This document shows, piece after piece, positions 1 to 64,000 of a stretch of DNA of 64,000 nt. This stretch comes from a virus (taxonomy: Duplodnaviria; Heunggongvirae; Uroviricota; Caudoviricetes): the IMG/VR virus record IMGVR_UViG_3300042270_000314. One strand, 5' to 3'. Positions within the stretch are counted from its first letter, which is position 1. Each line of letters opens with the position of its first letter. Under the pieces are notes generated by a model that did not search any database, had not been told where the DNA came from, and was given only the letters and a program-made list of their open reading frames with translations. Made by a program: the position numbers and the translations under genes.

Positions 1-178
1 GTATAAAAATATCTTTTCCATAAACATCAATTATTTCTTTAATATAAAAAGATGATGTGAAATAATTTTGTCAAAATTTTTCTGGTATTGAATTGTATTT
101 ACTATATTTGGCTCCAAAATAGTACTCACCTGTTAATTTTTGTGTAATTTTATAAACATAGGGTCTCACTTTATTCAT
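1..178 (-). CDS. GIY-YIG (Seg-like) homing endonuclease, 5' part only (runs off window); in-frame TGA at 71-73
   Basis: ATG at 178: MNKVRPYVYKITQKLTGEYYFGAKY...KF[TGA]QNYFTSS...IIDVYGKDIF. YVY/YFG motif; TGA at the Trp of the W-x-x-Y-F-x-S-S motif. Not in ORF track. Confidence 0.75.
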
Positions 179-197
179 TATTAGATCTCCTTCTATA

Positions 198-205
198 TAT
201 TTATA
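198..205 (-). promoter_or_regulatory. T4-type late promoter TATAAATA
   Basis: TATTTATA on + strand, intergenic, 20 nt upstream of ATG at 178. Confidence 0.6.
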
Positions 206-247
206 AAAACCAAAATACATAGAAGGTCATTCTAACCTCTTAAATGT

Positions 248-291
248 TTAGGGTGGCAAATAATTTTTATTTTAATCATTTGCCACCCTAA
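248..291. terminator. Hairpin, probable intrinsic terminator
   Basis: TTAGGGTGGCAAAT...ATTTGCCACCCTAA, 14-bp perfect stem just downstream of gene 314-805. Confidence 0.7.
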
Positions 292-313
292 TGTAAATAA
301 GTAATTTATTTAG

Positions 314-805
314 TTAATCAATTTCAATTACTTCAAAAACTGAATTATGCATTCCATAAATGTCAATATAGTCAGTACCCCGTTCAACACAAATAGATTC
401 CCTTAACATTTTTACAACAGTAAAAGAATTTTCATCATATTTGTCCCCTGTAAAATTCTCTAATGCTTCCAGAATTTGAAGTTGAAAATCATAATGAGAT
501 ACTGTCATATTCTTAGATAAAAATGTATTAATGAAGATTCTATTCTTAGAATATGTGGCAATCATTTTAAAGGTATCGAAGATTATAGCATACACACCAT
601 AATTTTTATTTTCCTTCTTAAGAATGTTAATGAATTTCTTCATGTATTCATAAACTTCTTTTTTGGTTTTACCAATTCTCTCAAGTCTGGAATCCATGGT
701 GTGTTCTTCACCAGCTTTCCCGGTATTCCAAAAAATCTTAACATTCTTATAGGGAAATTTGAACATGGGTTCGTGGCCCTCATTTATATATGAATAGAAA
801 TTCAT
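314..805 (-). CDS. hypothetical protein
   Basis: 163 aa ORF with upstream GGAG RBS; TAA stop. Confidence 0.6.
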   Translation of the reverse strand: MNFYSYINEGHEPMFKFPYKNVKIFWNTGKAGEEHTMDSRLERIGKTKKEVYEYMKKFINILKKENKNYGVYAIIFDTFKMIATYSKNRIFINTFLSKNMTVSHYDFQLQILEALENFTGDKYDENSFTVVKMLRESICVERGTDYIDIYGMHNSVFEVIEID

Positions 806-867
806 AAAAACTCCAATGTGTTTAAGTAATAATTTATTTATTCAAATTTCCCTATAATGTAAACAAA

Positions 868-1527
868 CTATTTCACAAGATGGAAATGGCGCTCGTAAAC
901 ATGAATTGAGCCCACTTGGTGAATGAGATCTCCAAGTTCCAATTCTGGATAATCAATCTTCAGATCTTTAAGAAGTTTATTATGTACATGTCTTGCCCAA
1001 TACAAATCGTTCTTGGCCCCAAATACTGCATCGCTCGAACGTTGATTAAGGATATAATGTAATTTATTGTTTCGAATAAGTGTCTGAACGGAATTAGTAC
1101 AAACGAAGTCGCTCATTCCATTTACATTATATTCCCATTGCATTGAAGGTCTTGTATAAATCATCATTGCTCTACGTGAATCTTTATCTCTACGTAATGT
1201 TCTTAGACAATTTTTATATTGTTCACCATTTTCTTTAGAATAAATTATCCAGCCATAATTTGAATTAATATATCCATTTTTATCACAAACTTGTCTCCAA
1301 ATCTGTGGGCATTTTGGAATATCATACACATTTAGTGACTGTGATTCATACCATTCTACTTCACGAGCAGCATAGTCCATATTAAGAGAACCAAAAATTA
1401 CTTCTTCATCTGCAATATAGGATTCACCAACTAATTCAATTGTTTTAACCCCGGTCTTATCAATGACAAACTCTTTATTTTTGAGTTTGTCAATAAAAGC
1501 GATTCTAATATCCTTAATAGTTTTCAT
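868..1527 (-). CDS. 42: dCMP hydroxymethylase (T4 gp42 homolog, thymidylate synthase fold)
   Basis: DKTGVKTIE, INSNYGW, DSRR..MIYTRPSMQ, GMSDFVCTN, KND, GSIHVYERHF match T4 gp42 as recalled; Asp (ND) at the cytosine-specificity position. Confidence 0.9.
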   Translation of the reverse strand: MKTIKDIRIAFIDKLKNKEFVIDKTGVKTIELVGESYIADEEVIFGSLNMDYAAREVEWYESQSLNVYDIPKCPQIWRQVCDKNGYINSNYGWIIYSKENGEQYKNCLRTLRRDKDSRRAMMIYTRPSMQWEYNVNGMSDFVCTNSVQTLIRNNKLHYILNQRSSDAVFGAKNDLYWARHVHNKLLKDLKIDYPELELGDLIHQVGSIHVYERHFHLVK

Positions 1528-1529
1528 CT

Positions 1530-2207
1530 CTAACCTCGTATAAGTTTTACAATTTCATATACTGATTCATCATATTTTTTACTCTGTACATCATTACAAC
1601 AATTAAGTTTTTCAATAATAGTATCTAGGGTTTTCATGGCCTTTTGTTCAATATCATCTTCTTTTAAAAAGATCAAAATTTCATTTAGAATCTCTTCTTT
1701 AGATTTATTTGTGACATCAATAATTTTCTTGTTAGGAATTTCTGTTATCATAACAGCTTCTTCAAACTTCTGTCTTTCAAAAATCTTATCATTTCTATCT
1801 GTAGAAAGTGATAACCCATCATCTCTTTCAAGAGTATTATCAATATTATCTCTAAGGAAAATTAAATAAACATCATTCCAAAATTTATGATTCATAAATT
1901 GATCTTCAAGCTTCCATAGATATGAAGGATTATACCCTCTATATCTAGAATACACATTTTCCCCAAGATGTGATCTATCACAAATTATATTAATGTTTTT
2001 GGAATGAAAATATTCAAAAGCTTCGAACATCTCTGTATAAAGTTGTTTTGAAAGTTTTCTAGCTTCTTCAGAATTTATAGATTTGACTCCTGAATAATGA
2101 AGGACATGAGCTGTTTTGTTTTGTTTATTCCAAAAATTAAAAAGAGCTTTTACATTAGTAGTTTTGAAACAATTGTCAAGACCTTCAAATAAAACAATTT
2201 TTGACAT
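1530..2207 (-). CDS. dNMP/thymidylate kinase-like P-loop protein
   Basis: FEGLDNCFKTT P-loop variant and ICDRSH motif; adjacent to gp42. Confidence 0.7.
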   Translation of the reverse strand: MSKIVLFEGLDNCFKTTNVKALFNFWNKQNKTAHVLHYSGVKSINSEEARKLSKQLYTEMFEAFEYFHSKNINIICDRSHLGENVYSRYRGYNPSYLWKLEDQFMNHKFWNDVYLIFLRDNIDNTLERDDGLSLSTDRNDKIFERQKFEEAVMITEIPNKKIIDVTNKSKEEILNEILIFLKEDDIEQKAMKTLDTIIEKLNCCNDVQSKKYDESVYEIVKLIRG

Positions 2208-2219
2208 ATAAACTCCAAA

Positions 2220-2248
2220 GGGGATTAGATAAAAATAATCTAATCCCC
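2220..2248. terminator. Hairpin, probable terminator
   Basis: GGGGATTAGAT...ATCTAATCCCC stem downstream of dut. Confidence 0.65.
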
Positions 2249-2270
2249 ATATTCTTAAATGTAAATAAGT

Positions 2271-2762
2271 TTAAACTCCTGTTGAACCAAATCCGCCAGA
2301 GCCTCGTGAAGTTTCTCGCTTCTCATACTCATCAATACCAATTTCCTCAGGCATACTACAACTAATTGGGATAAGAATAAATTGTGTAATCTTTTGCCCA
2401 TATTTAATTGTTTGCTCATTTTTTGAAACATTAACAAGATTGAGATGAAGCTCGCCTAAATAATCCGTGTCGATCACTTTTGCAAGAAGAGTAATTCCCT
2501 GCTTAGAAGCTACGCCAGATTTATCAAAAGCAATAAGTGCATGATAATCAGGGAACCATGTTTTAATTCCAGAAGGGATAAGAACCCTTTCAAGAGGAGC
2601 TAGATGAATACCCTCTTCGGTAATATATAGTCCAGGGTTCTTATCCCTTAGATCATTAACAAATTCTTTAGATCAATTTGGAACGAAAAAGTCGAGGCCT
2701 GCATCTGTAGGATTAGCACGATTGGGGCTCTTTACATCACGAACTTTACAAAATTTAAACAC
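2271..2762 (-). CDS. dut: dUTPase (trimeric); in-frame TGA at 2673-2675
   Basis: GTG start overlapping thyX stop. Motifs AGLDF, KSG, VIDTDYLGE and RGSGGFGSTG are in one frame only if TGA is read through. Confidence 0.9.
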
Positions 2763-3531
2763 TAAATTTTTCCTCCATTTCTTTTTTACTATTTTCTACA
2801 ATCTTATAAGCATTTTGTAAATCTGAAAGCTTTGGCATCATACCACAAGATTTTGCTTCCTTGCAAAATCCATTTTGAATACAGGCAGCAAATCCAAGCT
2901 TGTTATCTTTAAAAAATGTTGGTGCGATATCTCGACACATTGAAGACATCTTTTCAGCCATTTCTCGAATTTCCCACTGAGCACGCTTACACATTCTTTT
3001 AGCAAAAAATTCTCCAAGAGAACGAATATTCATTGTCATAACAATATTAGTAGTACAAGCATTAGGAAGAATAAATCGAGCATCTTCTGCTGGGATTCCG
3101 TTATTAGTAAGTCTTGTATAAAATTCCATAATATTATTCATGAAATTGTTATATGTTTCATTTAGAAACTTATTCTTTTGAATTGTATATGGAGTTACAT
3201 ATGTAAAATTCTTTTCATTTACATATCTTTGACTCTTTTGAGAATAACTTGCAATTCTATGGCGTACAAGTTGATGTGTTAATGCTCGACTAACACCCTC
3301 AATTAGAAATGTAAAAGAAACATGTTCAGCAACAGAATGATGACCAGAAGAAAGTACGTGCTTAATAGTTTTCTTCATTGTTTCAACTTCAGGATATTGC
3401 TTATTCATTGGATTAAAAGAATCATTATAACATTGAGCTAACGCAGTGTACACAACTTTATCTGGGGAATCTTCCTCACTATAAGTTTGTGTTATATTTG
3501 GAGTAGAATATCCAATTAGAGTTACTTTCAT
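2755..3531 (-). CDS. thyX: FAD-dependent thymidylate synthase ThyX
   Basis: GHHSVAEH, SRALTHQLVRHRIASYSQKSQRY, EDARFILP, AQWEIR motifs. Confidence 0.93.
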   Translation of the reverse strand: MKVTLIGYSTPNITQTYSEEDSPDKVVYTALAQCYNDSFNPMNKQYPEVETMKKTIKHVLSSGHHSVAEHVSFTFLIEGVSRALTHQLVRHRIASYSQKSQRYVNEKNFTYVTPYTIQKNKFLNETYNNFMNNIMEFYTRLTNNGIPAEDARFILPNACTTNIVMTMNIRSLGEFFAKRMCKRAQWEIREMAEKMSSMCRDIAPTFFKDNKLGFAACIQNGFCKEAKSCGMMPKLSDLQNAYKIVENSKKEMEEKFSV

Positions 3532-3532
3532 A

Positions 3533-3790
3533 TTATTTCTCCAATTCATTAACAATGTCATTATACATATTCTTCAAACCTTCGAGATACTTCTTATATC
3601 CAACATCGGTGATTGTTACCGATTCATCGAGGGTTTTCATAATCTCAATAGCCATAATTGAATCTAATTTTTCTGAAAGTTTTTCAATATCAGAGGGAGA
3701 CTCAACATCTCCCTCTAGTGATACTGTAACCTTCAGAGGGGCAAATGGAACTGTAGGAATTCCAATAGACCTTTCTAAAGATACTTTCAT
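3533..3790 (-). CDS. hypothetical protein
   Basis: 85 aa ORF packed in operon. Confidence 0.55.
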   Translation of the reverse strand: MKVSLERSIGIPTVPFAPLKVTVSLEGDVESPSDIEKLSEKLDSIMAIEIMKTLDESVTITDVGYKKYLEGLKNMYNDIVNELEK

Positions 3791-3971
3791 TTTTTAATCC
3801 TTTTTAGTAGGTTTTCTTACATATGAAAGAAAGGGATTATCTGTTTTTTCAATACCAACAATATTTCTTCCTTCAAGATTGATGTCCTTTTCAAGATAAA
3901 TTTTCTTACAAATCATGCACTGATATGTAACGGGATTATTAGTTTTAATAGGACGAAATTCCTTTAGTGCA

Positions 3972-5837
3972 TTACATAGACATCTGATATTCATTAAAAA
4001 ACTCCTCATAGGTTACAATTTTAATATTATTCTTTTTTGCTTTTTTCATTTTAGATGAAGAAGAATTTAAATCATCACACACCAAAATTTCTGTTTCATT
4101 GGAAAAATTAATAATTTCAAAGCCATGTTCCTTAAAAAGCTTTTCAAGTTCTTTGCGAGAAGCAGGGCCCTTTCCTGTAACTGTTACCTTTACGACATTG
4201 GAACTTTCCTCACTTAGAGTTTCCTCATTAAAAGTTAAACCATAGTTTTGACAGATACGATAAACAAGAGCAACGTTTTCAAGACTGTCGACAACCGATT
4301 TGAATATAGATTTACCAAAGCCTGGAATACTTGTAAATAGATTTTCATTAAGAGAAAAAATACTTTCAAATTTTTCTTTCGAAGTTAAAGATTTATCTAA
4401 AGAATCAATAAACTTCTTTGTGTTTTTTGTACCAAAAAAGGGTACACCTACTGCTGCAAGCAAAGTTTCAGGCTTTACATTTTTGATAGACTTATGAATT
4501 TCATCAATGATCATTGAAGCACTGGTTTCTCCAAATCCATCTCTATTCATAATATTATCAACTGTTAATTCAAAAACTTCAGTTAAATCTTTAACTTTGA
4601 GATTTCTAAAAGTTTGAGAAGAAATATTTTCAGCACCAAGTACTCTAAAAAAATATTCTAAAAACCCAATTACTTGTTCATAGCATTTTTTATTTTTACA
4701 AATAAGATCAACGCCCTTCATCTCAAGTTCAGATCCACATGAAGGGCAATTCTTTGCCATATCCATTTTAGCAGCGGGGATTGTTACTTCAATAATCTGA
4801 GGAATGATATCACCAGATTTTACAATCTTTACTTTTGAACTAATTCCAATCTTGTTGTCTAAAACATACTTAGCATTATGAGCAGTGGCTTTAGAAACAT
4901 TTGTACCGTCTATTGGCACAGGAGATTTGAAAATTGCAATTGGAACTACTCTTCCTGTTCGAGAAACATTCCATTCAATATAATCAATTTCAGTTTCAAT
5001 TCCTTCAGAATTTACTTTAAACGCAATCTTATTCTCGGGTCGTTCTACATTTTCTCGCTTATGATTTGTTGGGCAAATAACAAGACCATCTAAATCATAA
5101 CAGTAATCAATCTTCATTGAAACCAAAATACTTTTAAGCTCTTCAACTTTAAGTTCTGAAAGAAGGTGATATTCTACTACATCAATACCCATTTCTGTAA
5201 GTTCATTAAAATCAACAATTAAAGATTCATTAGTTGAATTAATATATTCATAAAACAAACAATCAATGTTTTCACAACCTTCAACACCATCCTTATTAAG
5301 GAGACCGGCAACACCATTGCGAGTATTTGAAAATCCTAGAGAAGCAAAGATATTTTTGTTTAAAAGACATTCACCGCGAAGATCGACCCGGTTTTTGTTT
5401 TTGATTTTCTTTGGGAGAAACTTCAAAGCTTTATGTGTAATATCAAATCCAAAGTGGCCATCCCCACGAGTCGTTGCTAAAACAAGTTCTCCATTTTCAT
5501 ATCGTACAAAAATAGATGCACCATCGAGTTTTGGCATAATACAAAAAAATTCATCACTTGAAAATTTCTTTATCCAAGAAGAAATTGTATCGGTTTTAAA
5601 CTTCTTTAGAGAGCCAAGAACATAATCATGCTTAATCTTTTGAGATTTTGTTGGAACTGGAGCGCCAACTGATTGAAAATATTCATTATCGGGGTAAAGC
5701 ATTTGAGCTTTATCTTTTAATTCATCATAAAATTCATCTGAGAACATCGATGTTTCAGAATTATAATATGCATTGTCTGCATCTTTTAGCAATTCAATGA
5801 TATCATCTTCACACATTAAATTTAACTTATCTAACAT
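3972..5837 (-). CDS. ligA: NAD-dependent DNA ligase
   Basis: KLDG adenylation motif, TRGDG, RGE, VSRTG, CPSC zinc finger, C-terminal BRCT-like region. Confidence 0.93.
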   Translation of the reverse strand: MLDKLNLMCEDDIIELLKDADNAYYNSETSMFSDEFYDELKDKAQMLYPDNEYFQSVGAPVPTKSQKIKHDYVLGSLKKFKTDTISSWIKKFSSDEFFCIMPKLDGASIFVRYENGELVLATTRGDGHFGFDITHKALKFLPKKIKNKNRVDLRGECLLNKNIFASLGFSNTRNGVAGLLNKDGVEGCENIDCLFYEYINSTNESLIVDFNELTEMGIDVVEYHLLSELKVEELKSILVSMKIDYCYDLDGLVICPTNHKRENVERPENKIAFKVNSEGIETEIDYIEWNVSRTGRVVPIAIFKSPVPIDGTNVSKATAHNAKYVLDNKIGISSKVKIVKSGDIIPQIIEVTIPAAKMDMAKNCPSCGSELEMKGVDLICKNKKCYEQVIGFLEYFFRVLGAENISSQTFRNLKVKDLTEVFELTVDNIMNRDGFGETSASMIIDEIHKSIKNVKPETLLAAVGVPFFGTKNTKKFIDSLDKSLTSKEKFESIFSLNENLFTSIPGFGKSIFKSVVDSLENVALVYRICQNYGLTFNEETLSEESSNVVKVTVTGKGPASRKELEKLFKEHGFEIINFSNETEILVCDDLNSSSSKMKKAKKNNIKIVTYEEFFNEYQMSM

Positions 5838-6436
5838 GTTTTAGTATCCTCACTAATAAAAAATTGTCCAAAAATTTGGGTTTTAAATTGTTCTTCTGAT
5901 AACCTGTTTTTAAAGTCATCATAATAAGAATAAATTGTTGTGTTGGGGTCTGTTAAAAAACTACCATATAAATATTTAAAGTCATTTTGTTTCTCTGTAT
6001 CGTGGAATTCAACATCCATATCAATATAGTCCAAACATAAATTACTAATTTGTTTTAAATAACGACAAAGATCTATAAGTTTTTTATTATATCTTCTAAC
6101 AGGACTAGTTTTAATATAGACGGTATCTTCTACATATTTTACATATTCATCATATAAAATGTATTGTTGTGTTTCATTATATAGAAAAAATTCATCTAAA
6201 AATAGATTACTACATTTACATATTCTACCACGAGTATTGGACCTTATGTTGTAAATAAATTCTTGAATTGTAAAAACATCGATACCAGCATCATTATATA
6301 CCCTTTTACATGGGTGTGTTGGCACTACAACATTAATGGGGTGTTGTAAATTATGATTTAGTTTATTATATAAAGAAATAAACGAAGCTGTCTTCCCAAA
6401 TTGCCTGGGTAAAATTTCAAATTCGCATTTTTTCAT
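5831..6436 (-). CDS. P-loop-like hypothetical protein
   Basis: PRQFGKT and LFLDEF resemble Walker A/B. Confidence 0.45.
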   Translation of the reverse strand: MKKCEFEILPRQFGKTASFISLYNKLNHNLQHPINVVVPTHPCKRVYNDAGIDVFTIQEFIYNIRSNTRGRICKCSNLFLDEFFLYNETQQYILYDEYVKYVEDTVYIKTSPVRRYNKKLIDLCRYLKQISNLCLDYIDMDVEFHDTEKQNDFKYLYGSFLTDPNTTIYSYYDDFKNRLSEEQFKTQIFGQFFISEDTKTC

Positions 6437-6630
6437 TAGTACACCTCATTAGGTAGATGTTTTTGGATTGCAACTAATATTGATTTGGTATCATTCAGCA
6501 ACACCATATCACTGACATGTGTATTACCCTCAATTACTCTTTGAATAGCATCAATATTCTTTTGAATTGATTCTTGAGTCGGTTGTTTATAGGGATATGG
6601 TCCTGACAAGAGTTCAATACATACTTTCAT
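6436..6630 (-). CDS. hypothetical protein
   Basis: 64 aa ORF, TAATG-coupled on both sides. Confidence 0.55.
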   Translation of the reverse strand: MKVCIELLSGPYPYKQPTQESIQKNIDAIQRVIEGNTHVSDMVLLNDTKSILVAIQKHLPNEVY

Positions 6631-7058
6631 TACTTACCTTCCAATTTCCAAGAATTTTCATAATTATCTTCTGAAAGATCTCTTCCCTTTACAAAGGTAA
6701 TATTACCCTTTCTATTAGAAAAGTAAACCTTATTAATACCAAGAAATTTTAAAAATCCCTGACACATAGGGCACGGGTAAGCCAAAGAAAACTTCCCTGA
6801 ATTGTTTATCCGAACAATCAAAATATCAGCATTCTTAGCTTTATTCCAATGTTTTAAATTAAGAATTGCGGATTGTTCAGCATGAATCGTATTATCAAAA
6901 TATTTGTATTTGGGGTGAATTTTACCATTACCGCGAATTTCATTGTGTCCAGACGATAATATTCGAGGTCCCTTAAAAACCACAGCTCCCATCTTATACG
7001 GATGATACTCCGACGATCGAGCTTCTTCTATAGCTCTTTCAATTATTCCTAAATGCAT
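6630..7058 (-). CDS. cytidine/deoxycytidylate deaminase family protein
   Basis: HAE and PCPMC zinc-binding motifs. Confidence 0.85.
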   Translation of the reverse strand: MHLGIIERAIEEARSSEYHPYKMGAVVFKGPRILSSGHNEIRGNGKIHPKYKYFDNTIHAEQSAILNLKHWNKAKNADILIVRINNSGKFSLAYPCPMCQGFLKFLGINKVYFSNRKGNITFVKGRDLSEDNYENSWKLEGK

Positions 7059-7071
7059 ATCTTGCTCTCAA

Positions 7072-7596
7072 TTATCCATTAAATGTTCCTTCTAAGATTT
7101 TATTAAAAAGTTTAACTACTTTACATTCAAGATCATACTTGGAACCATTATTATCAATAATATAATCATATCTATAGTTTTTAACATTAGAATCTGCATC
7201 ATTACTGAATACTTTATTATTATTACGTTGTATAAGGATTGTAAACACAGGGGTTGGTGAGTTCAAAAGACTTTCTTTAAAGATTTCAATTTCTTTAGGT
7301 TCTCGAACATGAAAAAAACATATATAGGGAGATTCAAAATCTTTCAAAGAACTTAGCATATAAAGGAGTGAATGATTATAGAATTTACTTGCAATCATTT
7401 TAAGTTGATGGAGAAATTCCCGGTCCGTTTCATCTTTTGATCCAGTCCACCCTAATAGTTTTGCAGCTTCTCTGACTTTATCAATAGATGAAACATTATA
7501 GATATTAAAATATTTTGAAAAATTATTTCTAACAAAATCAACAACTGTATCTTTACCCGAGGTACCGGAACCATTAATAATAAAAATGTAATTCAA
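7072..7596 (-). CDS. P-loop nucleotide kinase-like protein
   Basis: INGSGTSGKDT Walker A. Confidence 0.65.
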   Translation of the reverse strand: MNYIFIINGSGTSGKDTVVDFVRNNFSKYFNIYNVSSIDKVREAAKLLGWTGSKDETDREFLHQLKMIASKFYNHSLLYMLSSLKDFESPYICFFHVREPKEIEIFKESLLNSPTPVFTILIQRNNNKVFSNDADSNVKNYRYDYIIDNNGSKYDLECKVVKLFNKILEGTFNG

Positions 7597-7598
7597 AT

Positions 7599-8279
7599 TT
7601 ACTTCCTCCGAATTTTTGTAATAGACTTGAGGAGAATTCTCTTTTCTTCTCCATTATAATTGATAAAAGCACAGCGAGCATTTGTTCGAAAAAGTTCATA
7701 TTCCACTCCACGATAGGTAACGATAAACTTACCCATATAATACTTATGGGGTTCAATACCTAAAGATTCAAATGTTACCTTAGAAGAATTTTTAGGTGTA
7801 CTTTTTCTAATCTTCTTAAGTTCATCTTTCCAATATTTAATTTCCCACCTATAGAGATCATTAATACGAGATCTTAAAATTTCAAATTTTCCATCGAGAT
7901 CTTGGAGCGAGCGATTAATTGTAAATATACCAGATCCATTAGTAAAATAAACTGTACTCTTATAAGACTTAATAAACCAAACTTCGTGAATACCTCTATT
8001 ATCCTTAAATCTAGCTCTCATTCCAGATTTAAATATTGTGCTATGTTTTGCAAAATCAAATTTTGCCCAAAGATTATCAGATTTTTTCTGACGATATGTA
8101 TGTTGAGTTTTCTGTTCTCCTTTGATCAATCCCCATTGAATGGCAAGCCTCATAAGTTCAGAGGGGTCATTCTTATTCTTCATGATCTCAGTAACTTTTA
8201 CCCCAGCATCCTTAATATTAGGATTCAGATCAGGATGAACCATTTTGATCAATTCTTTGTAATTCATTTCAAACCTCAA
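7599..8279 (-). CDS. protein with short N-terminal J-domain-like segment
   Basis: YKELIKMVHPDLNP HPD motif. Confidence 0.55.
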   Translation of the reverse strand: MRFEMNYKELIKMVHPDLNPNIKDAGVKVTEIMKNKNDPSELMRLAIQWGLIKGEQKTQHTYRQKKSDNLWAKFDFAKHSTIFKSGMRARFKDNRGIHEVWFIKSYKSTVYFTNGSGIFTINRSLQDLDGKFEILRSRINDLYRWEIKYWKDELKKIRKSTPKNSSKVTFESLGIEPHKYYMGKFIVTYRGVEYELFRTNARCAFINYNGEEKRILLKSITKIRRK

Positions 8280-8303
8280 TTGTTTAATTGATTTGATGAA
8301 TTC

Positions 8304-8332
8304 AGATTATCAAAATTCAAATACTTTGTAAA
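8304..8332 (-). promoter_or_regulatory. sigma70-type early promoter
   Basis: TTTACA-17 nt-TAATCT with extended TG. Confidence 0.7.
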
Positions 8333-8477
8333 CTATTATTTTATTGTTTCACCAATCAATATAATTCTATATACTATACCCTCCGTACCAAGTTAATATA
8401 TTAACTAACCTATTCCGGATAAGATGTAAACAGGGAAAGTTAAAAATATGGTGGTATTTTTACACTATATGGAAATA

Positions 8478-8690
8478 AGTCCGGAAATCTCGAGATTCTG
8501 AGGGTTTTCCGAAAGCTTAATTATTTCAATAACTTAGAAATCCGCCAAAATCTTAGTTTTCCTAATCATTTCAATACCTTACGAGAAAATCTCGAATTCC
8601 ACTAAAAAAACGTAATGTTTTATACATCATTTTCTTAGGATTTCTAAGATTTCTAAAAAGTTTAATTATTTTAATAACTTATTTTTCCAT
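8478..8690 (+). repeat. Dispersed ~200 bp intergenic repeat, copy A
   Basis: Reverse complement of 24885-25078 (GTCCGGAAATCTC.AGATTCTGAGGGTTTTCCGAAAGC.TAATTATTTCAATAACTTAGAAATCC.CCAAAATCT). Confidence 0.85.
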
Positions 8691-8760
8691 ATTTACATTT
8701 ACTTTCCACCAAATTAAATATGAATAAGAAGAACATATTTAAGAGGAGAATCTAAAATTA

Positions 8761-10086
8761 ATGTCAGTTTTATCTCAAGAGTATTTGGAAAAAGTCATTT
8801 TAAAATCGTTCATTGAGGACAAGCATTTTTGTACCCTGTTGTCTTCAGAAACAGAAGAACGATTTTTTGAAAATCTAGAAGCATCTGAAATCTTTACTAT
8901 TGTAAAAGAATATTATCAACAATATATAGAACTTCCTACAAAAGATATCATTATTAATTCAGCTAAGAAGCCAAATGAAATTAAAAAATATTTAGAAGAC
9001 GTTGAGCAAGTAGAAGTATCGAATCAGATGTTTCTATATGAGCAGACTGAAAAATGACTTAAGGAGTCTGCTTTCAAATACGCTATTATGGATAGTGTTG
9101 ATCTTGTTAAAAAGAAACAAGATATTTCTAAAGCTCGGGAATATATTGAAAATGCTTTAACAAAAACTCTAAAGAAGCAAATTGGGTTAGATTATTGGGG
9201 TGATCTGTCTGAACGACTAAAAAGGATGTTTTCCGCTGAAAATGAAAGACTTCCCACGTATTTTCCTCAATTAGATGAATATCTAAATGGTGGATTACCT
9301 CCTTATACTCTTTCAGTAATTGTAGCTGCGATGCATGCTGGAAAATCCAACCTTATGGTAAATATGGCTGTTCGCCAGATGATGAAAGGTCATAATGTTG
9401 TTTATTTGAGTTTAGAAATGGCTGAAGATGAATTAGCCAAACGTGTAGATGCTCAATTAACCAAATTAGATATTAATAGGATTTATGATTCTAAAAAGAA
9501 AGAATTTCTTACTAATCTCAAAAGTGTAAAAACTGGAGGTGAAGGACGACTTCTTTTCAAACAGTTTCCCACGGGTACAGCAAGCGTCAATGATTTTAGA
9601 AGTTACCTATATGAACTTCAAATGAGGGATATTAGAATTGATTGTATTTATGTGGATTATTTAAATATTATGAGACCGACGGCTTCAAGTGGAGATGGAA
9701 ATTTATATACAGATGTAAAGAAAATCGGAGAAGAACTTCGTGCAATGTCATACATCTTTAAATGTCCTATTGTTACAGCAACTCAAACGACACGACAAGG
9801 TGTAATTTCTGAGATTGGTGAAATTTCATTTGCAATGCTTTCAGAATCTATTGGTACTGCGGCAACAGCAGATTTTATTATGGTTCTTGGATCAGATAGT
9901 GATTCTCTTGTTTACCAGAATGAAATCTTTTATAAAATACTTAAAAATAGATTGGGCGGACGTGTGGGTGAGATTGATAAAATGTATGTAGATAATCGAT
10001 CATTAAAAATGTATGATTCAGTTGAACTAGATCAGTGGATTTCCGATGCAACAATTAGCGGTGCTAACACACAAATGGCGAATTAG
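8761..10086 (+). CDS. 41: Replicative DnaB-like helicase (T4 gp41); in-frame TGA at 9055-9057
   Basis: Two track ORFs join in frame via TEK[TGA]LKESAFKYAIMDS, matching the gp41 TEKW motif; Walker A AAMHAGKS, VDYL, TATQ, KNR.GG. Confidence 0.9.
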
Positions 10087-10111
10087 AATAAATAAACAAA
10101 AGGAGTTTATT

Positions 10112-10345
10112 ATGTCAGAGAAAATTAATGATATGGAAGAAATACCTCTTACAGGAACAAAGGTCCCAGTAAATTTTGTTTTTGAATCTGAAGAGGGTGA
10201 AGATGAAGAATTCACAATTGAAATGGACTCCCAGGTATTTTATATTCTGTGTCAAGAAGCAATGAGAAAAGGTATTCGAGTAGAAGATTTCATTCTAGAG
10301 TCTTTACTTGAATATATGGAGGAACCTAATGGAGACCGTAGTTAG
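10112..10345 (+). CDS. acidic hypothetical protein
   Basis: ATG with AGGAG RBS. Confidence 0.55.
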   Translation: MSEKINDMEEIPLTGTKVPVNFVFESEEGEDEEFTIEMDSQVFYILCQEAMRKGIRVEDFILESLLEYMEEPNGDRS

Positions 10346-10409
10346 TATGAAGGATGTCCTTCTTACATGAATTTCAAAAAATAAAAAATATGCAACAAAT
10401 AATCTAAAA

Positions 10410-10610
10410 ATGCATAAAGATATTTTTGATATTCTATTTTATTTACTTTTGGAAGAATTTATTGACAGAACAGACAATGAAACTTTAGAAGAATTAATAG
10501 ATAATGTATGTAGTAAATATCAAAGAAGCGTTATTTGTGAATCCACAATAGAACAATTTAAACAAATTATTATGAATAATAGAAAAATGTTTACAGAGGA
10601 CGAAGTTTAA
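10410..10610 (+). CDS. hypothetical protein
   Basis: 66 aa ORF. Confidence 0.45.
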   Translation: MHKDIFDILFYLLLEEFIDRTDNETLEELIDNVCSKYQRSVICESTIEQFKQIIMNNRKMFTEDEV

Positions 10611-10774
10611 TGGTTGTTCAATCTATTGCAATGTTTTTTATTTTATTATCATTACAAACTTCTTATAATGTGGTTTTTCTAGGACTAAGTAAAGAATATA
10701 AAATGATACCTGGTTTATTTTTTATTTTGGGTATTTGCATTTTTGGTTTGAGTTTATAATTATCAGGAGAATAC

Positions 10775-11161
10775 ATGGGAAAAGACGTGTTAATTTCATT
10801 TACATTTGAGGGTCAGGAACAATATTTTAAAGTAAATAAAAATGATTATAATGTCGGTGAAGAATTAGTAAAATTTATTTGCTATTTAGAAGATCATTTT
10901 ATGTCAGATTATTTTAAGAGTCTATTAAAAAATAAAAATTTCAATTTTAATGAAGCATTCTGCATTACAAATCTAAAACAAAAAACAAATGTTGAAGAAG
11001 TTCCTTCTAAAGAAGGTGTATATTTTTGCGAATATATTGTTGATTTTGATTGTGATTATCTTTGTAGAATAAAAAATTCATCAATTGGGTTTAGGAATTA
11101 TGAAGCATATCCCTTTGAACAATTGGCTGAGTACCCTTATTTAAATACATTTCAGGAGTAA
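10775..11161 (+). CDS. hypothetical protein
   Basis: 128 aa ORF with AGGAG RBS. Confidence 0.55.
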   Translation: MGKDVLISFTFEGQEQYFKVNKNDYNVGEELVKFICYLEDHFMSDYFKSLLKNKNFNFNEAFCITNLKQKTNVEEVPSKEGVYFCEYIVDFDCDYLCRIKNSSIGFRNYEAYPFEQLAEYPYLNTFQE

Positions 11162-11164
11162 GTT

Positions 11165-12097
11165 ATGTCTACTATTATGTTTGATTTTGAGAATTTATCT
11201 CTACGTTGTTTTTATGGTAATAAAGATGTACAACCAGAATCGGAATCTCCAAATTATGACTATTGGGAATATATTACTTTCAACTCTATATATAGAATGC
11301 TTTATAAGGAAAGAATCCATGAAGTAATTCTTGCTTTAGATTCTCAGTCTTGGAGAAAAATCGTCTATCCCCATTATAAGGCCCATCGCAAAAAGAAAAA
11401 AGAAGAATCAAAAGTAAATTGGGAGCTATATGCTCAGAAGAAAGAGGATTTTTTAAATAAGATTAGAGAATACCTTCCTTTCAAGGTTATTTCTGTTAAT
11501 AGAGCTGAAGCCGATGATATTCTTGGCACCCTTATCAATTATAAGAAAACTGAAAATGCTATCATTGTTTCTATGGATTGCGATTATATGCAACTATCAG
11601 ACAAATGCAGAATCTACAGTCCCATTAAAAAGGAATTTGTTAAATCTAGAGACCCTGAGAAGTTCCTTCTTTATTCATCAATTCTTGGACAAAAGAAGGA
11701 TAATATTTTTAATGTGAAGACCCCATGGGATTGGCCAGAAGAAAAGAAAAAACCAGCATTTGGTGAAAAGGGGCTTGATAAGATTATTTCCGAAAACAGG
11801 TTAGAAGAATTTCTTAAGACCCCAATTCCCTATGAATTTACTTATGTCTCACAAGAAGGTGAAGAAACGGAATATAAGAAAATTGTTACTCCAGAAGAAT
11901 TTTATAATATTAATAGAAAAATTATAGATCTAAGTTATACACCACAAATTATGGTTAAAAAAACATTAGATGTATATGAGAATTATAATATGAATTCTGA
12001 TCCCAATAGATTATATGAATTTTTTAGAATTCAGAATTGGAAAGAAGCTATAGAAAATTTTACGCAAATTGAGTCAAAGCTATTAGAATTATATTAA
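11165..12097 (+). CDS. rnh: RNase H / 5'-3' exonuclease (T4 rnh-like)
   Basis: SWRK..YPHYKAHR, AEADDI, SMDCDYMQL, GQKKDNI. Confidence 0.88.
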   Translation: MSTIMFDFENLSLRCFYGNKDVQPESESPNYDYWEYITFNSIYRMLYKERIHEVILALDSQSWRKIVYPHYKAHRKKKKEESKVNWELYAQKKEDFLNKIREYLPFKVISVNRAEADDILGTLINYKKTENAIIVSMDCDYMQLSDKCRIYSPIKKEFVKSRDPEKFLLYSSILGQKKDNIFNVKTPWDWPEEKKKPAFGEKGLDKIISENRLEEFLKTPIPYEFTYVSQEGEETEYKKIVTPEEFYNINRKIIDLSYTPQIMVKKTLDVYENYNMNSDPNRLYEFFRIQNWKEAIENFTQIESKLLELY

Positions 12098-12133
12098 ATA
12101 ACTTTATTAACATAGTTTGAAAAGGAGATTATA

Positions 12134-12316
12134 GTGTACGTAGTTGTAGATTATAAAACAAATACCAGAGTTAAAGAAAGCTTTTCTACTTTTATGGAAG
12201 CATTCGATGTTTTTAATAAAATTAATAAAGAAACATATAAAATTGAATATTGAAATTTTAAAGATAAAACCTGTAAACTCGTATGAACAAACTCATATGA
12301 AGATTGTTTGGTTTAG
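12134..12316 (+). CDS. small hypothetical protein (60 aa); in-frame TGA at 12251 and 12284
   Basis: AGGAG RBS, GTG start; fills the track gap exactly if TGA=Trp; TAG stop. Confidence 0.6.
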
Positions 12317-12325
12317 GAGATAAAG

Positions 12326-12523
12326 ATGAGTAATATGTTATGTAAGGAATGTGTGAATTTTCTAATGCATAATAAAGACATCTGTCATTGTGATTATGAA
12401 TATTGGGAGAACACTCAATATAAAGATGCTCTTCTGTTATGTGGTGAAATGTTTGAGTGTAAAAATTTTGAGGAGCTTTTCGTAGCCAATAAAAAGGTAT
12501 CTTTAGAAGTACATAATAGATAA
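12326..12523 (+). CDS. small Cys-rich hypothetical protein
   Basis: CxxC and CxC motifs, AGGAG RBS. Confidence 0.55.
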   Translation: MSNMLCKECVNFLMHNKDICHCDYEYWENTQYKDALLLCGEMFECKNFEELFVANKKVSLEVHNR

Positions 12524-12537
12524 GGATATCCTTAAAA

Positions 12538-13551
12538 ATGTTAGATTTAGATTTTGTGTATTCATTTATAATGGAGAATTTCCCCAATGTGAGTGTGACT
12601 CGTCACGGGTCACACTTCAATTTTCGTTGTCCTTTTTGTGGTGACTCCGAAAAATCTAAAAAGAAAAAAAGATTTCATCTTCAATTTGTGAATGATGAAT
12701 CTATATTCTTCAATTGTTTCAATTGTCAGTCATCTGGTAATTTTTATGATTTATATGCTCATATTCATGGAATATCTTCAGAAGAAGCATATAAGAAACT
12801 TAAACGATTTAATGAAGATTCTATAAAACAAAAACTTGTAACCAAATCAAATATAACTCAAAAGAAAATAGATTTTTCAAAATATGAAAACTTTAATGAT
12901 TTTTTAGAAAGGGACTGTTTATCTATAGATTCTAATCCTACCTCATATTATCATTCTAAGCTGATAGAGTATTTGAAGTTTTTTCAGGGATCAAGAAAAA
13001 TTACTACTAAACTTTTTGTGTGTCATTCTGGTACATTTGAAAAAAGAATTATTATTCCTATTATAGAAAATGATATTTGTATTTTCTTTCAGGGAAGAAG
13101 AATTCTAGAGACACAATATCCCAAATATTTGAATCCCTCTATTGAGAAAGAAAACATCATACTCAATAAAGAAAATTTTAATAAAGAGAAATTTATCATA
13201 ATCACTGAAGGTATTCTAGATGCCGATGCAGTTGGAACACAGGGAACAACTTGTTTGGGTGCATCTATTACTGATGAATTTCTAAGGGAACTTTTTAAAT
13301 ATACAAATAAAGGTATAGTTCTTGCTCTTGATAATGATAAAACAGGTCAAGAACAAATTCAAAAAATCTTCAAGCAAAGTGAGTATAATAAAAAGCTCCT
13401 ATACTTTACTTTAGAAAAAGAAAAAGATCTAAATGAATATAAAACAGATAATCCTAATACAGATGTGTATAAATATGTATTAGATAATGCTCTAACTTAT
13501 TTGGAAGCATATACATTATATACTATGGATTGTAGAAGGAGAAATTGTTAA
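12538..13551 (+). CDS. 61: DNA primase (T4 gp61)
   Basis: NFRCPFCGDS...CFNC zinc finger; TOPRIM TEG.LD and DND. Confidence 0.9.
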   Translation: MLDLDFVYSFIMENFPNVSVTRHGSHFNFRCPFCGDSEKSKKKKRFHLQFVNDESIFFNCFNCQSSGNFYDLYAHIHGISSEEAYKKLKRFNEDSIKQKLVTKSNITQKKIDFSKYENFNDFLERDCLSIDSNPTSYYHSKLIEYLKFFQGSRKITTKLFVCHSGTFEKRIIIPIIENDICIFFQGRRILETQYPKYLNPSIEKENIILNKENFNKEKFIIITEGILDADAVGTQGTTCLGASITDEFLRELFKYTNKGIVLALDNDKTGQEQIQKIFKQSEYNKKLLYFTLEKEKDLNEYKTDNPNTDVYKYVLDNALTYLEAYTLYTMDCRRRNC

Positions 13552-14021
13552 TGATTATTTCATATCATAGAGAAGATTATATAGAGGTAGATGAACTATG
13601 ATTAAGGGCTAATGAAAATGTTATTCAAAAGAAAATACATTTAGTTAAAATATGTTTTGTCAAACCAACAGAAGATAAATTAGATCAGCTATTGTATATT
13701 CTTCCTAAAACAAATAGATTTATTATAGATTCCAATGTTAAAATTTATAATGATTATTTTAAGAAAACAAAGAAGAAGTTTTATGTGGAGAATACATATA
13801 AAGATGAAGCTAAATTTGTTTCATTTTTAAGAAAAAATAATAAAATTCTAATAGACTTTACTAAATTTACATCATCTAATCTTAAATATGTTTTATATGA
13901 ACTAATTTGAGAAGACCTATTGAGTAATATTGAAATTATAAAGATGGACAAAATTTCTTTTGAATTATATAAAGAACATCTTATGAATTGGGATGGTAAT
14001 ATAATTCTAATGAGTGAATAA
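13551..14021 (+). CDS. hypothetical protein (156 aa); in-frame TGA at 13599 and 13908
   Basis: TAATG-coupled to primase and to the next gene only when TGA is read through. Confidence 0.75.
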
Positions 14022-14824
14022 TGAAATCATTAGCTTTTGGACCGTATTTAGGGGACTTTAAATATGAGGTTTTTTATTTTTTACCATATATTAGATGAGT
14101 AAAAACTCTTATTAGTCCTGATAAAATATTTATATCATCACATTTTAATAGAGAATTTTTATATAAAGATATAGTAACGGATTTTTATCCTATTAACCCT
14201 ATATTAAGTATTGATGAATTTTCTCAAAAGAATCATTTTAATAAAAATATATATAAAACAAGGTATAATGAATTAGAAAAAAATTTTAAAGATGCATTAA
14301 CAGATTTAGATAATGTAGATTTTTATAATTTTGAATATAGTAGATTTAAACCTCCCTGTTCTATATATCAACTACTATTTAAAAAGCTTCAATATACAAC
14401 GAGATATAGATTAGAAAATAAAATTGTGTTTATCCCGGATAAATCTGAAAAGTATAATTATACAAAAGATCTATTCATATATTTAAAAGATATCTTGGGG
14501 GATAGACTTGTTGTAGTTGGGGATAATAAATCTCATTTAGAAATTCATAATGAATTATTGAATAGAAGTAATTACCATGATATAATTTATGAGGAACTTA
14601 TAAACTATATCTCCTCATGTAAAGCTGTAATAACCCCAAATTCTGTATGAACTGGTATAGCAAATTTACAGGAAAAACCTGTTCTTTCATGGGGACCTCT
14701 AGTTTCAGAATATAAAGAAGGCAAATATTATTTTAATAACACAAAAGGTAAATTTTACCCTAAATTAGAATTAAATAATTTAAAGAAATGTATAGATTTA
14801 TTTTTGGAGGAAAATTGTGCTTAA
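14021..14824 (+). CDS. putative glycosyltransferase (GT9/GT-B-like); in-frame TGA at 14096 and 14648
   Basis: Continuous 267 aa frame; GPYLGDFKYE N-terminus and ITPNSVWTGIANLQEKPVLSWG C-terminus resemble the heptosyltransferase-like fold. Confidence 0.55.
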
Positions 14825-15107
14825 GATCCACGATGTTTTTTGTGTATGTGGTTATGAGGATGAAATTTTATGTGAAAATGAAGAATTTGGGTTTTGTCCT
14901 AAGTGTGGCAAGGATCTAATGAAGTCATATTCAACATTCAATTTCAAACTTAAATATGATCCTAAAAAGGATAGAGTAGCTTGGGGTAATTCAAATTATG
15001 AAGAGTCCCAATATTGGAGAGAAGTCAAAAAACAAAAATTTGAAACTGGTAAGACTCCTTCTCACCCCGGAAGTTGCGACCACCCAGTAACTAAGAAGGA
15101 GAATTAA
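14817..15107 (+). CDS. zinc-ribbon (FmdB-like) protein
   Basis: CVCG...CPKCG. Confidence 0.6.
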   Translation: MLKIHDVFCVCGYEDEILCENEEFGFCPKCGKDLMKSYSTFNFKLKYDPKKDRVAWGNSNYEESQYWREVKKQKFETGKTPSHPGSCDHPVTKKEN

Positions 15108-16292
15108 ATGAAAAAGACAATTTTAATTCTAGGTGCTAATGGTTATATTGGTTGGGCTCTTGTTCAAAGAATGTCGCTAAAATACCCCAATTATACTATA
15201 GTATGTGTGGATAATTATTCAAGAGACAAAATTGTAGAACTTGAGATGGAATCATATTCTGCAACCCCTATTAGGAGAAAAGCTCAAAGACTAGAATGGG
15301 TACAGAGTTTTTGTTCTAATGTTTGTTGATATGAATTTGATTATGTTAAAGAAGATGGTGCCTTATCTGAACTATTTTTAAATTATGAATTTGATACTAT
15401 TGTAAATCTTGCGCATCAACCTTCTGGTCCATATAGTCAACTATCTGCACATCATTCTGAATATACATTATCTAACAATATCATAGGTACAAATAAAATT
15501 CTTTGGAAAATCAAGGAATGCTGTCCAAAAGCCCATTATATAACTATTGGTTCAACTGGGGAATATTCTCATAATTTGGATATTCCTATTGAAGAAGGTT
15601 ATTTTATGATGGAGGGGGCAGCTGATAAATCTATTTTCCCTCGTCGAACAAATTCAATATATCATACTTCAAAGATCGCAAATACATATATTACAGATAC
15701 TCTTTCAAGAATGTGAAATATTAAGTCAACAGACATAATGCAGGCAGTAGTATTTGGATCATATACTGATGAAATTGATTTCACAAAAAATTATACAAGA
15801 ATGGACACAGATGCGGCATTCGGGACTGTCTGTAATAAGTTTATGACTCAAGCTATTCTTGGTATGGATTTAACAGTATATGGATGGGGAGAGCATAAAC
15901 GAGGATTTATTGCTCTTAATGATTCTATTCAAGCTTTGGAAATAGCTATTAATAATGATGTAGATCAATTTTATTCAGATTATTCCCCTAGAGTATGGAA
16001 TCAATTATCTTTCTGGTGCTCAATGAATGAATTAGCAGAAATGATCAGAATTATAGCATATAGAGAATATAATATAAAAGTAGGGATTAATCATATAGAG
16101 AGCCCTCGTCATGAAATAACAGAGGCGCCTAAACATTATTCATATAAAACAGATATTCTTCAAGATTTGGGTTATTATCCTACTAGATCATTAGAAGAAG
16201 AATTAGAATATTCAATGTGAGTTTTATATCAAAATAGAGAACATTTAAAAGGGCTTGAGAAAAATTTTGAAAACCATATAAGGTTCAAATAA
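15108..16292 (+). CDS. sqdB: UDP-sulfoquinovose synthase (SqdB/SQD1/Agl3-like); in-frame TGA at 15327, 15714, 16218
   Basis: GANGYIGW, HQPSGPYS, GSTGEY, SIYHTSK, RM[TGA]NIKSTDI (SQD1 KAWGIRATDL), FGTVCNKF..QA..G.DLTVYG; TAATG coupling at 16290-16294. Confidence 0.82.
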
Positions 16293-17554
16293 TGATTTAC
16301 TGTTTCGATGGCTGTCATAAGTTATTATCAAAGCATATAACTTATGACAACATAATAATTAATATGATGAAGTTTTGTCTTAATGATAAACGAATATCAT
16401 CATTTATTGTTACTGAACATAATGATTTTATCCAAGATATAGAACTAATTTATTTTAAAATTAAAAAACCTAATATAATATATTACGATAATGAATTTTT
16501 GTTTATTAGATCTATAGACTTTGAAAAGTTTTATAAAATAAAATTCAATTCATATAAAGATTTTATAAATTATGTTAAAAAATATATTGAATATACATGG
16601 GCAAAGAATGATATTAAATTAGATAAAGATAAAAAGTATATAAATTTTTATGGAATAACTAATACAATGTCCATGCCGAATAGAGGACCCATTATTCAAA
16701 CTCAAAATAAAATATATTATTTTAATAGAGATATAAAGAATTATGAAATCGGGATACAACAAAAATATGATTTTTGTCATTGAAATCATATTTTAAACCC
16801 AGATTGTAAACAACTTTCAGGTAGAGTTAGTGTTGGTCCTAATATTGTTATGTTTGGCAATACGTCTATGTGATGAAAAAATCTTAATATAGTAACAGAT
16901 TCAATATGGATGAAAGATTATTTTATAAATAATTTTGGTATAAATGAAAAACAGCTTTCAGTTATTCCGATATATGTAACTGAAGATTTTTATGAAACAG
17001 AAGTATGTTCTGATAGAAATATTGTTGGTATAGTGGGATATCCTAGATATGATGATGTTAAAAATATGTTATCATTAATTTTATTATGTAAAAGATTTCC
17101 ACACCTAAAATTTGAATTACTTTCAAGTAGATCAAAAAATCAATTTCCTACAGAACTCCAGCATATTAATAATTTACAATTTTTAAATGTTCCTCATTAT
17201 GATACTGTAAACATCATGAAAAAGTGGGGAATGTATATTGGGTTGAGCAAACGAGAAAGAGGTCCGGCAGTATTACAAGAATTGAAAGTATTAGGAATCC
17301 CCACAATATGTCCAAATCATACTGGATATAGGGAATTTAACCCCTTTATTGGATTAGATATAAAGCCATTTGAAAAACACACATCTAAAGATTTAGATTT
17401 ATATTCAGATGCCATAGAATATGTTTATAGAAATCATGAACAATGTATAAATAAAACTCAAGAAGACAGAATTAAATTCTGGAATGAAGAAAAATCAACA
17501 AAAATAGTTTCTAAAAAATGAGAAGATTTTTTTAGAAAATGTTTAGGAGCTTAA
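16292..17554 (+). CDS. glycosyltransferase GT-B (GT4-like); in-frame TGA at 16781, 16871, 16874, 17519
   Basis: Single 420 aa frame; LSKRERGPAVLQELKVLGIPTI resembles GT4 E-x7-E region. Confidence 0.7.
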
Positions 17555-17555
17555 A

Positions 17556-18185
17556 ATGGAACTTAAAAATAATATTTGACATAATGCATACTCGAATGAT
17601 CCTAAGAAACATGAATTCTTTAAGAAGCAACTTCAAAATCTAAAAGAGTCTAGACATTGGATATTAGATACTCTATTGTCACTAAAGAAGATCAAAACTG
17701 TGTTAGAAGTAGCACATGGTCCAGGTCTAGATTTAGAATATTTACATAGTAAGTTAGAAGATCTCCCCTTTAACTATACTGGGTTAGATTATACACCTAA
17801 GTTTGTGCAAATGCTAACAGAAAAATATCCTCAACATGTTTTTGTTGAAGGAGACGCAATGAATATGCCCTTTGAGGATAATTCATTTGATGTTGTTTAT
17901 ACAAGACATTCTGTAGAGCATATGCCAGACCCTCATAAAGAACTTGATGAAATTTTTAGATTAGCTAAAAAATATGTTATTATTGGTTGGTTTAGATTAG
18001 TAGATGGCCCTACTACATTAAATATTAAATCTAATATCAATGGTGAATTTCCTATGAATGATTTGAATAGGAAAGAATTTACAGATAGAATATTAGAATG
18101 AGGCACTATTGAAGATACTTTCACTATTAAACATAATGAATGCTGACTAGTAAAGAAGCATACTAAAAAAGGAAAGAAAAAATAA
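17556..18185 (+). CDS. class I SAM-dependent methyltransferase; in-frame TGA at 17577, 18099, 18144
   Basis: VLEVAHGPG, GLDYT, EGDAMNMPFEDNSFDVV, HSVEH; TAATG-coupled to the next gene when read through. Confidence 0.85.
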
Positions 18186-18997
18186 TGAAAATTGAATCTG
18201 TTACTATTACCGGATCGTCTGGTTACATTGGTGAAAACTTAATTAAATTTCTTAATTCTCAAGGTATTTTCAAAATTTATTGTATGGATAAAAAAGAGGG
18301 TGTTAGAGTTGAGGAAGTAGATGTTCTTCTAAATTCTGATGTTATTATTCATCTTGCTGCTGAATCTGGTATCCCCACATGTGAAAAGAATCCAGAAGAA
18401 GCAATTAGAAGTAACATTTCTGCATCTTTCAATATTCTAAAATTAGCATATGAAAATAAAATTCCTGTAATTTTAGCATCCTCTCAAGCTGCTAAGAATC
18501 CTTCTTCTGGGTTGTATGCTATGACTAAGTATGCTATGGAAATAGAAGCATTAAGATATAATGCTCTAGGTGCCCAGAATAAAATTCTGAGGTTCTCAAA
18601 TGTGTTTGGAGGTATTCATTATTTTAATAAAAAGAGCTCTGTTCTCTCATGTTTTGGTAAAGCATATTTAAATGGAGAAAAAGCTAAAATTCATGGAAAC
18701 GGCTGTCAGGAAAGAGATTTTCTTTTTGTTGATGATCTTTGTAAAGTAGTATTTGAAATTGCTGAAAAAATTTACGATATTGATGATGAAATAATTGATA
18801 TTGGAACTGGATTCCCTACATCTATTAAAGATATTGTTCAATATTTAGATATGGATTATGAATTTGAATATGAGAGGAATGGGGGGGAAGAGTGCAATTT
18901 TGCAGATACATATGTTATGGAAAAGCATGGATTAACTATACCGTCAATAAGTAAATTATATGAATTTTTAAACAGTTTGATTCGACAAAAAGAATAA
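18185..18997 (+). CDS. NAD-dependent epimerase/dehydratase
   Basis: ITGSSGYIG, HLAA, YAMTK, RFSNVFG, ERDFLFVDD. Confidence 0.88.
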   Translation: MKIESVTITGSSGYIGENLIKFLNSQGIFKIYCMDKKEGVRVEEVDVLLNSDVIIHLAAESGIPTCEKNPEEAIRSNISASFNILKLAYENKIPVILASSQAAKNPSSGLYAMTKYAMEIEALRYNALGAQNKILRFSNVFGGIHYFNKKSSVLSCFGKAYLNGEKAKIHGNGCQERDFLFVDDLCKVVFEIAEKIYDIDDEIIDIGTGFPTSIKDIVQYLDMDYEFEYERNGGEECNFADTYVMEKHGLTIPSISKLYEFLNSLIRQKE

Positions 18998-19002
18998 AAA
19001 AC

Positions 19003-19021
19003 GGGGAGTCTAAAACTCCCC
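19003..19021. terminator. Hairpin between convergent genes
   Basis: GGGGAG-TCTAAAA-CTCCCC at the junction of + and - operons. Confidence 0.55.
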
Positions 19022-19654
19022 AAAATCTTTTACAACTCTGTCTCTTTTAAGATTATAATTCTCAATTGATCCTGAACTTACAGAATCTTTTGATGAATAT
19101 GCAGTAAAGAACCCCGCTGAAGGTTTTCCAATATACCCTGCCCGTAAACACTTCAAAAGAAAAGCCCAATCTAAAAGTCTAACATATTGGCTATCAGTAA
19201 CTAAACCAATCTCCTGAATCACATTGCTTTTAAACATTGAATTAGAAGAAATATAATTTCCTTGTTTAAGTTTTTCAGGATTAAAATTGATGGCAGGAAA
19301 TTGACTATTTATATGACCCTTATATTGAAAAGAGCAATATGAATAAGCTACATTAATGACACTATTAGAAAGAACAAAAGACATTTCTTCTAATGTACCT
19401 TCACTCCATTCTGTATCATTGTCAATTTTTATAACATTAGGTGCTAGTCTTTTTGAATCAAGAAGTTCATAGAATCCAATCTCAAAGTTTTTCATTACAT
19501 TATTTTTAGATTCTACAGAAATCCAATTGAAAGGAGCTTCACAACTAAAAACACTATCTAATGTTGTTTTTGAGACTGAGTCCCCTATTCTCAAGGGAGT
19601 GACAATAGAGAACTCAGGGGACTCAGTCTCATGTAAAACTTTTATTTTATTCAT
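19010..19654 (-). CDS. glycosyltransferase family 2-like protein
   Basis: FSIVTP, KIDND (DxD), ISSNSMFK, LLDWAFLL. Confidence 0.7.
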   Translation of the reverse strand: MNKIKVLHETESPEFSIVTPLRIGDSVSKTTLDSVFSCEAPFNWISVESKNNVMKNFEIGFYELLDSKRLAPNVIKIDNDTEWSEGTLEEMSFVLSNSVINVAYSYCSFQYKGHINSQFPAINFNPEKLKQGNYISSNSMFKSNVIQEIGLVTDSQYVRLLDWAFLLKCLRAGYIGKPSAGFFTAYSSKDSVSSGSIENYNLKRDRVVKDFGEF

Positions 19655-20063
19655 CTTTAGCATAAACTTGATCAGCAATTAGCTGAACTCGTTCATATAG
19701 CTCTACTTCTTGTTCTGTGATTTCATGAAAAGAAAGAAGAGAAAACTTCTTAATCTTGATCTTGTCATCGTAGTCTACTGTCTTTAGAAGAAGCTTAACA
19801 AACTCTTCCTTGTCCTCTACGGAAAGGTTAACAAAAACATTATTATCAATGACAATAGCGGCATCATATCCTTCAATTGCTTCATTATCAATAGATAGAA
19901 ACTTCATAAAAGGGTTCAGTGCCTTTACTTCACCAATAACAAACTCTCCATTTGACTTCTTCTTTCTATTACGAGAACAGGTAACCCAACGAAGATTCAT
20001 AAGATGGGGAAAATTCTCTGACAGAATTTCATCAAATCCAACAATTTCAAAACTTTCAAACAT
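19647..20063 (-). CDS. phage metallopeptidase-like fold protein lacking HExxH
   Basis: FPHL...G.V.G...YD..I pattern; no HELxH motif. Confidence 0.35.
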   Translation of the reverse strand: MFESFEIVGFDEILSENFPHLMNLRWVTCSRNRKKKSNGEFVIGEVKALNPFMKFLSIDNEAIEGYDAAIVIDNNVFVNLSVEDKEEFVKLLLKTVDYDDKIKIKKFSLLSFHEITEQEVELYERVQLIADQVYAKDE

Positions 20064-20072
20064 ATTATACTC

Positions 20073-20600
20073 CTAATTTAATACTACAAGTTCAACCTCT
20101 TTAACACCAAATTTATATGCTGCTTCTTTGCTTGCAACCATAAGATCAATTTTCTTTTCAAATCTTTTGTTCATTAAATCCGCAACTTTTCTCACACCGT
20201 ACCCTGGGATATAAACCTTTTTCCCAAGAAGCCATTTAAGGTCGGGACTGACGGCGATATGATATCCGGGTTTGGGTTTAACCATAATTGCTGTGTTTTC
20301 TATATCATCATTACATTCATCAATACTAGGTGTATATGCTGATGCTTTGACTTTAAAAGAAAATTTGGCTTTTAGATTTTGGTTTTCAAGGGTGAGAAAA
20401 TTATTTTCTCCCTGAAGTCTAATGAGTTCAAGTTCAAGTTCTAATTTTTCCTCTCGTAGTGTTTCATTCTCTACTAAAAGTTCTTTATTAAATTCCTCAT
20501 ATTTTTCTTTAAGAGTTCCATTCAATATTGCAGCAAAACCCAAATGAAAGATAAGACAAATAACAAAGACATAAAAAAGAGGAGATTTAAAAAAGTTCAT
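20073..20600 (-). CDS. 3D-domain (peptidoglycan-related) membrane-anchored protein
   Basis: N-terminal TM, coiled coil, then SAYT...IAVSPD...GKKVYIPGYG...ADL...KIDL. Confidence 0.8.
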   Translation of the reverse strand: MNFFKSPLFYVFVICLIFHLGFAAILNGTLKEKYEEFNKELLVENETLREEKLELELELIRLQGENNFLTLENQNLKAKFSFKVKASAYTPSIDECNDDIENTAIMVKPKPGYHIAVSPDLKWLLGKKVYIPGYGVRKVADLMNKRFEKKIDLMVASKEAAYKFGVKEVELVVLN

Positions 20601-20609
20601 AATGCACCT

Positions 20610-21374
20610 TTAGATTTCTATTACAAGGTTTTCGTTAAAAGATAAGTTTTCATAATCGCCGTATCCCTTTGGATTACAAATCAACTTAGTGTCTCCCACA
20701 CTACCTTCATAACATGAATGTACGTGACCAAAGAACCAGTATCCTTCCCAACCCATTAGATGAGTATTATCTACAACAAAATAAGGATTAAGTAAACTGT
20801 TTTTATATTGGGGAGCAATGGCTTTTTCTATTGGGGCAAAATGAGAAATAACAACTCTCTTTTGACCTTCGGTTCTTTTGAGCCAATCCTTTAGATTTTT
20901 AACAAATGTTTTGTATTGCGCTTTATGGTCTTCTACTGACCACTTTCTAAATATACCAACAATACCTGGATCAGTCTTAGATATCATATGAAAGTCATTA
21001 ATGCCTCGTTCAGCCGTGATTTCAGCTAATGGTTGATTTCTATATAAAGAAAAATCTGTACACATCATTCCACCGAAGAAATGTACACCATTGATTATCA
21101 ATTCTTCATTATGTAGTAGTTTAAAATTTGGGTATTCATATTCTAAATGTCTTAAACCTCGTATTGTATCTTCAAAATTTTTCATATAAGCCTCATGATT
21201 TCCAGGAACCATGATAATTTTAACATGTGATGGTATTTCATCTAAAAATTTTGAGTGTCTATTTTTTGTATAAATATCTCCAGCAAGAACTAAAACGTCC
21301 TCGCCAATAAATTTATAACTAAATTCTAAACAATCCATTTCCAAATGTAAATCACTAAATACCCTAATTTTCAT
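20610..21374 (-). CDS. metallophosphoesterase
   Basis: SDLH, LAGDI, PGNHE, SHFAP, FGHVH. Confidence 0.88.
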   Translation of the reverse strand: MKIRVFSDLHLEMDCLEFSYKFIGEDVLVLAGDIYTKNRHSKFLDEIPSHVKIIMVPGNHEAYMKNFEDTIRGLRHLEYEYPNFKLLHNEELIINGVHFFGGMMCTDFSLYRNQPLAEITAERGINDFHMISKTDPGIVGIFRKWSVEDHKAQYKTFVKNLKDWLKRTEGQKRVVISHFAPIEKAIAPQYKNSLLNPYFVVDNTHLMGWEGYWFFGHVHSCYEGSVGDTKLICNPKGYGDYENLSFNENLVIEI

Positions 21375-21440
21375 ACTTAACCTATAGTTTATCCTTCTTT
21401 ACCATACATTACTTCTTTATTAAAGAAATTGTAAACATTT

Positions 21441-21608
21441 TTATTCGTCTTCGTTATCAGAAAATCCTACTGTGTATCCTTCTTCATATCCTTCATCATA
21501 GGCTTCTTGATATAATTCTTCACATCATTCAACAAAATCTTCTAATGCCATTTCAATATTTTCACCAAACTCTTCATATATTTTTTCAACTTCTTTATAA
21601 TTTAGCAC
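21441..21608 (-). CDS. small acidic protein (55 aa); in-frame TGA at 21525-21527
   Basis: GTG start, DFVE[TGA]CEELYQEAYDEGY; not in track. Confidence 0.5.
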
Positions 21609-21777
21609 CCTCGTTTCCTCATTGTAATAGAATTATAATAACCACGTTCATAGCCTGCTTCAAAGCCTTGATCATAAGATTTACGAATTTCTTTTTCTAT
21701 AAAAGCTTTAAATTCTTCAATTCCGTATTCTCCATCTATAACCAAATCATAAACTCTTTTATATTTTTCCTCGTTCA

Positions 21778-21975
21778 TTATGAATCCTTCTTGAATTTTT
21801 GTGTAACATTACCAGCTACATAGACCGCTATAGTAGCCATAAGAACACCACTATAAACCTGATCAGTTATATGGTTATTTATAACGAGATAATGTGCTGA
21901 GATTAAAGATAAAACACACAAAATAAACTTTCGGCTCATGAGTCGAATAAGCATAAAAAGTACTTCATCTCTCAT
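21778..21975 (-). CDS. small membrane protein
   Basis: Two hydrophobic segments, SRKF motif. Confidence 0.5.
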   Translation of the reverse strand: MRDEVLFMLIRLMSRKFILCVLSLISAHYLVINNHITDQVYSGVLMATIAVYVAGNVTQKFKKDS

Positions 21976-22418
21976 TAATAATCCACCCTTTTTAATTTTT
22001 CAAAATCTACTACAATTCCAACACAAAACGGATCACCGTCATCATAGATTTTAAATTTATAATGTGGGCAATCACAATCAAAAATCCAAAGAAAGTTTTC
22101 TCCTTCAAAATCTTCATTATCACGGACAAATAATTTCAAAAGACGTCGATCATTCTTTCTTTTAAAATATCTCTCAACCTCTTCTTCATCCTCATGATCA
22201 ATATTAGCCCAAAGGGGGATTAGACCTCCCTTATCTAGATTAAAAAGATTACTATCATAATAGGTTTCATCATGAAAACATCCACGAAGCTCTATACAAT
22301 CATCAGAATGCCCAAAAACAACTAACCACTCATTATCCTTTGCGGTTTGAAAATGTGACTCGTCAAGTTCTCGCATATCAAACTCACCTAACCATTTTGC
22401 ATATTCTTCGATTAACAT
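21975..22418 (-). CDS. hypothetical protein
   Basis: 147 aa, FGHSDDCIELRG. Confidence 0.6.
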   Translation of the reverse strand: MLIEEYAKWLGEFDMRELDESHFQTAKDNEWLVVFGHSDDCIELRGCFHDETYYDSNLFNLDKGGLIPLWANIDHEDEEEVERYFKRKNDRRLLKLFVRDNEDFEGENFLWIFDCDCPHYKFKIYDDGDPFCVGIVVDFEKLKRVDY

Positions 22419-22426
22419 AATTTCTC

Positions 22427-23020
22427 CTAATGGTAATCCACAGAATAAATCTCTCGTTTTGACATATATTCTTTAATCATGTCTATAGTCCAAATACCAG
22501 GGCCCCCATAGTAAATAGAATCCCAACCTACATCTAAAATACGTCCCTGTCCCCTATATGCCATATGGCAGTGTCCATGAATATGACCAATGCCTTTAGA
22601 AACAGTTGACCATGATGCTAAAGGATAATGAGAACACACTAAAGGGTATTTCTTTACATTCTTGACCCCAGTATCGAATCTTCTTTCTAAAAGATAATCA
22701 AGGACATTAACATTAGTTAAACCCTTATTTTTTCGATTTGCAGAAAGACTCTTTAAGAAATTAACATTATCATGATTACCCGGAACAATATTGAAACTTT
22801 TAAAATTTAACTTATTAAGAAAATCATTAGCAAGTTCTAATGTTTTCCATTGTCCCATGAAAATGTCCCCCAACACAAAAACATCATCTTCTTCATAAAC
22901 ATTAAGATTCCAATGTGTGATGATGAAATCATGCATATCGTCTAAAGAAGTATGGGGTCTAAATGCTATAGCGCATCTTTCATGACCAATATGTAGATCT
23001 GATGTAAATTTATCAGCCAT
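22427..23020 (-). CDS. metallophosphoesterase
   Basis: TSDLHIGH, LGD, PGNHD, SHYP, HGHCH. Confidence 0.88.
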   Translation of the reverse strand: MADKFTSDLHIGHERCAIAFRPHTSLDDMHDFIITHWNLNVYEEDDVFVLGDIFMGQWKTLELANDFLNKLNFKSFNIVPGNHDNVNFLKSLSANRKNKGLTNVNVLDYLLERRFDTGVKNVKKYPLVCSHYPLASWSTVSKGIGHIHGHCHMAYRGQGRILDVGWDSIYYGGPGIWTIDMIKEYMSKREIYSVDYH

Positions 23021-23745
23021 TCCTAATCCTTGTATTTTAATCTACATTTTTTGCAGCACCCTTCAAATGTTTCCACAGATAACTCTGAATCGGGAGAAAT
23101 CATTTTATATGTGGCAAGACCTTCATGAATGTCATTATAAGAAATAAACTTTCCACAATAATCACAACGAGGAGGAAGAATCTTTTCTTTCTTAGGCTTT
23201 AGTCCAAAAATTCCCATTTACTTTTCCTCATATCTTTTGTTTTTGTTGTTAAAATAATCATTACAAAGCTTTATGATCATAGCTTTAGATAGGCCGTCAG
23301 CATAGTGACGTTTAGCAAAAAGACCTAAAAGAGCCTCGGCTTTAACTAAATCCGATTGAGCTTCTTTTAAATCTTTTTCAAGTTTTGTTATGTACTCTTG
23401 TTCAAACATTTCGGTTACTCCATAGATTCGGGATATTAAAAAGTTCCAGTTTGAACAATTCCTAATGGATCTTCAATCCTATTAAGCACTGTGTTTGCCC
23501 ATTCTCGGGCCACATTCCAATATGCATCATTTAGGTCTGAAAGAAAATGAATCAGTTGACCCTTAATTTTTGCATTTTTACAATATTTTTCGACTGAAAA
23601 TTTTGTTGAAAGCATCATATCAATTCTATAAGAATATGTTTCTTCATCCCAAGATTTTTCATGGATGGTTTGAGCATCCAAAATAATGTTAGCAATAACA
23701 CAAAGTTCAACACCAGTAAACAACTTTTCCAATAGATTCATTGTA

Positions 23746-23985
23746 CTATAGAACATCTTCTGTCTCCTTGATATTTTTAAAAAATTCTTTTACTTTTTCT
23801 TCAATAATGGATTCGCTTTCGTCAGTGTAAAATCCATCATTACATGTATCACACCAATAAACTTCTGCTGGATGAGAAAATTTATGCCCTTTGTATTCAA
23901 ACTCATCTTGAATCTTCTTTAGATACATTCTGTCTTGTTCACAAATAAGACATTTACATCCATTATACAACATGTTTCTTTTCAT
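23746..23985 (-). CDS. YgiT/MqsA-type zinc finger protein
   Basis: CLIC...YWCDTC. Confidence 0.55.
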   Translation of the reverse strand: MKRNMLYNGCKCLICEQDRMYLKKIQDEFEYKGHKFSHPAEVYWCDTCNDGFYTDESESIIEEKVKEFFKNIKETEDVL

Positions 23986-24192
23986 TTTTAATTACCTTAA
24001 GACAATTTTTACATGTAACATCTTCAATAGACATTCCACTAGAACTAATAACATACCACATTTCATTTAATTCTTTACCACAGAAAGTTTCATTGTTGTC
24101 TGCTGCATGAACAGTTGAATATGTTTCAGAAAACTTTTCTTTATTATTAGGAGAATATTTACAACGTTTTACATAATTTTGTATTTTCATAT

Positions 24193-24669
24193 CTAGTACC
24201 TATAAATGTGTTTGAATTTGTCATCAATAAAATTCTTTTGATCAGGATACAGCAATTCAGTAATTCCCCACTTAGGATCCAGATCTTCCCATCTGTTCTT
24301 CATTTTTAACATAATCTCTTCTGGAACGTCATGAATAGTTTTATATTGGGAAGTAACTTTGATTACAAAAAGTTCTAAGTTAGGAAAAATATTCTTGAGT
24401 TCTAAATACTTCTCCATTTCCCAATTGGTAGTAAATGTGTTAGATACAATTACACTTTGATTCCCATAAAGGTCTTTTATGACATTATGATAGCACCAGT
24501 TATGAGCAGAGGATATGAGTTTTGGATTAAACTCGTATCCTTTAATTGTCATATAAAAGGAATCAGCTTCCCATCTTGTAAAACAATAATTCCCTGCACA
24601 AATTTCTCGAGCAAGAGTTGATTTACCCGAACCAGGAATTCCACGAATCAAAAGAAGTTTACTCATCAT
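24193..24669 (-). CDS. polynucleotide-kinase-like P-loop ATPase (AAA_33)
   Basis: IRGIPGSGKST, WEAD, VIVSNTF, IHDVP. Confidence 0.8.
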   Translation of the reverse strand: MMSKLLLIRGIPGSGKSTLAREICAGNYCFTRWEADSFYMTIKGYEFNPKLISSAHNWCYHNVIKDLYGNQSVIVSNTFTTNWEMEKYLELKNIFPNLELFVIKVTSQYKTIHDVPEEIMLKMKNRWEDLDPKWGITELLYPDQKNFIDDKFKHIYRY

Positions 24670-24884
24670 TTTCCCCGATATTATTTAAAATCATCTCAGC
24701 TAATCTGTAGTTTATAACATTATCTATATCAATATCTATAGGTTCCAGATCATCAATCATTTCATCAACCCAAGATTCTAATTCAGAATTCATCTTATTT
24801 TCCTTATTTAGAATTAATCAGATAAGAATAATTTAATAAGAATTCGGAAGATTGTAAATAAAAATTTAGAGAAATAATGTTAAT

Positions 24885-25078
24885 AATTTTAATAGGTTAT
24901 AAAAAACTAAAAATCCTATGAAAAATGATGTATAAAACATTACATTTTTTCATAGGATTTCTAAAAAATCTCGTAAGTTATTGATATTATTAGACAACTT
25001 GAGATTTTGGTGGATTTCTAAGTTATTGAAATAATTAGGCTTTCGGAAAACCCTCAGAATCTTGAGATTTCCGGACTA
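24885..25078 (-). repeat. Dispersed ~200 bp repeat, copy B (overlaps 3' end of gene 25035-25370)
   Basis: Inverted copy of 8478-8690; internal inverted repeat 24911-24960. Confidence 0.85.
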
Positions 25079-25370
25079 ATTTCTGAATCTTGTATGTTTT
25101 TCCTGTTTTTACTCTCTTTGTTTCGTATCTGAATTCTTCTTTTTCCTCTTCAACAATTTCAAAATTCCCATGTAGATAATTAAGATGACTTTTTAGCTCA
25201 CCTTCAATAGAATCTATCAGAGCTTTATTTTGTATAAACTTTTCATCTATAATAAGATCAACCAAATGACATAAAAATCCATTATACTCGGGATTAATAA
25301 TCCCTTTATCATCATTCAAATTGATAAAAAATTCAATTTCCTCTATGAGTTGTTTGACACTATCTTTCAT
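25035..25370 (-). CDS. hypothetical protein
   Basis: 111 aa; last ~13 codons come from the repeat. Confidence 0.55.
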   Translation of the reverse strand: MKDSVKQLIEEIEFFINLNDDKGIINPEYNGFLCHLVDLIIDEKFIQNKALIDSIEGELKSHLNYLHGNFEIVEEEKEEFRYETKRVKTGKTYKIQKLVRKSQDSEGFPKA

Positions 25371-25839
25371 TTGTAAGTTCTCTCTTGTCTATAAAATGGG
25401 AATCTACAATCAATTCATCCATGAGTTGTTTAAAAAAGTTAATAAAACACTTTGATGAGCAAAAGTGATAATCTGATTTAAATTCTGTGATAATGTCATG
25501 AATCACCATTGTTGAATCTTTGCTTATTTTAAATGTCATTGGTGAATTCCATGATATTCCACAGGTATCACATACAAATTCATATTTGATAGTTTCTCTA
25601 ATCATGAATTTTTCCCCATGATAGAATAAATGGCCCTAAATAAAACGATCTAAACGTGATACCTTTCTTTGTAATTTTTTGAAGACCAAATGTGAATTCT
25701 CTAATAGTACCATCTGATTCTTCAATTGCCCATCTTCTTTTTAAAAATGGTATAGGTTCTTCAGCAATATTAAAGAAAAACATCCAATTAAGTATTGTAA
25801 ATTCTTTTGCAAATTTGTTTGTATTTTTATATAAAGCCA

Positions 25840-26358
25840 TTATACTTCCGTTCTCCTTAATCCACAATTTGGACAAGTATCATCTTCATTATAACATCAT
25901 GTTGTATTACATTTTTCACATGATACTCAGCCGTCAGGGACCTTTGTCAATATAAGGCCAGGAATATTGTATTCCTTCTCAGCATAGTCTTCAATTAAAG
26001 AGATTAGCTCCGGTTGTCTATAATCATACATATCTGGAATTTTCCACACAAAAATGTTTGGGTGTTCAAAATCATCTTTCCACTGTGAATTATCAATAAT
26101 AGCTTCTACATGACATTTCATATCATGATCCATTACAATAACATCATTTGCCCAAAACACTAATGCATCGTCTACTGGAATCAAAGCATATTCAGTTGTT
26201 AGGCCAGCAGCACGAGTATTAAAGTTATATGGCGGATTACTAAGCACCCACGCAACGGTGGGTGATCTTAGCATACCAGCAGAACACAAACAAAGAACTC
26301 TTCTTGCTTGTGTCTGATATCGATTTTCAAGATTTGCCATTCTATTTCTAGTACTCAT
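25840..26358 (-). CDS. LMW phosphatase-like protein with C-terminal zinc ribbon; in-frame TGA at 25927 and 25897
   Basis: CLCSAGMLRS (CX5R); read-through gives WVSCEKC...CPNCG and TAATG coupling at 25840. Confidence 0.75.
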
Positions 26359-27212
26359 TTTTACCCCAGTGTAATATGTTTATAGGACTACAATTATCTG
26401 AATAAAATATATATTCTAAATTATCAGTTTTTTGTTTTTGTGAAGAAGGAGAAGTATTTCTTATATTTCTTATATAAGATTTATTTTTTAGATGTTTATT
26501 TACATCATTCAATATATCACAATATACATACTCTTTATTTTTTTATAAGTTCTATAAATTCATACTGTTGTTCGAAAGAAAATCCTGTGTAAGAACTATT
26601 CCGTGATGCATATGGGGGATCACAAAAGAAAAAACAATCTTCATTTAACATGTTTTTATAATCACTACAATGTATTTCTGTTCTTAATAATATATTTTTA
26701 ATTTTATTAAAATTTTTTCTTTCCAAAAAATACATTCTTAAACCATAAGAAGAATTCATTCCATTAGGACTAAATCTTAAAAAAGAATTTATACAAGAAT
26801 TCGCAAGCATGTGTAAATATATTCCTTCATCTATTGTGTCTGTTTTCCAATGAGTTTCATTATACCAATTTCTAAAATTATACCAATTTTTTTTCTCATC
26901 TTCCCCATTATTACTATATCTTCTATCTGATGTGAATTTTCCAAATTTGGAAAAAACAAAATTTACAACATCTAAATAATAATCATATTCTATTTCTTTG
27001 AATGTTTTATATATTCTTATAATATTTTGATCTATATCATTTATAATATACTTATCAAACTCTCTATGTAAATTAAAAAGCACTGCGCCAGACCCTACAA
27101 ACGGTTCACAATATACTTTTTTATTTGTTATTATATATGAATTTATAATATCTATAAATCTTGTTTTTGCACCACTATATCTAAAAAATTTAACAGGCAT
27201 TATCTCCTCCAC
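26348..27212 (-). pseudogene. Dam-like (D12) DNA adenine methyltransferase, frameshifted in an A7 run
   Basis: YSGAK, EPFVGSGAV, DPPY. Frame stops at 26535, but another frame continues ~60 codons to TAG at 26348, overlapping the next start. Confidence 0.7.
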
Positions 27213-27479
27213 TCATTAGTTCACCTTTTAACTACTTCCATGATATTACCATATACCTTTTAGAATCTACCATGAAACTTCGATTTCTATTGTTTTTGTT
27301 CGTTAGTTTTCATCTTTTTCCTGCTTTAGTGTATAAATATACCCTTCTTTTACTTCAAACCAACAAATTACTATATCACAATCAACACATCTTTCCTGAT
27401 GAATAGTAGATTTACCACCTGATTTATGATGCGTAAATGATCTAACCATTTCTTCATTACATTTAGGACATTTCATTGA

Positions 27480-27914
27480 TTACTCCAACAGTCTCAATTT
27501 ATCAGTTACGCCAATAAAATCTTCTTCCCAACATGGGCCAATGCCCAAACAAGTCATTGTTGGTTTATCAAAAAAAGTTAATCCAGCATCAGTTATTAAT
27601 GCATGAGGTAATTGTTTTTCTTTTGCTAAATCTCTTATTTTTAATAGCTTTTCTTCAGATTTAACATATGTTATAATTTTTGTAAATAATGGGTTTTGAA
27701 AATCTTCTCCTTCAAACCAATAGGAAGTAGCATTTCTATCACAATTTTCAGTTTCTAATGGTAAATAAATCCCCTTTCCATACTCTTCATTAAATTGAAT
27801 GAGAGCGGTTGAAAAAAGGGCTTCTTGTGATGCATGTGCAACCTGAACAGCAAGTTTTCCAATTGGCATATTTAAACTTGCATTCACAACAATAACCTGT
27901 TTTGCTTTATTCAT
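27480..27914 (-). CDS. peptidyl-tRNA hydrolase type 2 (Pth2)
   Basis: GKLAVQVAHAS, DAGLT, TCLGIGP. Confidence 0.88.
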   Translation of the reverse strand: MNKAKQVIVVNASLNMPIGKLAVQVAHASQEALFSTALIQFNEEYGKGIYLPLETENCDRNATSYWFEGEDFQNPLFTKIITYVKSEEKLLKIRDLAKEKQLPHALITDAGLTFFDKPTMTCLGIGPCWEEDFIGVTDKLRLLE

Positions 27915-28156
27915 TAGGGTTCCCCATTTTTGATTTTGTAACAACAAATATCTTCATTTTTAAATACCCCAATCTTCATCTGCACTCATATAATCCAACT
28001 CAACATCAAGAATATGGCAACTATACTTACCGCCTCTATATGATTCCTCTAAATCACCCGCCTTTTTTGCCCTTTCCATTGTGGAATATACACCAACCAC
28101 ATAAGAGTGGTTTTCATTACTACCCCATCGATATGCTGTTACAACAAATACTTTCA

Positions 28157-28510
28157 TTACGCGTCCACCCATTCGAGAGTAAGAATATTATTTTCAAAAG
28201 TATAATCTAATTTCAAGATATCAGAAAAATCAATATCATCGTCTCTAAATTGATTAAGCTCTTTAAAAAACTTAACTTGTGCTTCATATACCTGTTCTTC
28301 AATTACATCTTCCAATTCCTCATCTACATCTTCAAAAGAAATCTTTGCTTGTACACTTTCACCCTCAATTTCCCAATCATAATCATGATGAATCCCCTTA
28401 GCTCCCCAATACTCATAAGAACCAATACCATTATCAACATATTCTACAGAAGGTTCAGGAACATCTGCAATAAAATCAATAAGCTGCTGAAAATTTATAA
28501 GATCCTTCAT
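28157..28510 (-). CDS. acidic hypothetical protein
   Basis: First gene after early promoter, AGGAG RBS. Confidence 0.55.
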   Translation of the reverse strand: MKDLINFQQLIDFIADVPEPSVEYVDNGIGSYEYWGAKGIHHDYDWEIEGESVQAKISFEDVDEELEDVIEEQVYEAQVKFFKELNQFRDDDIDFSDILKLDYTFENNILTLEWVDA

Positions 28511-28549
28511 GATATTGACTCCTTTAAGATTTATTGTTTCGTTAAGAAT

Positions 28550-28578
28550 AGATTATAAAAAACTTAAAGGTTTGTAAA
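28550..28578 (-). promoter_or_regulatory. sigma70-type early promoter
   Basis: TTTACA-17-TAATCT. Confidence 0.72.
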
Positions 28579-28592
28579 TAGTTTTTTATCAA

Positions 28593-29138
28593 TTATTTCC
28601 AATTTGTAATATGATTAAAAATAAAATCTAATGCCCTATCACAATTTACAATATCTAAATGAATTTCTATTTCATTTTCCTTAAGCATCTCTTTGATTTC
28701 ATTTTCTAAATGTTTGGATTGTTCCATAGAATGGACCCGCCCCTCCTGCTCAAAATTGAAATTATCATTTAAAGATATGAAATAATTAAGATTAGGATAA
28801 CGATTAAAGGTAGATGTTACTAATGTAGAAAATTTAGATACATTATAAAAAGAATTCTTTTGAATGTAAACATTGGAAAGGATCAAGGGGCTATCCATTA
28901 TTACATATTCATATTGATCGATTAATCTAAACAGCTTTCTATTTTGATTAGCAAAAACATAAAGCTGATCCTCTTTGATAATATTAAATCTTTCTTCAAA
29001 GACACATTCTTTAGCATATTCAGTTACAAATTCAACTGAAAATCCATTCACTTTCATACGATAAAAAAGCCCGGATGCTAGTGTAGATTTACCAACACCC
29101 GGAGCACCAAAAATATTAATAACCTTTTTCAGTTTCAT
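28593..29138 (-). CDS. NadR/AAA_28-like P-loop kinase
   Basis: FGAPGVGKST, EYAKE, MDSPL, QEGR. Confidence 0.8.
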   Translation of the reverse strand: MKLKKVINIFGAPGVGKSTLASGLFYRMKVNGFSVEFVTEYAKECVFEERFNIIKEDQLYVFANQNRKLFRLIDQYEYVIMDSPLILSNVYIQKNSFYNVSKFSTLVTSTFNRYPNLNYFISLNDNFNFEQEGRVHSMEQSKHLENEIKEMLKENEIEIHLDIVNCDRALDFIFNHITNWK

Positions 29139-29419
29139 CTCTATGCCTTTATATCATAATAACCTGGCTTATGCTTTTTACAATTACAATGTTCTCCACA
29201 TGAAGTAGAAGGAGGTTGTGTAACTTTAATCATAGCATCAGGTCCTTCTGAAGATTTGACTTTCGAAAGAACGGCAACAAGCTCCTTTAGACCCTCTGCA
29301 TTTGCTTCAAACGCGGATGCAATATCACTGATAGCTTGAAGCTTTAGTTTGGTTTCTTCTGTAGTGTTCACAGTAAAATTACAATTTGAAATATTTAAAC
29401 TCATTTGATTCTCCTTATT

Positions 29420-30031
29420 TTATAATCTATCCACAGCATCTTTAAAGTTTTGTAGGTTTTCTTTAGGTGTTATTTCCAACTTTTTTCGTTGAGCATTAAC
29501 AAATCTTCTTAGTAGGACTCTTGTATATTTTGTTGGCATAAGTTCTTCTTTAAAAAGTGTATTATCAAAACTGTTGATGTATCCATACGCATAGGGATAG
29601 TTACTTATCCAGATAGAACAAAAGGGGGTTTCTTCTCCACTTTCTTCATCCTTATAACAAAAATTTAGATAATAGTTTGAAAGCACCATATACAATTTTC
29701 CTTCCTCAACCTTATTAAACAAAATTTCATATGCTTCATCAATTGAATGTGATGTCTTTCGAATAGCACTCCAAAATCTTGGATTTAATATAGCAAAAAT
29801 AAAATTATCTAAAACCTTGTTAATACGAACATACTTGTCAAGAATTGCAATTTTTCTAAACATTTTTTCTCCTAATAGTTCTTTTTCTTTAGGGGTTAAA
29901 AGACCATCATCTTCAAACTGTTTGATTTCCTTTATCAAATTAACATATTCTTCAGAACCGGCTTGATCTGTGATCTCAAGATCAAAAATTCTATTCATCT
30001 TTTCTTCATATTGGTCAACAGATTCAATCAT
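29420..30031 (-). CDS. hypothetical protein
   Basis: 203 aa ORF, GGAG RBS. Confidence 0.55.
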   Translation of the reverse strand: MIESVDQYEEKMNRIFDLEITDQAGSEEYVNLIKEIKQFEDDGLLTPKEKELLGEKMFRKIAILDKYVRINKVLDNFIFAILNPRFWSAIRKTSHSIDEAYEILFNKVEEGKLYMVLSNYYLNFCYKDEESGEETPFCSIWISNYPYAYGYINSFDNTLFKEELMPTKYTRVLLRRFVNAQRKKLEITPKENLQNFKDAVDRL

Positions 30032-30042
30032 AACAAATTCTC

Positions 30043-30990
30043 CTAATCAAAAATCTTATCAATGATGGTTGACACATAAGCAGAATCAATCTTCTCAGGA
30101 TCGGTTTTACTTAAAGCTTCAACTAATTGATAAAGATACGCCTGGTCTACGCCGACTAACATCTCTCTCATTACTTCATGATCCTTCAAATCAATTTCAC
30201 TAATCTGCCACATGATCTTCAGTTGTTGGCCAGCACTAATTCTCCAACCTCGTTCAAGAAACTTCTTCATTCTAAAGATTGAAGCAATAGGATACAAACT
30301 ACCTCTATAAATCAATGTCCTGCTCAGTAAACATTCTAAAGCTTCTGGATCTAAATGTAAATAGTTCTTATCATAATCATAGTAATTCTTTGCGTGGGCA
30401 AAATCATAGTTTTCGTGGATTTCGTCTGGGCTTCCATAAAATCGAATAACAATTTGCATCTTATCACTTAATGTAATTGCATTTTGTGAAAGAAAAATAG
30501 GACGATACCTTGGCTTAGAACTATCCTTAATTTCTTCAGATAATTGAGCAGCAAATTCTGTTGCATCATCCATATCTCGCATTTCATAATAAGCATATTC
30601 TTCCTGGGTTTCAGAAGCAACCCCAGCAGATTTCATATAAATTACTACACGTTCTTCTTCAACACCCTTGATATTCTTTAGAGTTTCTTCCTTTACAATT
30701 GGTTGATATGAAATCTCCATGGCATCAAATTTATCACCATTCAATTCTTTAAATTTAGAAACATAATAAATAGCAAGTTGTTTTGCAGCGTCCTTGGTTT
30801 TCATGTATACATCGTAGTCGTGCACCTTCTCACCTAGAAGCATTGAGGCAATAGCACCACCTGTAACAATGGTGTTTTTTGCAACAACTTGACGAAGATC
30901 CTCATCTTCAATAGAATTAATCCAATCATCAATCTTTTTCTTTAGTTCAATTCTAATACCGTTCTTCTTTCTACCATATCTGATTTCCAT
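30043..30990 (-). CDS. nucleotidyltransferase-fold protein
   Basis: TGGAIAS...DYDVY (GG/DxD), YDFAH, KFLERGW. Confidence 0.6.
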   Translation of the reverse strand: MEIRYGRKKNGIRIELKKKIDDWINSIEDEDLRQVVAKNTIVTGGAIASMLLGEKVHDYDVYMKTKDAAKQLAIYYVSKFKELNGDKFDAMEISYQPIVKEETLKNIKGVEEERVVIYMKSAGVASETQEEYAYYEMRDMDDATEFAAQLSEEIKDSSKPRYRPIFLSQNAITLSDKMQIVIRFYGSPDEIHENYDFAHAKNYYDYDKNYLHLDPEALECLLSRTLIYRGSLYPIASIFRMKKFLERGWRISAGQQLKIMWQISEIDLKDHEVMREMLVGVDQAYLYQLVEALSKTDPEKIDSAYVSTIIDKIFD

Positions 30991-31980
30991 TTACCTAACC
31001 TCACTTGTTAAATTTATCATCGCTTGCATTACAAACTTCTTGATAGAACTCATTCATTAATGTTTCAATTTTCTCACCAAGTTCTTTTAACTTTGGTTCA
31101 TCAATATCAACCACACCATGCCCCATAATATGATCCTCCCATGAAGTAATCATAATATGTGCAGTGTGAATTACTTCATGGTATCCAAATTCATCATTAT
31201 ATGCCATTATGCGTAAGCTCCACTCCATTTATCTTCAACTAACTTTTCTAAATCCTCTTCTCGACAACTACATTCCCAATAAACAAAACTATCATAATAC
31301 CCTTTGTATTTGACAACATGCATTTCCTTATTACAAAGAGGGCAAACAGGTTTCTTGATTTTCTTTTTCATATCATTTCCTTTAATTCGCGGATTTTCAA
31401 CATACAAATCTCAAATATTATCATTTAAAACTTTTTGAAAATCTTCAGGAATATCTTCTTGAGATTCTGATAATTTATTATAAAATTCTTTTAATGCTTT
31501 ATCAAATTCCCCATTCATATATAATCTCCAAATAAAATTATTATATGCTATCAATACATATTGTAAATAAAAAAGGAACCTTCGGGTTCCTTTTTTAACA
31601 TTTTGTTTTATTAGGCGAGAAGCCCATCGGCTGCTTTCGATCTTCTTCTCCGCTTTCGCCCTCATCATCACAATACTCTGTTCCTACACCATCCCCACAA
31701 GTATCATATCCCATGACCTTATCACGAGGCCCCTGTTCATTTTCCATGACCATCAAATAATAATCATTGAGGGCGTTGTGAAGTGCCTCTACGTCACTCA
31801 CTAGATTGCTATATTCATTATATTCAAGAATCTTTTCACTACCATCAAGATTCAGAATTAAACAAAAAAGATTATCTCCAACTGTTTTTGTATAATAAGA
31901 CTCAATTTTCCCCAAAAGAAAAGAATGAAGATGATTGTCATAAAATTGATGAAACATAGAACTCCTTAAAAATTTTATTT

Positions 31981-32508
31981 TTATTTATATAGAGAGTATT
32001 TTTTAATAATACCAGATCTTCCAAGAATATCTAATTCTGTTTCAATAACCTTTTTAATAACCTCTAGCGAAACATTATACTTATTACTAAGCTTTTCAAT
32101 TTCACTCAGGTTTCTTTTTTTACTTTTCGCTCTTAAATTGTTTTCATTAATAATTCTTCTTATTGGCCATACCGAACAATTGAATTTCTCCGCAATTTCT
32201 TCAATAGACATATTATTATTAAGACACCGTTGAATTTCTTCCGGTTTGATATAATCACTTATCGAATTCTTCTTATTGTATGTTACTCCAAGTTTTGTCA
32301 TACTATACGTGAAAGAGGTCATTTGGAGATTATAGTGTCTTGAAATATTTTTTAGAGTTTCACCCTTATCTAATAGTTTTTGAATTTCTTCACGATAAAG
32401 AACTACCTTTTCGCCGTTTCTTTTTGAGACAATCACAGAATTTTTCATATATTTTCTCCAATAAAAAAGTTTATATATTTTAAAATAAAGGGGCCTTAGG
32501 CCCCTCAT
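31981..32508 (-). CDS. HTH-repeat protein
   Basis: ETLKNISRHY and SIEEIAEKFNCS helix-turn-helix-like segments. Confidence 0.5.
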   Translation of the reverse strand: MRGLRPLYFKIYKLFYWRKYMKNSVIVSKRNGEKVVLYREEIQKLLDKGETLKNISRHYNLQMTSFTYSMTKLGVTYNKKNSISDYIKPEEIQRCLNNNMSIEEIAEKFNCSVWPIRRIINENNLRAKSKKRNLSEIEKLSNKYNVSLEVIKKVIETELDILGRSGIIKKYSLYK

Positions 32509-32509
32509 A

Positions 32510-32866
32510 TTAAGAGATCATCCAGAGAGTTGCCTGTCTTCCGCGAGTACCTGGAATCTTTTCGGGCTGAACAGACTTGATGAGGTTCTCACGCTGACAT
32601 TCCATTACTGCCTTATGGACGAGATATGGGGAAACTTCAAGCTTCCTGGCAAGCTGCAGAATCGAAAAAACTTCAAAATTCTTAGCTCGAGTAATTACTT
32701 CATTCTTGATGAAAGAAAACTGTGATTCCCGCTTAGAGGGCTTCTTTTCTCGAGTCTTGTTGGAACAGTTTTCCATTACCTTAGAAACAAGAGCTTCTAC
32801 GCGAGCCTTGCCAATGCGGTTGTTCTTAGCAAAATCATTGATCAGGTTGGTAATCTGGGTGTTCAT
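32510..32866 (-). CDS. putative DNA-binding early protein
   Basis: First gene after early promoter; winged-HTH-like ILQLARKLEVSPYLV. Confidence 0.5.
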   Translation of the reverse strand: MNTQITNLINDFAKNNRIGKARVEALVSKVMENCSNKTREKKPSKRESQFSFIKNEVITRAKNFEVFSILQLARKLEVSPYLVHKAVMECQRENLIKSVQPEKIPGTRGRQATLWMIS

Positions 32867-32907
32867 GGTATTACTCCATTTGGTTAAATTGTTATTTTGT
32901 TGATTTA

Positions 32908-32936
32908 AGAATAACTAAATTCTTAGGAGATGTAAA
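32908..32936 (-). promoter_or_regulatory. sigma70-type early promoter
   Basis: TTTACA-17-TATTCT. Confidence 0.72.
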
Positions 32937-33285
32937 CAATTATTTTGAAAAAATTAAAAAAAAAAAAATTATCGCCAAGGATAAGCGTTATATGCCTTCA
33001 ATCCAGAAGGAGAAATCCTACTGGGTGTTTCTGAAAGACAAAGATCCGAACGATCAAATTGATATAAAACATCTTCATTCATGTTATAACAAAACAAACC
33101 TTCACAATCTTCATAAAATTGACGGCACTGAATCTTATCTTCAGTTACTGAAAAAGCAAATCTCTTTCCATCCTTAAAAAACACATTTCGCTTTCCATCA
33201 GCCTTAAGATTGTTGGCTTCAAGAAATTCCTTAAAAAGCTCTCGACTGACATTGTTGTTTCCCATTGACATACTGATCTCCTTTA

Positions 33286-33639
33286 TTACTTCTTTGAAAA
33301 ATAGATCTTAGCCATTGTAAGATCACACTTATACATCTTGCCATTATCAGAATAAATGAAGGGATACTTGTAAGAGGACTTGCGATAATCAACAAGCTTC
33401 CTTCCTCCAGTACCCTCGATTTGAAGATTGTGAAGATCCATGATCCCTTCAAGGATACTAGGGATTTTTGTGGAAGCATTCAGCACCTTTGACTTCACCT
33501 TCATTGAAAATTCATTTGCAGAATAAGAGATATTACCAAGATCGAATTTGATACCATATTTGGTTTCAATCTCCTTAAGAGCAGAACTCATTTCAGAACG
33601 AAGAAGGTTCAAATTGTTGTTGTCAAACTTGGTTATCAT
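33286..33639 (-). CDS. hypothetical early protein
   Basis: First gene after early promoter, GGAG RBS. Confidence 0.6.
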   Translation of the reverse strand: MITKFDNNNLNLLRSEMSSALKEIETKYGIKFDLGNISYSANEFSMKVKSKVLNASTKIPSILEGIMDLHNLQIEGTGGRKLVDYRKSSYKYPFIYSDNGKMYKCDLTMAKIYFSKK

Positions 33640-33680
33640 GGTATTGCTCCATTTGGTTAAATTGTTGTTTCGTTAAGAAC

Positions 33681-33709
33681 AGATTATCAAAATGTTCCTA
33701 GGATGTAAA
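33681..33709 (-). promoter_or_regulatory. sigma70-type early promoter
   Basis: TTTACA-17-TAATCT with extended TG. Confidence 0.72.
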
Positions 33710-34678
33710 TAGTTATTTTAAGAATTTTGAAAATAAGTTGGTTCAGGGAGACATACCTTATATCTCAAAAGATCTTTGAGTTTACAATGGGAAATCGAAC
33801 GAACTAAAACATCTCCATAACGATCAAACCCAGAATCAAAATTAATGAAAAAGACCAAAGGTTCTTTAAAATCAAAAGTGAACTCTGCGTCCTCTACATA
33901 AAATGCATCATATGGATCCTCAAAAATAAGTTGATCAATACTGTAACTATTGTAAATGGTATCAGCCATCTTTTTTGTTGTAATATCAACTTTATATCTT
34001 ACACCATCAAATTCTTCACGTGTTTCAAATTCAGGAAGATCCTCCGATTTAATATAATCATGAAAGAACATAAGATCCATTTCGGAAAAGCATACTGAAT
34101 TGATAAGCTTAAGCATATCTTTTTTATTCGTTACAAGAAAAAATAAAGGAAGACCAAAAAACTCTGGATTCGCTTTAAAATCAATTTCGGAAAGCATCTT
34201 ATTACAAAACATAGTATCTCCTAAAAACTAAAAATGTATTTGATTAGATAAACTATAAAAGAATACCAAAAATAGAAAAACGAAAGAAATTTTAGTGCGT
34301 CATTAAATTCAGATGTTTTAAATGGAAAATATTCTCTAATGTTCCAAAATGTGAGCCCACAACCAATGCTGATAAATTTAAGAACTTCTAGTGATTGAAA
34401 ACACAAAATTATTGCACTTACACATGTAAAAAGGATGATTCAAACTAACATAATTTCTCCTATGATAATTCTTTAAACCAAGTGATATAATAATCTTTTT
34501 TCTCTTTATCATTTTTCATAATAAAGGCATGAAGATCTTTCCTTTTGTTTAGATTATATGGTGTTTCTAAAATAATCCAAGATTGAACTCTATTAGCTTC
34601 TTTATCAGTCCATTCAAAGGTTATATAGAAAGTTCTTTTTTGTAAATTATAAACAAATTTTTTAAATCAATTCATTCA

Positions 34679-35809
34679 TTACTCCTTAAATTGTTCAAGA
34701 AGCCTAACCTTAGCTTCGGAGTTCATCTTTTCAAAACACTGCTCTAAAGTCTTTCCCTGACGAAGAGCAAACATAATTCCCGAATAGGGATAATCCTTAA
34801 CTTTCAGAGCATATTCTTTCTGAGTAAGCTCTTTGGTAGATAATGTTTCAAACTGCGAAATAATGGTCTCTTTCATGTTTGTGTATGCATCCATCCACGG
34901 TTGAAAGAATTTAGCATCTTCGGGGAAATACTGAAGATATTCATCCGTTTCGTTTGCAAACACAAGGTCACAAATCCTTTTTGGATTGAGATTTCCGTTA
35001 TCACGAAGATGATGAATGGCAACATATGCAGGATTTTTAACTTTCACCCTTTCATTGGTTTTGATGTTCCAGAAAACATATCCTTCAAAGAAAGCACCTG
35101 ATCCATTAAAAGAATTTCTTACAGAATCAATCTCATTCAAATTATACATTTTAGGAAGACGGGTATTTACACCAAAGGCATTCAAGTCATATACAACCAG
35201 TTCCATACCCCCTAGATTTAGATATTCACCATCATCATTAAATCGACCACCCAAAAAAACAAGAGAATAATCAGTATGTGGCACTACTACACGGTTTTCA
35301 GGTGTACAAAGTTCAAAAATATATGTTACATTTTTATTGAATTTCTTTCTGGCAATCTCTTCTTTAGTTTTATTACTATTTTTAAAACACTCATCAATCA
35401 ATTCACTAAACACCCTTCCTGAATTACATTCACTTTCAGCATATGCTGTCCCTTTTGTGCCGAAACACCACTTATCTTCAAAGGGGTTCCACCATACAGG
35501 AATTAAGCTACCATCTACCTTTTCCAGACAAACAGATTTTTCAAAATTAAAATTTTGTGTATTTGCTTCTCCATAATTAAAGAAACGATCAAAGGGCCTA
35601 CGAAGGATATTCCAATCCCAATCAAGAATCAATCCCCGACATTCAAGAACAATAGGATTTGTTTTTGGTGAATCAATTTGGGAATATGTAAGCACAATAA
35701 AATTTTCATAGATTTTGGATTTAACTCCAAAATCCTTTTCAAGCTCTTCTAACGCTTGAGTTTTTGTTAGTACATTGACATTGTTGAGATAATTTTGAAT
35801 ATGCAACAT
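34679..35809 (-). CDS. rnlA: RNA ligase 1 (T4 RnlA-like)
   Basis: ECRGLIL, KFFNYGE-like RFFNYGE, EKVDGS, FELCTPENR, EGYV, VKVKNPAY. Confidence 0.85.
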   Translation of the reverse strand: MLHIQNYLNNVNVLTKTQALEELEKDFGVKSKIYENFIVLTYSQIDSPKTNPIVLECRGLILDWDWNILRRPFDRFFNYGEANTQNFNFEKSVCLEKVDGSLIPVWWNPFEDKWCFGTKGTAYAESECNSGRVFSELIDECFKNSNKTKEEIARKKFNKNVTYIFELCTPENRVVVPHTDYSLVFLGGRFNDDGEYLNLGGMELVVYDLNAFGVNTRLPKMYNLNEIDSVRNSFNGSGAFFEGYVFWNIKTNERVKVKNPAYVAIHHLRDNGNLNPKRICDLVFANETDEYLQYFPEDAKFFQPWMDAYTNMKETIISQFETLSTKELTQKEYALKVKDYPYSGIMFALRQGKTLEQCFEKMNSEAKVRLLEQFKE

Positions 35810-35819
35810 TTAATATCCT

Positions 35820-36272
35820 CTATTTTTCCCACAGTTTACATTTAGGTTTATCAAAATAATATGTGGATTTTTGCTTAAAATAATCATTCCCATTAATATA
35901 TCGTACATTAATATCTTTGAAATGTACACATGCATGAAGCAAACAGTTTGTTTTAGCTAGTGGGCAATATTTTTGACCAAAATTTTCAACAAGTTCCGTT
36001 TCCTTATGTGCAACCTCAATACTTACACTATCCTTCCATTTTTCAAAATCTTCAGGATTTAGTTCATATTCAGTAGATACGGATACATCACTTGATCCAA
36101 AAAATTCTTTAATTTCTTTACATAATTGGTTAAACATTATTTTCTCTATTATATTCGGGTTTTCAAGAGATTGAATGGATTCGATTTCTCCCTCAAGTTG
36201 TGTAATATCATAAATATTATCTTTAAACTACACTTTAACAGCCTCAGTACTATCAAGATCTAACAGTTTCAT
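35820..36272 (-). CDS. hypothetical protein with a single in-frame TAG at 36228-36230 (or 105 aa from 36137)
   Basis: ATG 36272 MKLLDLDSTEAVKV[TAG]FKDNIY... is in frame with the track ORF. Confidence 0.4.
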
Positions 36273-36485
36273 TATAACATTCTCTTAATTCAAAATGGTA
36301 TTCATCAAACAAACAATTAACCAACCACAACCAAGAGTAAAAATCGTCCCAAAACCAAACCCAATCATTTCAAGAACTTCTTTAATACCCTGAACTTCTG
36401 AATTTCGAGTGTTTTTTCTCTTGATGAAAAACTTATTCTTTCTCATGATTTGTTCCTTGGTTGATTGTTTCCGTTTGTTGAATTT

Positions 36486-36514
36486 AGAATAAACAATTTT
36501 TGGAAGCGTGTAAA
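36486..36514 (-). promoter_or_regulatory. sigma70-type early promoter
   Basis: TTTACA-17-TATTCT. Confidence 0.72.
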
Positions 36515-36956
36515 CTATTTTATTACATTTAAAGCATACACCATTGCTTTTTGTCCTTCTTCGTCAGTAATCATATTTTGATATGCACGAACAGGACCTT
36601 CTTTGTTTACCCAATTAAAAACATCGTGAGAGTAAATAATTGCGTAATTTTCATCCCATGAAAAATTCTCCATTCCGTATTTCATAAATTTTTTAATGAA
36701 GTATCCTTCAAAACAATTAGCTCGAACACACCAAGCCATATAATCCAAAGCTTCAATAAATTCTTTTTCAGATAGGTTTTTCATTACTTTAGAAAATCCT
36801 TAATCTTCTTTCCTCTATTTTGAGTAAGAAATCTGTTTTTACAATTAAAAACATCTTCGCAAACAAATAGTTCATTTGAAATATATTTTACATTTTTGTC
36901 ATTATAATGGGCCTTATTACAATTAGCGCAAATAAAAGCGATTTTCATTTTATCTC

Positions 36957-37349
36957 CTATTCTGTTTCAAAAGTAAAAGTGGCTAAATTTCTAATAAATG
37001 ATTCTTTTTTAGAATCTTGATTACCAAAAAAGATTGTAGTGATTAATTTCTTGTTTCGTTCAACGATTGCCCTATTCTTATATACATGTTTTACTACAAG
37101 AATATCGTCTTCTATAGTATAGTATTTTTTACCATACTGTAAAATTTCCGCGATGGTTTTAATTTTTATATGTCTATTGTGCATCCTTTCAACGAAATGG
37201 GTAGTTACAATATAATTGTTTTTAATATAATTCCATGGTGACAATTTAGAATCTCGATATTTTATATATTCAATATCTTGGTTGCAGCAATACCTTTTAC
37301 TTGGTTTAAGAAGTTTGAGATTAGCATATGACATATAGTTCCCGCCCAA
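36957..37349 (-). CDS. DUF4258/RelE-like fold protein
   Basis: TTHFVERMHNRHI...LITTI. Confidence 0.4.
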   Translation of the reverse strand: MGGNYMSYANLKLLKPSKRYCCNQDIEYIKYRDSKLSPWNYIKNNYIVTTHFVERMHNRHIKIKTIAEILQYGKKYYTIEDDILVVKHVYKNRAIVERNKKLITTIFFGNQDSKKESFIRNLATFTFETE

Positions 37350-37353
37350 CTAA

Positions 37354-37674
37354 TTATTCTTCATCAAGAAATCCATGTTCTTTTAAAAGATTTTTATAAT
37401 AATCAACAGCTTCTTTTAGACCCATATTCTTATGTCCAAATTTTTCACGCAAAGTTTTAATTGCACTAATTTTATCATGGGCTCCAAAAGTCCGAACCAA
37501 ATCATTATTAAATATTTCCAATTCTTCCTTTTCTTTATCAAGAATATCGCCTTTAGTTAATTTCCAAAGAATTTCAGGGTGCCTTTTAGCCAATTTAACT
37601 ACAATTTCCCTATAATTAATATTTTCGTCCATAAGAATATCAATTATATCATTATTTGTGAATGACTGAAGCAT
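37354..37674 (-). CDS. protein with ribosomal L7/L12 C-terminal-like domain
   Basis: KISAIKTLRE...MGLKEAVDY. Confidence 0.6.
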   Translation of the reverse strand: MLQSFTNNDIIDILMDENINYREIVVKLAKRHPEILWKLTKGDILDKEKEELEIFNNDLVRTFGAHDKISAIKTLREKFGHKNMGLKEAVDYYKNLLKEHGFLDEE

Positions 37675-38228
37675 TTTTTCCCCTTAATTTAAAATTGCAT
37701 CCATTAAACAAATAAAAATCCACCCCATTACAAAAAGACTTGTTGCTCCCAAACACCATCCAATAAATTCTAACGCTTCTCTTTCAATAATGGAGGATTT
37801 ATAACAATTCTTTTTCATAAAAGATCTCCTTAACCTATGTAATTAAGTTGATATTTAGATGCCTTAGCAAAGTAAATTTTACCATTATGATAACTACGAA
37901 GAATAACTAAATTTCTATTATGACGAATATCGTCTTTCAATATTGAAGGAAAATTATCATCTCTATTATTAGAGACCGAAACATAATCAATAAATTCGGG
38001 ATTTTCATAAAATGAATCACGCGTAGCATAAGTACGATGCCAATTCCTACAATCAACATTGAGAAGCATATCTTTATCAATAATATGAATACATGTGCCT
38101 GCAGGAAGTTCATACATTTTCATTTTGATTTCCTTTGTTGTTTGTTGTTCCATTAAGAATAGATTATCAAACGCCAAGACCCTTGTAAACAAAAAAGTGG
38201 GAAACTTAAAAAATTTTCCCACTTTTTC

Positions 38229-38642
38229 TTAGATATCTTCTCAGTCTTCATCTGATAATTTAGGTACAGGCTTACCCCTTGCTGATCTATTATAATTATT
38301 AATAACTTGCCTTCTATCTACATACTTTGTTCCGACTTCGGCTGCAAATATAACAGCCAGAAGTTCAGTTAAATATGAATCAACATGCGCACCAGTAACA
38401 ACTTGAAAAATTATAAGCATTTGGACAAATATAAATGATATTCCCACTTTTGAAATTCTACCATCATCCCTTGTTATCATTCTATAAAAAGAAATTTCCT
38501 TTTTATTCTTATAAACTGACACAAAAACAACTGTAATAAATGCAAAAGATAGTAAAACAATAAGAATTTGATACACCATAAAGAAATCTGCAGGGATCAA
38601 AAATTGTAAAAAACTCAAAACTCATGCAAATTTATCTCCCAT
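38229..38642 (-). CDS. holin-like membrane protein; in-frame TGA at 38622 (codon 7) and 38241
   Basis: ATG overlaps endolysin TAA (TAATG); about 3 hydrophobic segments and a charged tail; holin role inferred from position. Confidence 0.6.
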
Positions 38643-39208
38643 TACAATTTCTCCACATCCCTTCTACATCATTCGATTCTATTCAACCATCCTCTTATAA
38701 ATCTTTTCTGTGATGGATTTCTTTTTACAATAGCTAAAAAGAAATTTTTTCTTTTTTCAAGAAATTTTTCAATAAATTCATCTTCACCAGCACTCTGGAG
38801 TGCATTAAAAGTGTTTTTTCCATATGCTCTATCAAACACTAAACCGTATCCCATATCGATAAGAACTTTTTGAGCGAGACCCGTTGAATTCCTTAAACCA
38901 TGATTAACAGTTGCATCAAAAAATATAAATGCTTTCTTATCTGAAAGTAAGGTATCTAACCATGCAACATCTCAAAAATATTCTTTATATGCCTTTCATG
39001 CAACTTCTTTAGTTAAAAGTTTAATATCTTCTTTATCAATATCACCATCATTATCCATATCGAATAATTCAAAATCATCAGTGTCTTCTGCAAAGTTGAT
39101 TGAGATTCCATATTTAGTTGCACCACCAGAATCAAGAGGATCATCCGTATATTTGTCCATCCCCTCGTATTTTGCAGTGTACATCATAGCCTTTTCAAAA
39201 TTTGCCAT
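38642..39208 (-). CDS. Endolysin, glycoside hydrolase family 108; in-frame TGA at 38996, 38972, 38669
   Basis: YEG...DP.DSGGATKYGI, YF[TGA]D (GH108 YWD), FDATVNHG, YGKNT, GWLNR. Confidence 0.88.
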
Positions 39209-39229
39209 AACAAAATCCTCCTATGTAAC

Positions 39230-39237
39230 TATTTATA
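39230..39237 (-). promoter_or_regulatory. T4-type late promoter of the lysis cassette
   Basis: TATAAATA 21 nt upstream of endolysin ATG, then AGGAGG RBS. Confidence 0.7.
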
Positions 39238-39254
39238 CACAAGAGGATAATTGA

Positions 39255-39542
39255 CTAACCTTTGATATAAAACTTTTTAAGTTTTTTAAAATCTAAACCA
39301 ACAGAAGCAAAAATCTTTTCAATCTCATTATAAACGTAATGTGTTTCTAAAAATAGATACCCGTTTTCTACAGCAAAATCTATTCCTTCATATCCCCAAT
39401 AGTAGTTGTCTTTAAGATAGTCTTCTTTATTGGCAATTTCTTTTATAACCTGTCTAAAAGATTCTTCAGAAGGAAATTCTGATTTATGAATAACATAACT
39501 TGAACTACTTGAATTCGAAACAAAACCTGTTCTAACTTTCAT
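39255..39542 (-). CDS. RTGFVSNSSSSS-family protein, paralog 3
   Basis: N-terminal MKVRTGFVSNSSSSSY. Confidence 0.65.
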   Translation of the reverse strand: MKVRTGFVSNSSSSSYVIHKSEFPSEESFRQVIKEIANKEDYLKDNYYWGYEGIDFAVENGYLFLETHYVYNEIEKIFASVGLDFKKLKKFYIKG

Positions 39543-39771
39543 TTACACCTCCACTTTGTATAATTCAAATAAATCAACACAACAGGACACAAAATGATTA
39601 TTTTTAGTATGGGCATTCATAAGTAAATAGTAATAATCATCTGAGGCCCAAAGAATACCTTGGAAGTAATATACATCCCCAGTACCCTTCTCAATAAGAA
39701 CACAATCTATATATTTTTCATATTTTTGAATCAGAAAACTCCAGTTCCCAGTACAAACACATTTATGATGA

Positions 39772-40152
39772 TTAATCAACTTTACCCCCAAGGTTTTCAA
39801 TTAGAGTTCGGGCACCATACGCACCCTGATCAATACTCCCTAAAACAACTTCATTACCTTTGGATATTTCTTCAGTAACAAAATTATAATATTCTTCTGC
39901 ATAATCATCATTTTCTAAGATTTCTTCAAGAGTTAAATCCCCATACCCAAAAACACTTAAAATATATTGTTCTATATCTTCTTTAGTTTTCATAATATAT
40001 CTACGTGAGGAACAATACTCCCTCTCTTCCATAATTTCATAAAATTTATCTAAAGGAATGGTTATGGTTACTTCATTCTGCCCCTTCTTTATAGGAAGCA
40101 TGAAACTACTACTTGAACTATTGGAAACAAATCCAGTTCTGATTTTAGCCAT
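39772..40152 (-). CDS. RTGFVSNSSSSS-family protein, paralog 2
   Basis: N-terminal MAKIRTGFVSNSSSSSF. Confidence 0.65.
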   Translation of the reverse strand: MAKIRTGFVSNSSSSSFMLPIKKGQNEVTITIPLDKFYEIMEEREYCSSRRYIMKTKEDIEQYILSVFGYGDLTLEEILENDDYAEEYYNFVTEEISKGNEVVLGSIDQGAYGARTLIENLGGKVD

Positions 40153-40619
40153 TATCCGTTCCTCCCTGCACCGAATGTAGCCTGACCTCCAAGTTCAAAA
40201 ATGGTTGAAAATATTTCCCGATCTTCTTCATTAAAATCCTCTAAATCAATCTTATCATAGTCCATGTCGATATATTCACCATCATCATCATAGATAGTAA
40301 AAAACTCATCACCTTCTGGCCCATAGGAATCCAGATAAAGAATTTTATCTCCTTCTACAGCTTCACAGGACACAGAAGTATACATAAATGACTCTATTTC
40401 TAGTAGAAATTTATCCTCTTTGTTTCGAACTGTAATTTCTGGATATCCAGAACCAGGTGGGCTCCAAATAAGAGAATTATGATACTTACTAAAAGCTGTA
40501 TCTTTTAGATTAAATTCTACTCCTAGATCATCTCTACCTGCTTTAGTTGCATTTGCAATTCCAATAATAAAACTTGAACTACTTGAATTTGATACAAATC
40601 CTGTTCTAATTTTAGCCAT
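40152..40619 (-). CDS. RTGFVSNSSSSS-family protein, paralog 1
   Basis: N-terminal MAKIRTGFVSNSSSSSF. Confidence 0.65.
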   Translation of the reverse strand: MAKIRTGFVSNSSSSSFIIGIANATKAGRDDLGVEFNLKDTAFSKYHNSLIWSPPGSGYPEITVRNKEDKFLLEIESFMYTSVSCEAVEGDKILYLDSYGPEGDEFFTIYDDDGEYIDMDYDKIDLEDFNEEDREIFSTIFELGGQATFGAGRNG

Positions 40620-40891
40620 TACCTATACCTCCCCTTAATCCCTTCAACAGGGTCAAATTTTTCAATACGCTTCCAAAATCTTCCAGAACAATATAATAGT
40701 GCATCCCGGCCATTAGAATATGCCTCAATTGTAAATGTAGACATAGTTTGACCTCCAAAACCCCCAAAGGGACCAGTAGTGGAGCCAAACGTCTGTGGCC
40801 AAGCGTAATATAACAATTCAGAATAATCACAATCTAATTTTGTACAAATATCATCGTCGTGTACTTTTTGTGTTATCTTTTGATAATTCAT
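40619..40891 (-). CDS. hypothetical protein
   Basis: WPQTFGSTTGPFGGFGGQ motif. Confidence 0.6.
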   Translation of the reverse strand: MNYQKITQKVHDDDICTKLDCDYSELLYYAWPQTFGSTTGPFGGFGGQTMSTFTIEAYSNGRDALLYCSGRFWKRIEKFDPVEGIKGRYR

Positions 40892-41026
40892 ACTGTCTCC
40901 TAAATAACCTCGTCTAAATTAATATTCTATTTAAATTCATTTTTCATTGAAGAGAATTGAAATTTTAATGAATTTTTCATTGATCCTTCTTAATTATAAA
41001 TTTACTCAAAAACAAAATTATTTTTC

Positions 41027-41034
41027 TATAAATA
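41027..41034 (+). promoter_or_regulatory. T4-type late promoter upstream of tnpB
   Basis: TATAAATA 30 nt before ATG 41065. Confidence 0.55.
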
Positions 41035-41064
41035 GATATATAATATTAAAACTAGGGTGTAAAC

Positions 41065-42246
41065 ATGATTAGATCATCCAAGCACATTTTGAAGTATCAG
41101 ACTGGTTCCAAGACGAAAGTCTTGAACCAGCTCTTTGATGATTTCAGAACAGACTTGTCTTGGTACATTGATCTAATCATTTCAGGACAATTGCCGCTGA
41201 CCAAGTTCATGTCATCCAAGGATTTGCCATCTGGTATTATTACTCATTCCCAATGGAAACAAATTCTTTATAAGACGGCTTCTGAAATTGTTAGATCCCA
41301 ATACAAACAAGCATCAAATCGAAGATTTAAACACTACAAGAAATTGTTTCATAAGTGCATTACTGCAAATAAGCATTGTTCTTTCACTGACAAGAGATTT
41401 AGTGAACTGAATCTCAAACCAATTCATCAATCAAAATTCTTTAGTAAACCAGACTTGAAGAATTTCTCAATCACATTAGATTCTAGACTTATTGATTTTC
41501 AATATGGCTTGCATTTCGATGAATTCATTAGGATCAAGACCCCGTTGTTTCATGAACACAAGAAACGTGCTATTACAATTAATGTTCCTATCAAACATCA
41601 CAAACATAGTCGAAAATTCGATTCTTGGGAACGAAAAAATTCAGTTCGATTGACACTAAAGAATGGCGTCATGAATTTTGAATTGATCTATGAGAAAGAT
41701 GCACCAGCACTAAAGACTGAGGGTAAAGTTCTTGGAATCGACCAAGGTTACAAGAAATTGATGTCATGTTCAGATGGAACATTTCTCGGCTCAGAAATGG
41801 AATCGATCTACAAGTTCATTTCCAACAAAAAGCAAGGTTCCAAAGCATTCAAGAGGGTATTAGCCCACAGGACTAATGAAACGAATCGAATTTGCAATTC
41901 TCTAAATCTTTCTGATGTCAAAGAACTTGTGGTCGAAGACCTCAAGAACTTGAAACACAAGACAAAATTGTCAACAAATTTTATGAACAAGATGCAACGC
42001 TGGGTTTACCCAGCAGTACTAAGCAAACTTGAATCCTTGGCTGAAATGAACGGTGTTCATTTCACGAAAGTGAATCCTGCTTATACTTCGCAGACTTGTT
42101 CTAACTGCGGATGCGTGGACCCTGGGTCTCGCCAAGGCGAAGACTTCAAGTGTCTGCACTGTGACCATGAGATTGATGCAGATTGAAACGCCTCAATCAA
42201 CATTGCTCGTTTGGGAATTTATAGTTCCCAAAGTTCAAAAAGCTAA
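41065..42246 (+). CDS. tnpB: TnpB RNA-guided endonuclease; in-frame TGA at 42184-42186
   Basis: RuvC-I GIDQG, RuvC-II VVEDL, YTSQTCSNC...CLHC zinc finger, RuvC-III DAD[TGA]NASINI. Confidence 0.9.
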
Positions 42247-42267
42247 TTTCATTGTTTTTCATTGAAA

Positions 42268-42568
42268 TTAGCAACTATAATGCAAAAACTTTTTTAGTTT
42301 TTCTGATTTATTATCAATTCTATCCTTAATATGATCCTCATCCAGCATTAGACTAGTCACAATATCAATTGCCAAAAGAACATCACCAATTTCCTTTTCC
42401 AAAAAGTTTTCTATTGGTGGGATTATCCATCCAATTGGAATCAAGCCCATGCCTAAGAATTTTACCAACTACTTGTATCACTTCTCCACATTCTTCAGAT
42501 AATAGAGCTAATGATTCAAGTTGTTCATTTGAAAGTCCATTAACATGGTCCATTCTGTTCTTCCTCAA
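42268..42568 (-). pseudogene. MazG-like pyrophosphohydrolase, frameshifted at 42401-42405
   Basis: LLSEECGEVIQ...KILRHG in one frame and LEKEIGDVL in the next; one extra T in a T5 run. Confidence 0.6.
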
Positions 42569-42750
42569 GGACTTCGATTAAAGTGTTAATAGCAAACATT
42601 GAAATTTCAGCATCATGATTATCCTGCTCATCTAAAATACTCATAAGATAGTCTCTCATAATCTTAAGTTTTATAACATCAGATTCTTGAATCAAAGAAA
42701 TCAAAGCATTCTTTAACTTTTCACAATTTTTACAACCCATAATATCTCCT

Positions 42751-43833
42751 TTAAATTTTATAAATGGGGCAGCTACGTCCATTTGCCAGAAGACTTTCCC
42801 TAAAATCAACAGTCTTAGGGTGATTCCAAATATCCTGAAGAAAATTTTTACAATTTACTACATCTAGACCTTCTTCCCATCCAACAATACCTTCACAGAA
42901 GGAACAAGGGGCAAATTTTCCATGAACATCAATATAGGAACTGAAAGCAGTAGACTCGCAGGGCTCGCTCATAGTTTTAAATTGTTCGTACTTTGGGTGA
43001 TCTTGAACTGCCTTTAGAAAATTTGTACAAGAACAACTATCGAATCCATAAGAAATCCCACTTTCCATCACATATTCAATCATTTCCTTAAATTTATGAA
43101 AGGGGATTGGATTGAATGTTTTACCTCTACCTTTTTGTTTTAAAGCAAGAAAAACAATAGCATTGAGCTTAGAAAGTCGAGGATCGTTCTTAATGTCATC
43201 AATGATTTCGGGAATTTTCATGTAGTTTTGGGAGTGATAACATAGATGGATATTTACCTGATTCATTCCTCTGTCAGTCAACTTCTTAATAGAATCATAA
43301 CAAATGTTTTTATTATCATATAGACTTACAGCACAAGCGCCAGTAAGATTAGCAATTTTATCTGCCACATCATCATCAATATCAGCAACAGTAAGATTTG
43401 GCACAACCCCATTTTCTCTACAATGTTCAAAAATCTTCCAGATATCTGGATTAGAAGTAGCCGAAGCATCAACACCAAATGCGATTTGTCCAATAGTCTT
43501 GGGTAGTTTACTGAACACTTCTTTAAATGTCTCGAAAGACATATATGTACCATTTGGAGTATTTGCTTTGTAACAAAATGAACAAGGAACATGAAATCCT
43601 TTTTCATTTCTTGGCCCATGGCAAATTGTCGTAATTTCAATATCAGCAATGAGAGGACCAAAGGGTGAATAATTTGGATCATCATCAATAGTATTACCGT
43701 ATACTACAGAAAACCCATTATCCTTTAAAAAAAGATGATGAAAAGAATGATCTTTTGCTTCAACAATCTTCTTTTCATCGGTATCAAAAAGAACAGCCTC
43801 ATTTCCATTTACATCATAAATAATTTTCAGCAT
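42751..43833 (-). CDS. radical SAM protein with SPASM-like C-terminus
   Basis: EITTIC...PCSFCYK, PNLT, AVS, PCES...YIDVHG...PCSFC. Confidence 0.75.
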   Translation of the reverse strand: MLKIIYDVNGNEAVLFDTDEKKIVEAKDHSFHHLFLKDNGFSVVYGNTIDDDPNYSPFGPLIADIEITTICHGPRNEKGFHVPCSFCYKANTPNGTYMSFETFKEVFSKLPKTIGQIAFGVDASATSNPDIWKIFEHCRENGVVPNLTVADIDDDVADKIANLTGACAVSLYDNKNICYDSIKKLTDRGMNQVNIHLCYHSQNYMKIPEIIDDIKNDPRLSKLNAIVFLALKQKGRGKTFNPIPFHKFKEMIEYVMESGISYGFDSCSCTNFLKAVQDHPKYEQFKTMSEPCESTAFSSYIDVHGKFAPCSFCEGIVGWEEGLDVVNCKNFLQDIWNHPKTVDFRESLLANGRSCPIYKI

Positions 43834-44240
43834 TTGTGTTTCCTATGAATCTTTCAGTAAAAAGGTTCTTTTGATTAATTTTCCAGAAGCATCTATGTCT
43901 TCTTTAACTTCAAGTTCGTAAATTCCTCGATGATCATCATAATAATTTTCATATTTGACATCACCATCACCTTTTAGAAGAACTTCTTCTAAAAGAATTC
44001 CAATCAACCTACTGGCCTTCATTTTCTTTAATCCTCTTTATAAATCCTTCAAGAATATCAGCATACATAAAACATTCTTCAATCTCATTTGTTGCTGTGG
44101 CATTAAATGAAGATTTGATATAATCTGGGTTTTCTTTTAAAGCCTTTTCCCATTGTTCCTTAGTTATAAGGCCTTGTGTGCGAAGAGCCTTAGTAGATTT
44201 TTTGATTGCTTCAATGATAACAGGTGGAAGATTATACATA

Positions 44241-45260
44241 TTAAATCCTATACATATCTAAAATTGTTTGGTTGATAAGCTTGTGATTCACAGTTGTTTT
44301 GTTATGGATAGATTCTAATTTAAGTTTTACTGTTTGTAAACCATCATCAATAAGATTCCCCACTTCTTCTATAGAAATTTTCCCATACTTGATATCTTTT
44401 AAAAATTCTCTATCAGCAAGTGGATATTTAATTTTCCCAGTATCAAGTAATTCAATAGCTTGTAAAATGCAGCGATAGGAATGATGTACTGCTTTCCAAT
44501 CTGTGCCATCCATTGCTTTCTTGGATCTTTCTCCGTATCTTTCTAATTCTGATTCTAATCTACGGAAAAATTCCCCAACTGAAATATCTAAAAGATGAAC
44601 TTTACCACCAATGCGAATTGCTTTTCTTCCGTCCTGGCATACTTCATATTTGCAAAAAATTGTGTCAGCGCATTGTTCAAGGATTTTTTCATAAATTTGT
44701 TCAAGTTTATATTCAATATAACCATCCATAGATCTGTTCTGAGGAAGCTTTGAAATTTCTTCTTTTGTTACTTCATAAACCTTTGTAAGTTTAGCAGCTC
44801 GGCTTCCTTTAAGATTGTAACGATCTGACATACTAACGACATAACCTAAAACCCCTCTCATATTTGACATATCAAAATATTCTGTAGGGGAACTAAAAAT
44901 TCTATACATTAAACGATTTTTGTAAAGAACAGCATCTTTATTTGTAAAAGAATATAAAATGTCAATAGCATTTGTATCACCTTGTCGAAGAAGATCCAGG
45001 AAGAATTGAATAGACCATCCTTGGCAATCAATATCTTCAGATGAATTTGCTTTCTTATCACTAGATGTATTCATATTCAAATTTCTTGATGCAATACCAA
45101 AAACACAGTCTTCCAAAGATGGTTTAAAAATAAATTTTACATCAGTATCAGAATTTTCATTATCTGTACCATAAAGCTTAGATCCCATCAAGGAAACATA
45201 AAGAAGTTCATATCCTTTAGGGAGATTTTTATTGATTGTTTCGAGGATTTTTTCTTTCAT
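44241..45260 (-). CDS. Pol-beta-superfamily nucleotidyltransferase
   Basis: GSKLYGT...SDTD, DWKAVHH.YR. Confidence 0.8.
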   Translation of the reverse strand: MKEKILETINKNLPKGYELLYVSLMGSKLYGTDNENSDTDVKFIFKPSLEDCVFGIASRNLNMNTSSDKKANSSEDIDCQGWSIQFFLDLLRQGDTNAIDILYSFTNKDAVLYKNRLMYRIFSSPTEYFDMSNMRGVLGYVVSMSDRYNLKGSRAAKLTKVYEVTKEEISKLPQNRSMDGYIEYKLEQIYEKILEQCADTIFCKYEVCQDGRKAIRIGGKVHLLDISVGEFFRRLESELERYGERSKKAMDGTDWKAVHHSYRCILQAIELLDTGKIKYPLADREFLKDIKYGKISIEEVGNLIDDGLQTVKLKLESIHNKTTVNHKLINQTILDMYRI

Positions 45261-45415
45261 ATTTGTCCTTGCTCCTTCTTGCTATTTCCCAGGCCTCTAT
45301 TTGTGTATTTGCATACCCATAATCAATTTCTAAAAAAGTTTCATATTCATAAACTGTCCAGAAAAATTCCCCATGTTTATCCTTAGGACAATGTTCCACT
45401 GTTATACACAACTTT

Positions 45416-45766
45416 CTAAACATCGCAAATACACCATTTTCCGTCATCTTTACATTCAACTTTCAATTTGTAATCTTTCATAGATTCATCAACGGCTGCT
45501 TCTATAATTGCCATCTTTCCCGATTTCTTCATAACCTCTAAACGTAACCAAGATTTAAATTCTTTTGTATTGACGCACTTCTCAAAGGCATCTCTTTTAT
45601 TCTTGTGTCGTGAACGAGAAGCCTGTGAATACCCGTGAGATCCACTAGGTCTATGAAAACAGTGAACAGCTGAAGAAGTTTTATTTACTTTTTGGCCACC
45701 ACTCCCCGACGCTCTAGTATATGACCATTCAAAATCATCCGCAGTTAAAGAAAATAGTTTATCCAT
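45416..45766 (-). CDS. class I release-factor-like GGQ-domain protein (ArfB-like)
   Basis: RASGSGGQKVNKTSSAV...H.PSG...SRS..KNK; lacks stop-codon recognition domains. Confidence 0.85.
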   Translation of the reverse strand: MDKLFSLTADDFEWSYTRASGSGGQKVNKTSSAVHCFHRPSGSHGYSQASRSRHKNKRDAFEKCVNTKEFKSWLRLEVMKKSGKMAIIEAAVDESMKDYKLKVECKDDGKWCICDV

Positions 45767-46027
45767 TAATCTTTATCCTCCACCATATAATTTGTAAAAA
45801 AGGTTGCTTTTATAGCAACCTTGGACCCAATCTTAGGTTTATACCAATCATCATAACGATATATAATAAATACCCGTGTACAGTTACAACCATCATCATT
45901 GATTTCAACAGTATAATGAGAAAACCCGTCTTTCGATTTTTTGATTTCTCTGTTTTGAAGTGTGCCATATCCAATAAGATCACTACACCCCATAAGAAAA
46001 CTCATAACAACGATTAAGATAAGTATC

Positions 46028-46465
46028 TTAATTAATTTCATAATTTTTCTCACCATACAGATACCTTAACATTTTACTTTTCACATCCACATTGGGAATT
46101 CTTCCATCATGTACAGTATCAAACCCCATGATTTTTCCAACCTCTACAACCGCCCCTGATCGGCAAAGACCCGCCGTACAATGAACAAGAACATTGTGGT
46201 TTTGACGCAAAGCATTGTCGAGAATTTCTACAAGACAATTTGCCTGTTCTTGTGTAATGGGTTCAAGTAAACGTCCGTTATAATTTGTTTTACATAAGAT
46301 GTCATAAAACTTAAACTGGTAAATTTTTATAAAACGATCATAATACCTTGGTGTAGGAAAAAATGTATCTGGATCGGTTATTTGAATAAGTATAGAATCT
46401 GATGGTTTCAATATATGATTACCATTTATTATATTAATACGAGGAACATTTTCTATATATGGCAT
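46028..46465 (-). CDS. cysteine-based protein phosphatase (PTP/DSP-like)
   Basis: VLVHCTAGLCRS. Confidence 0.8.
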   Translation of the reverse strand: MPYIENVPRINIINGNHILKPSDSILIQITDPDTFFPTPRYYDRFIKIYQFKFYDILCKTNYNGRLLEPITQEQANCLVEILDNALRQNHNVLVHCTAGLCRSGAVVEVGKIMGFDTVHDGRIPNVDVKSKMLRYLYGEKNYEIN

Positions 46466-46512
46466 TCGTAAAACTCCTTTTTAATAAAGGACAAACAATC
46501 ATGCTGGATGTG

Positions 46513-46671
46513 TTAATTGCGTATATTTTCGTTAACCCATTTGCGGGACTCGGCAACAGACTTTGCCCACACCTGCGACAAAACAGGGTGCCCGCGCACT
46601 GCGTCCCAACCGCCTCGATCAACAAGCACCTTAATCTGTTGAATCTGATCTTTGGTCATTCCTGTGTACAT
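46513..46671 (-). CDS. small GC-rich hypothetical early protein (52 aa)
   Basis: MYTGMTKDQIQQIKVLVDRGGWDAV...; AGGA RBS and upstream early promoter; not in track. Confidence 0.5.
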   Translation of the reverse strand: MYTGMTKDQIQQIKVLVDRGGWDAVRGHPVLSQVWAKSVAESRKWVNENIRN

Positions 46672-46708
46672 AGTGCCATCCTAGGTTATTTGTTGTTTAT
46701 TGAATTTA

Positions 46709-46737
46709 AAAATAACAAAAAAGAGGATCCTTGTAAA
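46709..46737 (-). promoter_or_regulatory. sigma70-type early promoter
   Basis: TTTACA-17-TATTTT. Confidence 0.6.
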
Positions 46738-46775
46738 CAAGAACCCTCAAATAAATTGTTAATTAAAATAAATGG

Positions 46776-48422
46776 TTATGAAATAGTTTGATTATTTGTC
46801 ATTTGTTCGATCATGAGATCAAGACTCCCCGATACTGAATCATTATCCCCATCATATGCTGTAAATTCTACATTTAATTGTGGGTCTAGATCAGTAGCTT
46901 CATTATATAAATCTATTGATGGAACTGTCATTTTACCCACTTCACCTGTTACTTCGATCTTATCGATGTAATAACCATCTGGCGCATTAACATTAAACAG
47001 ATCATTTGACGTGCCATCTGTAGTACTACCATCTGTAAACCAAGCTTTCCATGATACTAAATCGCTATCTTGATTTTCTTTACCTAGATATACAGTAGCT
47101 CCATAGAAGTTATCAACATCTCCTGATAGTCCTTCATTATCAAATTCAAATACTAAAATTTCATGTGGTTCTATATTGTTATTATCAACACCCATACCCT
47201 GTGCAGAAGGATTTACCAAATCTCTATCACCTTCAGCAGAGAACTTGATTGCATAACCATCACCTTCATATTTACTGAAAAACCCATCTTCCGTAATATA
47301 ATAATGATCTTCAGGACCACCAGCATTACCCTTTACTTGGAAAGAAACTAACTGGGAATTATTATCAAACAATTCAAACTGTTCAAAGTTATAGGTACCA
47401 TCATCAAATGCTTTTAATTCGAATACATCTTTGTCTTCTGTAAATCCATAGATTGTACTTCCTCTAATTTCATAATCAACAGGAAGTCCATCAACAAACA
47501 AATCATGCCCGGTAACATCATTCCAGATTACATGAGCATTATCAACATCTGCTCCAATCTTTGCAAGAGTAGTATCAGTAATGAATAGTTCTGGAGAATC
47601 ATCTTCAACGTCAATAGTAATTGAACTTGTTACAAGAAATTCACCATCGCTTGCATTAACACCTACGTTAAATGTAAACACATCTTCAATATCCGGATTA
47701 GGATGATCAATCTGCCCAGACTGTGTTACAGTGTAATTACCTTCAAAATCAATAATAACTTTGATAATTTCAGTTCCATTAGCAGAACCAATTAGTGTTG
47801 TTCCATCACTTGATAGATTCCAATCTAAAAGAGCACCACTTGAATAAACATCACTATCTGGTTCTACAAGAGAAAGAATGACAATGTCATTATTAGGATC
47901 AGATACAGATAATTTTCCTGTGTATGTATTTGCGTACGAATCAGAATCTACATTTGCATCATCTAAACCCTCATCAGATACAATAGCATATCCTTTACCA
48001 AGTTCTGGAGCTAGATTTTCTGGTTCTTCTGGTTCCTCAGGGTCAACAGGAGGTTCAATGATTAATGTTTCTTCATCTAACAATTCTTCAGCATCAGAAG
48101 CTTCAATTGGTTCAATGAGAAGTGTATCAAAATTTCTTGGATCTAGTCCATTCAACTTGTCAACACCATCAATCAAATTACCAGGATCGTCTATATATTC
48201 ACTTACGCCACTTCCCATAGCACCTTCACCAGGACCTGCGGCAGGTTCAATATCAATATTTTGATCTGATAATAGTTGTAGAATTTCTTCTACTGTAATT
48301 ACAGTACCATCTTCAAGAACAATATCTTGAAAATTTTCAATATCTGTAAAGTCAATATACACTTCATCTCTAGGGAATTTTAAAAGAACCCCATTTTCGG
48401 TTTCTTGGAGGTTAATTTTCAT
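46776..48422 (-). CDS. acidic RTX-adhesin/T1SS-143-repeat-like protein
   Basis: IEPAAG, G.YTVTQSGQIDHP, TIDVEDDSP, TAYDGDNDSVSG..L; very Asp/Gly-rich. Confidence 0.65.
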   Translation of the reverse strand: MKINLQETENGVLLKFPRDEVYIDFTDIENFQDIVLEDGTVITVEEILQLLSDQNIDIEPAAGPGEGAMGSGVSEYIDDPGNLIDGVDKLNGLDPRNFDTLLIEPIEASDAEELLDEETLIIEPPVDPEEPEEPENLAPELGKGYAIVSDEGLDDANVDSDSYANTYTGKLSVSDPNNDIVILSLVEPDSDVYSSGALLDWNLSSDGTTLIGSANGTEIIKVIIDFEGNYTVTQSGQIDHPNPDIEDVFTFNVGVNASDGEFLVTSSITIDVEDDSPELFITDTTLAKIGADVDNAHVIWNDVTGHDLFVDGLPVDYEIRGSTIYGFTEDKDVFELKAFDDGTYNFEQFELFDNNSQLVSFQVKGNAGGPEDHYYITEDGFFSKYEGDGYAIKFSAEGDRDLVNPSAQGMGVDNNNIEPHEILVFEFDNEGLSGDVDNFYGATVYLGKENQDSDLVSWKAWFTDGSTTDGTSNDLFNVNAPDGYYIDKIEVTGEVGKMTVPSIDLYNEATDLDPQLNVEFTAYDGDNDSVSGSLDLMIEQMTNNQTIS

Positions 48423-48479
48423 AACTTCTCCCTCCTTTGTTTTTATCATATATAACTATTTAATAAATTGGAAACTCTC

Positions 48480-48487
48480 TATTTATA
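48480..48487 (-). promoter_or_regulatory. T4-type late promoter
   Basis: Intergenic TATAAATA upstream of the adhesin-like gene. Confidence 0.55.
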
Positions 48488-48519
48488 TAAAAAAATTTTA
48501 TTTAATTATATTAAGTACT

Positions 48520-48672
48520 TAGAAAACCTTAGAAATCCCTTAATGTTTTATACACCTTTTTTCATAGTTTTCTGCAGTTTTCTTATAAGTTGTTGATATT
48601 ATTAGGAAAACTAAGATTTTGGTGGATTTCTAAGTTATTGAAATCATTAGGTTTCCTAAAAACTCGAGATTT
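48520..48672 (-). repeat. Dispersed repeat, copy C
   Basis: AAGTTGTTGATATTATTAGGAAAACTAAGATTTTGGTGGATTTCTAAGTTATTGAAAT shared with copies A and B. Confidence 0.8.
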
Positions 48673-49619
48673 TACAAATATTTTCGAAGAATTTCCACAA
48701 CATGCTTTCCGCCATTAAAAATATACTTCTTTTCTTCTGGGGTAACATCATCTCCAATATTATATTCTTTGAAAAAATCTTTTTTAGCATCTTCAAGAAC
48801 TCATTTTACATAATCCCCAATCTGACTGGGCTCACTAATTTCACCTTCCTTGCTAAAAACTGAAAGAACTCTATTTTCATTAATTAGTGTGTTGAAATAT
48901 GCTTTAAGTTTATTTACAGTAATGGAGTAATCTTTATTCTTAATTTCTCTAACCTTGGTCTTCTCCTTAAATTTCTCACTTTTCATTTTTAGATAAAATG
49001 AAGAAGTAATATTCCAGGGCTTGATGACCCATCCTTCTGCATGATCATTTGTTGGACTAAACGCAGATTCAAAATCTGGATTAATAGTTAATGCTTCTTC
49101 TAGAGAAGAATATATATGCACAGGTTTAACATATAGATTATTCATTGAAGTCAGATATTCAATATGATCCATAATACCACAAAAATCTTTTTGCGCTAAA
49201 TATTCCCCATTAACTCTCATATCAAAGAAAGTTAAATACTTTTCTTTTCCATAATTGATTCGTTTTTGAATGCCATAACCATATAATTCCCCATAAACAT
49301 TAAGCATAACATTTGCATCATTAGCATATATTTGAAGCTGTTTAATAGCAGGGGTGTATTTTTTAATGAGCTCAGGAAGAGATGCCCCTTGAAAGTTTGA
49401 TTCCTTATTTAACTTATTAGATCTTGAAGCAATTTCAAAGCTATCCATCATATCATCAAATGTATAATTCCCTGGATAAATTATAAATTGCAGGTTAGAT
49501 CCGTCTAGTTTTTCAAATACACCATACCTACACTCTTTCAATAGAGGATTATATTGAAATTCTCTGTCAATATGCTTTTGTTGGTAGCTATTCTCAATTT
49601 CACTATATTTAATAAACAT
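48672..49619 (-). CDS. rnlB: RNA ligase 2 (Rnl2-like); in-frame TGA at 48801-48803
   Basis: KYSEIEN, EKLDGSN, YGELYG, FFDM, AEGWVIKP, KMKSEKFKE; read-through adds the C-terminal helical part. Confidence 0.82.
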
Positions 49620-49640
49620 TATTCTTACTCCTTTATCTTA

Positions 49641-49669
49641 AAAATAATAAAACTACTTGTCATTGTAAA
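49641..49669 (-). promoter_or_regulatory. sigma70-type early promoter
   Basis: TTTACA-17-TATTTT. Confidence 0.65.
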
Positions 49670-49672
49670 CAA

Positions 49673-52228
49673 TTAAAAGAAGAAATTTAATGTTTCAGCA
49701 TTTAGATCCAGAAGATGAAGTTTTCCACATGGTTCAAGAAGCATTTCAATTTTTTTAATAAAGAATTTTTCAATCATTTTTTCAATATCAGGCTGAACAC
49801 ATTTAAGTTCTTTAGGATATTTAGATGAATATGTCAAAGTTTCAAAACCATAAGAATTTGGTAATAGGTAAATAACTTTGCTTTTTTCACCTTCAGTAAT
49901 TTCTTGATATTTGTCTTGGAGTCCAAACTTATTGATTAGAACCTGATGCGCATAGACACCCTTAACATGCCACGGACATCCTTTGACAGGCCCATCTGGT
50001 CCAAGATATTTTTTAATATTATTTACACCAATATTACCCGAAATATCTTCAAATGGAAGTTCACGAATTGCTTTTTTATAACTAATAATTTTGGATCTAA
50101 TATTCGAATCTTCTTCATTCTTAAGAATACATGTCATTACATCTTTAAGCATTTCTTTAATGGGTTTAGATGTTTCTGATCTAATAATGTCTAATCCAGT
50201 AACTTTAATTTTATCAACAGTCTTTCCTTCTTCATTTACTACCCAACATCCATATTTCTTCTTCTGCACTAATAGAACAGAAGGGCATACAATCTCCTGT
50301 TTCCAATTAATTGTATATTCCTTTTCTTGAGATGCAAAATGTTGATTTTGAATAATATTAAACGAATAATCATTAATAACTTTTTCAAGTTCTTTACAAA
50401 TCTTTAAAATAAAATTTACTTTTTCTTTATTTGATTGTAGTGAATTAAATTTGGATTGTAACTCTTTATTAGAATTGATGTATTTACCTATGCCCAGGAA
50501 ACAACTGTCAGTATCCTGGTAAAGAACAAAATCTAAATCTTGTGTATTACATTTTTCATTAAAATAACTATTAATAAAAGATGCAGAATTTTTTAATATA
50601 TGTCTGCCACATGCAGTAATTGCTTCTGCAATTCTAAGATTATATAATCTAAAATATGGTGTACTTAGTGCGCCATAAAGACTATTAAGGATACCAACCT
50701 TTACTGCTAACTGTGTAGTATTAAGTTCTGCAATCTTGTTTTTATCACCATCTTCCTTTTTCAATTGTAACATCTTATCTTTTGTATCTTTTCTTAACTT
50801 GAAAAAGATTTTTTCAATAATAGTTACAACACCCTGTTTAGTGTTTTTAAACACAGCACCATTTGGTGCAATAGAAAATGTACCTTTCTTAAGTAATGTA
50901 TTGAATATTTGAAGTTCTTTACCTGTAAGTTGCTTAATTTCTTTCTCAGGGCTCTCCAATGATATAACAGGAAATTCTCTTTTAGTTGTATAATCAATAA
51001 CTTCCTGTTCAGTTAAATTAACAATGCACCCAAAATAAGTTTCAGGACTCATATTTAAAGTAATAATATTATGTGGGTACATTGAAGTTACGTCAATATC
51101 TACTACCCATTCATGTAACCCTCTATCTGGTTCTTTGACAAAAGCAGCTTCAAACCATTCAGTCTTTCCCCCTTTAAGCTTAGGAGCACATAGATTATTT
51201 CTTCTATAATATGTTAAGAATATTCCTTCAAGGACATTTGTAACTTTATCATAAAATTTCATTGGGCATCTTGAAATCATACTAATAGTCTGAATAAGAT
51301 AAAGATACTTGAGTTTGTTTTCAAGTTTATAAATTAGCTTAACATCCTGAATATTATAGTCAACATATCTTTCCCAATCATTCTCAAAAAGCTCTTTTAA
51401 AGAACCATCATATTCTAACTTTGATTCTTTAAGTTCATTCTTAGCAATTTGGTCAAGCTTATATGATTCTGGGTTAGAACGAGTATATCCTTTATAAACA
51501 CTCATGTAATCTAGAACTGAGATTCCTGCAAAGTCAAAATTCAATCCAGAACCATCTTTCTTTTCCCAAACAGAATATTCCATAATAGGGGAAATTTTTC
51601 TGAACATTTTATTACTTTCACCAAAAAGCTTCTTACATCTGTAATACAGATATGGAATATCAAATCCATCAATATTCCATCCAGTAAGAATATCAATATC
51701 TGCTTCTTTATACATGAAGTCAAAAAAATCTCTCAAAAGAATTTCTTCAGTAGAACAGTAGGTAAAATTCTTTTTATGTTTTCCTGTATATGGTTTGATT
51801 CCCCAAGTTTTTGTACATCCATTAATATCGATTGAAATAGCTGTAACAACCCCTTCTGCTTCCTCAGGGGTTGGGAATCCCTTATCAATATTCACTTCTA
51901 TATCCAGACTTCCAATTCTTAGATCTGGTCTATATAATTCATCATCAGGGATATCATAATATCGCTCTGCTAAAAATTGAAGCTCTGGTTTTACATGATC
52001 TTCATACTTCTTAATAGATTTCTCGTCATTGAATGTTTTATATTTTTGGTAGTTTTGGAATTCAAGTTTCTTTACAGGAACATCATCAATACTTTTGATT
52101 GTTCCTTCTTTATCTGGAACAAAAATATAGGGAACCCAATCAATTTCAGTTGACATTCGTTCCCCGTTAATGGTTTCCCAAAGAGTAATCTTGCTTGATT
52201 TATAATCAAAATGAACATTTCTAAACAT
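49673..52228 (-). CDS. 43: family B DNA polymerase (T4 gp43)
   Basis: LDIE exonuclease I, GWNIDGFD, DVTSMYP, K..LNSLYG, YQDTDS, KKKY. Confidence 0.95.
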   Translation of the reverse strand: MFRNVHFDYKSSKITLWETINGERMSTEIDWVPYIFVPDKEGTIKSIDDVPVKKLEFQNYQKYKTFNDEKSIKKYEDHVKPELQFLAERYYDIPDDELYRPDLRIGSLDIEVNIDKGFPTPEEAEGVVTAISIDINGCTKTWGIKPYTGKHKKNFTYCSTEEILLRDFFDFMYKEADIDILTGWNIDGFDIPYLYYRCKKLFGESNKMFRKISPIMEYSVWEKKDGSGLNFDFAGISVLDYMSVYKGYTRSNPESYKLDQIAKNELKESKLEYDGSLKELFENDWERYVDYNIQDVKLIYKLENKLKYLYLIQTISMISRCPMKFYDKVTNVLEGIFLTYYRRNNLCAPKLKGGKTEWFEAAFVKEPDRGLHEWVVDIDVTSMYPHNIITLNMSPETYFGCIVNLTEQEVIDYTTKREFPVISLESPEKEIKQLTGKELQIFNTLLKKGTFSIAPNGAVFKNTKQGVVTIIEKIFFKLRKDTKDKMLQLKKEDGDKNKIAELNTTQLAVKVGILNSLYGALSTPYFRLYNLRIAEAITACGRHILKNSASFINSYFNEKCNTQDLDFVLYQDTDSCFLGIGKYINSNKELQSKFNSLQSNKEKVNFILKICKELEKVINDYSFNIIQNQHFASQEKEYTINWKQEIVCPSVLLVQKKKYGCWVVNEEGKTVDKIKVTGLDIIRSETSKPIKEMLKDVMTCILKNEEDSNIRSKIISYKKAIRELPFEDISGNIGVNNIKKYLGPDGPVKGCPWHVKGVYAHQVLINKFGLQDKYQEITEGEKSKVIYLLPNSYGFETLTYSSKYPKELKCVQPDIEKMIEKFFIKKIEMLLEPCGKLHLLDLNAETLNFFF

Positions 52229-52244
52229 TTTAACCTCCTAAATA

Positions 52245-52288
52245 AAAATAATATAGATGATCTATTATGTAAACAAATCATCTATATT
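52245..52288 (-). promoter_or_regulatory. Early/middle promoter of gene 43 embedded in an inverted repeat
   Basis: TTTACA(52273-68)-17-TATTTT; arms AATATAGATGAT (52250-61) and ATCATCTATATT (52277-88). Confidence 0.6.
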
Positions 52289-52298
52289 ATTAAAATTA

Positions 52299-52976
52299 TT
52301 AAATTTGTTGAACTAAATCTAATTCTTCTAAAGTATTAAATGATCTAGCCTTTTCAAAAGTAACTTCAACTATTTCGCCATCTATTAAATCAAAATTAAA
52401 AATATCCAGAAAGCTTATTTCTGTTCCTTTTTCATATTTAAACTTTTTGATTTTAATAAGACTCTTTAGAGCTTTTACAACATCTCTCTTTTTAAATAAA
52501 AACAATGACATATCATGATATCCAGTACCTGAAGTGTCATCCCCAAGTTTAGAAAATTTGATGTTAGTAATTTTTCTTTCCTCTGTTTCAATTTTTACAT
52601 AGGGATTCTCCTCGATAACTACAGGCATAAGAAACTTATTGTTATAAGAATCTAAGCAATGTTGAATAACAGAAGAAGATTGGATAGAATCGCCCCATGA
52701 CAAAAATACTAAATCTGTATTTTTGATAGGAAGCTCAAGTAGTGATGTTAATGCTGCTTCACCACAGCCATATCCAGATTTAATAGGAACAATTTCAAAA
52801 TGAGGATTCTTGAATTTTGAAAAGAATACCAAATTTGAAAATGAACACATTAGAAAAATTTTATCAACTTTTCCTTTAAATGCATTTATGTTTTCATTTA
52901 GAGCATATAGAGCTTTAGGGATATTTGACTTAAATCTTGTTTGATTTCCTGCTGCTAAAATAATAGCATATTTCAT
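52299..52976 (-). CDS. sugar-phosphate nucleotidyltransferase (NTP_transf/GlmU-N-like)
   Basis: IILAAGNQTRFKSNIPKAL, GCG.A, WGD, FNT.EEL. Confidence 0.85.
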   Translation of the reverse strand: MKYAIILAAGNQTRFKSNIPKALYALNENINAFKGKVDKIFLMCSFSNLVFFSKFKNPHFEIVPIKSGYGCGEAALTSLLELPIKNTDLVFLSWGDSIQSSSVIQHCLDSYNNKFLMPVVIEENPYVKIETEERKITNIKFSKLGDDTSGTGYHDMSLFLFKKRDVVKALKSLIKIKKFKYEKGTEISFLDIFNFDLIDGEIVEVTFEKARSFNTLEELDLVQQI

Positions 52977-54688
52977 TAATAATCCTCACTTAATAATCTA
53001 AGAATCAAATTTGTTTCTTTGATGGATTTTACATTAATAGCTGTATCGCACTTTTTGGAAATTTCTACATCATTACCAGAGTCACATTCATCACCAATAT
53101 ATAGACATTTATTAAAACTATATTGATCTAAAATATATTTCTTACATGCATTCTTTGGAATTATATCAATACTAGTAGTTCCAGTAACTTTAGCAATACA
53201 ATCAATACTATTATGAAAAAAGAATATATTAAGATGTGTTGTAAATTCTTTTCTATATTGATCATCTAGGGGTTTAATATTAATACAAGTTATAATTTTG
53301 CCATAACCTCTTTCTGTAACTTTAATTGACATTCCATGAATATCCAAATAATTCCTTATTAAATCTATATCATCCTCTTTAATTCTCATAATATGGTCAT
53401 AATAAAGATCATTTTTATAACAAATTAATCCACCATCAGCCCAAATATCAATACCAGAATGATCCCCAAATCTTTTTCTAATATGAGAATATTTGTTTCC
53501 AGAAGCAATAACGATTTTTTTCTTTTTTGCTAAATATTTTACATATTCAACATTTGCAATAGAAATAGAATTTAAGTAATAATCTTTCTTTCTTGAGTAA
53601 ATTGTATCATCAAAATCCATAAAAATAGTATCATGATTAAGTAAATTATAATATATAGAATAAACTGCATTACCTAAAAGAATAGGGTTATGTTTTCCTT
53701 TATTATTTTCCATATCATAAAAGACACTAGTATCTTTATACCCGGGATTTACAATACGCATAATCATAGATGCATTATTATTAAAAAGAAATGTTGTATT
53801 GTTTAAATCAACATATGAAGATACTATTTTAATAATATCTGCACTATTGATACCTTTCATATCCTTATCTTCTTCATTATTAACAATAAAAATCTTTTTA
53901 CCAGAATAATCATTCATAATATGCTGAAATTCAGTATTCTTATATGTGGGGATCAATGAACTCCATTGAGTTCCTGAACTAAAGATCAAAAGATCTGTTT
54001 TTTCTAAAATAAGATCTTTAACTTTTGGATTAAGAAAGTAATAATGGCTTTGTGTGCATTCAAGATCCTTGTTATAGAAGAACACATCTTTAATTTCAAT
54101 TTCTTGGTTGTTTAGATCAACAATGGAGCCCTCATCCATAAGAACGTTTTTTGTTGTGTGAGCTCGAAGTACAAGATTCTCAAAAGAATTTATTACAACA
54201 TCATCTTTTAGATTTAAAAATTTCTTAAAAAACTCTGCTACCTTTTCTTCTTTATTCGGGAACCCCTCATAATAAATACACATCCCGCCATACACAATAT
54301 TAGCAATAGAAAAATCTTTAAACTCAAAATTAGGGTCTATTCTTTCAAAAAATAGATCTACAGCATTATAGAAAATCTGAAGCTCCCATTGTTCTAAAGC
54401 ACTTTCAATAAATTTTTTAGGATTCTCTTTTGGAATATCAAACCGCATTTCATAAAAATCTAAAATACTTTGATTATGGATGTCGTGATTTGTAAGATAC
54501 TGAACATAATGATTTTTTCTAAGATCAGAGGGTCCAAGACAATTACAAATTTCTCGAACCTGACCAGTACTTTTACCATCATCATACATATTAATTAAAT
54601 TGGTGATCTTACAATCAGGATAAAGCGCTTTTAGGCCCTTTTGTAACTGAATTGAACCGGATCCACCAGACAAAATAGTTATATTCAT
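52976..54688 (-). CDS. CofD/YvcK(UPF0052)-like domain fused to a HAD-IIB phosphomannomutase-like domain
   Basis: N-terminal LSGGSG, DDGKSTG, GPSDLRK, GTQWSSLIP; C-terminal DFDDT, ASG, SIDI.PK...K..L, GDECDSGND.EI. Confidence 0.78.
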   Translation of the reverse strand: MNITILSGGSGSIQLQKGLKALYPDCKITNLINMYDDGKSTGQVREICNCLGPSDLRKNHYVQYLTNHDIHNQSILDFYEMRFDIPKENPKKFIESALEQWELQIFYNAVDLFFERIDPNFEFKDFSIANIVYGGMCIYYEGFPNKEEKVAEFFKKFLNLKDDVVINSFENLVLRAHTTKNVLMDEGSIVDLNNQEIEIKDVFFYNKDLECTQSHYYFLNPKVKDLILEKTDLLIFSSGTQWSSLIPTYKNTEFQHIMNDYSGKKIFIVNNEEDKDMKGINSADIIKIVSSYVDLNNTTFLFNNNASMIMRIVNPGYKDTSVFYDMENNKGKHNPILLGNAVYSIYYNLLNHDTIFMDFDDTIYSRKKDYYLNSISIANVEYVKYLAKKKKIVIASGNKYSHIRKRFGDHSGIDIWADGGLICYKNDLYYDHIMRIKEDDIDLIRNYLDIHGMSIKVTERGYGKIITCINIKPLDDQYRKEFTTHLNIFFFHNSIDCIAKVTGTTSIDIIPKNACKKYILDQYSFNKCLYIGDECDSGNDVEISKKCDTAINVKSIKETNLILRLLSEDY

Positions 54689-54697
54689 ATACTCTCC

Positions 54698-55810
54698 TTA
54701 CAGATTTTCTTCTATAATTTTTCTAAAATCTTTACAATATTCATTTATATCTATCATCGTATCCTTGTATTGTAAATCTTGAATCAAGGAAATATGTTTT
54801 GGGTTTTGCTTTAGAAATCTAAGTTTCTTTGCTACATCTTCTCTTGAAGATACATAGCAAAATTTTCTAAGTGTCTCATTAGTAAATACTCGTTTATTTT
54901 TATCATAAGAATCATCTATAAATGTAATATTACCACATAGAATAGATTCATATATCCTTTGTGCTAGATCATCAACCTGCTTATACAGAATGTCACCAAT
55001 AATAACTGTGGAAAGCCCCTTCTTCATTTCTTCATCAAAGTTTTCATATGGAACAGCTTTGCCAAATTCCGGCATCCTAAGATTTTGTTTGTTTTTCTTA
55101 AAATGTTTTTCTTCAATCTTTCCAAACATATTAACTTTAATATCTTCTGGATAGCCAAAATAAAATTTGATCATATCATCTTCACGTCTACCAGATCTAA
55201 ATGTTCCACCATAACTAATATCCCAAATACACTCTTCAGGATTTAGAAAATTTTTATTCATAGTTACAAGGGGAAACTTCTCAAATGGAAAATGAATAAC
55301 ATCTTTAATATCAATCTTGCTCTTTTTGATATGCTCTTTATATTTTAAAATATCTTTTGGTTGACAGATATATTTGATGTCTTTCCTTTGGATAAGAATA
55401 TCTTCCTTTAAGTAATTATCTCTCCATTCCTTCTTTTCAATAGAGGGCCAAACCTGAGTTAAAGTAAGATTAGGATCACATAGAATATAGAAAACCGGAC
55501 CTTTGAAATTATTTACAATTTTGTAAGCAATTGTATCTGATGGAGAATCTTGACCACCAAAATAATTTGCATTACCATTTAAGATCAATAAACAATCATA
55601 TTCTTCACTTCTAACTTCTTCTTTTAAAATATCTCTAATTTGAAAATCCAAAGGCATTTGATCTTTATTAAGAATTTTGGTATAAGCGGTTACATCAATT
55701 CCTGCAGTTGTAAGAAGCTTAATAATTGCTAGGGTTTCCCCATTGCCGCCGGAAGTAGACCTAGAATTAACACAGATTCTGGATCCAAGTTTTAAAACAC
55801 ATACTTTCAT
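54698..55810 (-). CDS. bgt: DNA beta-glucosyltransferase homolog (T4 BGT family)
   Basis: NYFGG, QVWP, HFPFE, YGGTFRSGRRE (T4: YGGSFRSGQRE), IIGD..Y, RIYES. Confidence 0.85.
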   Translation of the reverse strand: MKVCVLKLGSRICVNSRSTSGGNGETLAIIKLLTTAGIDVTAYTKILNKDQMPLDFQIRDILKEEVRSEEYDCLLILNGNANYFGGQDSPSDTIAYKIVNNFKGPVFYILCDPNLTLTQVWPSIEKKEWRDNYLKEDILIQRKDIKYICQPKDILKYKEHIKKSKIDIKDVIHFPFEKFPLVTMNKNFLNPEECIWDISYGGTFRSGRREDDMIKFYFGYPEDIKVNMFGKIEEKHFKKNKQNLRMPEFGKAVPYENFDEEMKKGLSTVIIGDILYKQVDDLAQRIYESILCGNITFIDDSYDKNKRVFTNETLRKFCYVSSREDVAKKLRFLKQNPKHISLIQDLQYKDTMIDINEYCKDFRKIIEENL

Positions 55811-55838
55811 ATAATCTCCAATTGGGGGAATTTGGGTT

Positions 55839-55846
55839 TATTTATA
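55839..55846 (-). promoter_or_regulatory. possible late promoter before bgt
   Basis: TATAAATA overlapping the upstream stop codon, 28 nt before ATG. Confidence 0.4.
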
Positions 55847-56312
55847 TCTTTGAAGATAGCATTTCTATCCATTTTAGATTTATATTTTGAGAATATTTGG
55901 TTTTAGGTGTAACCGGCCAATAATATCCTATAATACCATAGTCAGTGTATCCAAATTGAAAATAATGAGAGGGAAGTTTTCTCATAAGATTAGATTGGTG
56001 GGAAATATGAACTAGATCATCCCCCCACCATTTTGGGAGAGTCATTTTGTGTAAATCAACATCATAATAAGGAATTTTTTCGAATTTGAAGCCTCGTGAA
56101 ATACATTCATACTTCATAAAATTAGCATAGTGTTTGAGAGCCCAAATGTTATTTTTCCACATTCGAACTGCGGGATGGTTCTTCCAGGCATTGGATCTGC
56201 CCTCAAGAACATTAATAATTTGAAAACATTCAAGATGTTGTTTGTTAAGTCTCTTGTTATCGAGGACTCTGGCGCATATAAAAAAATCTTTCGAGGGGAC
56301 AAATGTTTGCAT
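55842..56312 (-). CDS. pyrimidine dimer DNA glycosylase-like (MSMEG_6728/DenV-related) protein
   Basis: MQTF.P, LD.KRL.KQ..E..QI, W.NHPAV.MW, SHQSNL.RK. Confidence 0.75.
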   Translation of the reverse strand: MQTFVPSKDFFICARVLDNKRLNKQHLECFQIINVLEGRSNAWKNHPAVRMWKNNIWALKHYANFMKYECISRGFKFEKIPYYDVDLHKMTLPKWWGDDLVHISHQSNLMRKLPSHYFQFGYTDYGIIGYYWPVTPKTKYSQNINLKWIEMLSSKI

Positions 56313-56711
56313 AAAAAAGCTCCTATAGGTTAAATAAAAAAAATTATATCCTATAGGAGCAAGTTGTAAACTAATAATCTATTGCCCACATATGAACTTG
56401 ACTTGGGAGGGCATTCTTAATGTTTATTCTAGAGATCCAAGCCTCTCTAATTTTTTTTCTGGTCTCTCGGTCTTTTGTTGTTAACCCAAGTGACTGAAGC
56501 TTCTTCTTATGAATAAGGAACTCTTTATAGGTAAGTCTATATTTTTCCTTTATCCTGTCTGGTCTAAAATCAAAATCAAAAACTCTTTCATAATAGGATT
56601 CCTTGAATCCAAGAATGATAGCAAGAGCAGCAAATTCCATATCAGAAAGTCTATCAATAGTTCTTTGAATAAACATAAGATTCTCCTGGGTTTATTGTTT
56701 TCAATAAGAAG

Positions 56712-56740
56712 AAATTATCAAAAACCCAGGAGAATGTAAA
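56712..56740 (-). promoter_or_regulatory. sigma70-type early promoter
   Basis: TTTACA-17-TAATTT with extended TG, upstream of gene 56371-56676. Confidence 0.6.
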
Positions 56741-56743
56741 CCA

Positions 56744-57877
56744 TTATTGAAACATTTTTTTGAAAAATTTTAATTCTTGTTTTTCTTTATCTTTTAACTT
56801 TTTACCGTTAATAATTACATCATATTCATAATAAATATAAACACTTGGATCTTTAAGATTTAAAGAGCTAATTGTAATATCAAGAATCTTTAGGGTGCCC
56901 TCATTGGTTTTAACAACATCTCCAATTTTAATGTTTCTTGGGATATCAACACCCTCATCTAACTCACCAAATTCGGATTCACTAAGATTTTTTGTCATTT
57001 CTTTGTATTTGTCTAAAAGATCTTTATTCTTACTAATTTCAGTTGACTTCATAGCATATCGTGCTGTCTTAGCGTTTCCAAGATGATATAATGTTTTCTT
57101 TTCATCTCCTCGTTCTTTAGATGCAATTGCTTTTTTCATGTGCTGAGCAAAAGTAGCCTCATCTAAATCTTCTGTTAATGCTTTAGGGTTCTTCTTGAGA
57201 TAATCTTCTAGCCACTCAGCAATTTCAGAAGCCATCATGTCCTTACCACCAGGAACAGGGATTCTAGTTTTGTCTCCATCTTCCTTATCAATCATAACAA
57301 AAACGTTATTGCCAACTTTTTGAGTTTTTGCAATAGATTTACCATTAATGGAAAGGGAACCCTGAACCCCTGTTGTAACTTTGAATCCTTCATCAAGATC
57401 TTTTTCATAAGATGATTCATTTAAATTATAATCAACATTTGGAAAATCTTTTCATAATGATTTTAATTTATTAGAGTCGGTAAAAACTTCGCCAGGCACC
57501 CACTTATTAGAGGAGTCAAATGTATATACTTTAAATTTTATTTTACTATTAGTTCTAAATACAATAACACATTTATCATTATTTTTAGGAGTTTCAATAT
57601 TACCAGTAAGATGGGCAATTTTGAATTCTCTTTCAGATAATCCAATATCTTTTTTTACCGCCAAAACTATAAGAGATGCTTTAGATTCATTCAAATCTTC
57701 TGTAATATAAACAACAATTCGTTTATTGGTTTTAGTATCTCTCAAAGTGGCATGTTTTCCTACTTTAAGATCCTGTTCCGCTTCCCAATATCCATCTTCA
57801 ATTTTCTTTTCTACCTTCTTAAGACTCATCTCCTTTGTCTCAGAAAGATAGTTTTTTAACTTTTGTGCAATGTCCAT
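56744..57877 (-). CDS. putative internal head (ejection) polyprotein, 377 aa; in-frame TGA at 57452-57454
   Basis: Two track ORFs join in frame (KSL[TGA]KDFP); modules separated by LSE/LNE/LDE/LTE linkers. Confidence 0.55.
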
Positions 57878-57886
57878 TATATCTCC

Positions 57887-58210
57887 TTATCTCATCATTT
57901 TTAAAATATCATCATATGAAATGTTATCTTTTATTTTGTCAAAAATTGACTTTGCTTCGTCTTTGCTTTTAAAGGTTTTAACTTTGGCTTCAGTTCCAAG
58001 ATCACCTGAATAAAAAGCTACAGCATAAATGTCTTTTTTACCAAGCTTACCTAACCAAACTTTAGCTCCCATTTTGGACCCTTCATCAACAAAATCTATC
58101 ACTTTATTGACTATGTCATCTTTTGAGAAATAAGCTTTATTCAGCCCAGGGACAACATGATTTTGTAGTGCCTCACCTAAATATTCATCGATTTTTTCAA
58201 TGAGTTTCAT
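57887..58210 (-). CDS. putative internal head protein
   Basis: MKLIEKIDEYLGE N-terminus parallels MDIAQKLKNYLSE. Confidence 0.45.
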   Translation of the reverse strand: MKLIEKIDEYLGEALQNHVVPGLNKAYFSKDDIVNKVIDFVDEGSKMGAKVWLGKLGKKDIYAVAFYSGDLGTEAKVKTFKSKDEAKSIFDKIKDNISYDDILKMMR

Positions 58211-58455
58211 TAACTTACCTTCCTAATTAAACTTTGATCGTTATACTCAGTACGAACGTAGAAGGGTCTATTTACCTGACTGTTCCTAGCATATTGGTAT
58301 ACTGCAGAGTCTTCAGGAGCAACAATCTTTCGTCTATCTTCTTTTGCAGTGGCCCAGGTGTTATAATCCACATCGAATACTGGGAAGCTGTCAGCCCCGT
58401 ATTCAACTGTATCATCAGCAAAAACACCGCTTACATCTGTTTCAATATTACTCAT
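58210..58455 (-). CDS. hypothetical protein
   Basis: AGGAG RBS; TAATG coupling. Confidence 0.55.
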   Translation of the reverse strand: MSNIETDVSGVFADDTVEYGADSFPVFDVDYNTWATAKEDRRKIVAPEDSAVYQYARNSQVNRPFYVRTEYNDQSLIRKVS

Positions 58456-58738
58456 TTTTAATTTCTCCTTTAATATCAACAAAACTATCAGAGACACTAG
58501 CACCTTTGAAAGTCTTTTTTATAAAATTATATTTATTTCTTGAGAGTATAGGGGAATTTACTTTGTATCTTTTTAATTCTCCTAATATATTTCTGCTCTC
58601 AAGTAAACTCAAAATCTTTTCTCTTTCTTCTGATAACCTAACAAAATCTTCTGATTCACCTTTTCTTTCCTCTAATCGTTCTAAAATGTATAAAAGAGTA
58701 AAATCGAAATACTCATTTAAATCAACTTTAATTTTCAT
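58448..58738 (-). CDS. hypothetical protein
   Basis: 96 aa ORF. Confidence 0.5.
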   Translation of the reverse strand: MKIKVDLNEYFDFTLLYILERLEERKGESEDFVRLSEEREKILSLLESRNILGELKRYKVNSPILSRNKYNFIKKTFKGASVSDSFVDIKGEIKNE

Positions 58739-59198
58739 GATTATCCTTTAAGGTTGAAAGAACCTCTCGTAAAGTTTTTGCTTCATCTGGTTTTACCCAT
58801 GACCTATAAATCTTGGATCTAATATTGTTATTAAGTCATTTGTCTGATTCAAGAACACCCAGAGAATATAAGGCCAACTCTTCTGAATATGCCAGAGATC
58901 CTCGACTTGAAACAAAACATAAAATTTCCCTTGTGAAATCGTCAGTTCCACCTGCTTCCTTTATTCATTCCTTAATCTGGGGCGAACTTGACCAATATTT
59001 TTGTCAATCACTCTGAACTCTAACTTTTTTCTTTTTTCCATTGACTGTTTTCTTAGCAGCATTGGTTAAAATTTTTCTACCAATATACTTCTTCCCAGTT
59101 GACTTTTGGGTGATTACATACACAAATCCGAAAGCCTTTTCAAATGGAATATCTTCTTCAGTTAGAATCTCTTTTCCCTGATATATCCAATTACTCAT
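58728..59198 (-). CDS. GIY-YIG-domain protein conserved in T4-like phages; in-frame TGA at 59004, 58965, 58836
   Basis: GFVY.IT..STGKKYIGRK, QSD[TGA]QKYWSSS (family ESDW..YWGSS), F.REIL, VLESD. Confidence 0.8.
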
Positions 59199-59229
59199 TT
59201 TCCTTTCCTTAAAACAATTTGTTATAAAC

Positions 59230-59237
59230 TATTTATA
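59230..59237 (-). promoter_or_regulatory. T4-type late promoter
   Basis: Intergenic TATAAATA 31 nt upstream of ATG 59198. Confidence 0.65.
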
Positions 59238-59249
59238 GAAAAAGAAAAG

Positions 59250-59268
59250 GGAGCCATATAGACTCCCT
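59250..59268 (-). terminator. intrinsic terminator after hsp20
   Basis: GGGAG...CTCCC stem followed by a T-run on the - strand. Confidence 0.6.
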
Positions 59269-59291
59269 AATATTTAATAATTTTTTTTAAA

Positions 59292-59618
59292 TTACATAAT
59301 CTTAAGTTTAGATTTATCTTTTGTTTTTGTTGTTTTTGGAAGTTTAAAGAAAAGTACACCTGCCATATATTCTACAATAATGTCTTCTTCTGTATAATCT
59401 GAATGTACACGAAAATTTACAGTGGTATCAAAATGTTGTCCATAAATTTCTTTTTCACCATCTACAAAGATTTTACCATTTTTGAAAGTTACTTCAAGAT
59501 CTTCCTTCTTAAAATAGGGGACTTCTAAAGCATATACATAAAATTCATCATCTTCAAAATAAACCAAAGATTTTCTGGCATCAAAAATAGAATCAAAAGA
59601 AGTTTTATATGTGAACAT
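59292..59618 (-). CDS. small heat shock protein (Hsp20)
   Basis: LEVP.FKKEDL.V.F..G...V.G...Y..GVL...LPK. Confidence 0.8.
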   Translation of the reverse strand: MFTYKTSFDSIFDARKSLVYFEDDEFYVYALEVPYFKKEDLEVTFKNGKIFVDGEKEIYGQHFDTTVNFRVHSDYTEEDIIVEYMAGVLFFKLPKTTKTKDKSKLKIM

Positions 59619-59731
59619 AAGTTCCTCCTAAAAATTATTTTTCTATAATATAATCATTGGTTTTTAAATGTAAATAGGGGAGCAAGAAAAAAATCAAGAT
59701 CCCTATTTGTTATTCTAAGTTATTGAAATAA

Positions 59732-61075
59732 TTAGGGATATATAAACAATTTATAATTATATCCAAGTTCCTCTGTTGCTTTTTGTTTTAATATATTGAT
59801 ATATATATCTGCATCATATGTGTATTTAGATTTTGTTTCAATAATGAGATTATCTTTAGGAATATAAAAATCAGGAAAATATCTATGTGTCTTTTTATCT
59901 TTATCGCTAAAATATCAAATCTCTGGCATTTCACATCTTTCATATAAAATTTCATCTTCAGAATATTCATTTAATAAAAATTCAAATGTTTTATTTTCAT
60001 ACCCTTGAAGTTTTATTATTTTACCCGATGGAAGTGTAAAATCATGTCATGAATTCTTGTACCCCTGACCAATGTTATTTTCAAAATAATGTTGTAAAAA
60101 TCAGGGCGTACCAAATCGTTTAAAGTTAGTTTCTTTACATTTTTCTATATATTCGGGTGTCTGAGAAAAACTTTCAAAGCCATATCTATCAATATTGGTT
60201 TGTTTAAACTGGTCCCTATTATTATAATTCTCATCACCATATTTCTCAAGCTTAGTGACCTTTCCTTTATCTCTAAATTTCTGAATGGATAGGGTTTGCT
60301 CTTGGCCATATCTTTCAAGATTAGTCTCTTTATACTTATCTCTATTGTTATAATTCTCATCACCATATTTCTCAAGCCTTGTCTGCCTGTTCTTTTCCAT
60401 GTTGTTATAATTCTCATCACCATATTTCTCAAGCTTAGTGACCTTTCCTTTATCTCTAAGTTCTTTAACTTGCAATGTATATTCAACACCATATTTATTT
60501 AAATTAGTGACCTTTCCTTTATCTCTAAATTCTTTAACTTGTAAAGTATGCTCAACACCATATTTCTCAAGGTTGCCTACTTTAATTTTTTCTTTTACTT
60601 CTTCAGATTGACTCACGTTTTCTACACCATATTTTTCCAAACATGTTTGTTTTGATTTTTCAATATTATTATAATTTTCATTGCCATATCTTTCAAGTTT
60701 GGTTTTTCTAATTTTATCTGTATTTGTGCAAAAACCATATCTCTCTATTTTTGTAGCATTCGCCTTTTTATTTGCGGCTGTTCTATCAACACATAGTTTT
60801 GAACAATATGTCTTATAACCACCTGAGCCAAATCCACAAAATTTTAAAGCCTTACCACATGTAAGGCATCTTTTAATACTGTCAATATGATGATATATAT
60901 GATAAAATCTTTGAATTAAAGTGGGATTAATCTCATTAAGAAAGGATGTTAACTTTAATATTTCACTATATAGATCATAACCAAAAATCTCTATAAATTT
61001 ATCTTTTTTAAACACATATGGGTTAATCGCGCCAGATTTACTAATGGCCTTTAAAATTATTTTATTGATATCCAT
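59732..61075 (-). CDS. putative homing endonuclease: KYG repeats plus C-terminal PD-(D/E)XK domain; in-frame TGA at 60101, 60047, 59915
   Basis: About 20-aa LEKYGDENYNN repeats; after read-through LQGYE...YFPDFYIP...IIETKS. Confidence 0.8.
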
Positions 61076-61096
61076 TATTTCTCCAATTAAAAAAGA

Positions 61097-61130
61097 AGAT
61101 ATGAAGGATAAACGTTTATCCTTCATATCT
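61097..61130 (-). terminator. Perfect 34-bp palindrome, probable terminator of gene 32
   Basis: AGATATGAAGGATAAAC|GTTTATCCTTCATATCT followed by TCTTTTTT on the - strand. Confidence 0.75.
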
Positions 61131-61137
61131 ATTTATA
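61130..61137 (-). promoter_or_regulatory. T4-type late promoter of the endonuclease gene
   Basis: TATAAATA abutting the palindrome. Confidence 0.55.
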
Positions 61138-61142
61138 TATTT

Positions 61143-62108
61143 TTAATTAAAGTTTTCTAATTCAGCAAGAAGATCGGCTTCAGACAAATCATCTGAATCG
61201 GAAGATTCTGTAACTTTCTTTTCTTCTTTAGGAGCCTCATCCTTCTTTGTTTCAGTTGGCTTCTTTTCTTCCTTAGGAGCCTCAGTCTTTTCAGAAGGAG
61301 CAGAAGATTCAGAAGCATATCTTTCAAAATCCTTGGCAATAAGATCCCAGAACATTTCATCCTTCATAGCCTTAATGAGATCTGACATAGACTTCATATT
61401 TTTCTTTAGATACTCATTGAGATCTACTCGAGTTTCCATAAGCTTATCAATTTCTTCATCTGAACCGATAGCACTTGGACGACGAGCAAATGTGCTCATA
61501 GAATATTCGGGGAAACTCTGATTCTGGCCTCCGGACTGTGTTCCTACCTTAATGATAAAATTATAACCATCAGGACCCGGATCAAAGATTGCTGCACCTA
61601 GACCATTACGTGTATCTTTAATTTCTTCAGCGAGTTTCTGTTCAAGTTTAGAAGGAAATTCATAAAGAAGAACCTTACCTTCCTGTTTAGATTCATCATC
61701 AGCAGCCTTACCAGCATCTCTGGGATCATATGCAACAAAAACATTAGATACATACTTCTCTTTACGCTTAAGCTTCCTGGCTTCATTCTTATCGCTTTCA
61801 GAGCCCTGAAAAAGCTTATTAACTACTGAACAGATAGGACAAGGGTTGTTAAAATCCTCAGTCTTGGGGCACTGCATATAGACCCATTTTTCACCCATCT
61901 TTCACATATGATAGAAAATCTTCTTATAAAATCCTGAAGCGGGGTCGGGAAGAAATCGTACTTCATATGTCTTAGGATTATCTGAAGGCCCTTTTTCTAG
62001 AGACTTTCACTTCTTGTCAATAAAAGCCCCACCAAATGTATTCTGTGTTTCATTTTTCTTTTCTTCTGTGAACTCTTTGAAGAGATCTTTACTTACCCAC
62101 TTGCTCAT
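61143..62108 (-). CDS. 32: single-stranded DNA-binding protein (T4 gp32); in-frame TGA at 62007 and 61902
   Basis: DKK[TGA]K...VRFLPD, CP.T....PCPIC, RK..Y..NV, YEF, FDP...G.NF.IK, acidic tail. Confidence 0.88.
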
Positions 62109-62200
62109 AATTCTTTCTCCTTTTATTTTTTGTTTAATTACTAAGCACACCGTCTTGAATAAAAATTAACTTGTATCTATGTGAGCAACCTCCTACATAT

Positions 62201-62208
62201 TATTTATA
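62201..62208 (-). promoter_or_regulatory. T4-type late promoter upstream of gene 32
   Basis: Intergenic TATAAATA next to a TTTACA-16-TATAAT early-type promoter. Confidence 0.5.
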
Positions 62209-62247
62209 GAGTTTATTATAATTAGAGATGATCATATGTAAACAAGG

Positions 62248-64000
62248 TTACATCCATTTCTCTAATTCAATATAATCATATGGGGTTATCCCCTTGTCTA
62301 GAGAAAAAATAACATCCGCCTCCTCAGGGAATTCAACAATCTCAGCATTTCTAGCATGACAATGAAGAGAGACTAAAGTACCAAGATCTAAAGATTTCTT
62401 TTGAATAATAGACTTAAATAGAGCCAATTGATTAAATCCCTGATTCCCCATATTGTAACATGAACCTACAGGTTTTCCATTAATATCCACAAAATGAACT
62501 GTATTTTCAACAATATCAAATACTACAGGGGTATAGGTTTTCGCATTACCTGTAAGGTCCAGTTGTTGTGTTACTGTCTTGGGATCATACATCTCATTTG
62601 ATTTTGGTTTACTGCGTTTCATCCATCCTACAGAACATTTTTCAAGTTGGTCAAAACTTTGATCTCTAAAGACGTAAATATGCATACCAACATATCTTAC
62701 ACCAAAATCTCTTGCGGCGTTTAGATCAATATCAATATACTCAGATGCTCCATCAGGACCCAGGGCTTCAATCACATCTCCTGAATGTTGGGAAAATCTA
62801 TTTATTGTATGTCTATAAGAACATTCTCCCATTTTTGAAAAATTTTCTGAATAAAATGAAGCTGCTAAATCCAGATCATTCCCAATCCAAAACATGAACA
62901 TCCGTAATGTGTTATCCCCATTAAATGGCATACATGTTCCTCTAGAAACAATCTTCTTACCTGGGGTTGCATTTCTTAGACCATTGTTGATAGAGGTTTT
63001 AAACATATCATTCGAGATATATACCTTTCCTAATGGCTCCAATTTAGAAAATCTATTTTGCAAAGTTTTAAAAATCAACCCAATAAGCTTATTTTTATAA
63101 AGTCTCATTAACGTTGGATATTCATTGGTCTTTTTATTCACCCAGAACTTTGTCTTCATTCCCTTTGGAAAAAATACTCTATTTTCTAAATTATCATTAA
63201 TGATAAATGAATATAGCTGATAAAGAATTTTATTAGGAATAGAATCATCCTTCAATACATTCTCAATATAACCAAATAAATGCCTAACATAAGTTACAGG
63301 ACAACCTTCCAATACAATAAAAAGTCTACTAATATTACGAACAAATACCCCAGGTTTATGTTGCAAATGCTCAAGAAGAGAAATTAATGTTTCTTCATCT
63401 TTATACTCAATATATGAATTAAACAAAGATTCTGTTACATTATTAAAAGTTCTAACTTTGAACTTTTCTCTAACTACTTTAGACCATTTGAATAGTTTTG
63501 GGGAGAATTCCCCAATATGGATACAGTGGAAAAGTTTTACCCATTTGTTTTTATGAATAAGAAGATCATCAAAAGAAAGATTTGTAGAGTCCAAAAGCTC
63601 AACAATAAATTTTCTTTCTGGTCTATTTAATTTAAATTTTGTATTTTCTGCAAGAGAAATATCTCCCCCTGAAAGAGCAGTAGCAATTCTAAGAACATCT
63701 GTTACAGAATATCTCTTTCCAGAAATAAAAGCATTTTTGATATGTACTGAACTTCCAAAATGCTTGAAGATTATAGAAACAAAAATAGCTAGATGTTCCT
63801 TATGGATAATACTATCTAAAATATTAGGTAAACGATCCACATCATGCTCATCAAAAAGAAGAGGAACAGAAAGTTTAATAAATTCAATATCATCTACAGG
63901 TAGTGAATTCTTGGAACAAAGCAGCTTATCAAAAACAAGCTCTTTAACATCATTTATAGAAGCAAATGACAACTCAGTAAATTTGAAATTTTCATCGATT
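62248..64000 (-). CDS. large protein with C-terminal TerD-related domain (5' end outside window)
   Basis: F..W...DLDL.A.F, HSGD...GASEYIDIDL, GWM.R, YDPKTV; frame is open to the window edge. Confidence 0.65.
   Translation of the reverse strand, partial: IDENFKFTELSFASINDVKELVFDKLLCSKNSLPVDDIEFIKLSVPLLFDEHDVDRLPNILDSIIHKEHLAIFVSIIFKHFGSSVHIKNAFISGKRYSVTDVLRIATALSGGDISLAENTKFKLNRPERKFIVELLDSTNLSFDDLLIHKNKWVKLFHCIHIGEFSPKLFKWSKVVREKFKVRTFNNVTESLFNSYIEYKDEETLISLLEHLQHKPGVFVRNISRLFIVLEGCPVTYVRHLFGYIENVLKDDSIPNKILYQLYSFIINDNLENRVFFPKGMKTKFWVNKKTNEYPTLMRLYKNKLIGLIFKTLQNRFSKLEPLGKVYISNDMFKTSINNGLRNATPGKKIVSRGTCMPFNGDNTLRMFMFWIGNDLDLAASFYSENFSKMGECSYRHTINRFSQHSGDVIEALGPDGASEYIDIDLNAARDFGVRYVGMHIYVFRDQSFDQLEKCSVGWMKRSKPKSNEMYDPKTVTQQLDLTGNAKTYTPVVFDIVENTVHFVDINGKPVGSCYNMGNQGFNQLALFKSIIQKKSLDLGTLVSLHCHARNAEIVEFPEEADVIFSLDKGITPYDYIELEKWM

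Follow-up and report, generated by a model that had tools for sequence, protein, structure and literature searches.

Genes and in-frame TGA codons in the window

The window, the 64,000-nucleotide stretch of DNA analysed here, represents the reverse strand of a 133-kb, 31% GC contig from wastewater (G000). The phage is uncultured and T4-like, with lineage markers that include gp41, gp32, gp43, gp44/45 and T4 baseplate genes, and its genome is put at about 165 kb. A nearly closed 165-kb relative (G001), whose ends abut within G000 with about 1.5 kb missing, was used as the main comparison genome. The relevant features are listed below, where TATAAATA denotes the T4-type late promoter motif.

2271..2762 (-): dUTPase (PF00692); one TGA (2673-2675, aa 30), kept as TGA in G001 at 74% identity
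6630..7079 (-): dCMP deaminase (PF00383); TGA at codon 4 (7068-7070), start uncertain
8761..10086 (+): gp41/DnaB-type helicase (PF03796); one TGA (9055-9057, aa 99)
10308..10610 (+): hypothetical gene; one TGA (10368-10370), kept in G001
12134..12316 (+): small conserved ORF; two TGAs (12251-3, 12284-6), both kept in G001 and L036, and no TGG
13545..18185 (+): TGA-dense glycan operon (Pfam); 14 TGAs (13599, 13908, 14096, 14648, 15327, 15714, 16218, 16781, 16871, 16874, 17519, 17577, 18099, 18144); two hypothetical genes, a small TGA-free ORF (14817-15107), SQD1-like epimerase (15108-16292), GT-like gene (16292-17554) and SAM methyltransferase (17556-18185); TATAAATA at 13468 and 17446
19010..24669 (-): contrast block of small genes running leftward, with a repeated intergenic cassette (24841-25083) at its head; no TGA, about 28 TGG; L036 orthologues all TGG
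25840..26358 (-): Zn-ribbon-like ORF, proposed from ORF continuity and a TAATG junction; two TGAs (25927-9, 25897-9); no homologue found in G001
30995..32918 (.): four small, weakly supported ORFs; one or two TGAs each (31001-3, 31411-3, 32518-20, 32595-7, 32901-3)
34221..34675 (-): two small ORFs, starts uncertain; TGA at codons 3-4 (34440-2, which is TTT in G001, and 34667-9)
36285..36614 (-): hypothetical gene; one TGA (36564-6); TGAs of the G001 orthologue fall at different columns
38229..39208 (-): lysis pair, TATAAATA at 39237; GH108 endolysin with PG_binding_3 (38642-39208 (-), PF05838 and PF09374; TGAs 38996-8, 38972-4, 38669-71) and a downstream ORF (38229-38642 (-); TGAs 38622-4, 38241-3)
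41065..42246 (+): TnpB, IS200/605 type (PF07282 across the TGA); one TGA (42184-6, aa 374); TATAAATA at 41027
42353..42568 (-): small putative ORF; two C-terminal TGAs (42383-5, 42365-7); a homologue was looked for and none found
46434..46679 (-): small putative ORF; TGA at codon 8 (46656-8)
48672..49619 (-): RNA ligase 2 (PF09414 and PF18043); one TGA (48801-3, aa 273)
49673..52228 (-): family-B DNA polymerase, for contrast; no TGA, 11 TGG in the window and in G001
56744..57877 (-): hypothetical gene; one TGA (57452-4), AAA at this column in G001
58728..59198 (-): SegE-type GIY-YIG homing endonuclease (PF19835); three TGAs (59004-6, 58965-7, 58836-8); TATAAATA at 59237
59732..61126 (-): DUF7487 homing-endonuclease-like gene (PF24308); three TGAs (60101-3, 60047-9, 59915-7), no TGG; TATAAATA at 61137
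61143..62150 (-): gp32 single-strand DNA-binding protein (PF08804); two TGAs (62007-9, 61902-4); TATAAATA at 62208

When the longest ORFs were bounded by TAA or TAG, 55 in-frame TGAs were obtained across 31 ORFs of the window. Five of these lie in spurious ORFs, leaving about 50 in about 28, and several others occur in codons 1-12, a region of uncertain start. ORFs 10064-10255 (-) and 33265-33660 (+) were rejected as spurious; the real gene at the latter is the TGA-free 33286-33672 (-). ORFs of at least 100 aa, counted past codon 12 only, contain 39 TGA vs 172 TGG codons. Inside homologue alignments 39 TGAs were counted in 21 genes, in agreement with the preliminary description, which had reported about 39 in about 20. 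Pfam matches also upheld its gene identities (DnaB/gp41 helicase, gp32, dUTPase, SQD1-like epimerase, GH108 endolysin, Rnl2, TnpB and SegE GIY-YIG), and all five of its TAATG junctions are present (14021, 16292 and 18185 in the glycan operon, 25840, and 38642 in the lysis pair).

TGA as a tryptophan codon

Comparison among sequences showed TGA to behave as a Trp sense codon in this phage. Homology runs uninterrupted across the TGAs. Each of the three refuting tests set out in the preliminary description was carried out, and none overturned its interpretation. Genome-wide, the G000 TGA columns hold TGA 64 times, TGG 23 times and GGA once in G001, and 44 further columns pair a G001 TGA with a G000 TGG; the 67 exchanges with TGG vs one with GGA bear out the earlier preference for Trp over Gly. 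Other replacements are Y, F and L, and TGG codons show the same pattern between the two genomes. Within the window, 21 TGAs are common to both genomes, nine are TGG in G001, and 13 G001 TGAs fall on window TGG codons.

Standard-code homologues carry W or TGG at conserved columns of the SQD1 KAWG and GH108 FWD motifs, SegE, the glycosyltransferase and gp32. Residue 203 of the epimerase lies opposite the W of KAWG (PDB 1QRR). Three PDB homologues have W at the position of endolysin aa 79, and so do 13/13 homologues of the glycosyltransferase at its columns 164 and 410. The three SegE columns are W in 119/120 (column 65), 58/120 and 92/120 homologues, with TGG at 8/9 columns of standard-code phage contigs (L038-L040). 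In gp32, the aa 48 column has W in the RB69 protein and TGG in L005 and L006; at aa 83, G001 has TGG where the others have Phe. Conserved Trp had also been claimed for a TEKW motif of gp41; the claim stood for KAWG, FWD and SegE but not here, as G001 has TGG at aa 99 but T4 gp41 (PDB 8DUE) has Tyr, and alignment marks this position as aromatic rather than a conserved Trp. The G001 helicase has its own TGA at aa 146, TGG in the window.

Columns elsewhere were likewise Trp or aromatic and not Gly, with individual exceptions of other kinds. The TnpB TGA sits in the RuvC-III 'DADxNA' motif, at a column that is F or Y in Cas12f/TnpB structures, and is kept in the copies of G001 (95% identity) and L036 (94%). 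The T4 Rnl2 alignment (PDB 2HVQ) spans the ligase TGA with Leu opposite, and the dCMP deaminase column is AAT in G001, in an alignment that begins at aa 2. In G001 the glycan operon columns are TGA (9), TGG (4) and AGA (1), those of the lysis pair TGG (3), TGA (1) and TTG (1), and a DUF7487 paralogue has TGA at 2/3 columns. L036 and L037 have TGA or TGG at the glycan operon columns.

The tally of ends for the 103 code-4 ORFs (TAA 73, TAG 30) is built into the method, since TAA and TAG were the only bounds set on them. As for the earlier statement that genes end in TAA or TAG, no TGA is demonstrable as a terminator, with three or four C-terminal TGAs ambiguous (32901-3, 31001-3 and 42365-7/42383-5). 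The G001 ORF stops where the window has TGA 32901-3; termination is possible at this codon and at 31001-3. Taken by themselves, ORF length and coverage could not tell TGA apart from the TAA and TAG controls; the decisive support for recoding is the comparative evidence.

UGA is the leakiest stop codon, and tRNA-Trp is its near-cognate reader. Leaky stops read by a host tRNA-Trp(CCA), pseudogenes, assembly errors, or coding for Gly, Cys or Sec might be invoked in place of a true reassignment, and no suppressor tRNA was found (see below). We give this reading very little credence, and it is already largely refuted. A single gene can hold as many as four TGAs in the window and as many as 10 in the rest of the genome, so low-efficiency read-through cannot serve, and no +4 context bias was observed at TGA relative to TGG codons. 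TGAs are kept or exchanged with TGG across genomes under purifying selection, and Gly (1 GGA) is almost absent at TGA columns, Cys (1 TGT) nearly so. Consensus error for TGG is excluded because independent assemblies from four sequencing runs agree, with no variant at any TGA in window positions 1-20000, and because the 64 shared TGA positions recur in the second genome.

TGA use depends on gene class

Recoding had been described as extending over the whole window. This was not borne out: about a quarter of the genes contain TGA, and about 70% have none and can be read with table 11. Gene class has a strong bearing on TGA use, and recoding is partial and partitioned by gene. TGAs cluster in the glycan operon, in lysis and homing endonuclease genes and in genes downstream of T4-type late promoters, and L036 shows the same pattern. 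Heterogeneity among genes (chi-square 262) exceeded the permutation maximum of 196. TGA is present in 15/19 genes with TATAAATA within 120 nt upstream vs 39/115 others (p = 3e-4), TATAAATA being the strongest of six same-composition permutations frequent enough upstream to test; the association is weaker in G001 (p = 0.05). Lineage-specific TGA/TGG changes affect 52.5% of the remaining Trp codons in genes already sharing TGA vs 13.9% elsewhere (p = 1e-9).

Of the Trp codons, TGA makes up 27% over the whole genome and 18% within the window, far under the A-ending share of 70-81% in the Lys, Glu, Gln, Leu and Arg codon pairs. Selection against TGA therefore persists.

How UGA may be decoded

No tRNA(UCA) was found in G000 (133 kb) or G001 (165 kb) by ARAGORN, the Rfam tRNA model or a custom anticodon-arm scan, and neither genome yielded a PCRF-domain release factor (RF1/RF2) or TrpRS. 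The 23 kb walked beyond the G000 end contained no tRNA by ARAGORN, and no tRNA(UCA), RF1/RF2 or TrpRS was found there. The suggested search of the rest of the genome for tRNA-Trp(TCA) and release factor genes thus came back empty, and no canonical decoder gene is present in this nearly complete genome.

A phage-encoded decoder might have been overlooked, either a canonical tRNA-Trp(UCA) in the unrecovered kilobases (in G001 about 1.5 kb, in G000 about 9 kb lost at TnpB or where repeats broke the assembly) or a non-canonical tRNA or RNA beyond ARAGORN and Rfam. CheckV completeness is only 58% for G000 and 69% for G001, and small pieces are missing because every contig breaks at repeats. The tRNA sets (10 in G000, 7 in G001) differ and evolve fast, and suppressor tRNAs were detected in only 35% of code-4 phages, where non-canonical ones are suspected (bioRxiv 10.1101/2021.08.26.457843). 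We nevertheless consider an overlooked decoder unlikely. It is absent independently from both genomes, and what one is missing is supplied by the other or by the walked contigs L041, L045 and L046, none with a tRNA. No intergenic 5-bp stem with a YU-UCA-R loop occurs in G000 or G001, relaxed ARAGORN runs gave scattered, non-syntenic noise only, and a large non-coding RNA island (G000 43354-44356) had no tRNA-like Rfam match.

A native table-4 host that reads UGA as Trp would need no switch, and uneven TGA use would reflect history or codon preference. The lack of a decoder, release factor and TrpRS in G000 and G001 fits such a host, as do the failure of TGA to appear demonstrably as a terminator, even in TGA-free genes, and its presence in some replication genes and at 5/7 of the DNA polymerase Trp columns in a sister lineage. 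This explanation is still less probable than an overlooked decoder. TGA is the minority codon despite the A-ending preference, entire gene blocks avoid it in three related genomes as a stable per-gene property, and outgroup relatives (at most 46% identity) have no in-frame TGA. The GH108 endolysin with its peptidoglycan-binding domain indicates a host with a cell wall, whereas known table-4 bacteria are wall-less Mycoplasmatales, tiny endosymbionts of insects and protists, and two genera of high-GC gut Eggerthellaceae (PMC13695967). In native table-4 bacteria and their phages UGA likewise means Trp, but it is there the majority codon for Trp throughout the genes, RF2 has been lost, and the chromosome encodes tRNA-Trp(UCA) (PMC13695967); here TGA is a minority codon tracking gene class.

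TGA-as-Trp usage is already known in gut phages, namely the code-4 Agate and Jade clades and some crAss-like phages (Borges et al., bioRxiv 10.1101/2021.08.26.457843; Nat Microbiol 2022). These share with the present phage in-frame TGA at Trp columns, low GC, TGA not seen as a terminator, a concentration of TGA in late, lysis and accessory genes with variably recoded replication genes, a degree of recoding that varies between close relatives, and a suppressor tRNA that is often undetectable. The present lineage differs in being T4-like and from wastewater, in lacking tRNA(UCA), RF1 and TrpRS despite a nearly closed genome, and in carrying TGA also in SegE, DUF7487, TnpB and the glycan operon. 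No description of a T4-like code-4 clade was found in the literature searched. Code-15 (TAG-to-Gln) crAss-like and Lak phages (Peters et al. 2022, PMC9523058; Yutin et al.) similarly turn a stop into a sense codon in part of the genome and keep standard-code blocks elsewhere, but the codon and amino acid differ and they usually have tRNA-Sup(CUA), sometimes RF2.

The reading we favour, at a probability of roughly 60%, is that UGA is read as Trp and is not demonstrably a terminator, that recoding is partial by gene class, and that decoding is switched on in infection of a standard-code host. Most likely, the host translates with the standard code and UGA decoding is turned on during infection. 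TGA has built up in genes with late promoters, the lysis pair, homing endonucleases and TnpB, and the glycan-synthesis operon, with a few replication genes (gp32, helicase, dUTPase) also accumulating it. TGG alone is kept in blocks of small, probably early, genes and in most replication enzymes (DNA polymerase, primase, RNase H, ligase), gene timing being judged from motifs and T4 analogy. Since helicase and gp32, which act at replication onset, and the sister-lineage DNA polymerase carry TGA, a strictly late switch does not fit, and decoding must be available by the start of replication. Under the favoured reading, TGA may gate the translation of later genes, in line with what has been proposed for other phages that use code 4.

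T4-like genome and its in-frame TGA codons

In reverse complement, the window corresponds to nucleotides 57983-121982 of G000, a single linear virus contig of 133,051 bp and 31% GC, and near-identical DNA is found in more than 12 wastewater metagenome runs. Matches to Pfam and PDB entries identify the window as a T4-like replication and nucleotide-metabolism region carrying the following genes.

Replication: gp41-type helicase, gp32, family-B DNA polymerase, primase, RNase H, NAD-dependent ligase
Nucleotide metabolism, RNA ligation and DNA modification: dUTPase, ThyX, dCMP deaminase, Rnl1, Rnl2, T4-type beta-glucosyltransferase (BGT)
Lysis and mobile elements: GH108 endolysin, SegE GIY-YIG endonuclease, TnpB

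Contigs adjoining G000 supply further T4-type replication and morphogenesis genes (gp44 clamp loader, gp45 clamp, gp19, gp25, gp6 and gp5). With this set of core genes the phage is classed as a T4-like (Straboviridae-type) myovirus, its nearest cultured phages being cyanomyophages with a helicase identity of ~33%. Comparisons were made chiefly with G001, a related phage genome (IMG/VR UViG 3300028601_000019, 164,754 bp) whose proteins are ~70–85% identical to those of G000.

With only TAA and TAG taken as stops, 55 in-frame TGA codons were spread over 31 open reading frames (ORFs) of the window's longest-ORF set. Five of these were discarded as belonging to spurious ORFs, as at 33265-33660(+), where the true gene lies on the opposite strand and contains no TGA, and several more lie within the first dozen codons, where start positions are uncertain. 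Inside homologue alignments 39 TGA codons in 21 genes were found, which reproduces the manual count of about 39 in about 20 genes made in the preliminary description. Counting only ORFs of at least 100 aa, past codon 12, gave 39 TGA against 172 TGG. All five of the TAATG stop/start overlaps listed in that description are present. Its observation that nearly every gene end checked is TAA or TAG was matched by 103/103 ORFs (TAA 73, TAG 30), but this count is fixed in advance because the ORFs were bounded by those two codons. In no case could a TGA of the window be demonstrated to end a gene; genes that lack TGA stop at TAA or TAG. Some C-terminal TGA codons, three or four in number (32901-3, 31001-3 and 42365-7/42383-5), may nevertheless be stops, the one at 32901-3 aligning exactly with the stop of its G001 orthologue.

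The proposed comparison of coding density under table 4 (TGA as Trp) and table 11 (the standard bacterial code) gave the anticipated gain, ORF coverage rising from 74% to 85.5%, but did not single out TGA, as coverage of the window also rose to 80% with TAG and to 89% with TAA read as sense. A symmetric test, in which any stop was read as sense inside G001 alignments, was non-discriminating because wrong-frame ORFs of similar DNA align too. The count of single stops with long open stretches on both sides likewise did not set TGA apart from the controls, and the codon-usage score of the stretch following the stop (TGA 0.35, TAA 0.10, TAG -0.11) lent mild support. The case for TGA is therefore not rested on ORF length or coverage, since TAA and TAG read as sense gain similarly.

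Assignment of TGA to tryptophan

Consensus error, by which TGA would be misassembled TGG, was examined over window positions 1-20000 using independent contigs of four runs, one of which was not flagged as a possible contig source while another reaches ~216x coverage. No differences were found outside an intergenic repeat at 8492-8602, and none of the variants fell on a TGA. In addition, 64 TGA positions are common to G000 and G001. As the sites in positions 1-20000 agree in four independent assemblies, and the 64 positions recur in a second genome, error was rejected. The repeat belongs to an intergenic cassette present at 8280-8760, 24841-25083 and 48578-48663, whose copies are 80–85% identical and head divergent or leftward gene blocks; the copies collapse in short-read assembly, which raises depth and variants at 8492-8602.

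Orthologues of G000 and G001 were aligned codon by codon across the genomes, with the following result.

Table. Codons at aligned positions of G000 and G001 orthologues, genome-wide.
TGA in G000, codon in G001: TGA 64, TGG 23, others 24 (mostly Tyr, Phe, Leu, Asn, Arg; GGA 1)
TGA in G001, codon in G000: TGG 44
TGG in G000, codon in G001: TGG 194, TGA 44, next Tyr and Phe

The two genomes thus differ by 67 TGA/TGG interchanges, and by these tallies TGA behaves as a synonym of TGG in both. Within the window, 21 TGA codons are common to both phages, 9 window TGA codons are TGG in G001, and 13 TGA codons of G001 are TGG in the window. Code 25, in which TGA is read as Gly and which is used by Absconditabacteria/Gracilibacteria phage, was excluded because Gly is essentially absent at TGA columns, only one of the 111 G000 TGA columns that could be aligned having GGA, and that one outside the window.

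Residues at conserved columns point the same way, and most of the tryptophan sites named in the preliminary description were upheld. The TGA at residue 203 of the SQD1-like protein aligns with the W of the KAWG motif in Arabidopsis SQD1, and that at residue 79 of the GH108 endolysin with W in three homologues of solved structure. Column 65 of SegE is W in 119/120 homologues, and standard-code T4-like contigs have TGG at 8/9 of the SegE columns. The exception was gp41, where the supposed conserved Trp column is Tyr in T4. Beyond these sites, residue 48 of gp32 is W in RB69 gp32, and 13/13 glycosyltransferase homologues have W at both column 164 and column 410. Less conserved TGA columns have aromatic or variable partners, such as Phe/Tyr in TnpB and Leu in Rnl2. 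The choice of Trp over Gly made in that description is therefore borne out by both the interchanges and the conserved columns. Readings as Sec, Cys or Gly, and as pseudogenes, were rejected on the codon tallies, the assembly agreement and the +4 context, there being no +4 bias at TGA suggestive of programmed read-through. The preliminary observation of in-frame TGA codons is thereby confirmed, and the data support its interpretation as recoding of TGA to Trp (code 4).

Distribution of TGA among genes and relatives

The recoding had been described as extending over the whole window. About 70% of the window genes contain no TGA, and its use follows gene class. Of the Trp codons, 18% are TGA in the window and 27% in the genome as a whole, compared with an A-ending share of 70–81% in the two-codon sets of Lys, Glu, Gln, Leu and Arg, which argues that TGA is still selected against in most genes. 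Heterogeneity among genes (chi-square 262) exceeded the maximum of 196 obtained in 20,000 permutations, and genes with at least four TGG and no TGA numbered 24 against 10 expected. A phage of a native table-4 host, with TGA as the majority Trp codon in all gene classes, was judged unlikely on this low TGA share and on this excess of TGA-free genes. The two kinds of gene are as follows.

13545-18185, glycan operon: TGA-rich (14 TGA), TATAAATA just upstream
38229-39208, lysis pair: TGA-rich, TATAAATA just upstream
SegE, DUF7487 endonuclease and gp32: TGA-rich, each with TATAAATA just upstream
19010-24669, small leftward genes behind the repeated intergenic cassette: no TGA, ~28 TGG
DNA polymerase (11 TGG), primase, RNase H, ligase, Rnl1, Dam and BGT: TGA-free

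The motif TATAAATA corresponds to the T4 late-promoter consensus. In G000, TGA occurs in 15/19 genes having it at most 120 nt upstream versus 39/115 others (p = 3e-4). Among 56 permutations of the same composition only 6 lie upstream of at least eight genes, and the association of TATAAATA is the strongest of these; it is weaker in G001 (p = 0.05). With gene timing read from such motifs, recoded codons appear enriched in late and lysis genes, leaving a set compatible with the standard code. A sigma-70 promoter scan (111 sites, 112 expected) was uninformative for delimiting early genes. TGA is not, however, confined to late genes. In the helicase, directly after a cassette copy, a single lineage-specific TGA is present in this phage and another, at a different site, in G001; dUTPase and gp32 also contain TGA. 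Among the remaining conserved Trp codons, lineage-specific TGA/TGG change affected 52.5% in genes already sharing a TGA and 13.9% in others (odds ratio 6.9, p = 1e-9); the partition is thus stable at the level of the individual gene. At 19002-19022 there is a GC-rich hairpin, each strand of which carries T-runs; it resembles a bidirectional terminator and lies exactly between the convergent glycan operon (end 18997) and leftward block (end 19010).

In a sister lineage with a DNA polymerase identity of 60–66% (contigs L002/L024, L004/L031 and L030; IMG/VR 3300035528_000041, 3300035050_000078 and 3300035544_000047), TGA occupies 5/7 polymerase Trp columns, at which this phage has TGG only, and recoding has there reached core replication genes. 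Outgroups with a polymerase identity of at most 46% have no TGA at those columns, and two further related contigs (L036 and L037) carry the same glycan operon in recoded form. Together these comparisons show a graded series within the clade, from standard-code outgroups through partly recoded genomes (27–39% TGA) to a sister lineage with a recoded DNA polymerase, which resembles the course of evolution that Borges et al. proposed (bioRxiv 10.1101/2021.08.26.457843).

Other differences among the relatives were also observed. TnpB (41065-42246(+)) has copies at differing genomic places, near 161.5 kb in G001 and at 12604-13785 in L036, which are 94–100% identical, against only 45–85% for the other genes of these phages; it appears to be an active insertion sequence moving within the recoded phage population. 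An in-frame TGA lies inside its RuvC-III motif, and several assemblies break at its end sequence. The helicase, intact in the window (8761-10086), is interrupted in G001 (G001:C1:100844-102953; L008/L009) by ~760 bp between alignment residues ~353 and ~342, possibly an intron, intein or inserted homing endonuclease. A strain variant containing the first gene of G000 (L050, JGI 3300042258 contig Ga0451648_011958) encodes downstream a 716-aa HsdM/N6_Mtase/Methylase_S fusion resembling type I/IIG restriction-modification proteins, absent from that place in G000.

Search for a UGA decoder and the host

A search of the rest of the genome for tRNA-Trp(TCA) and release-factor genes had been proposed. 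ARAGORN reported 10 tRNA genes for G000, all outside the window, and 7 for G001, and neither genome yielded a tRNA with anticodon UCA or any Trp tRNA. The Rfam tRNA model found nothing beyond these tRNAs; relaxed, intron-allowing and mitochondrial ARAGORN modes returned only non-syntenic noise; a search for a 5-bp stem closing a YU-UCA-R loop gave no intergenic candidate in G000 or G001; and the large non-coding island at G000 43354-44356, scanned against Rfam by E-value, gave no tRNA-like match. No PCRF-domain release factor or class Ib synthetase was found in G000 or G001. The phage-encoded machinery associated with code change (tRNA-Sup(UCA), sometimes with RF1 and TrpRS), which is common though not universal in code-4 phages, was thus not found in either genome. 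The tRNAs of the two genomes have diverged too far for pattern searches of public collections, and an IMG/VR search with the gene beside the tRNA cluster gave no match.

The only gene related to this machinery encodes a protein with part of a release factor and lies among RNA-repair genes.

44241-45260, RlaP
45416-45766(-), 116-aa protein with a GGQ peptidyl-tRNA-hydrolase (RF-1) domain only (PF00472, phrog_3122); TGA-free
48672-49619, Rnl2
Also neighbouring: a phosphatase-like ORF

It is unlikely to be the decoding switch because G001 lacks such a protein, and it may instead be an ArfB/PrfH-like ribosome-rescue factor outside the recoding.

CheckV completeness was 58% for G000 and 69% for G001. 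By synteny the ends of G001 map to G000 48,682 and 50,189, which suggests that G001 is a nearly closed circle missing ~1.5 kb; G000 is continuous and tRNA-free over that stretch. A further 23 kb past the G000 end was walked through assemblies of the same phage (L041, L045 and L046), corresponding to G001 59.5-82.7 kb; it contains tail and baseplate genes and no tRNA by ARAGORN, and the walk ended at a TnpB or repeat boundary that interrupts every assembly.

A search of bacterial genomes with TnpB found no relative that would identify the host. The endolysin targets peptidoglycan, and the listed table-4 bacteria comprise Mycoplasmatales, which have no cell wall, tiny endosymbionts and two genera of gut Eggerthellaceae (PMC13695967). 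These points, together with the TGA-avoiding gene blocks, favour a standard-code host whose decoding would be changed during infection.

Recoding of TGA to Trp is established in phages of standard-code hosts (bioRxiv 10.1101/2021.08.26.457843; PMC10746230), and this phage fits the kind described for the Agate, Jade and crAss-like clades, where recoded codons are enriched in late and lysis genes and a suppressor tRNA is detectable in only 35% of genomes (bioRxiv 10.1101/2021.08.26.457843). Unlike those, it is T4-like, comes from wastewater and, with its genome nearly closed, has none of the genes known to bring about a code change; no description of a T4-like code-4 clade was found in the literature searched. 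The most far-reaching reading, which we hold less likely than not (probability roughly 0.3), is that this clade makes UGA encode Trp with no suppressor tRNA, release factor or Trp-tRNA synthetase of its own, by an undescribed mechanism. Such a switch could be a phage protein directed at the host, inactivating its RF2 and/or altering its tRNA-Trp for efficient UGA reading or, alternatively, a non-tRNA decoder RNA, and would have to act early enough for the helicase and gp32.

As had been anticipated, standard annotation conceals many of these genes. Table 11 breaks about a quarter of the phage's genes, including the endolysin, gp32, helicase, sulfoquinovose-type glycan operon and mobile elements, and gene catalogues and completeness estimates of such wastewater phages will therefore be wrong unless code 4 is tried. 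The recoding of TGA to Trp is extended from gut clades to a T4-like lineage, and a nearly closed genome with no known code-change gene offers a good place to study how phages re-read UGA.

Follow-up and report, generated by a model that had tools for sequence, protein, structure and literature searches.

Tryptophan TGA codons follow predicted promoter class in an uncultured T4-like phage lineage

Why should a phage write tryptophan as TGG throughout one group of genes and make free use of TGA in another? The question is raised by a 64,000-nt stretch of viral DNA (the window; IMG/VR record IMGVR_UViG_3300042270_000314), in which an earlier note had set two blocks of genes against each other and had proposed that the host uses the standard code, with TGA-containing genes working only after the phage supplies a suppressor or disables RF2. 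The counts behind this proposal were reproduced exactly. The four genes at 49673-55810 (minus strand) contain 11 + 1 + 3 + 3 = 18 TGG codons and no TGA, whereas the six genes of a sugar cluster at 13545-18185 (plus strand) contain 16 TGG and 14 in-frame TGA codons (at 13599, 13908, 14096, 14648, 15327, 15714, 16218, 16781, 16871, 16874, 17519, 17577, 18099 and 18144; Fisher p = 0.0006 for the difference between blocks). The tandem TGA-TGA at 16871/16874 is real, and a TGA-TGA pair also occurs in the related genome described below.

By its gene content, the window comes from an uncultured T4-like myovirus. The source contig (G000) is 133 kb, from a lineage with a genome of about 165 kb and 31% GC. 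We compared it with a nearly complete 165-kb relative (G001) that was assembled from a landfill biofilm metagenome and has about 75% nucleotide identity to G000. G000 is a fragment without about 31 kb of the genome, and the junction of G001 is unclosed over at least about 1.5 kb. Matches to PHROG, Pfam or BLAST identified the T4 core set (family-B DNA polymerase, gp41, primase, gp32, UvsX, gp46, clamp and clamp loader), as well as topoisomerase II, major capsid, portal, sheath, tube, terminase and beta-glucosyltransferase (BGT). This core set is accompanied by gp55-type late-promoter motifs, and a homolog of gp55 itself was found in G001. Relatives within the clade grade from the standard code to near-full recoding, and even the most recoded lineage still has one early gene with no TGA and seven TGG codons. 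A search for relatives by way of the CCA-adding enzyme found none.

Several lines of comparison indicate that TGA encodes tryptophan, though only some of the genes use it. Residues W294 and W313 of UvsX, both encoded by TGA, align with conserved tryptophans of E. coli RecA. In alignments of G000/G001 orthologs, 113 columns are either TGA/TGA (54) or TGA/TGG (59), and where TGA is replaced between orthologs, the substitutes (Y, F or L) are the same as for TGG. Tryptophan columns of the polymerase that are TGG in G000 are TGA in a sister lineage. Coding density is 94% under code 4 versus 85% under code 11 in G000 (94% versus 84% in G001), and Pfam and PHROG domains run across TGA positions. We found no certain TGA stop among the filtered genes, all of which terminate with TAA or TAG when TGA is read as sense. 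C-terminal TGAs are sense wherever an ortholog is available for comparison, and a few orphan ones could be either sense or stop.

The difference between the two blocks extends to the whole contig, for which we counted codons in 178 coding-potential-filtered genes. These contain 141 TGA and 404 TGG codons, such that TGA accounts for 26% of tryptophan codons and is present in 61 genes (34%; 40% of genes in G001). The TGA fraction is far from uniform across genes, with a chi-square of 270 in G000, where the null gave 148 on average and 211 at most, and of 346 versus 172 in G001; none of 20,000 permutations reached the observed value in either genome. Because the longest ORF was taken, several single TGAs are assigned to apparently early genes by artefact, as they lie upstream of a start with a Shine-Dalgarno site; the raw counts thus understate the true contrast. 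Recoding is enriched in lysis genes (TGA fraction 0.71), homing endonucleases (0.57) and virion and packaging genes (0.53), followed by recombination, helicase and single-stranded DNA-binding (SSB) genes (0.50) and the sugar cluster (0.47), versus 0.08 for the core replisome and nucleotide metabolism; the capsid and scaffold genes, at 0, are an exception among structural genes. The heaviest users of TGA are mobile genes, namely homing endonucleases with TGA/TGG counts of 9/0, 3/0 and 5/3, and TnpB. The TnpB-type IS element gene in the window (41065-42246, plus strand) has a single TGA, which is sense and falls in the RuvC-III motif (Leu in relatives); G001 has three copies of the gene. As regards sequence context, position +4 is richer in A and poorer in G for TGA than for TGG (p = 0.02, pooled), and position -1 is richer in A (p = 0.0005, pooled), in two genomes that are not independent and with local AT content as a confounder. 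An N-terminal bias of TGA within genes was seen in G001, was absent in G000 and is not robust.

TGA use follows promoter class in both genomes. The classes are motif-based and predicted from sequence, with an early motif taken from intergenic regions (GTTTACA, about 17 nt, TAnnnT), which replaced an E. coli-consensus sigma-70 scan that gave little positional enrichment, and a late motif, TATAAATA. With this assignment, TGA makes up 14 of 177 tryptophan codons (8%) in early-class genes versus 97 of 262 (37%) in late-class genes of G000 (p = 5e-13). The association is weaker in G001 (25% versus 40%, p = 0.002). G000 is thus partially recoded, with early genes mostly in the standard code. The predicted early promoters have a -35/-10 architecture and are accompanied by strong Shine-Dalgarno sites. 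One of them, with TTTACA, a 16-18 nt spacer and TAnnnT, lies at 52245-52273 (minus strand) just upstream of the DNA polymerase start, and is in the same place in G001. The polymerase belongs to the largest TGA-free run in the window (49673-56676, minus strand; 27 TGG), comprising a 101-aa ORF, an MSMEG_6728-family protein (7 TGG), the beta-glucosyltransferase, a CofD/HAD fusion, a 225-aa gene and the family-B polymerase; the orthologs of these genes in G001 have no TGA either. A long run of mostly small early-type genes at 19010-37674 (minus strand), including phosphoesterases, a PNK-like ATPase, a DNA methyltransferase and RnlA (0 TGA, 7 TGG), is likewise largely TGA-free.

The late motif is kept at 12 orthologous sites (odds ratio 176), among them those of the sugar cluster, the methyltransferase, the endolysin and gp32. 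One copy, at 13468-13475 (plus strand) in the 3´ end of the primase gene, precedes the first sugar-cluster gene by 70 nt and is kept in G001. This late operon encodes 158-aa and 267-aa proteins, a 96-aa ORF, an SQD1-like NAD epimerase/dehydratase, a 420-aa protein and a SAM methyltransferase, with Pfam domains that span the TGA positions. A second conserved copy at 17446-17453 (plus strand) is 103 nt upstream of the methyltransferase gene, and a third at 39230-39237 is found at the lysis genes (38229-39208, minus strand), which are a GH108 and PG_binding_3 endolysin (3 TGA, 2 TGG) and an adjoining 137-aa gene (2 TGA, 0 TGG). Further copies at 62201, 61130 and 59230 stand ahead of gp32 and two homing-endonuclease genes, one each (58728-62150, minus strand); gp32 has 2 TGA and 3 TGG codons and the endonucleases have 3 and 0, and 3 and 3. 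Both early and late motifs are present upstream of gp32.

The split is nevertheless not a clean early/late or replication/structural divide. The major capsid and scaffold genes have no TGA, and the replication and recombination genes that do carry it are gp41, gp32, UvsX, a UvsW-like helicase and, in G001, gp55. The gp41-type replicative helicase (8761-10086, plus strand) has one internal TGA, at codon 99, opposite an aromatic residue of T4 gp41, and its G001 ortholog has one TGA too. Since gp41, RNA ligase 2 and the gp55 of G001 carry sense TGA behind early-type promoters, a strict rule by which early genes keep the standard code fails.

Comparison of the two genomes indicates that class-dependent TGA use is held by selection. 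The presence of TGA in a gene is kept between G000 and G001 (odds ratio 28.5, p = 3e-12; Spearman 0.74). In 57 ortholog pairs that are free of TGA, 105 of 105 tryptophan columns are TGG/TGG, even though the A/G synonymous sites of these same genes are saturated, with 71% of K, E and Q codons ending in A and 34% switched. In TGA-bearing genes, by comparison, 46% of tryptophan codons are TGA and 32% are switched. In a phage adapted to a natively code-4 host, almost every gene would be expected to use TGA, at roughly the frequency that mutation bias dictates. What we see is 26% overall, beside an A-ending share of 71-74% for K, E and Q codons, and 0% in a large conserved class.

We think the published "alternatively coded phage" model probably gives the best explanation of these observations, with UGA acting as a gate over the early-to-late programme. 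The host would terminate at UGA, and full-length protein would come from TGA-containing genes only once the infected cell reads UGA as tryptophan, such that in-frame TGA would add a translational gate, probably timed, on top of the transcriptional programme. The set that avoids TGA altogether, both as a sense codon and as a stop, lies behind predicted host-type early promoters; it takes in the genes for nucleotide metabolism and DNA modification, those for polymerase, clamp, primase, topoisomerase and ligase, and many small ORFs. The set that uses TGA nearly as readily as TGG, behind predicted gp55-type TATAAATA promoters, comprises neck, tail, packaging and lysis genes, the sugar-enzyme operon and the homing endonucleases. 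Because gp41, gp32, UvsX and the gp55 of G001 need UGA read-through, the switch would have to precede replication and late transcription, not just lysis. The lack of TGA in the major capsid and scaffold genes further suggests that UGA decoding stays less efficient than TGG decoding. A standard-code host whose TGA genes become translatable after a switch, as the earlier note had it, is favored because the class dependence is selected and follows promoter class, and because the endolysin implies a cell wall, although the split does not run cleanly between replication and structural genes.

A different view is that the host natively reads UGA as tryptophan, being an undescribed walled code-4 lineage or having a resident opal-suppressing tRNA-Trp, and that early genes and very highly expressed genes avoid TGA for the sake of decoding speed or accuracy. 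This would account for the lack of a phage decoder in about 165 kb of the lineage, the sense TGAs in early-to-mid genes behind early-type promoters (gp41, and gp55 in G001), the near absence of TGA as a stop, and the use of TGA by the sister lineage in both DNA polymerase (7 TGA, 2 TGG) and major capsid (4-5 TGA, 0 TGG). However, a native UCA tRNA would make UGA cognate, and AT pressure should then spread TGA everywhere, which is hard to reconcile with TGG in all tryptophan columns of the TGA-free pairs beside saturated synonymous sites. The known free-living code-4 bacteria, the Mollicutes, lack the peptidoglycan that the endolysin binds; given its GH108 and peptidoglycan-binding domains, the host has a wall, and a code-4 host without one is improbable. 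Most of the tRNAs that the phage encodes match codons ending in A, a feature that usually goes with a host of lower AT content and may do so here. Finally, a recoded codon is found in about 90% of genes in phages of recoded hosts and in 26-71% of genes in phages of standard-code hosts (Borges et al., bioRxiv 10.1101/2021.08.26.457843), compared with 34-40% here. On balance, we regard native decoding as unlikely. The TnpB element gave no credible evidence of host, its sole genome matches being 2-kb contigs binned into Woesearchaeota and Peribacteria MAGs.

A gate at UGA presupposes an agent that would decode it, and none was found in G000 or G001. The earlier note had the phage supply a suppressor or disable RF2; we saw neither agent, and searches of both genomes turned up no UGA-decoding (UCA) tRNA, no full (PCRF-containing) release factor and no TrpRS. 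The tRNA searches comprised ARAGORN (default, intron, low-threshold and mitochondrial modes), permissive Rfam scans and a custom T-arm scan. The relaxed ARAGORN runs returned noise inside coding sequence, save for one non-coding match (genome 3355-3433) that falls in a YqeY/GatB-like ORF masked in the greedy gene set. The T-arm plus acceptor scan gave no candidate, nor did Rfam with relaxed E-values, applied to the full contig, reveal an extra tRNA or a group I intron. The sole release-factor-like gene of the G000 contig (45416-45766, minus strand) encodes a 116-aa protein with just a GGQ (RF-1) peptidyl-tRNA hydrolase domain; it lacks a codon-reading domain, its gene contains no TGA, and G001 has no counterpart. 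Five contigs (12-70 kb) of other recoded relatives contained no tRNA of any type, which makes them uninformative on this point. A 600-nt structured RNA beside the terminase gene was considered as a recoding-linked factor and set aside, since the 22-mer most conserved within it is confined to two contigs from the same landfill sample.

These searches bear on a third possibility, a canonical timed switch driven by an ordinary phage suppressor tRNA that was either unsampled, at the G001 junction, or too unusual for tRNA finders. G000 does lack about 31 kb and the ends of G001 do not close. Moreover, TGA suppressors are detected in just 35% of code-4 phages, for which non-canonical tRNAs are suspected (Borges et al., bioRxiv 10.1101/2021.08.26.457843), and decoding machinery is accordingly a frequent but not obligatory feature. 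However, the G000 sequence that bridges the ends of G001 (48682-50189, genome coordinates) has no tRNA, G001 covers the parts missing from G000, and the intron-aware, relaxed and T-arm searches, like the Rfam search for group I introns, offered nothing outside coding sequence; we therefore give a missed suppressor a small chance. Still less credible is a mosaic made by gene flow with no functional gating, in which TGA-rich modules (homing endonucleases, the IS element, the sugar operon and lysis genes) would have come from relatives with full recoding and TGA-free ones from relatives with the standard code. In its favor, the richest users of TGA are mobile genes (homing endonucleases and TnpB), the sugar cluster is accessory, and standard, partially and fully recoded lineages of the clade could swap modules. 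Against it, TGA is also found in syntenic core virion, packaging and recombination genes, the in-place TGA/TGG swaps at 59 columns argue that the lineage itself determines how much TGA a gene contains, genes without TGA stay so despite saturated synonymous change, and TGA content follows conserved promoter motifs.

Returning to the gate, we tentatively raise one way in which it might work, which we hold to be more doubtful than the gate itself. The lineage may change the meaning of UGA without a tRNA of its own, through a TGA-free early product that disables RF2 or alters the host tRNA-Trp. As the helicase, SSB, recombinase and gp55 would all need UGA read-through before late transcription, the code switch could then be a master timer upstream of the T4-type cascade.

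The idea of gated TGA recoding is already published (Borges et al., bioRxiv 10.1101/2021.08.26.457843), and the present lineage is probably a further case of it. The closest parallel is the TGA-recoded "Agate" clade of that study, to which we liken the lineage by its features rather than place it there. Shared features are TGA as tryptophan in a portion of the genome, a low GC content and almost no TGA stops; recoding focused on lysis, structural and homing-endonuclease genes, in several modules along a large (127-154 kb class) genome; and variably recoded replication genes, close standard-code relatives and many members without a detectable suppressor tRNA. Unlike the Agate phages, this lineage is T4-like, with a relative from landfill biofilm rather than gut, T4-type promoter motifs tie its TGA use to promoter class, its major capsid and scaffold genes are TGA-free, and the gp55 of the relative needs UGA read-through. 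The Borges et al. study reportedly appeared later in Nat Microbiol in 2022.

Other known systems resemble the lineage in part. Dual-coded crAss-like and Lak phages, in which reassignment of TAG to Gln (code 15) was confirmed by metaproteomics (Peters et al., PMC9523058), also use two codes block-wise in one genome with late genes recoded. They differ in codon and amino acid, often have a suppressor tRNA and sometimes RF2, and infect Bacteroidota, whereas the early promoters of G000 are of the -35/-10 type. The code-25 phages of Absconditabacteria are phages of natively recoded hosts (cited in Borges et al., bioRxiv 10.1101/2021.08.26.457843); they share in-frame TGA and need no phage decoder, but about 90% of their genes contain TGA, which is read as Gly, in contrast to the strict exclusion from a conserved gene set, and the reading as Trp, in G000 and G001. 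T4 itself shares with G000 the replisome, recombination, virion and packaging genes, beta-glucosyltransferase, the early -35 GTTTACA and the late motif, in a temporal programme of sigma-70 early and gp55/TATAAATA late promoters. The code of T4 is the standard one, and the proposed codon-level gate would be an addition of the G000 lineage to this cascade.

Among recoded phages the case is an ordinary one, and it extends partial TGA recoding to a T4-like lineage in landfill biofilm, beyond the gut and rumen material on which the first survey drew. It is also a convenient system in which to ask how UGA is read without a phage suppressor. With its T4-type early and late promoters, codon use can be compared directly with the temporal programme. 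Its relatives range from the standard code to almost complete recoding, and it offers a nearly complete genome with no detected decoder.

The window corresponds to positions 57983-121982, read on the minus strand, of one 133,051-bp virus contig (G000; 30.9% GC) that PHROG, Pfam and BLAST matches identify as a T4-like myovirus. These matches include replication and recombination genes (gp41 helicase, primase, RNase H, gp32, UvsX, gp46, clamp, clamp loader, topoisomerase II and a family-B DNA polymerase with 32% identity to cyanomyovirus gp43), virion and packaging genes (major capsid, portal, sheath, tube and an intein-bearing terminase), a beta-glucosyltransferase, RNA ligases and many homing endonucleases. 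The relative G001 (IMGVR_UViG_3300028601_000019; 164,754 bp), which comes from metagenome 3300028601, sampled from a municipal-landfill biofilm (bioRxiv 10.1101/2021.10.08.463351), is syntenic with G000 at ~75% nucleotide identity. It is nearly complete, since a 1.5-kb stretch covered by G000 adjoins both its ends, and it contains ~31 kb missing from G000.

An earlier note contrasted a TGA-free polymerase block with a TGA-rich cluster and proposed a translational timing switch in a standard-code host. An exact recount agrees with its numbers: the block (window 49673-55810) has 18 TGG and 0 TGA, and the six genes at 13545-18185, the sugar cluster, have 16 TGG and 14 TGA (Fisher p = 0.0006), including a tandem TGA-TGA (16871/16874) that G001 retains. 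Coding density is 85% under code 11 (TGA read as stop) and 94% under code 4 (TGA read as Trp), and none of the cases that could be verified uses TGA as a stop. Once ORFs with poor coding potential were dropped, using a scoring that ignored Trp codons, 178 genes held 404 TGG and 141 TGA, with at least one TGA in 61 of them. The fraction is not uniform between these genes, in line with the earlier note: the per-gene chi-square of 270 exceeds the null maximum of 211 (null mean 148; 20,000 permutations), and G001 is likewise heterogeneous (346 versus 172).

Judged by alignment, TGA is a tryptophan codon in this lineage. Two UvsX TGA codons align with conserved Trp residues of E. coli RecA, and the 110 reciprocal-best orthologs of G000 and G001 yield 54 TGA/TGA and 59 TGA/TGG columns. 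The residues standing in for TGA between orthologs are Y, F and L, exactly those standing in for TGG. At Trp positions of the DNA polymerase, a fully recoded sister lineage has TGA where G000 and G001 have TGG. A TnpB-only IS element (window 41065-42246, plus strand) with a Cas12f1-like_TNB domain and atypical codon usage is present once in G000 and three times in G001 (87-89% identity); the TGA in its TnpB gene is a sense codon within the RuvC-III motif.

Intergenic regions carry two recurring motifs, a T4-type early promoter (GTTTACA, ~17 nt, TAnnnT) and the T4 late motif TATAAATA, the latter mostly followed, 17-51 nt downstream, by a strong Shine-Dalgarno site with its start codon. The late motif is conserved at 12 orthologous G000/G001 positions (odds ratio 176), upstream of the adaptor, sheath, capsid, scaffold, vertex, gp32, homing endonuclease, endolysin and methyltransferase genes and of the first sugar-cluster gene, where it lies at window 13468, within the 3´ end of the primase gene. 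One-mismatch versions precede UvsX, a 1401-aa gene and a head-closure gene. G001 also encodes, within the part missing from G000, a homolog of the late sigma factor gp55 (39% identity to T4 gp55). Given the conserved motifs and this homolog, the polymerase block and sugar cluster are therefore a genuine comparison of a predicted early and a predicted late unit. When promoter class was assigned by the nearest upstream motif within each co-directional run, TGA followed class, the comparison that the earlier note had called for: in G000 it accounts for 14/177 Trp codons in early units, several of them start-site artefacts, and 97/262 in late units (p = 5e-13), and in G001 for 25% and 40% (p = 0.002).

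GC content was rejected as the cause of this split because the polymerase block and sugar cluster are alike at about 27-28% GC. Comparison of the two genomes instead indicates that class dependence is upheld by selection. TGA presence per gene is conserved (odds ratio 28.5, p = 3e-12), as is TGA fraction per gene (Spearman 0.74). The 57 ortholog pairs that are TGA-free in both genomes have TGG/TGG in 105/105 conserved Trp columns; 71% of their A/G-ending Lys, Glu and Gln codons end in A, and 34% of the conserved columns for these residues differ between the genomes, near saturation. In 50 TGA-containing pairs, TGA makes up 46% of Trp and 32% of columns differ. Trp codon choice thus falls into two regimes: TGA is strictly excluded from one set of genes and used almost neutrally in the other. 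Two unusually Trp-rich early proteins conserved in relatives use only TGG, one of the MSMEG_6728 family (window 55842-56312, minus strand; 7 Trp in 156 aa) and one at genome 2063-2596 (13 Trp in 177 aa).

By function, the TGA fraction of Trp codons is 0.71 for lysis, 0.57 for homing endonucleases, 0.53 for virion and packaging, 0.50 for recombination, helicase and SSB, 0.47 for the sugar cluster, and 0.08 for the core replisome, nucleotide metabolism and DNA modification. It is 0 in both genomes for the major capsid and scaffold, which suggests that decoding UGA carries a higher cost than decoding UGG.

IMG/VR contigs related by polymerase or capsid range from the standard code, with TGA as a stop, through partial recoding as in G000 to almost complete recoding in low-GC lineages (polymerase 7 TGA/2 TGG, capsid 4-5 TGA/0 TGG). 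The most recoded lineage still has 7 TGG and 0 TGA in its homolog of the early MSMEG_6728-family gene. Across these contigs, the boundary of the recoded gene set is seen to shift and a TGA-free core to persist. The sister lineage also carries a 93-nt tRNA-like gene (contig L006:1048-1140; also L013:1327-1419) with a long arm and an irregular 6- or 8-nt anticodon loop (CUGCAG), to which ARAGORN assigns no anticodon and which lacks a homolog in G000 or G001. Its DNA polymerase gene (L006:8335-10923) is interrupted by a stop, leaving two neighbouring ORFs of 573 and 288 aa.

The endolysin combines GH108 and PG_binding_3 domains, so the host has peptidoglycan, which makes the wall-less Mollicutes, chief among free-living code-4 bacteria, unlikely hosts. 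The phage has early promoters of the -35/-10 type and strong Shine-Dalgarno sites. The ten phage tRNAs mostly serve A-ending codons; none of the searches used found a UCA-anticodon tRNA, a PCRF-containing release factor or a TrpRS in G000 or G001. A 116-aa GGQ-only protein (RF-1 domain; window 45416-45766, minus strand) without a codon-recognition domain, whose gene is flanked by a DSPc-like ORF and one for an RlaP RNA-repair nucleotidyltransferase, cannot be the lineage's UGA decoder because it is absent from G001. It belongs to a widespread metagenomic family of 115-145 aa and may be an ArfB/PrfH-like ribosome-rescue factor.

Three further features were noted. A YqeY/GatB-C-terminal-like ORF (genome 3090-3542, on piece L001; PHROG 'tRNA amidotransferase', 0 TGA) goes unseen when ORFs are listed by length because an antisense ORF, open under code 4 alone, covers it. 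A 78-nt tRNA (genome 56859-56936; L003:17459-17536) has anticodon UAG (Leu, CUA) and a variable arm that is short, where bacterial tRNA-Leu has a long one; the standard-code relatives L008 and L009 have similarly short 'Leu' tRNAs. A large GC-rich non-coding region (genome 43354-44356; L003:3954-4956), conserved at G001 3751-4596, has long invariant stretches and apparently compensated helices, and its 22-nt core is found only in two contigs from the same landfill sample.

G000 resembles the alternatively coded phages of Borges et al. (bioRxiv 10.1101/2021.08.26.457843), and the pattern inferred in the earlier note is what they describe: phages of standard-code hosts that are partly recoded at TGA or TAG, stop codon loss at low GC, recoded lysis genes, structural genes and a homing endonuclease, variably recoded replication genes, close standard-code relatives, and a TGA suppressor detectable in only 35% of code-4 genomes. 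The recoding pattern itself is thus already known, which leaves the UGA decoder as the one aspect that may prove new.

The switch interpretation, likewise already published by Borges et al., is partly supported: TGA follows gene and promoter class, but no suppressor tRNA was found, and both gp41 and G001 gp55 carry TGA. In gp41 the TGA is internal, and T4 gp41 has an aromatic residue at the aligned position. A weaker case, RNA ligase 2, which lies behind an early-type promoter, probably reads through TGA as well. Any switch must therefore precede replication and late transcription. In the G001 gp55 gene (genome 26117-26629), downstream of an early-type promoter, the sole Trp codon is a TGA in the most conserved segment (AYITQ..NAF), such that late transcription itself would hinge on UGA read-through.

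Follow-up and report, generated by a model that had tools for sequence, protein, structure and literature searches.

The element studied here occupies positions 40935-42278 of the window, the whole 64,000-nucleotide stretch of phage DNA that was analysed, and comprises 1344 bp. It is of the IS200/IS605 type and tnpB-only. The gene lies on the plus strand (41065..42246), was recognized by Pfam PF07282 and by homologues, and encodes 393 amino acids when TGA is read as tryptophan. It is preceded by a left end (LE; 40935..41064, plus strand) starting with (A)TTCATTTT, where homology among copies begins. On the other side the element is closed by the right-end terminus AACTAT (42273..42278, plus strand), at which the homology of six copies stops. 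A MazG-like gene on the minus strand (42268..42568), a homologue of which in another phage matches PF03819, runs into the element with its 3′ end.

Element ends and insertion sites

Five further copies were detected in related phage contigs, with 93-95% protein identity. Because homology among the six copies, located at different sites, stops at both ends, the ends of the element are fixed: in the alignment the right end is exactly 42278 and the left end 40935 or 40936, so that the boundaries given in the initial annotation are reproduced on the right and to within 1 nt on the left. The sequence common to all six copies extends only from (A)TTCATTTT to AACTAT. The copy alignment also delivers a candidate transposon-adjacent motif (TAM) in the left flank, TTTAAA (40930..40935, plus strand), the A at 40935 being assignable either to the flank, as its final base, or to the element, as its first. 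TTTARA adjoins the left end in all five copies in which this end is intact, as TTTAAA here and as TTTAGA at the same place in the other four, with unrelated outer flanks. The earlier guess of TTTAA as TAM fits this pattern. At this base composition the chance of finding the motif is about 0.003 per site, and it is found at five independent insertion sites; it is established for this subfamily only, since left ends in the wider clade are not reliably callable from pairwise upstream alignments. At the opposite end, [AG]ACT[AG]T terminates the element in most of the clade. These features exceed chance, as TTTARA recurs at five sites and the hairpins described below, like AACTAT, recur in distant relatives. 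No duplicated flank was seen at the element ends in the six-copy alignments. The locus thus combines what defines IS200/IS605 elements: its ends are defined and bear subterminal hairpins, it lies 3′ of a short conserved motif, and the target site is not duplicated. A weak inverted repeat in the LE (about 40933-40975) folds no better than shuffled sequence. An IStron was ruled out, since an Rfam scan found no group I intron.

The exact right end changes the reconstruction of the empty site. TTTAA had been rejoined to ATAATGC in the initial annotation. The AT in front of AATGC is part of the conserved terminus AACTAT, which leaves TTTAA(A) followed directly by AATGCAAAAAC as the empty site. At present the MazG-like gene ends in ...KKFLHYSC*, its last three codons and stop coming from the element; excision would give ...KKFLHF* or ...KKFLHFK*, and not the extension to ...KFLHYLNRILI* that had been proposed. 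This gene is in addition split by a +1 frameshift at about 42405-42415, present in identical form in six independent contigs. A sequencing error at the frameshift was rejected because the independent assemblies are identical.

Between related phages, presence/absence polymorphism exists at otherwise syntenic sites: three sites that are occupied in a related 165-kb contig are without element in this genome. In the same contig the region of the site studied here has a different gene content, with neither the element nor the MazG-like gene. One copy in the related phage adjoins a macro-domain gene from which about 430 bp are missing, so insertions are not always harmless. A check for empty-site alleles in related phages had been suggested, and no clean allele of this site was obtained. 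Scans of IMG/VR proteins with both flanking genes gave no close relative, and exact-protein look-ups delivered 16 and 18 contigs from JGI and Logan. Among those listed there was no empty allele: wherever the site is covered the element is present, and short contigs end within it. The reconstructed empty junction, searched as an exact string, had no match in IMG/VR, and three matches in JGI metagenomes are attributed to chance because their flanks are unrelated. Homing at this site is accordingly something we infer; as all site-covering contigs carry the element, the sampled populations perhaps no longer contain a target for it.

TnpB and the phage genetic code

The PF07282 match covers residues 319-380 and spans the in-frame TGA (E = 2.9e-20; 72.6 bits versus a cut-off of 26.3). 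The three RuvC acidic residues noticed in the initial annotation are D226, E291 and D373. In an alignment of 37 sequences, the columns of D226 and E291 show no variation and that of D373 is conserved to at least 90%. All three align with catalytic motifs of solved Cas12f and TnpB proteins, E291 and D373 with the EDL and NAD motifs of a solved Cas12f. The zinc ribbon (TNB) is represented by two CxxC pairs within residues 345-366, and its four cysteines (C345, C348, C363 and C366) are invariant. As the catalytic triad is intact, the protein is not a dead regulator of the TldR type. We found 1039 homologues, mostly of about 395 amino acids. An AF2 model (pLDDT 87.6) predicts a full-length TnpB/Cas12f fold; the best Foldseek matches were AsCas12f (E = 4e-16) and the TnpB complexes of ISFba1 and ISDra2 (1e-12), with TM scores of 0.50-0.57 and an identity to solved proteins of only about 16-19%. 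The structures 8H1J, 8EXA and 8IAZ are those of characterised TnpB-omega-RNA nucleases (ISDra2, ISFba1). Among the copies, dS amounts to 0.5-0.8 and dN/dS to 0.03-0.09, including between three copies within one genome. By these comparisons tnpB is full-length and selectively maintained. The copies are old (dS of at least 0.5) and offer no evidence of recent transposition.

The in-frame TGA (42184..42186, plus strand) is codon 374 and takes the position x of the DAD-x-NAS motif, which reads DADWNASINI with Trp374. It is kept in all six close copies, and changes in the 19 codons that follow are almost all synonymous third-position changes. Homologues have Y, L, I or F at this position and, in one case, W. 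The helix of residues 372-385, including residues after the TGA, is confidently modelled by AF2, and the residues past the TGA belong to a RuvC helix conserved across the whole family. Elsewhere in the genome, Pfam domains read through in-frame TGA in the UvsW, sheath, portal, gp23 and epimerase genes, with two of the three UvsW TGAs aligning with Trp of T4 UvsW. A sister TnpB of 74% identity has TGA at two family-conserved Trp positions. In total, TGA accounts for 128 of the 480 Trp codons of the genome, and, high dS notwithstanding, no exchange between TGG and TGA was seen among the copies at any of the 30 Trp codons. Judged by this conservation, TGA is a sense Trp codon throughout the genome of this T4-like phage, and the view that TnpB is written in the code of its phage holds for this gene and for the sister TnpBs. 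The initial annotation had placed the TGA correctly within DADxNAxxNI; it does not split the motif, being an ordinary Trp codon, and in sister subfamilies TGA occurs at other conserved Trp positions. A tRNA with a UCA anticodon was not found among the 10 tRNAs of the 133-kb record.

Reading as glycine (code 25) or selenocysteine was rejected because TGA aligns with conserved Trp and the family is aromatic or aliphatic at the position. A sequencing error at the TGA was likewise rejected, the independent assemblies being identical there. Annotation with the standard code cuts TnpB off immediately behind the last catalytic residue and would list the gene as a pseudogene. As in phages with a recoded stop codon (code 4), TGA is used as Trp in many genes beside TGG; the recoding is a property of the carrier phage, whereas the element merely shares the code.

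Promoter motif, predicted omega-RNA and guide

Inside the LE, a T4-type late promoter motif, TATAAATA, is located at 41027..41034 on the plus strand and ends 30 nt before the ATG, at the distance stated in the initial annotation. Of its 50 occurrences in the genome, 16 lie at most 60 nt upstream of a gene start versus 4% expected (eight-fold enrichment), and the genes concerned include those for sheath and major capsid. The element thus bears a late promoter motif of its phage, as had been proposed. Three of the five other close copies retain the motif, as do two subfamilies that are further away; it is lost in one close copy and replaced by TATAAAGA in another. A σ70-like TATAAT a few bases downstream of TATAAATA is invariant. 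Given this loss and change of the motif beside an invariant TATAAT, late timing is tentative.

Two hairpins were found towards the right end. The one in the 3′ coding end (42210..42232, plus strand) has a conserved TTATAGT loop and, by covariation, is a probable scaffold stem of an omega-RNA: compensatory double changes among 32 relatives are seen in 6 of its 7 pairs, and 97% of the cells pair, versus 72% in shuffled alignments and 39-66% when the partners are slid. The second (42242..42272, plus strand) is the terminal right-end hairpin, with a stem of 10 bp. It had been described before and is real by its fold score (z = -3.2 as DNA, -5.4 as RNA); its conserved position is as expected of a right end and omega-RNA. 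It holds the stop codon of tnpB (42244-42246) and, on the opposite strand, that of the MazG-like gene (42268-42270). In 30 of 32 relatives, a hairpin of differing sequence ends 2 nt before the last four bases of the terminus (CTAT or CTGT). By these sequence criteria, the 3′ coding end and the right end carry conserved hairpins of the kind that forms omega-RNA scaffolds. An Rfam scan found no family matching the RNA module of the element.

Two other roles of these structures are conceivable. The 3′ hairpins could serve TnpA on single-stranded DNA, and the hairpin at 42242-42272, which is followed by a T-run on the minus strand, could end the MazG-like transcript. Such a terminator was not called by the consensus scan because the stem has too few G-C pairs, and we regard termination as a possible secondary role.

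According to IS200/IS605 architecture, the right flank (42279..42298, plus strand) would provide the guide and, in the empty site, the half of the target after the TAM. We infer this placement, in line with the initial annotation, with the guide starting at 42279 (AATGCAAAAAC...), two bases later than was proposed there. In the DNA searched, exact matches to the flank at 42279-42298 are confined to the element's own flanks, preceded by AACTAT and without TAM, and in exact searches the guides of all six copies match their own flanks only, again without TAM.

Proposed spread of the element and its relatives

We regard this locus as probably a tnpB-only insertion element of the IS1341-like group that is resident in T4-like phages reading TGA as tryptophan. 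On the sequence evidence it appears to be the phage-adapted form of an already known kind of element, with an intact gene that looks functional. The observation of an orphan tnpB element with intact catalytic residues, from which the analysis started, is thereby partly confirmed and holds in large part; the accompanying interpretation as a whole is partly supported. The likely explanation of the element, in our opinion, includes a homing cycle. Late in infection, once TGA is decoded, TnpB would be made and would bind an omega-RNA processed from the tnpB transcript, with the right flank (AATGCAAAAAC...) supplying the 16-20 nt at the 3′ end of that RNA. The complex would cut phage genomes in which TTTAR directly precedes that flank, i.e. 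the element-free allele, and recombination-dependent replication would repair the break from an element-bearing genome, by which the element would be restored or spread like the seg and mob homing genes of T4. Movement to a new site would need another factor, most likely a Y1 TnpA acting in trans, and occasional recombination at the repeated late promoters may add to it. TnpB-driven restoration and a TnpA-independent spread in a plasmid population have been reported (PMC10055086; reviewed in PMC13565253).

How much of this cycle has to be assumed depends on the supply of transposase. In a conventional insertion sequence mobilised in trans by a Y1 TnpA, whether encoded by the host, by a co-infecting phage or in the 40% of the genome that was not sequenced, TnpB would only restore the element after excision and there would be no drive from phage to phage; to this explanation we give a little less than an even chance. 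Precise ends and TTTARA at five unrelated sites are the signature of a TnpA-type insertion. The 133-kb record is estimated to be only 58% complete, and a Y1 transposase is encoded in 2 of 42 related TnpB-bearing phage records. However, the search for Y1 transposase (PF01797) found none in this record, as the initial annotation had assumed, and PF01797 had no match in two related records. It is encoded in only one of eight near-complete related phage genomes, several of which hold two or more tnpB copies. The absence of PF01797 fits the tnpB-only IS1341-type subgroup and not the autonomous IS605/IS608 type. Furthermore, the high divergence of the copies is unlike the products of recent TnpA bursts, and in infections by T4-like phages the host genome is usually silenced and degraded.

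A different question is whom the nuclease serves. It could have been co-opted by the phage, e.g. for excluding related competitors by cutting element-free genomes or for another RNA-guided function, and be kept for the benefit of the phage. The long life of each copy under strong purifying selection, even of three in one genome, agrees with this, as do the phage late promoter motif, the constancy of the Trp codons and at least one sister copy that has lost its left end, sits between repeated late promoters and still has an open tnpB. Yet a dead regulator of the TldR type is contradicted by the intact triad, the guides are local flanks that match nothing else in the DNA searched, related phages carry insertions at different places, as a selfish element would, and one insertion accompanies the partial loss of a gene. 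We consider co-option unlikely. Far less probable still is a decaying relic, in which TGA is a true stop, the 373-residue product inactive and the element an immobile fossil. The standard-code frame indeed stops at 42186, directly after the third catalytic Asp, tnpA is absent from the record and the insertion is fixed among the contigs listed; against a fossil speak the use of TGA as a sense codon throughout the genome, the low dN/dS, the conserved and confidently modelled RuvC helix after the TGA, and the retention, in six copies, of the TGA and of a downstream frame in which nearly all changes are synonymous.

The preferred reading, homing by TnpB and its omega-RNA, has a wider form that we put forward as a tentative and rather doubtful proposal. 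A TnpB lineage specialised on large phages, many of them T4-like, may persist without TnpA as an RNA-guided homing endonuclease or gene drive, with expression restricted to the late phase by two independent locks. One lock would be the late promoter in the transposon end; the other would be the TGA directly after the third catalytic residue, with full-length protein formed only where recoding is active. In this phage lineage tnpA is almost wholly absent, yet several old tnpB copies are under strong selection. If homing from phage to phage is true, an RNA-guided member would join the classic repertoire of T4 homing endonucleases, and this would account for the at least 456 stretches encoding TnpB relatives in IMG/VR phage contigs. 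Cas12 descends from TnpB, which is itself a compact enzyme for genome editing. To our knowledge, the natural role of TnpB, homing by which its transposon is preserved, has been demonstrated in bacteria and plasmids, and not in viruses. The element offers a concrete case in which the TAM candidate (TTTAR), the 20-nt target and, with TGA as Trp, the full-length protein are all defined.

With the tnpB-only elements of the IS1341 group and with ISDra2 and ISFba1 the element shares the protein family and fold, an RuvC triad of D/E/D and the zinc finger. As in these systems, there is no target duplication, insertion occurs by a short AT-rich motif, and a predicted structured RNA module overlaps the 3′ end of the gene and extends to the right end, with a guide that would be taken from the flank. 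In contrast to these systems, the carrier is a lytic-type T4-like phage and not a bacterial chromosome, the left end contains a T4-type late promoter motif, TGA stands for Trp, and the copies are old and diverged instead of recent and near-identical.

Insertion sequences of the tnpB-only kind were described in T4-like phages in 2010 (Timms et al. 2010, PMC2853527). According to the portion of that report considered here, ISCaje1-4, found in the T4-like Campylobacter phages CP220 and CPt10, belong to the IS200/IS605 family; most of them have only tnpB, as here, and they occupy several differing positions in related T4-like genomes, each with a short AT-rich target; one of them also encodes TnpA, and that portion makes no mention of a recoded codon, a late promoter or an omega-RNA analysis (PMC2853527). 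The TnpBs of the Campylobacter phages are only about 27% identical to the one described here, over part of the protein.

The seg and mob homing genes of T-even phages resemble the element as small selfish nuclease genes between or at the ends of phage genes. Their presence varies between related phages, a phage late-type promoter stands in front of them, and the proposed route of spread, a double-strand break repaired by recombination during mixed infection, would be the same. Unlike their GIY-YIG or HNH products, the nuclease described here is of the unrelated RuvC/TnpB type, its target would be read by an RNA guide and a TAM instead of by protein, and transposon ends are present.

Decoding of the tnpB gene

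The plus-strand tnpB reading frame at 41065-42186 stops at a TGA after 373 codons under the standard code; with TGA read as tryptophan, it continues to a TAA at 42244-42246 and comprises 393 codons. Most of the 1039 homologues retrieved by database search have about 395 residues and are colinear up to the last residues. A match to the Cas12f1-like TNB domain (residues 319-380, E = 2.9e-20) spans the TGA. An alignment of 37 homologues revealed D226 and E291 to be invariant, as are C345, C348, C363 and C366, and D373 to be at least 90% conserved. These catalytic and cysteine motifs align with those of solved Cas12f and TnpB proteins. The AlphaFold model built from the same alignment (mean pLDDT 87.6) is structurally closest to complexes of AsCas12f, ISFba1 TnpB and ISDra2 TnpB. 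Here, residues 372-385, which take in the third catalytic Asp, the residue encoded by the TGA and those beyond, form a confidently modelled helix.

This phage reads TGA as tryptophan. In the source IMG/VR record (133 kb, 30.5% G+C), single Pfam domains cross in-frame TGAs when translated through: UvsW helicase (three TGAs), tail sheath (two), T4-type portal (one), gp23 major capsid (one) and an epimerase (two). Of the three in UvsW, two align with Trp of T4 UvsW. When 130 long ORFs of the genome were called with TGA as a sense codon, it made up 128 of their 480 Trp codons; the termination of all these ORFs by TAA or TAG is a requirement of the calling procedure. No tRNA with a UCA anticodon is present among the 10 tRNAs of the record, which is estimated to be 58% complete.

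At the TGA position the homologues carry Y (35), L (31), I (17), F (14) or T (10), and Trp is tolerated, since one more distant phage relative has DADWNGAKNI. The TGA is kept in all six close copies of the gene. Six sites vary in the 19 codons past it, five of them only synonymously at third positions and the sixth by a Ser/Pro exchange. We estimate the chance of at least five such synonymous changes in six at about 3 in 1000; codon periodicity therefore goes on beyond the TGA. The initial annotation described this TGA as splitting the DAD motif. It does lie at the motif, but two sister elements, one 74% identical on the same NCBI contig as a close copy and one 57% identical on another recoded T4-like contig, have Leu here and use TGA elsewhere, where Trp is conserved in the family. 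Hence, TGA use is general to the lineage and no special split of the motif is indicated.

Each close copy (window, L002-L005 and L055:593-1774) has four TGG and one TGA Trp codons, with no TGG/TGA switch at any of the 30 codons. At a dS of 0.5-0.8 such constancy is mildly unexpected (roughly p = 0.04 in a simple model), and the choice between the two codons may be non-neutral. Two more distant phage TnpB genes, L082 and L083, are intact except for a single in-frame TAG at codon 331, which suggests that TnpB elements also live in TAG-recoded phages.

Element ends, copies and the 3′ module

Scans of IMG/VR and an NCBI contig delivered five additional copies with 93-95% protein identity to the window TnpB: a 165-kb contig of a related phage has three, a 28-kb contig has one, and the fifth is located among T4-like head genes in a metagenome assembly from NCBI. 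Where copies were aligned including their flanks, homology is confined to (A)TTCATTTT through AACTAT, which places the element at 40935/6-42278 (1344 bp). Judged from this alignment, it is a mobile element with exact ends. The intact left ends of five copies adjoin TTTAAA (window) or TTTAGA (the other four), the outer flanks are unrelated to one another, and no target duplication was seen in the aligned flanks. Three element-bearing sites of the related phage are element-free in the genome of the window, and the region of the related phage syntenic with the window insertion contains different genes without the element. One copy (L005:3807-5290, in the related phage contig IMGVR_UViG_3300028601_000019) is inserted after codon 22 of a macro-domain gene, of which about 430 bp are missing; they are retained in the window's own genome around 5665-6390. 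In the sixth copy (L003:3870-5260) the left end is replaced and ACG is found where the others have ATG. This copy is flanked on both sides by a short repeat containing the late-promoter-like ATATAAATAG, which hints that recombination at promoters can move the tnpB cassette.

Pairwise dS among the six copies is 0.5-0.83 and dN/dS is 0.03-0.09; both hold even among the three copies of one genome. The copies are old and each is under purifying selection, with no recent burst.

The last 259 nt of the element fold better than 200 of 200 shuffles (z = -4.1). An alignment of 32 relatives, beginning 100 nt upstream of the DAD motif and reaching the element end, revealed a covarying hairpin within the coding sequence (42210-42232), having a 7-bp stem and a conserved TTATAGT loop. 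Six of its seven pairs show compensatory double changes, and 97% of cells pair, compared with 72% in shuffles and 39-66% with slid partners. The terminal hairpin noted initially at 42242-42272 is significant on its own. Its sequence varies, and in 30 of the 32 relatives its positional counterpart ends two bases before CTAT/CTGT, the last four bases of the conserved [AG]ACT[AG]T terminus. No Rfam family was matched. TnpB omega-RNAs and the right ends of IS200/IS605 elements are known to be built in this way, and we regard the module as putatively omega-RNA-like.

Outside the window, a 63-bp look-alike of the right end (G000:C1:32995-33057, in the same genome) lies upstream of a scaffold-like head gene, with both hairpins and AACTAT at 79-90% identity and no tnpB. 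At the corresponding position of the sister contig there is a complete element. In the look-alike, the joint between AACTAT and AAATA itself spells TATAAATA, 38 nt before the head gene. Either a remnant or a guide-RNA module standing alone may be present here.

Late-promoter motif, transposase and distribution

The late-promoter motif reported 30 nt upstream of the tnpB ATG is indeed present (TATAAATA, 41027-41034) and lies inside the element. Sixteen of the 50 genome occurrences of this octamer (32%) are located at most 60 nt upstream of a same-strand gene start, against about 4% expected and 0-15% for eight control octamers; sheath and gp23 are among the genes preceded by it. Both more distant recoded subfamilies have the motif, as do four of the six close copies. 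Of the other two close copies, one has TATAAAGA and one a deletion; the L005:3807-5290 copy is among those that lost TATAAATA. A few bases 3′ of the motif, TATAAT is invariant in all copies. From the enrichment and conservation of the motif, tnpB is likely to be expressed late; the invariant TATAAT, being σ70-like, is a point against this timing.

As the initial annotation had stated, no tnpA was found in the 133-kb record (estimated 58% complete); a Y1 transposase was likewise undetectable in two related records. Among 42 further phage records bearing relatives of this TnpB, two encode a Y1 transposase (one of the eight at least 90% complete) and 11 encode a T4-type gp23. At least 456 IMG/VR stretches code for relatives, often several per contig, and 278 GenBank phage records contain a TnpB-like match, the closest from a Desulfovibrio phage (47% identity). 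Such genes are annotated as transposases in many deposited phage genomes, and TnpB-only IS200/IS605 elements were described in 2010 for the T4-like Campylobacter phages CP220 and CPt10 (PMC2853527). A full-text literature search gave, among the matches listed, none combining TnpB, T4-like phages and a late promoter. What is new is that the end of the transposon includes a predicted late promoter, that the element is written in the alternative code of the phage, that its copies are old, diverged and under strong selection, and that tnpA is nearly absent.

The insertion site and its neighbourhood

The AT which had been assigned to the rejoined junction is part of the AACTAT terminus. Without the element, the site would read TTTAA(A) followed by AATGCAAAAAC; the guide is predicted to start at 42279, not as first proposed. 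The neighbouring minus-strand gene (42268-42568) is MazG-like, an assignment which holds via a homologue matching PF03819. It now ends ...KKFLHYSC*, with the last three codons and the stop inside the terminal hairpin of the element; the extension once expected on excision is replaced by a predicted end ...KKFLHF* or ...KKFLHFK*. The gene consists of two overlapping frames with a +1 frameshift in an A/T run near 42405-42415. An assembly error was ruled out, since six independent contigs from JGI and Logan have exactly this sequence; either the gene is a pseudogene or the shift is programmed.

None of the collections searched yielded an element-free allele of this site. Each of the listed contigs that span the flanking genes has the element, and the short contigs end within it, as is usual for a repeat. 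The search for the exact reconstructed empty junction gave no true match, and the guides match their own flanks and nothing else. Homing between co-infecting phages, as initially proposed, is therefore a reading that we infer from the anatomy of the element, from known TnpB behaviour and from the recombination-driven biology of T4-like phages. The TnpB behaviour invoked is covered by PMC10055086 and by a review in which homing into co-infecting phages is a theoretical type (PMC13565253).

Three small minus-strand genes (39255-39542, 39772-40152 and 40152-40619) are alike at the N-terminus, M(A)K(I/V)RTGFVSNSSSSS(F/Y), and differ beyond it. Two of the three were tested and had no Pfam match; the related phage has the same family in the corresponding region. 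An ArfB-like gene (45416-45766, minus strand) encodes a 116-aa protein in which the release-factor domain (PF00472, E = 6e-17) is represented by its GGQ part alone, and adjoins an RlaP-type nucleotidyltransferase gene (44241-45260, minus strand). It may be relevant to the handling of stalled ribosomes in a phage which reads TGA as Trp.

Follow-up and report, generated by a model that had tools for sequence, protein, structure and literature searches.

The locus considered here lies within a window of 64,000 nucleotides of a Caudoviricetes virus (IMG/VR record IMGVR_UViG_3300042270_000314), in which three neighboring minus-strand genes encode a BGT-family DNA glycosyltransferase, a YvcK/CofD-superfamily domain fused to a PMM-type HAD-IIB domain (CofD-HAD) and a GlmU-fold nucleotidyltransferase (NT), respectively (Table 1). 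The bgt and CofD-HAD genes are separated by 9 nt, CofD-HAD and NT overlap by 1 nt and 70 nt lie between NT and the DNA polymerase gene, which follows directly downstream and is context, outside the module. Shine-Dalgarno-like sites precede bgt and CofD-HAD, and a TAA stop was seen for the bgt and NT genes; TGA is read as a sense codon in this genome. The best promoter-like site of the minus strand is found at 56370-56343 (TTTACA-16-TATAAT, 11/12), although such sites are overall no more frequent than expected by chance. An initial annotation had described a three-gene set upstream of the DNA polymerase, and its ORF coordinates and strand were recovered exactly; the identities it assigned to the gene products (BGT, CofD/YvcK joined to a PMM-like HAD, and NT) hold likewise, as profile matches, models and motifs document.

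Table 1. Positions of the module, its domains and the associated genes within the window
Feature	Position	Strand	Remarks
BGT-family DNA glycosyltransferase gene (bgt)	54698-55810	-	370 aa
CofD-HAD fusion gene	52976-54688	-	570 aa
YvcK/CofD-superfamily domain, N-terminal in CofD-HAD	53669-54688	-	~aa 1-340
PMM-type HAD-IIB domain, C-terminal in CofD-HAD	52979-53650	-	~aa 347-570
GlmU-fold nucleotidyltransferase (NT) gene	52299-52976	-	225 aa
PolB, family B DNA polymerase	49673-52228	-	PF00136 9e-31, phrog_262 3.6e-181
denV-like pyrimidine dimer glycosylase	55842-56312	-	PF03013 1.3e-21; directly upstream of bgt
gp42-type dCMP hydroxymethylase (5hmdCMP synthase)	868-1527	-	219 aa; T4 gp42 1b49 1e-75
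dNMP/dTMP kinase-like protein	1530-2207	-	225 aa; phrog_761 2.8e-10, TIGR00041 8e-5, both weak

The same annotation had placed a gp42-type enzyme and a kinase at 868-2207, which is borne out by the match of the former to the T4 dCMP hydroxymethylase and, for the latter, by kinase-like matches that are weak. As criteria for 5hmdCMP synthases, an Asp at the position of ThyA N177, an acidic residue at that of L143 and an Asp at that of D169 have been described, while an Asn at the D169 position marks 5hodCMP synthases (PMC13326640). The product of 868-1527 keeps the catalytic Cys and possesses an Asp at the N177, L143 and D169 positions alike, its alignment to 1b49 reading DFVCTN, SSD and KND at the diagnostic sites. 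As the D169 equivalent is an Asp, the enzyme is by this criterion not a 5hodCMP synthase, and the base is 5hmC and not 5hoC, which marks this virus as an hmC phage.

The BGT homologue passes the family test of PF09198 (2e-21, 76.8 bits versus a cut-off of 27), matches phrog_7922 over residues 1-367 (8e-48) and is related to T4 BGT (1bgt) at 5e-34 (phmmer), the identity to T4-type enzymes amounting to 24-29%. In the phmmer alignment to 1bgt, identical residues were found for T4 BGT D100, R191, R195, R269 and E272, of which we take Asp100 to be the catalytic base and Arg191, Arg195, Arg269 and Glu272 to bind the UDP-phosphate. Within the BGT tree, the module-linked enzymes belong to a subfamily on a long branch that is split from the T4-type BGTs at 100/100 support.

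The N-terminal domain of the fusion protein, for which the AlphaFold model reached a pLDDT of 93.8, matches PF01933 (CofD) over residues 3-296 (8e-14, 52 bits versus a cut-off of 30). Its closest solved relative is YvcK/GlmR, as the family profile of the fusion matches YvcK 2ppv at 4e-29 and Foldseek identified YvcK 2hzb (7e-15, TM by target 0.77) as well as CofD 3c3d (1.3e-8). The cut-offs of the named subfamilies were not reached, neither that of TIGR01819, i.e., CofD proper (LPPG:Fo 2-phospho-L-lactate transferase; 11.7 versus 257 bits), nor that of TIGR01826 (YvcK/GlmR; 47.8 versus 196 bits). About 25 positions of the domain do not vary and recur in its giant-virus and bacterial homologues. 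The GGxG loop is invariant, as is the Asp in D-D-G-x-S-T-G (D36, equivalent to D40 of Lm GlmR), and where YvcK has TQxGET, an ExDKDM motif is found whose two Asp residues, D274 and D276, are invariant. The acidic character of the domain (median pI 5.0-5.7) and the recurrence of the same active-site set across phage, giant-virus and bacterial homologues agree better with an enzyme for small molecules than with a DNA binder. On these grounds the domain is predicted to be catalytic, and we know of no enzyme activity for this CofD subfamily. No F420 genes were seen near the module.

In the C-terminal domain, all 29 sequences compared keep HAD motifs I to IV unchanged, with DxD (D358, D360), K516 and GDxxxxGND (D533, N539, D540). 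When compared to the PDB, the family profile of this domain finds the phosphomannomutase 7myv (3e-15), the alpha-phosphoglucomutase 4bnd (1.5e-12) and PMM2 (1e-11), with the phosphatase YbiV following far behind (2e-3), and Foldseek likewise points to eukaryote-type phosphomannomutases (PMM2 9hn3, 5e-11). TIGR01484 yields 23.6 bits versus a cut-off of 41.8, and the SPP subfamily, a phosphatase, matches at 2e-7, HAD-IIB also including phosphatases. The domain is hence predicted to be a phosphohexomutase or a hexose bisphosphate phosphatase.

For NT, the matches fall below the curated cut-offs of PF00483, PF12804 and TIGR01173 (NTP_transf_3: E 0.043, 14.4 bits versus 27; glmU model: 8e-5, 21.7 bits versus 367), whereas its homologues in bacterial clusters do reach PF12804 (3e-11). 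The 28 NT homologues retain the G-x-G-x-R...P-K signature (AAGxxxR...PKAL) together with a WGD motif, A9, G10, R14 and K21 being invariant in the family alignment. The NT model (pLDDT 95.5) finds its best fold match in the uridyltransferase (pyrophosphorylase) domain of GlmU, with TM values of 0.78-0.82 over structures and models, and in a manual alignment the uracil-reading Gln of GlmU is not kept. From fold and motifs, NT is predicted to be a sugar-1-phosphate nucleotidyltransferase of the GlmU fold.

Among viral loci of IMG/VR, NT adjoins or is fused to CofD-HAD in 62 of 66, three of the exceptions being cut contigs; near-duplicate contigs are contained in these locus counts. Linkage of the two was likewise seen in ~40 MAG bins, and a word-based search returned 530 protein matches, some of which are not full-length fusions. 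As dozens of distinct viral contigs repeat the arrangement, it is not due to chance. Within 10 kb of the fusion gene, a BGT-family gene was found in 40 and a gp42-like gene in 30 of ~50 phage loci, so that the co-conservation with bgt and gp42, on which the initial annotation had made its proposal depend, is indeed seen; homologues of the kinase-like protein occur within the same distance in 32 loci. In five loci the module stands beside a TET-associated glycosyltransferase (TAGT, PF20691), which in two of them flanks it. The phage modules sit in hmC/replication blocks that include genes for gp42-like, kinase and MazG-like proteins, and the cultured Ralstonia phage RsoM2USA shows the same three-gene order (genes 2, 1 and 486; identities of 48%, 30% and 29%). 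On giant-virus contigs, CofD-HAD-NT is a single ORF of 773-837 aa next to a D5/AEP primase, 2C_adapt and HECT domains. In bacteria the triad consists of separate genes with a beta-PGM-type HAD replacing the PMM type, the order in a polysaccharide cluster being GT4, CofD-like, beta-PGM-family HAD, GT2, GlmU-like NT, AsnB, EpsG and GT1; clusters with this CofD/YvcK branch were found in SAR86, Prochlorococcus and Sphingomonas. CofD-HAD and NT form one conserved unit with three putative catalytic domains.

Gene identities, folds, motifs, linkage, fusions and distribution of the module are directly supported by these data. With moderate confidence, the module is suggested to be a portable NDP-hexose supply line for DNA glycosylation; the substrates, the order of steps and the use of the module's product by BGT we infer. 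The suggested pathway assumes that the gp42-type synthase and the kinase would replace C with 5-hydroxymethyl-C. The HAD domain would convert hexose-6-P to hexose-1-P, either directly or through the 1,6-bisphosphate, and NT would form NDP-hexose from hexose-1-P and NTP inside the infected cell, while the CofD-like domain may act on a soluble phospho-sugar or NDP-sugar of the same pathway, where it might prime or phosphorylate the sugar or carry out a second transfer of a nucleotidyl or phosphoryl group. The BGT homologue is proposed to put a sugar on 5hmC once replication is done. An NDP-hexose of its own would free DNA glycosylation from the host pool or speed it, which would be valuable since glucosylation in T4 depends on the host galU (PMC3130283). 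The reading as donor synthesis is suggested by the preference of the HAD profile for PMM/alpha-PGM and the GlmU pyrophosphorylase fold of NT, and by the module adjoining DNA glycosyltransferases of two families (BGT, TAGT) in hmC blocks; it is reinforced by the fusion of all three domains in giant viruses and by the exchange of one mutase-type HAD for another in bacteria. Against a supply line stands that a mutase and an NT suffice on their own, so that a simple pathway leaves the CofD-like domain unexplained, and that the adjacency to bgt could partly reflect a shared early-gene placement. The matches of NT below the curated cut-offs, its lack of the uracil-reading Gln and the phosphatases among HAD-IIB enzymes count on the same side.

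Besides this module, the genome encodes a homologue of UDP-sulfoquinovose synthase (SQD1-like), an SDR and a methyltransferase, extra sugar genes that occur in this phage and a single relative only. Among the module-bearing records, 42 others lack the SQD1-like gene. Characterized SQD1 relatives use UDP-glucose, and as a UDP-glucose consumer in this phage's clade the SQD1-like enzyme was counted for an own donor supply.

The initial annotation had reasoned that the phage makes its own NDP-sugar by the mutase and then the NTase and attaches an unusual sugar or sugar-phosphate to hmC. The former part stands as the most economical reading, given the giant-virus triple fusions and the bacterial HAD exchange, but the attachment of an unusual sugar is weakened. 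A module that makes an unusual NDP-sugar, with a BGT subfamily evolved to attach it instead of glucose, would agree with the long branch on which the module-linked BGTs reside, with the donor genes carried by phages that add other sugars (RB69, DLP3, RL38J1; PMC13326640) and with the additional sugar-nucleotide enzymes of this phage, even though these are so narrowly distributed. It would also agree with bacterial polysaccharide clusters, whose dedicated precursor genes usually make special sugars and not UDP-glucose, by which analogy the product could be something other than a common sugar. However, four jumbo-phage genomes that are 94-100% complete carry a BGT of the same subfamily with no CofD-HAD anywhere (positive control 5/5), loci with and without the module interleave on the BGT tree with six changes, at least two of them forced, and the donor-phosphate-binding and catalytic residues of T4 BGT are kept. 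A BGT specialized for an unusual sugar is therefore regarded as distinctly improbable. As to the sugar, glucose or another common hexose is preferred to an exotic one. Even less probable, and indeed very doubtful, is a general glycan or lipid metabolic module unrelated to DNA, for which the bgt neighborhood would be early-gene co-location only and which might serve virion or host envelope glycosylation or feed the SQD1-like sulfoquinovose branch. Giant-virus and bacterial versions do lack a nearby gp42 or BGT and stand beside FkbM-like methyltransferases or polysaccharide genes, and no BGT or gp42 was detected at the ~40 MAG-bin loci (tblastn), yet a BGT or TAGT lies directly beside the module in 45 of the ~50 phage loci, the module sits in nucleotide/replication gene blocks of unrelated phage lineages, and the SQD1-like gene is missing from the 42 other module-bearing records.

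A further reading takes the CofD-like domain as the one that modifies DNA. In F420 synthesis, CofD transfers a phosphate-linked moiety with the help of an NT partner, and by the same logic NT would make an NDP-sugar (or NDP-X) from which the CofD-like domain transfers sugar-1-phosphate (X-phosphate) to a hydroxyl, thereby releasing NMP. In phage DNA, glucosyl-hmC or hmC would serve as the acceptor, in giant viruses and bacteria a glycan, and a phosphodiester-linked second layer on DNA would result, with BGT using host UDP-glucose. Such chemistry is exactly that of a characterized superfamily member; it would give the third domain a job, agree with the near-obligate pairing of NT and CofD-like domain and with the invariant D274 and D276 in place of TQxGET, and explain both why BGTs of the same subfamily function without the module and why the triad occurs among glycosyltransferases in bacterial polysaccharide clusters. 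It is countered by the acidity of the domain (median pI 5.0), by nearly all invariant residues being common to phage, giant-virus and bacterial versions despite widely differing acceptors, by the low score of the CofD equivalog, by an NT partner that is GlmU-like and not CofC-like, and by the fusion to a mutase, which suggests neighboring steps in precursor synthesis; on balance, this logic is thought rather unlikely to apply. Attachment of a phosphodiester-linked sugar to glucosyl-5hmC or 5hmC by this domain, which would amount to a new phosphoglycosyl class of cytosine hypermodification in many jumbo and T4-like phages, is put forward as an unlikely outcome; in the clade of this phage, the modification could in addition gain sulfoquinovose chemistry from the SQD1-like enzyme.

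Compared with known systems, the supply line suggested here resembles hmC glucosylation of T4 in its gp42-type synthase with the diagnostic residues and its GT-B BGT with the key residues. It differs in that T4 draws on host UDP-glucose and possesses no donor genes, whereas here a three-domain precursor unit lies between bgt and gene 43 and the BGT is from a subfamily of its own. No match to alpha-GT was obtained on the contig, in a search carried out without a positive control. For RB69, DLP3 and HY126, a UDP-arabinose pathway was reported in which AfhE (kinase and NT) and AfhF (HAD phosphatase) feed DNA arabinosyltransferases (PMC13326640). Common to both is that a phosphoryl-transfer enzyme, a HAD and an NT make an NDP-sugar beside DNA glycosyltransferases and a ThyA homologue, but here a CofD/YvcK-like domain takes the place of the kinase and a PMM-type HAD-IIB that of the GmhB-like phosphatase, there is no arabinose-5-P isomerase, and the predicted base is 5hmC and not 5hoC. 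YvcK/GlmR, the best sequence and structure match of the N-terminal domain with the GGxG loop and the motif Asp kept, is a UDP-GlcNAc-binding protein and a reported accessory GlcNAc-1-P uridyltransferase (PMC10128056), whereas the present branch is always accompanied by an NT and a mutase-type HAD enzyme and occurs in viruses or within polysaccharide clusters. With CofC/CofD (FbiD/FbiA) of F420 synthesis it shares an NT paired with a CofD-superfamily enzyme above the PF01933 cut-off, but the NT is of the GlmU fold, a mutase-type HAD domain is added and an Fo/F420 context is missing. The HAD domain corresponds to PMM2 and 4bnd, i.e., a HAD-IIB phosphomannomutase and an atypical alpha-phosphoglucomutase, in fold, motifs I to IV and GDxxxxGND, yet it is fused to a CofD-like domain and only ~16-22% identical. 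Literature searches returned no paper describing this sugar-donor module and agree with the initial annotation that a role of CofD/YvcK in DNA modification is undescribed.

Whether a given restriction, CRISPR or type IV defense system can cut a phage depends on the sugar coat of its DNA, and the enzymes that make such coats serve epigenetic sequencing. Known donors are either borrowed from the host, as in T4, or made by the kinase/phosphatase/NT route of the RB69 type, while the enzyme set described here is a different and widespread one, which provides a first functional handle on an uncharacterized branch of the CofD/YvcK superfamily. As the cultured phage RsoM2USA carries the full module, its chemistry is directly testable.

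An ORF analysis bore out exactly the three minus-strand ORFs which the initial annotation had placed at 52299-55810, i.e., those for a homologue of the T4 BGT-family DNA glycosyltransferases, for a fusion of a YvcK/CofD-like domain with a PMM-type HAD (CofD-HAD) and for a GlmU-fold nucleotidyltransferase (NT), whereby the latter two genes are referred to as the unit. The spacing between bgt and the fusion gene amounts to 9 nt, the fusion and NT genes overlap by 1 nt and PolB starts 70 nt past the NT gene, with Shine-Dalgarno-like sites preceding BGT, CofD-HAD and PolB and TAA stops seen for BGT and NT. Directly upstream of bgt a denV-like gene was found, preceded by the top promoter-like site of that strand; in the promoter scan the promoter-like sites of the region were not above chance, and the same scan detected no terminator inside the operon. 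The window belongs to a 133-kb IMG/VR viral contig (~58% complete, 31% G+C), and the region had no megablast match among 50,697 phage records.

Features of the modification locus and of the plus-strand row read with TGA as a sense codon
Feature	Position	Strand	Evidence
BGT homologue	54698-55810	-	PF09198, phrog_7922, 1bgt
CofD-HAD fusion	52976-54688	-	Pfam CofD, structure model, family profile
NT	52299-52976	-	signature loop, GlmU-like fold
gp42-type dCMP hydroxymethylase	868-1527		T4 dCMP hydroxymethylase match
dNMP/dTMP-kinase-like ORF	1530-2207		weak
ORFs of 158 aa and 267 aa, function unassigned	in 13545-18997 row	+	code 4
SQD1-like, 394 aa	15108-16292	+	TGA=W; 1qrr 2e-54
420-aa ORF beside SQD1-like gene	in 13545-18997 row	+	
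SAM methyltransferase	17556-18185	+	
SDR epimerase or reductase	18185-18997	+	

Within the fusion, the Pfam CofD model spans residues 3-296 and the HAD motifs DxD, Lys and GDxxxxGND were identified to be invariant in the C-terminal half of a 29-sequence alignment. The AlphaFold model of the fusion (pLDDT 93.8, pTM 0.90) revealed, upon structure search, similarity of domain 1 to YvcK/UPF0052 structures and CofD, and of domain 2 to eukaryote-type PMMs, the atypical alpha-PGM 4bnd and T6P phosphatases, and the family profile matched YvcK 2ppv (4e-29), PMM 7myv (3e-15) and 4bnd (1.5e-12). As the fusion scores far under the equivalog cut-offs of CofD and YvcK alike, it is reasoned to be a member of the superfamily but an orthologue of neither. 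The NT scores sub-threshold in Pfam and NCBIfam and retains the nucleotidyltransferase signature loop across 28 homologues, which were gathered from the loci since a word-based search matched only 4 proteins; its model (pLDDT 95.5) resembles the GlmU pyrophosphorylase domain (TM ~0.8). PHROGs holds no family for the fusion and none for the NT. A true F420 CofC/CofD pair was ruled out by the equivalog score and the NT fold.

The BGT homologue scored 76.8 bits against PF09198 (cut-off 27), 8e-48 against phrog_7922 and 5e-34 against T4 BGT, and alignment to 1bgt documented that the equivalents of T4 D100, R191, R195, R269 and E272 are all conserved. Among the unit loci 35 distinct BGT sequences were obtained, and in the tree the unit-linked BGTs form a subfamily on a long branch (100/100 support) which splits off the T4-type BGTs. 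The putative acceptor base was deduced from the gp42-type protein, which matches T4 dCMP hydroxymethylase at 1e-75, retains the catalytic Cys and possesses Asp at the positions of ThyA N177 and L143. Asp is also found at the D169 position, where RB69-type 5-hydroxy-dCMP synthases have Asn (2026 paper, PMC13326640). An RB69-type 5hodCMP synthase was thus ruled out, and from this residue the base of the phage is predicted to be 5hmC rather than 5hoC.

Among isolated phages, the fusion was identified only in the Ralstonia jumbo phage RsoM2USA and in an uncultured 462-kb phage. Genes 2, 1 and 486 of RsoM2USA correspond to BGT, CofD-HAD and NT (48%, 30% and 29% identity) in conserved order spanning the record ends, with a second ThyA homologue at a distance of 4.6 kb; of the three, the RsoM2USA paper annotates BGT only, genes 1 and 486 appearing there as hypothetical. 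Protein database searches yielded 530 relatives, mostly from large contigs, with more than 120 being full-length fusions. HMM searches around the CofD-HAD gene in 66 IMG/VR loci, as a synteny survey proposed in the initial annotation, revealed CofD-HAD to recur near a BGT-family gene (40 loci) and a gp42-like gene (30 loci), and further a kinase in 32 loci and a TET-associated glycosyltransferase (TAGT, PF20691) in five, twice flanking the CofD-HAD and NT pair; near-duplicate loci cause these counts to overstate independence. The NT is adjacent or fused to CofD-HAD in 62 of the 66, and three of the four exceptions are cut contigs. In 18 jumbo-phage loci one block comprises gp42-like, helicase, kinase, BGT, CofD-HAD, NT, guanylate-kinase-like and MazG-like genes.

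Further neighbours were observed in individual groups of the surveyed loci (L-handles). In the 18 jumbo-phage loci (a subgroup of L016-L070; e.g., L016:12658-13266, L020:13399-13845) the guanylate-kinase-like gene lies right after the NT, followed in 14 of them by the gene for a MazG/PRA-PH-like pyrophosphatase, possibly a dCTPase and as such the analogue of T4 gp56. One phage lineage (L007:1531-6140, L008:8682-13287, L009, L012, L066) carries TAGTs (PF20691, 6e-31) flanking CofD-HAD and NT and a conserved 148-aa protein of unassigned family, and BGT is absent from it. Just upstream of CofD-HAD and NT, another lineage (L014:6100-9991, L023, L061) has genes for a Vut_1/YhhQ-like transporter, a 313-aa protein of unassigned function, a short-chain dehydrogenase and a protein of 297 aa, for which only language-model features hint at a GT2-like identity; a TAGT identity of the latter was ruled out (hhalign probability 0.4%).

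The unit extends beyond phages. About 14 loci (L040-L042, L046-L048, L051, L052, L055-L060; e.g., L047:10001-12325) were recognized as giant-virus contigs by their D5/AEP primase, 2-cysteine adaptor, HECT and Dis3-like RNB domains, and here the CofD-like domain, PMM-type HAD and NT reside in a single polypeptide of 773-837 aa; BGT and gp42 are absent from these loci. The giant-virus unit is adjoined by a 230-aa Nucleocytoviricota family, often in two copies, for which Atlas suggests an FkbM-like methyltransferase fold and which has no PDB sequence match. A cellular survey of species-representative genomes yielded two groups, the first consisting of ~40 MAG bins (L071-L112), mostly gut Clostridia and one Methanobrevibacter, with the complete fusion and an NT that always adjoins it, upstream in some and downstream in others; tblastn did not find BGT or gp42 at these loci. 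A conserved 465-aa gene was observed upstream in the MAG-bin loci, which may represent prophages or binned phage contigs. The second group comprises Proteobacteria and cyanobacteria (L113-L150; e.g., L115:6762-15651, L132 from Prochlorococcus, L128 from Sphingomonas humi), in which stand-alone CofD-like proteins of ~404 aa locate to polysaccharide clusters of the order GT4, CofD-like, beta-phosphoglucomutase-family HAD, GT2, GlmU-like NT, AsnB, EpsG and GT1. The CofD-like/HAD/NT triad of the viruses is thus present in these bacteria too, with each member encoded by its own gene, and no function of it was found described in the searched literature. From these occurrences the triad is concluded to be an old glycan-precursor unit. 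The HAD member is swapped between two lineages, both of them known phosphohexomutases, and no other observation argues more strongly for hexose-phosphate isomerisation, or else bisphosphate handling, as the HAD step.

A reverse survey starting from the unit-linked BGT subfamily covered 77 loci, of which 39 carry CofD-HAD within 6 kb of BGT and 38 do not. In the BGT tree presence and absence of the unit interleave with 6 changes, at least 2 of which are forced by well-supported branches, and in four 94-100% complete genomes with BGT no CofD-HAD was detected anywhere in the genome (positive controls, 5/5 detected). As a consequence, the unit is seen as an accessory that was repeatedly gained and lost, i.e., a partner not required by this BGT subfamily. 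This dispensability makes it less likely that BGT is tailored to some exotic compound made by the unit, and likewise weakens the earlier proposal that BGT attaches an unusual sugar. The accessory pattern fits a booster of a common donor, since in T4 the loss of host galU abolishes glucosylation (PMC3130283), or a second-layer decoration.

The unit is suggested, with somewhat better than even confidence, to be a donor supply line feeding BGT on 5hmC. Here, the HAD domain would convert hexose-6-P into hexose-1-P, from which the NT would form the NDP-hexose to be used by BGT on 5hmC. The route to ADP-heptose employs a kinase, a HAD phosphatase and an NT. The phage UDP-arabinose route does likewise (PMC13326640), and the parallel with both renders a three-enzyme donor route plausible. 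For the CofD-like domain an additional reaction with a soluble pathway intermediate is envisaged, candidates being formation of the hexose phosphate or of the 1,6-bisphosphate primer needed by HAD mutases, and a GlmR-like nucleotidyl transfer (PMC10128056). The main rival, considered unlikely, assumes that the CofD-like domain moves sugar-1-phosphate from an NDP-sugar to a hydroxyl, yielding a phosphodiester-linked adduct on glucosyl-hmC. It would employ the chemistry of CofD itself, and such second-layer decoration is compatible with the unit being accessory to BGT. However, the phage, giant-virus and bacterial versions of the CofD-like domain share ~25 invariant residues (among them the GGxG loop, D36, T41-G42, R45, S54-D55, R57-K58, R82, N130, E186, N270 and D274) and the domain is acidic in every group, which agrees better with a single conserved reaction on a small molecule than with the binding of acceptors as dissimilar as DNA and glycans.

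Independently of the unit, TGA is apparently decoded in this phage as a sense codon, probably for Trp (in the window, e.g., at 13545-18185, 56744-57877 and 48672-49619). With TGA open, ORFs cover 113.2 kb of the contig instead of 93.7 kb, and of the 142 ORFs that reach 100 aa or more, 57 carry in-frame TGA, including ORFs of 1401, 701 and 497 aa. One such TGA codon aligns with a Trp of SQD1; PolB, BGT, CofD-HAD, NT and gp42 lack in-frame TGA. No suppressor tRNA was identified among the 10 tRNAs of the incomplete contig. Under code 4 only, a tight six-gene plus-strand row becomes visible at 13545-18997, which may be a sugar-nucleotide tailoring island. Its SQD1-like protein is a homologue of plant SQD1 (UDP-sulfoquinovose synthase) and retains the catalytic S/T-YHxxK; characterised relatives form UDP-sulfoquinovose from UDP-glucose and sulfite. 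The closest relative also carries the SQD1-like gene (71% identity) and 42 other unit-bearing records lack it, which marks it as an addition specific to this clade that does not belong to the module. The neighbouring 420-aa ORF has no Pfam, PHROG or PDB match.

The searched literature yielded nothing on CofD in phage hypermodification, together with bacteriophage glucosyltransferase or in polysaccharide clusters, and nothing pairing TAGT with phospho-L-lactate transferase or PMM, in agreement with the initial remark that no role of CofD/YvcK in DNA modification had been described. That phages encode the synthesis of donors for DNA glycosylation is known already; absent from the searched literature are the enzyme set of the unit and any role of a CofD/YvcK-superfamily enzyme in donor synthesis.
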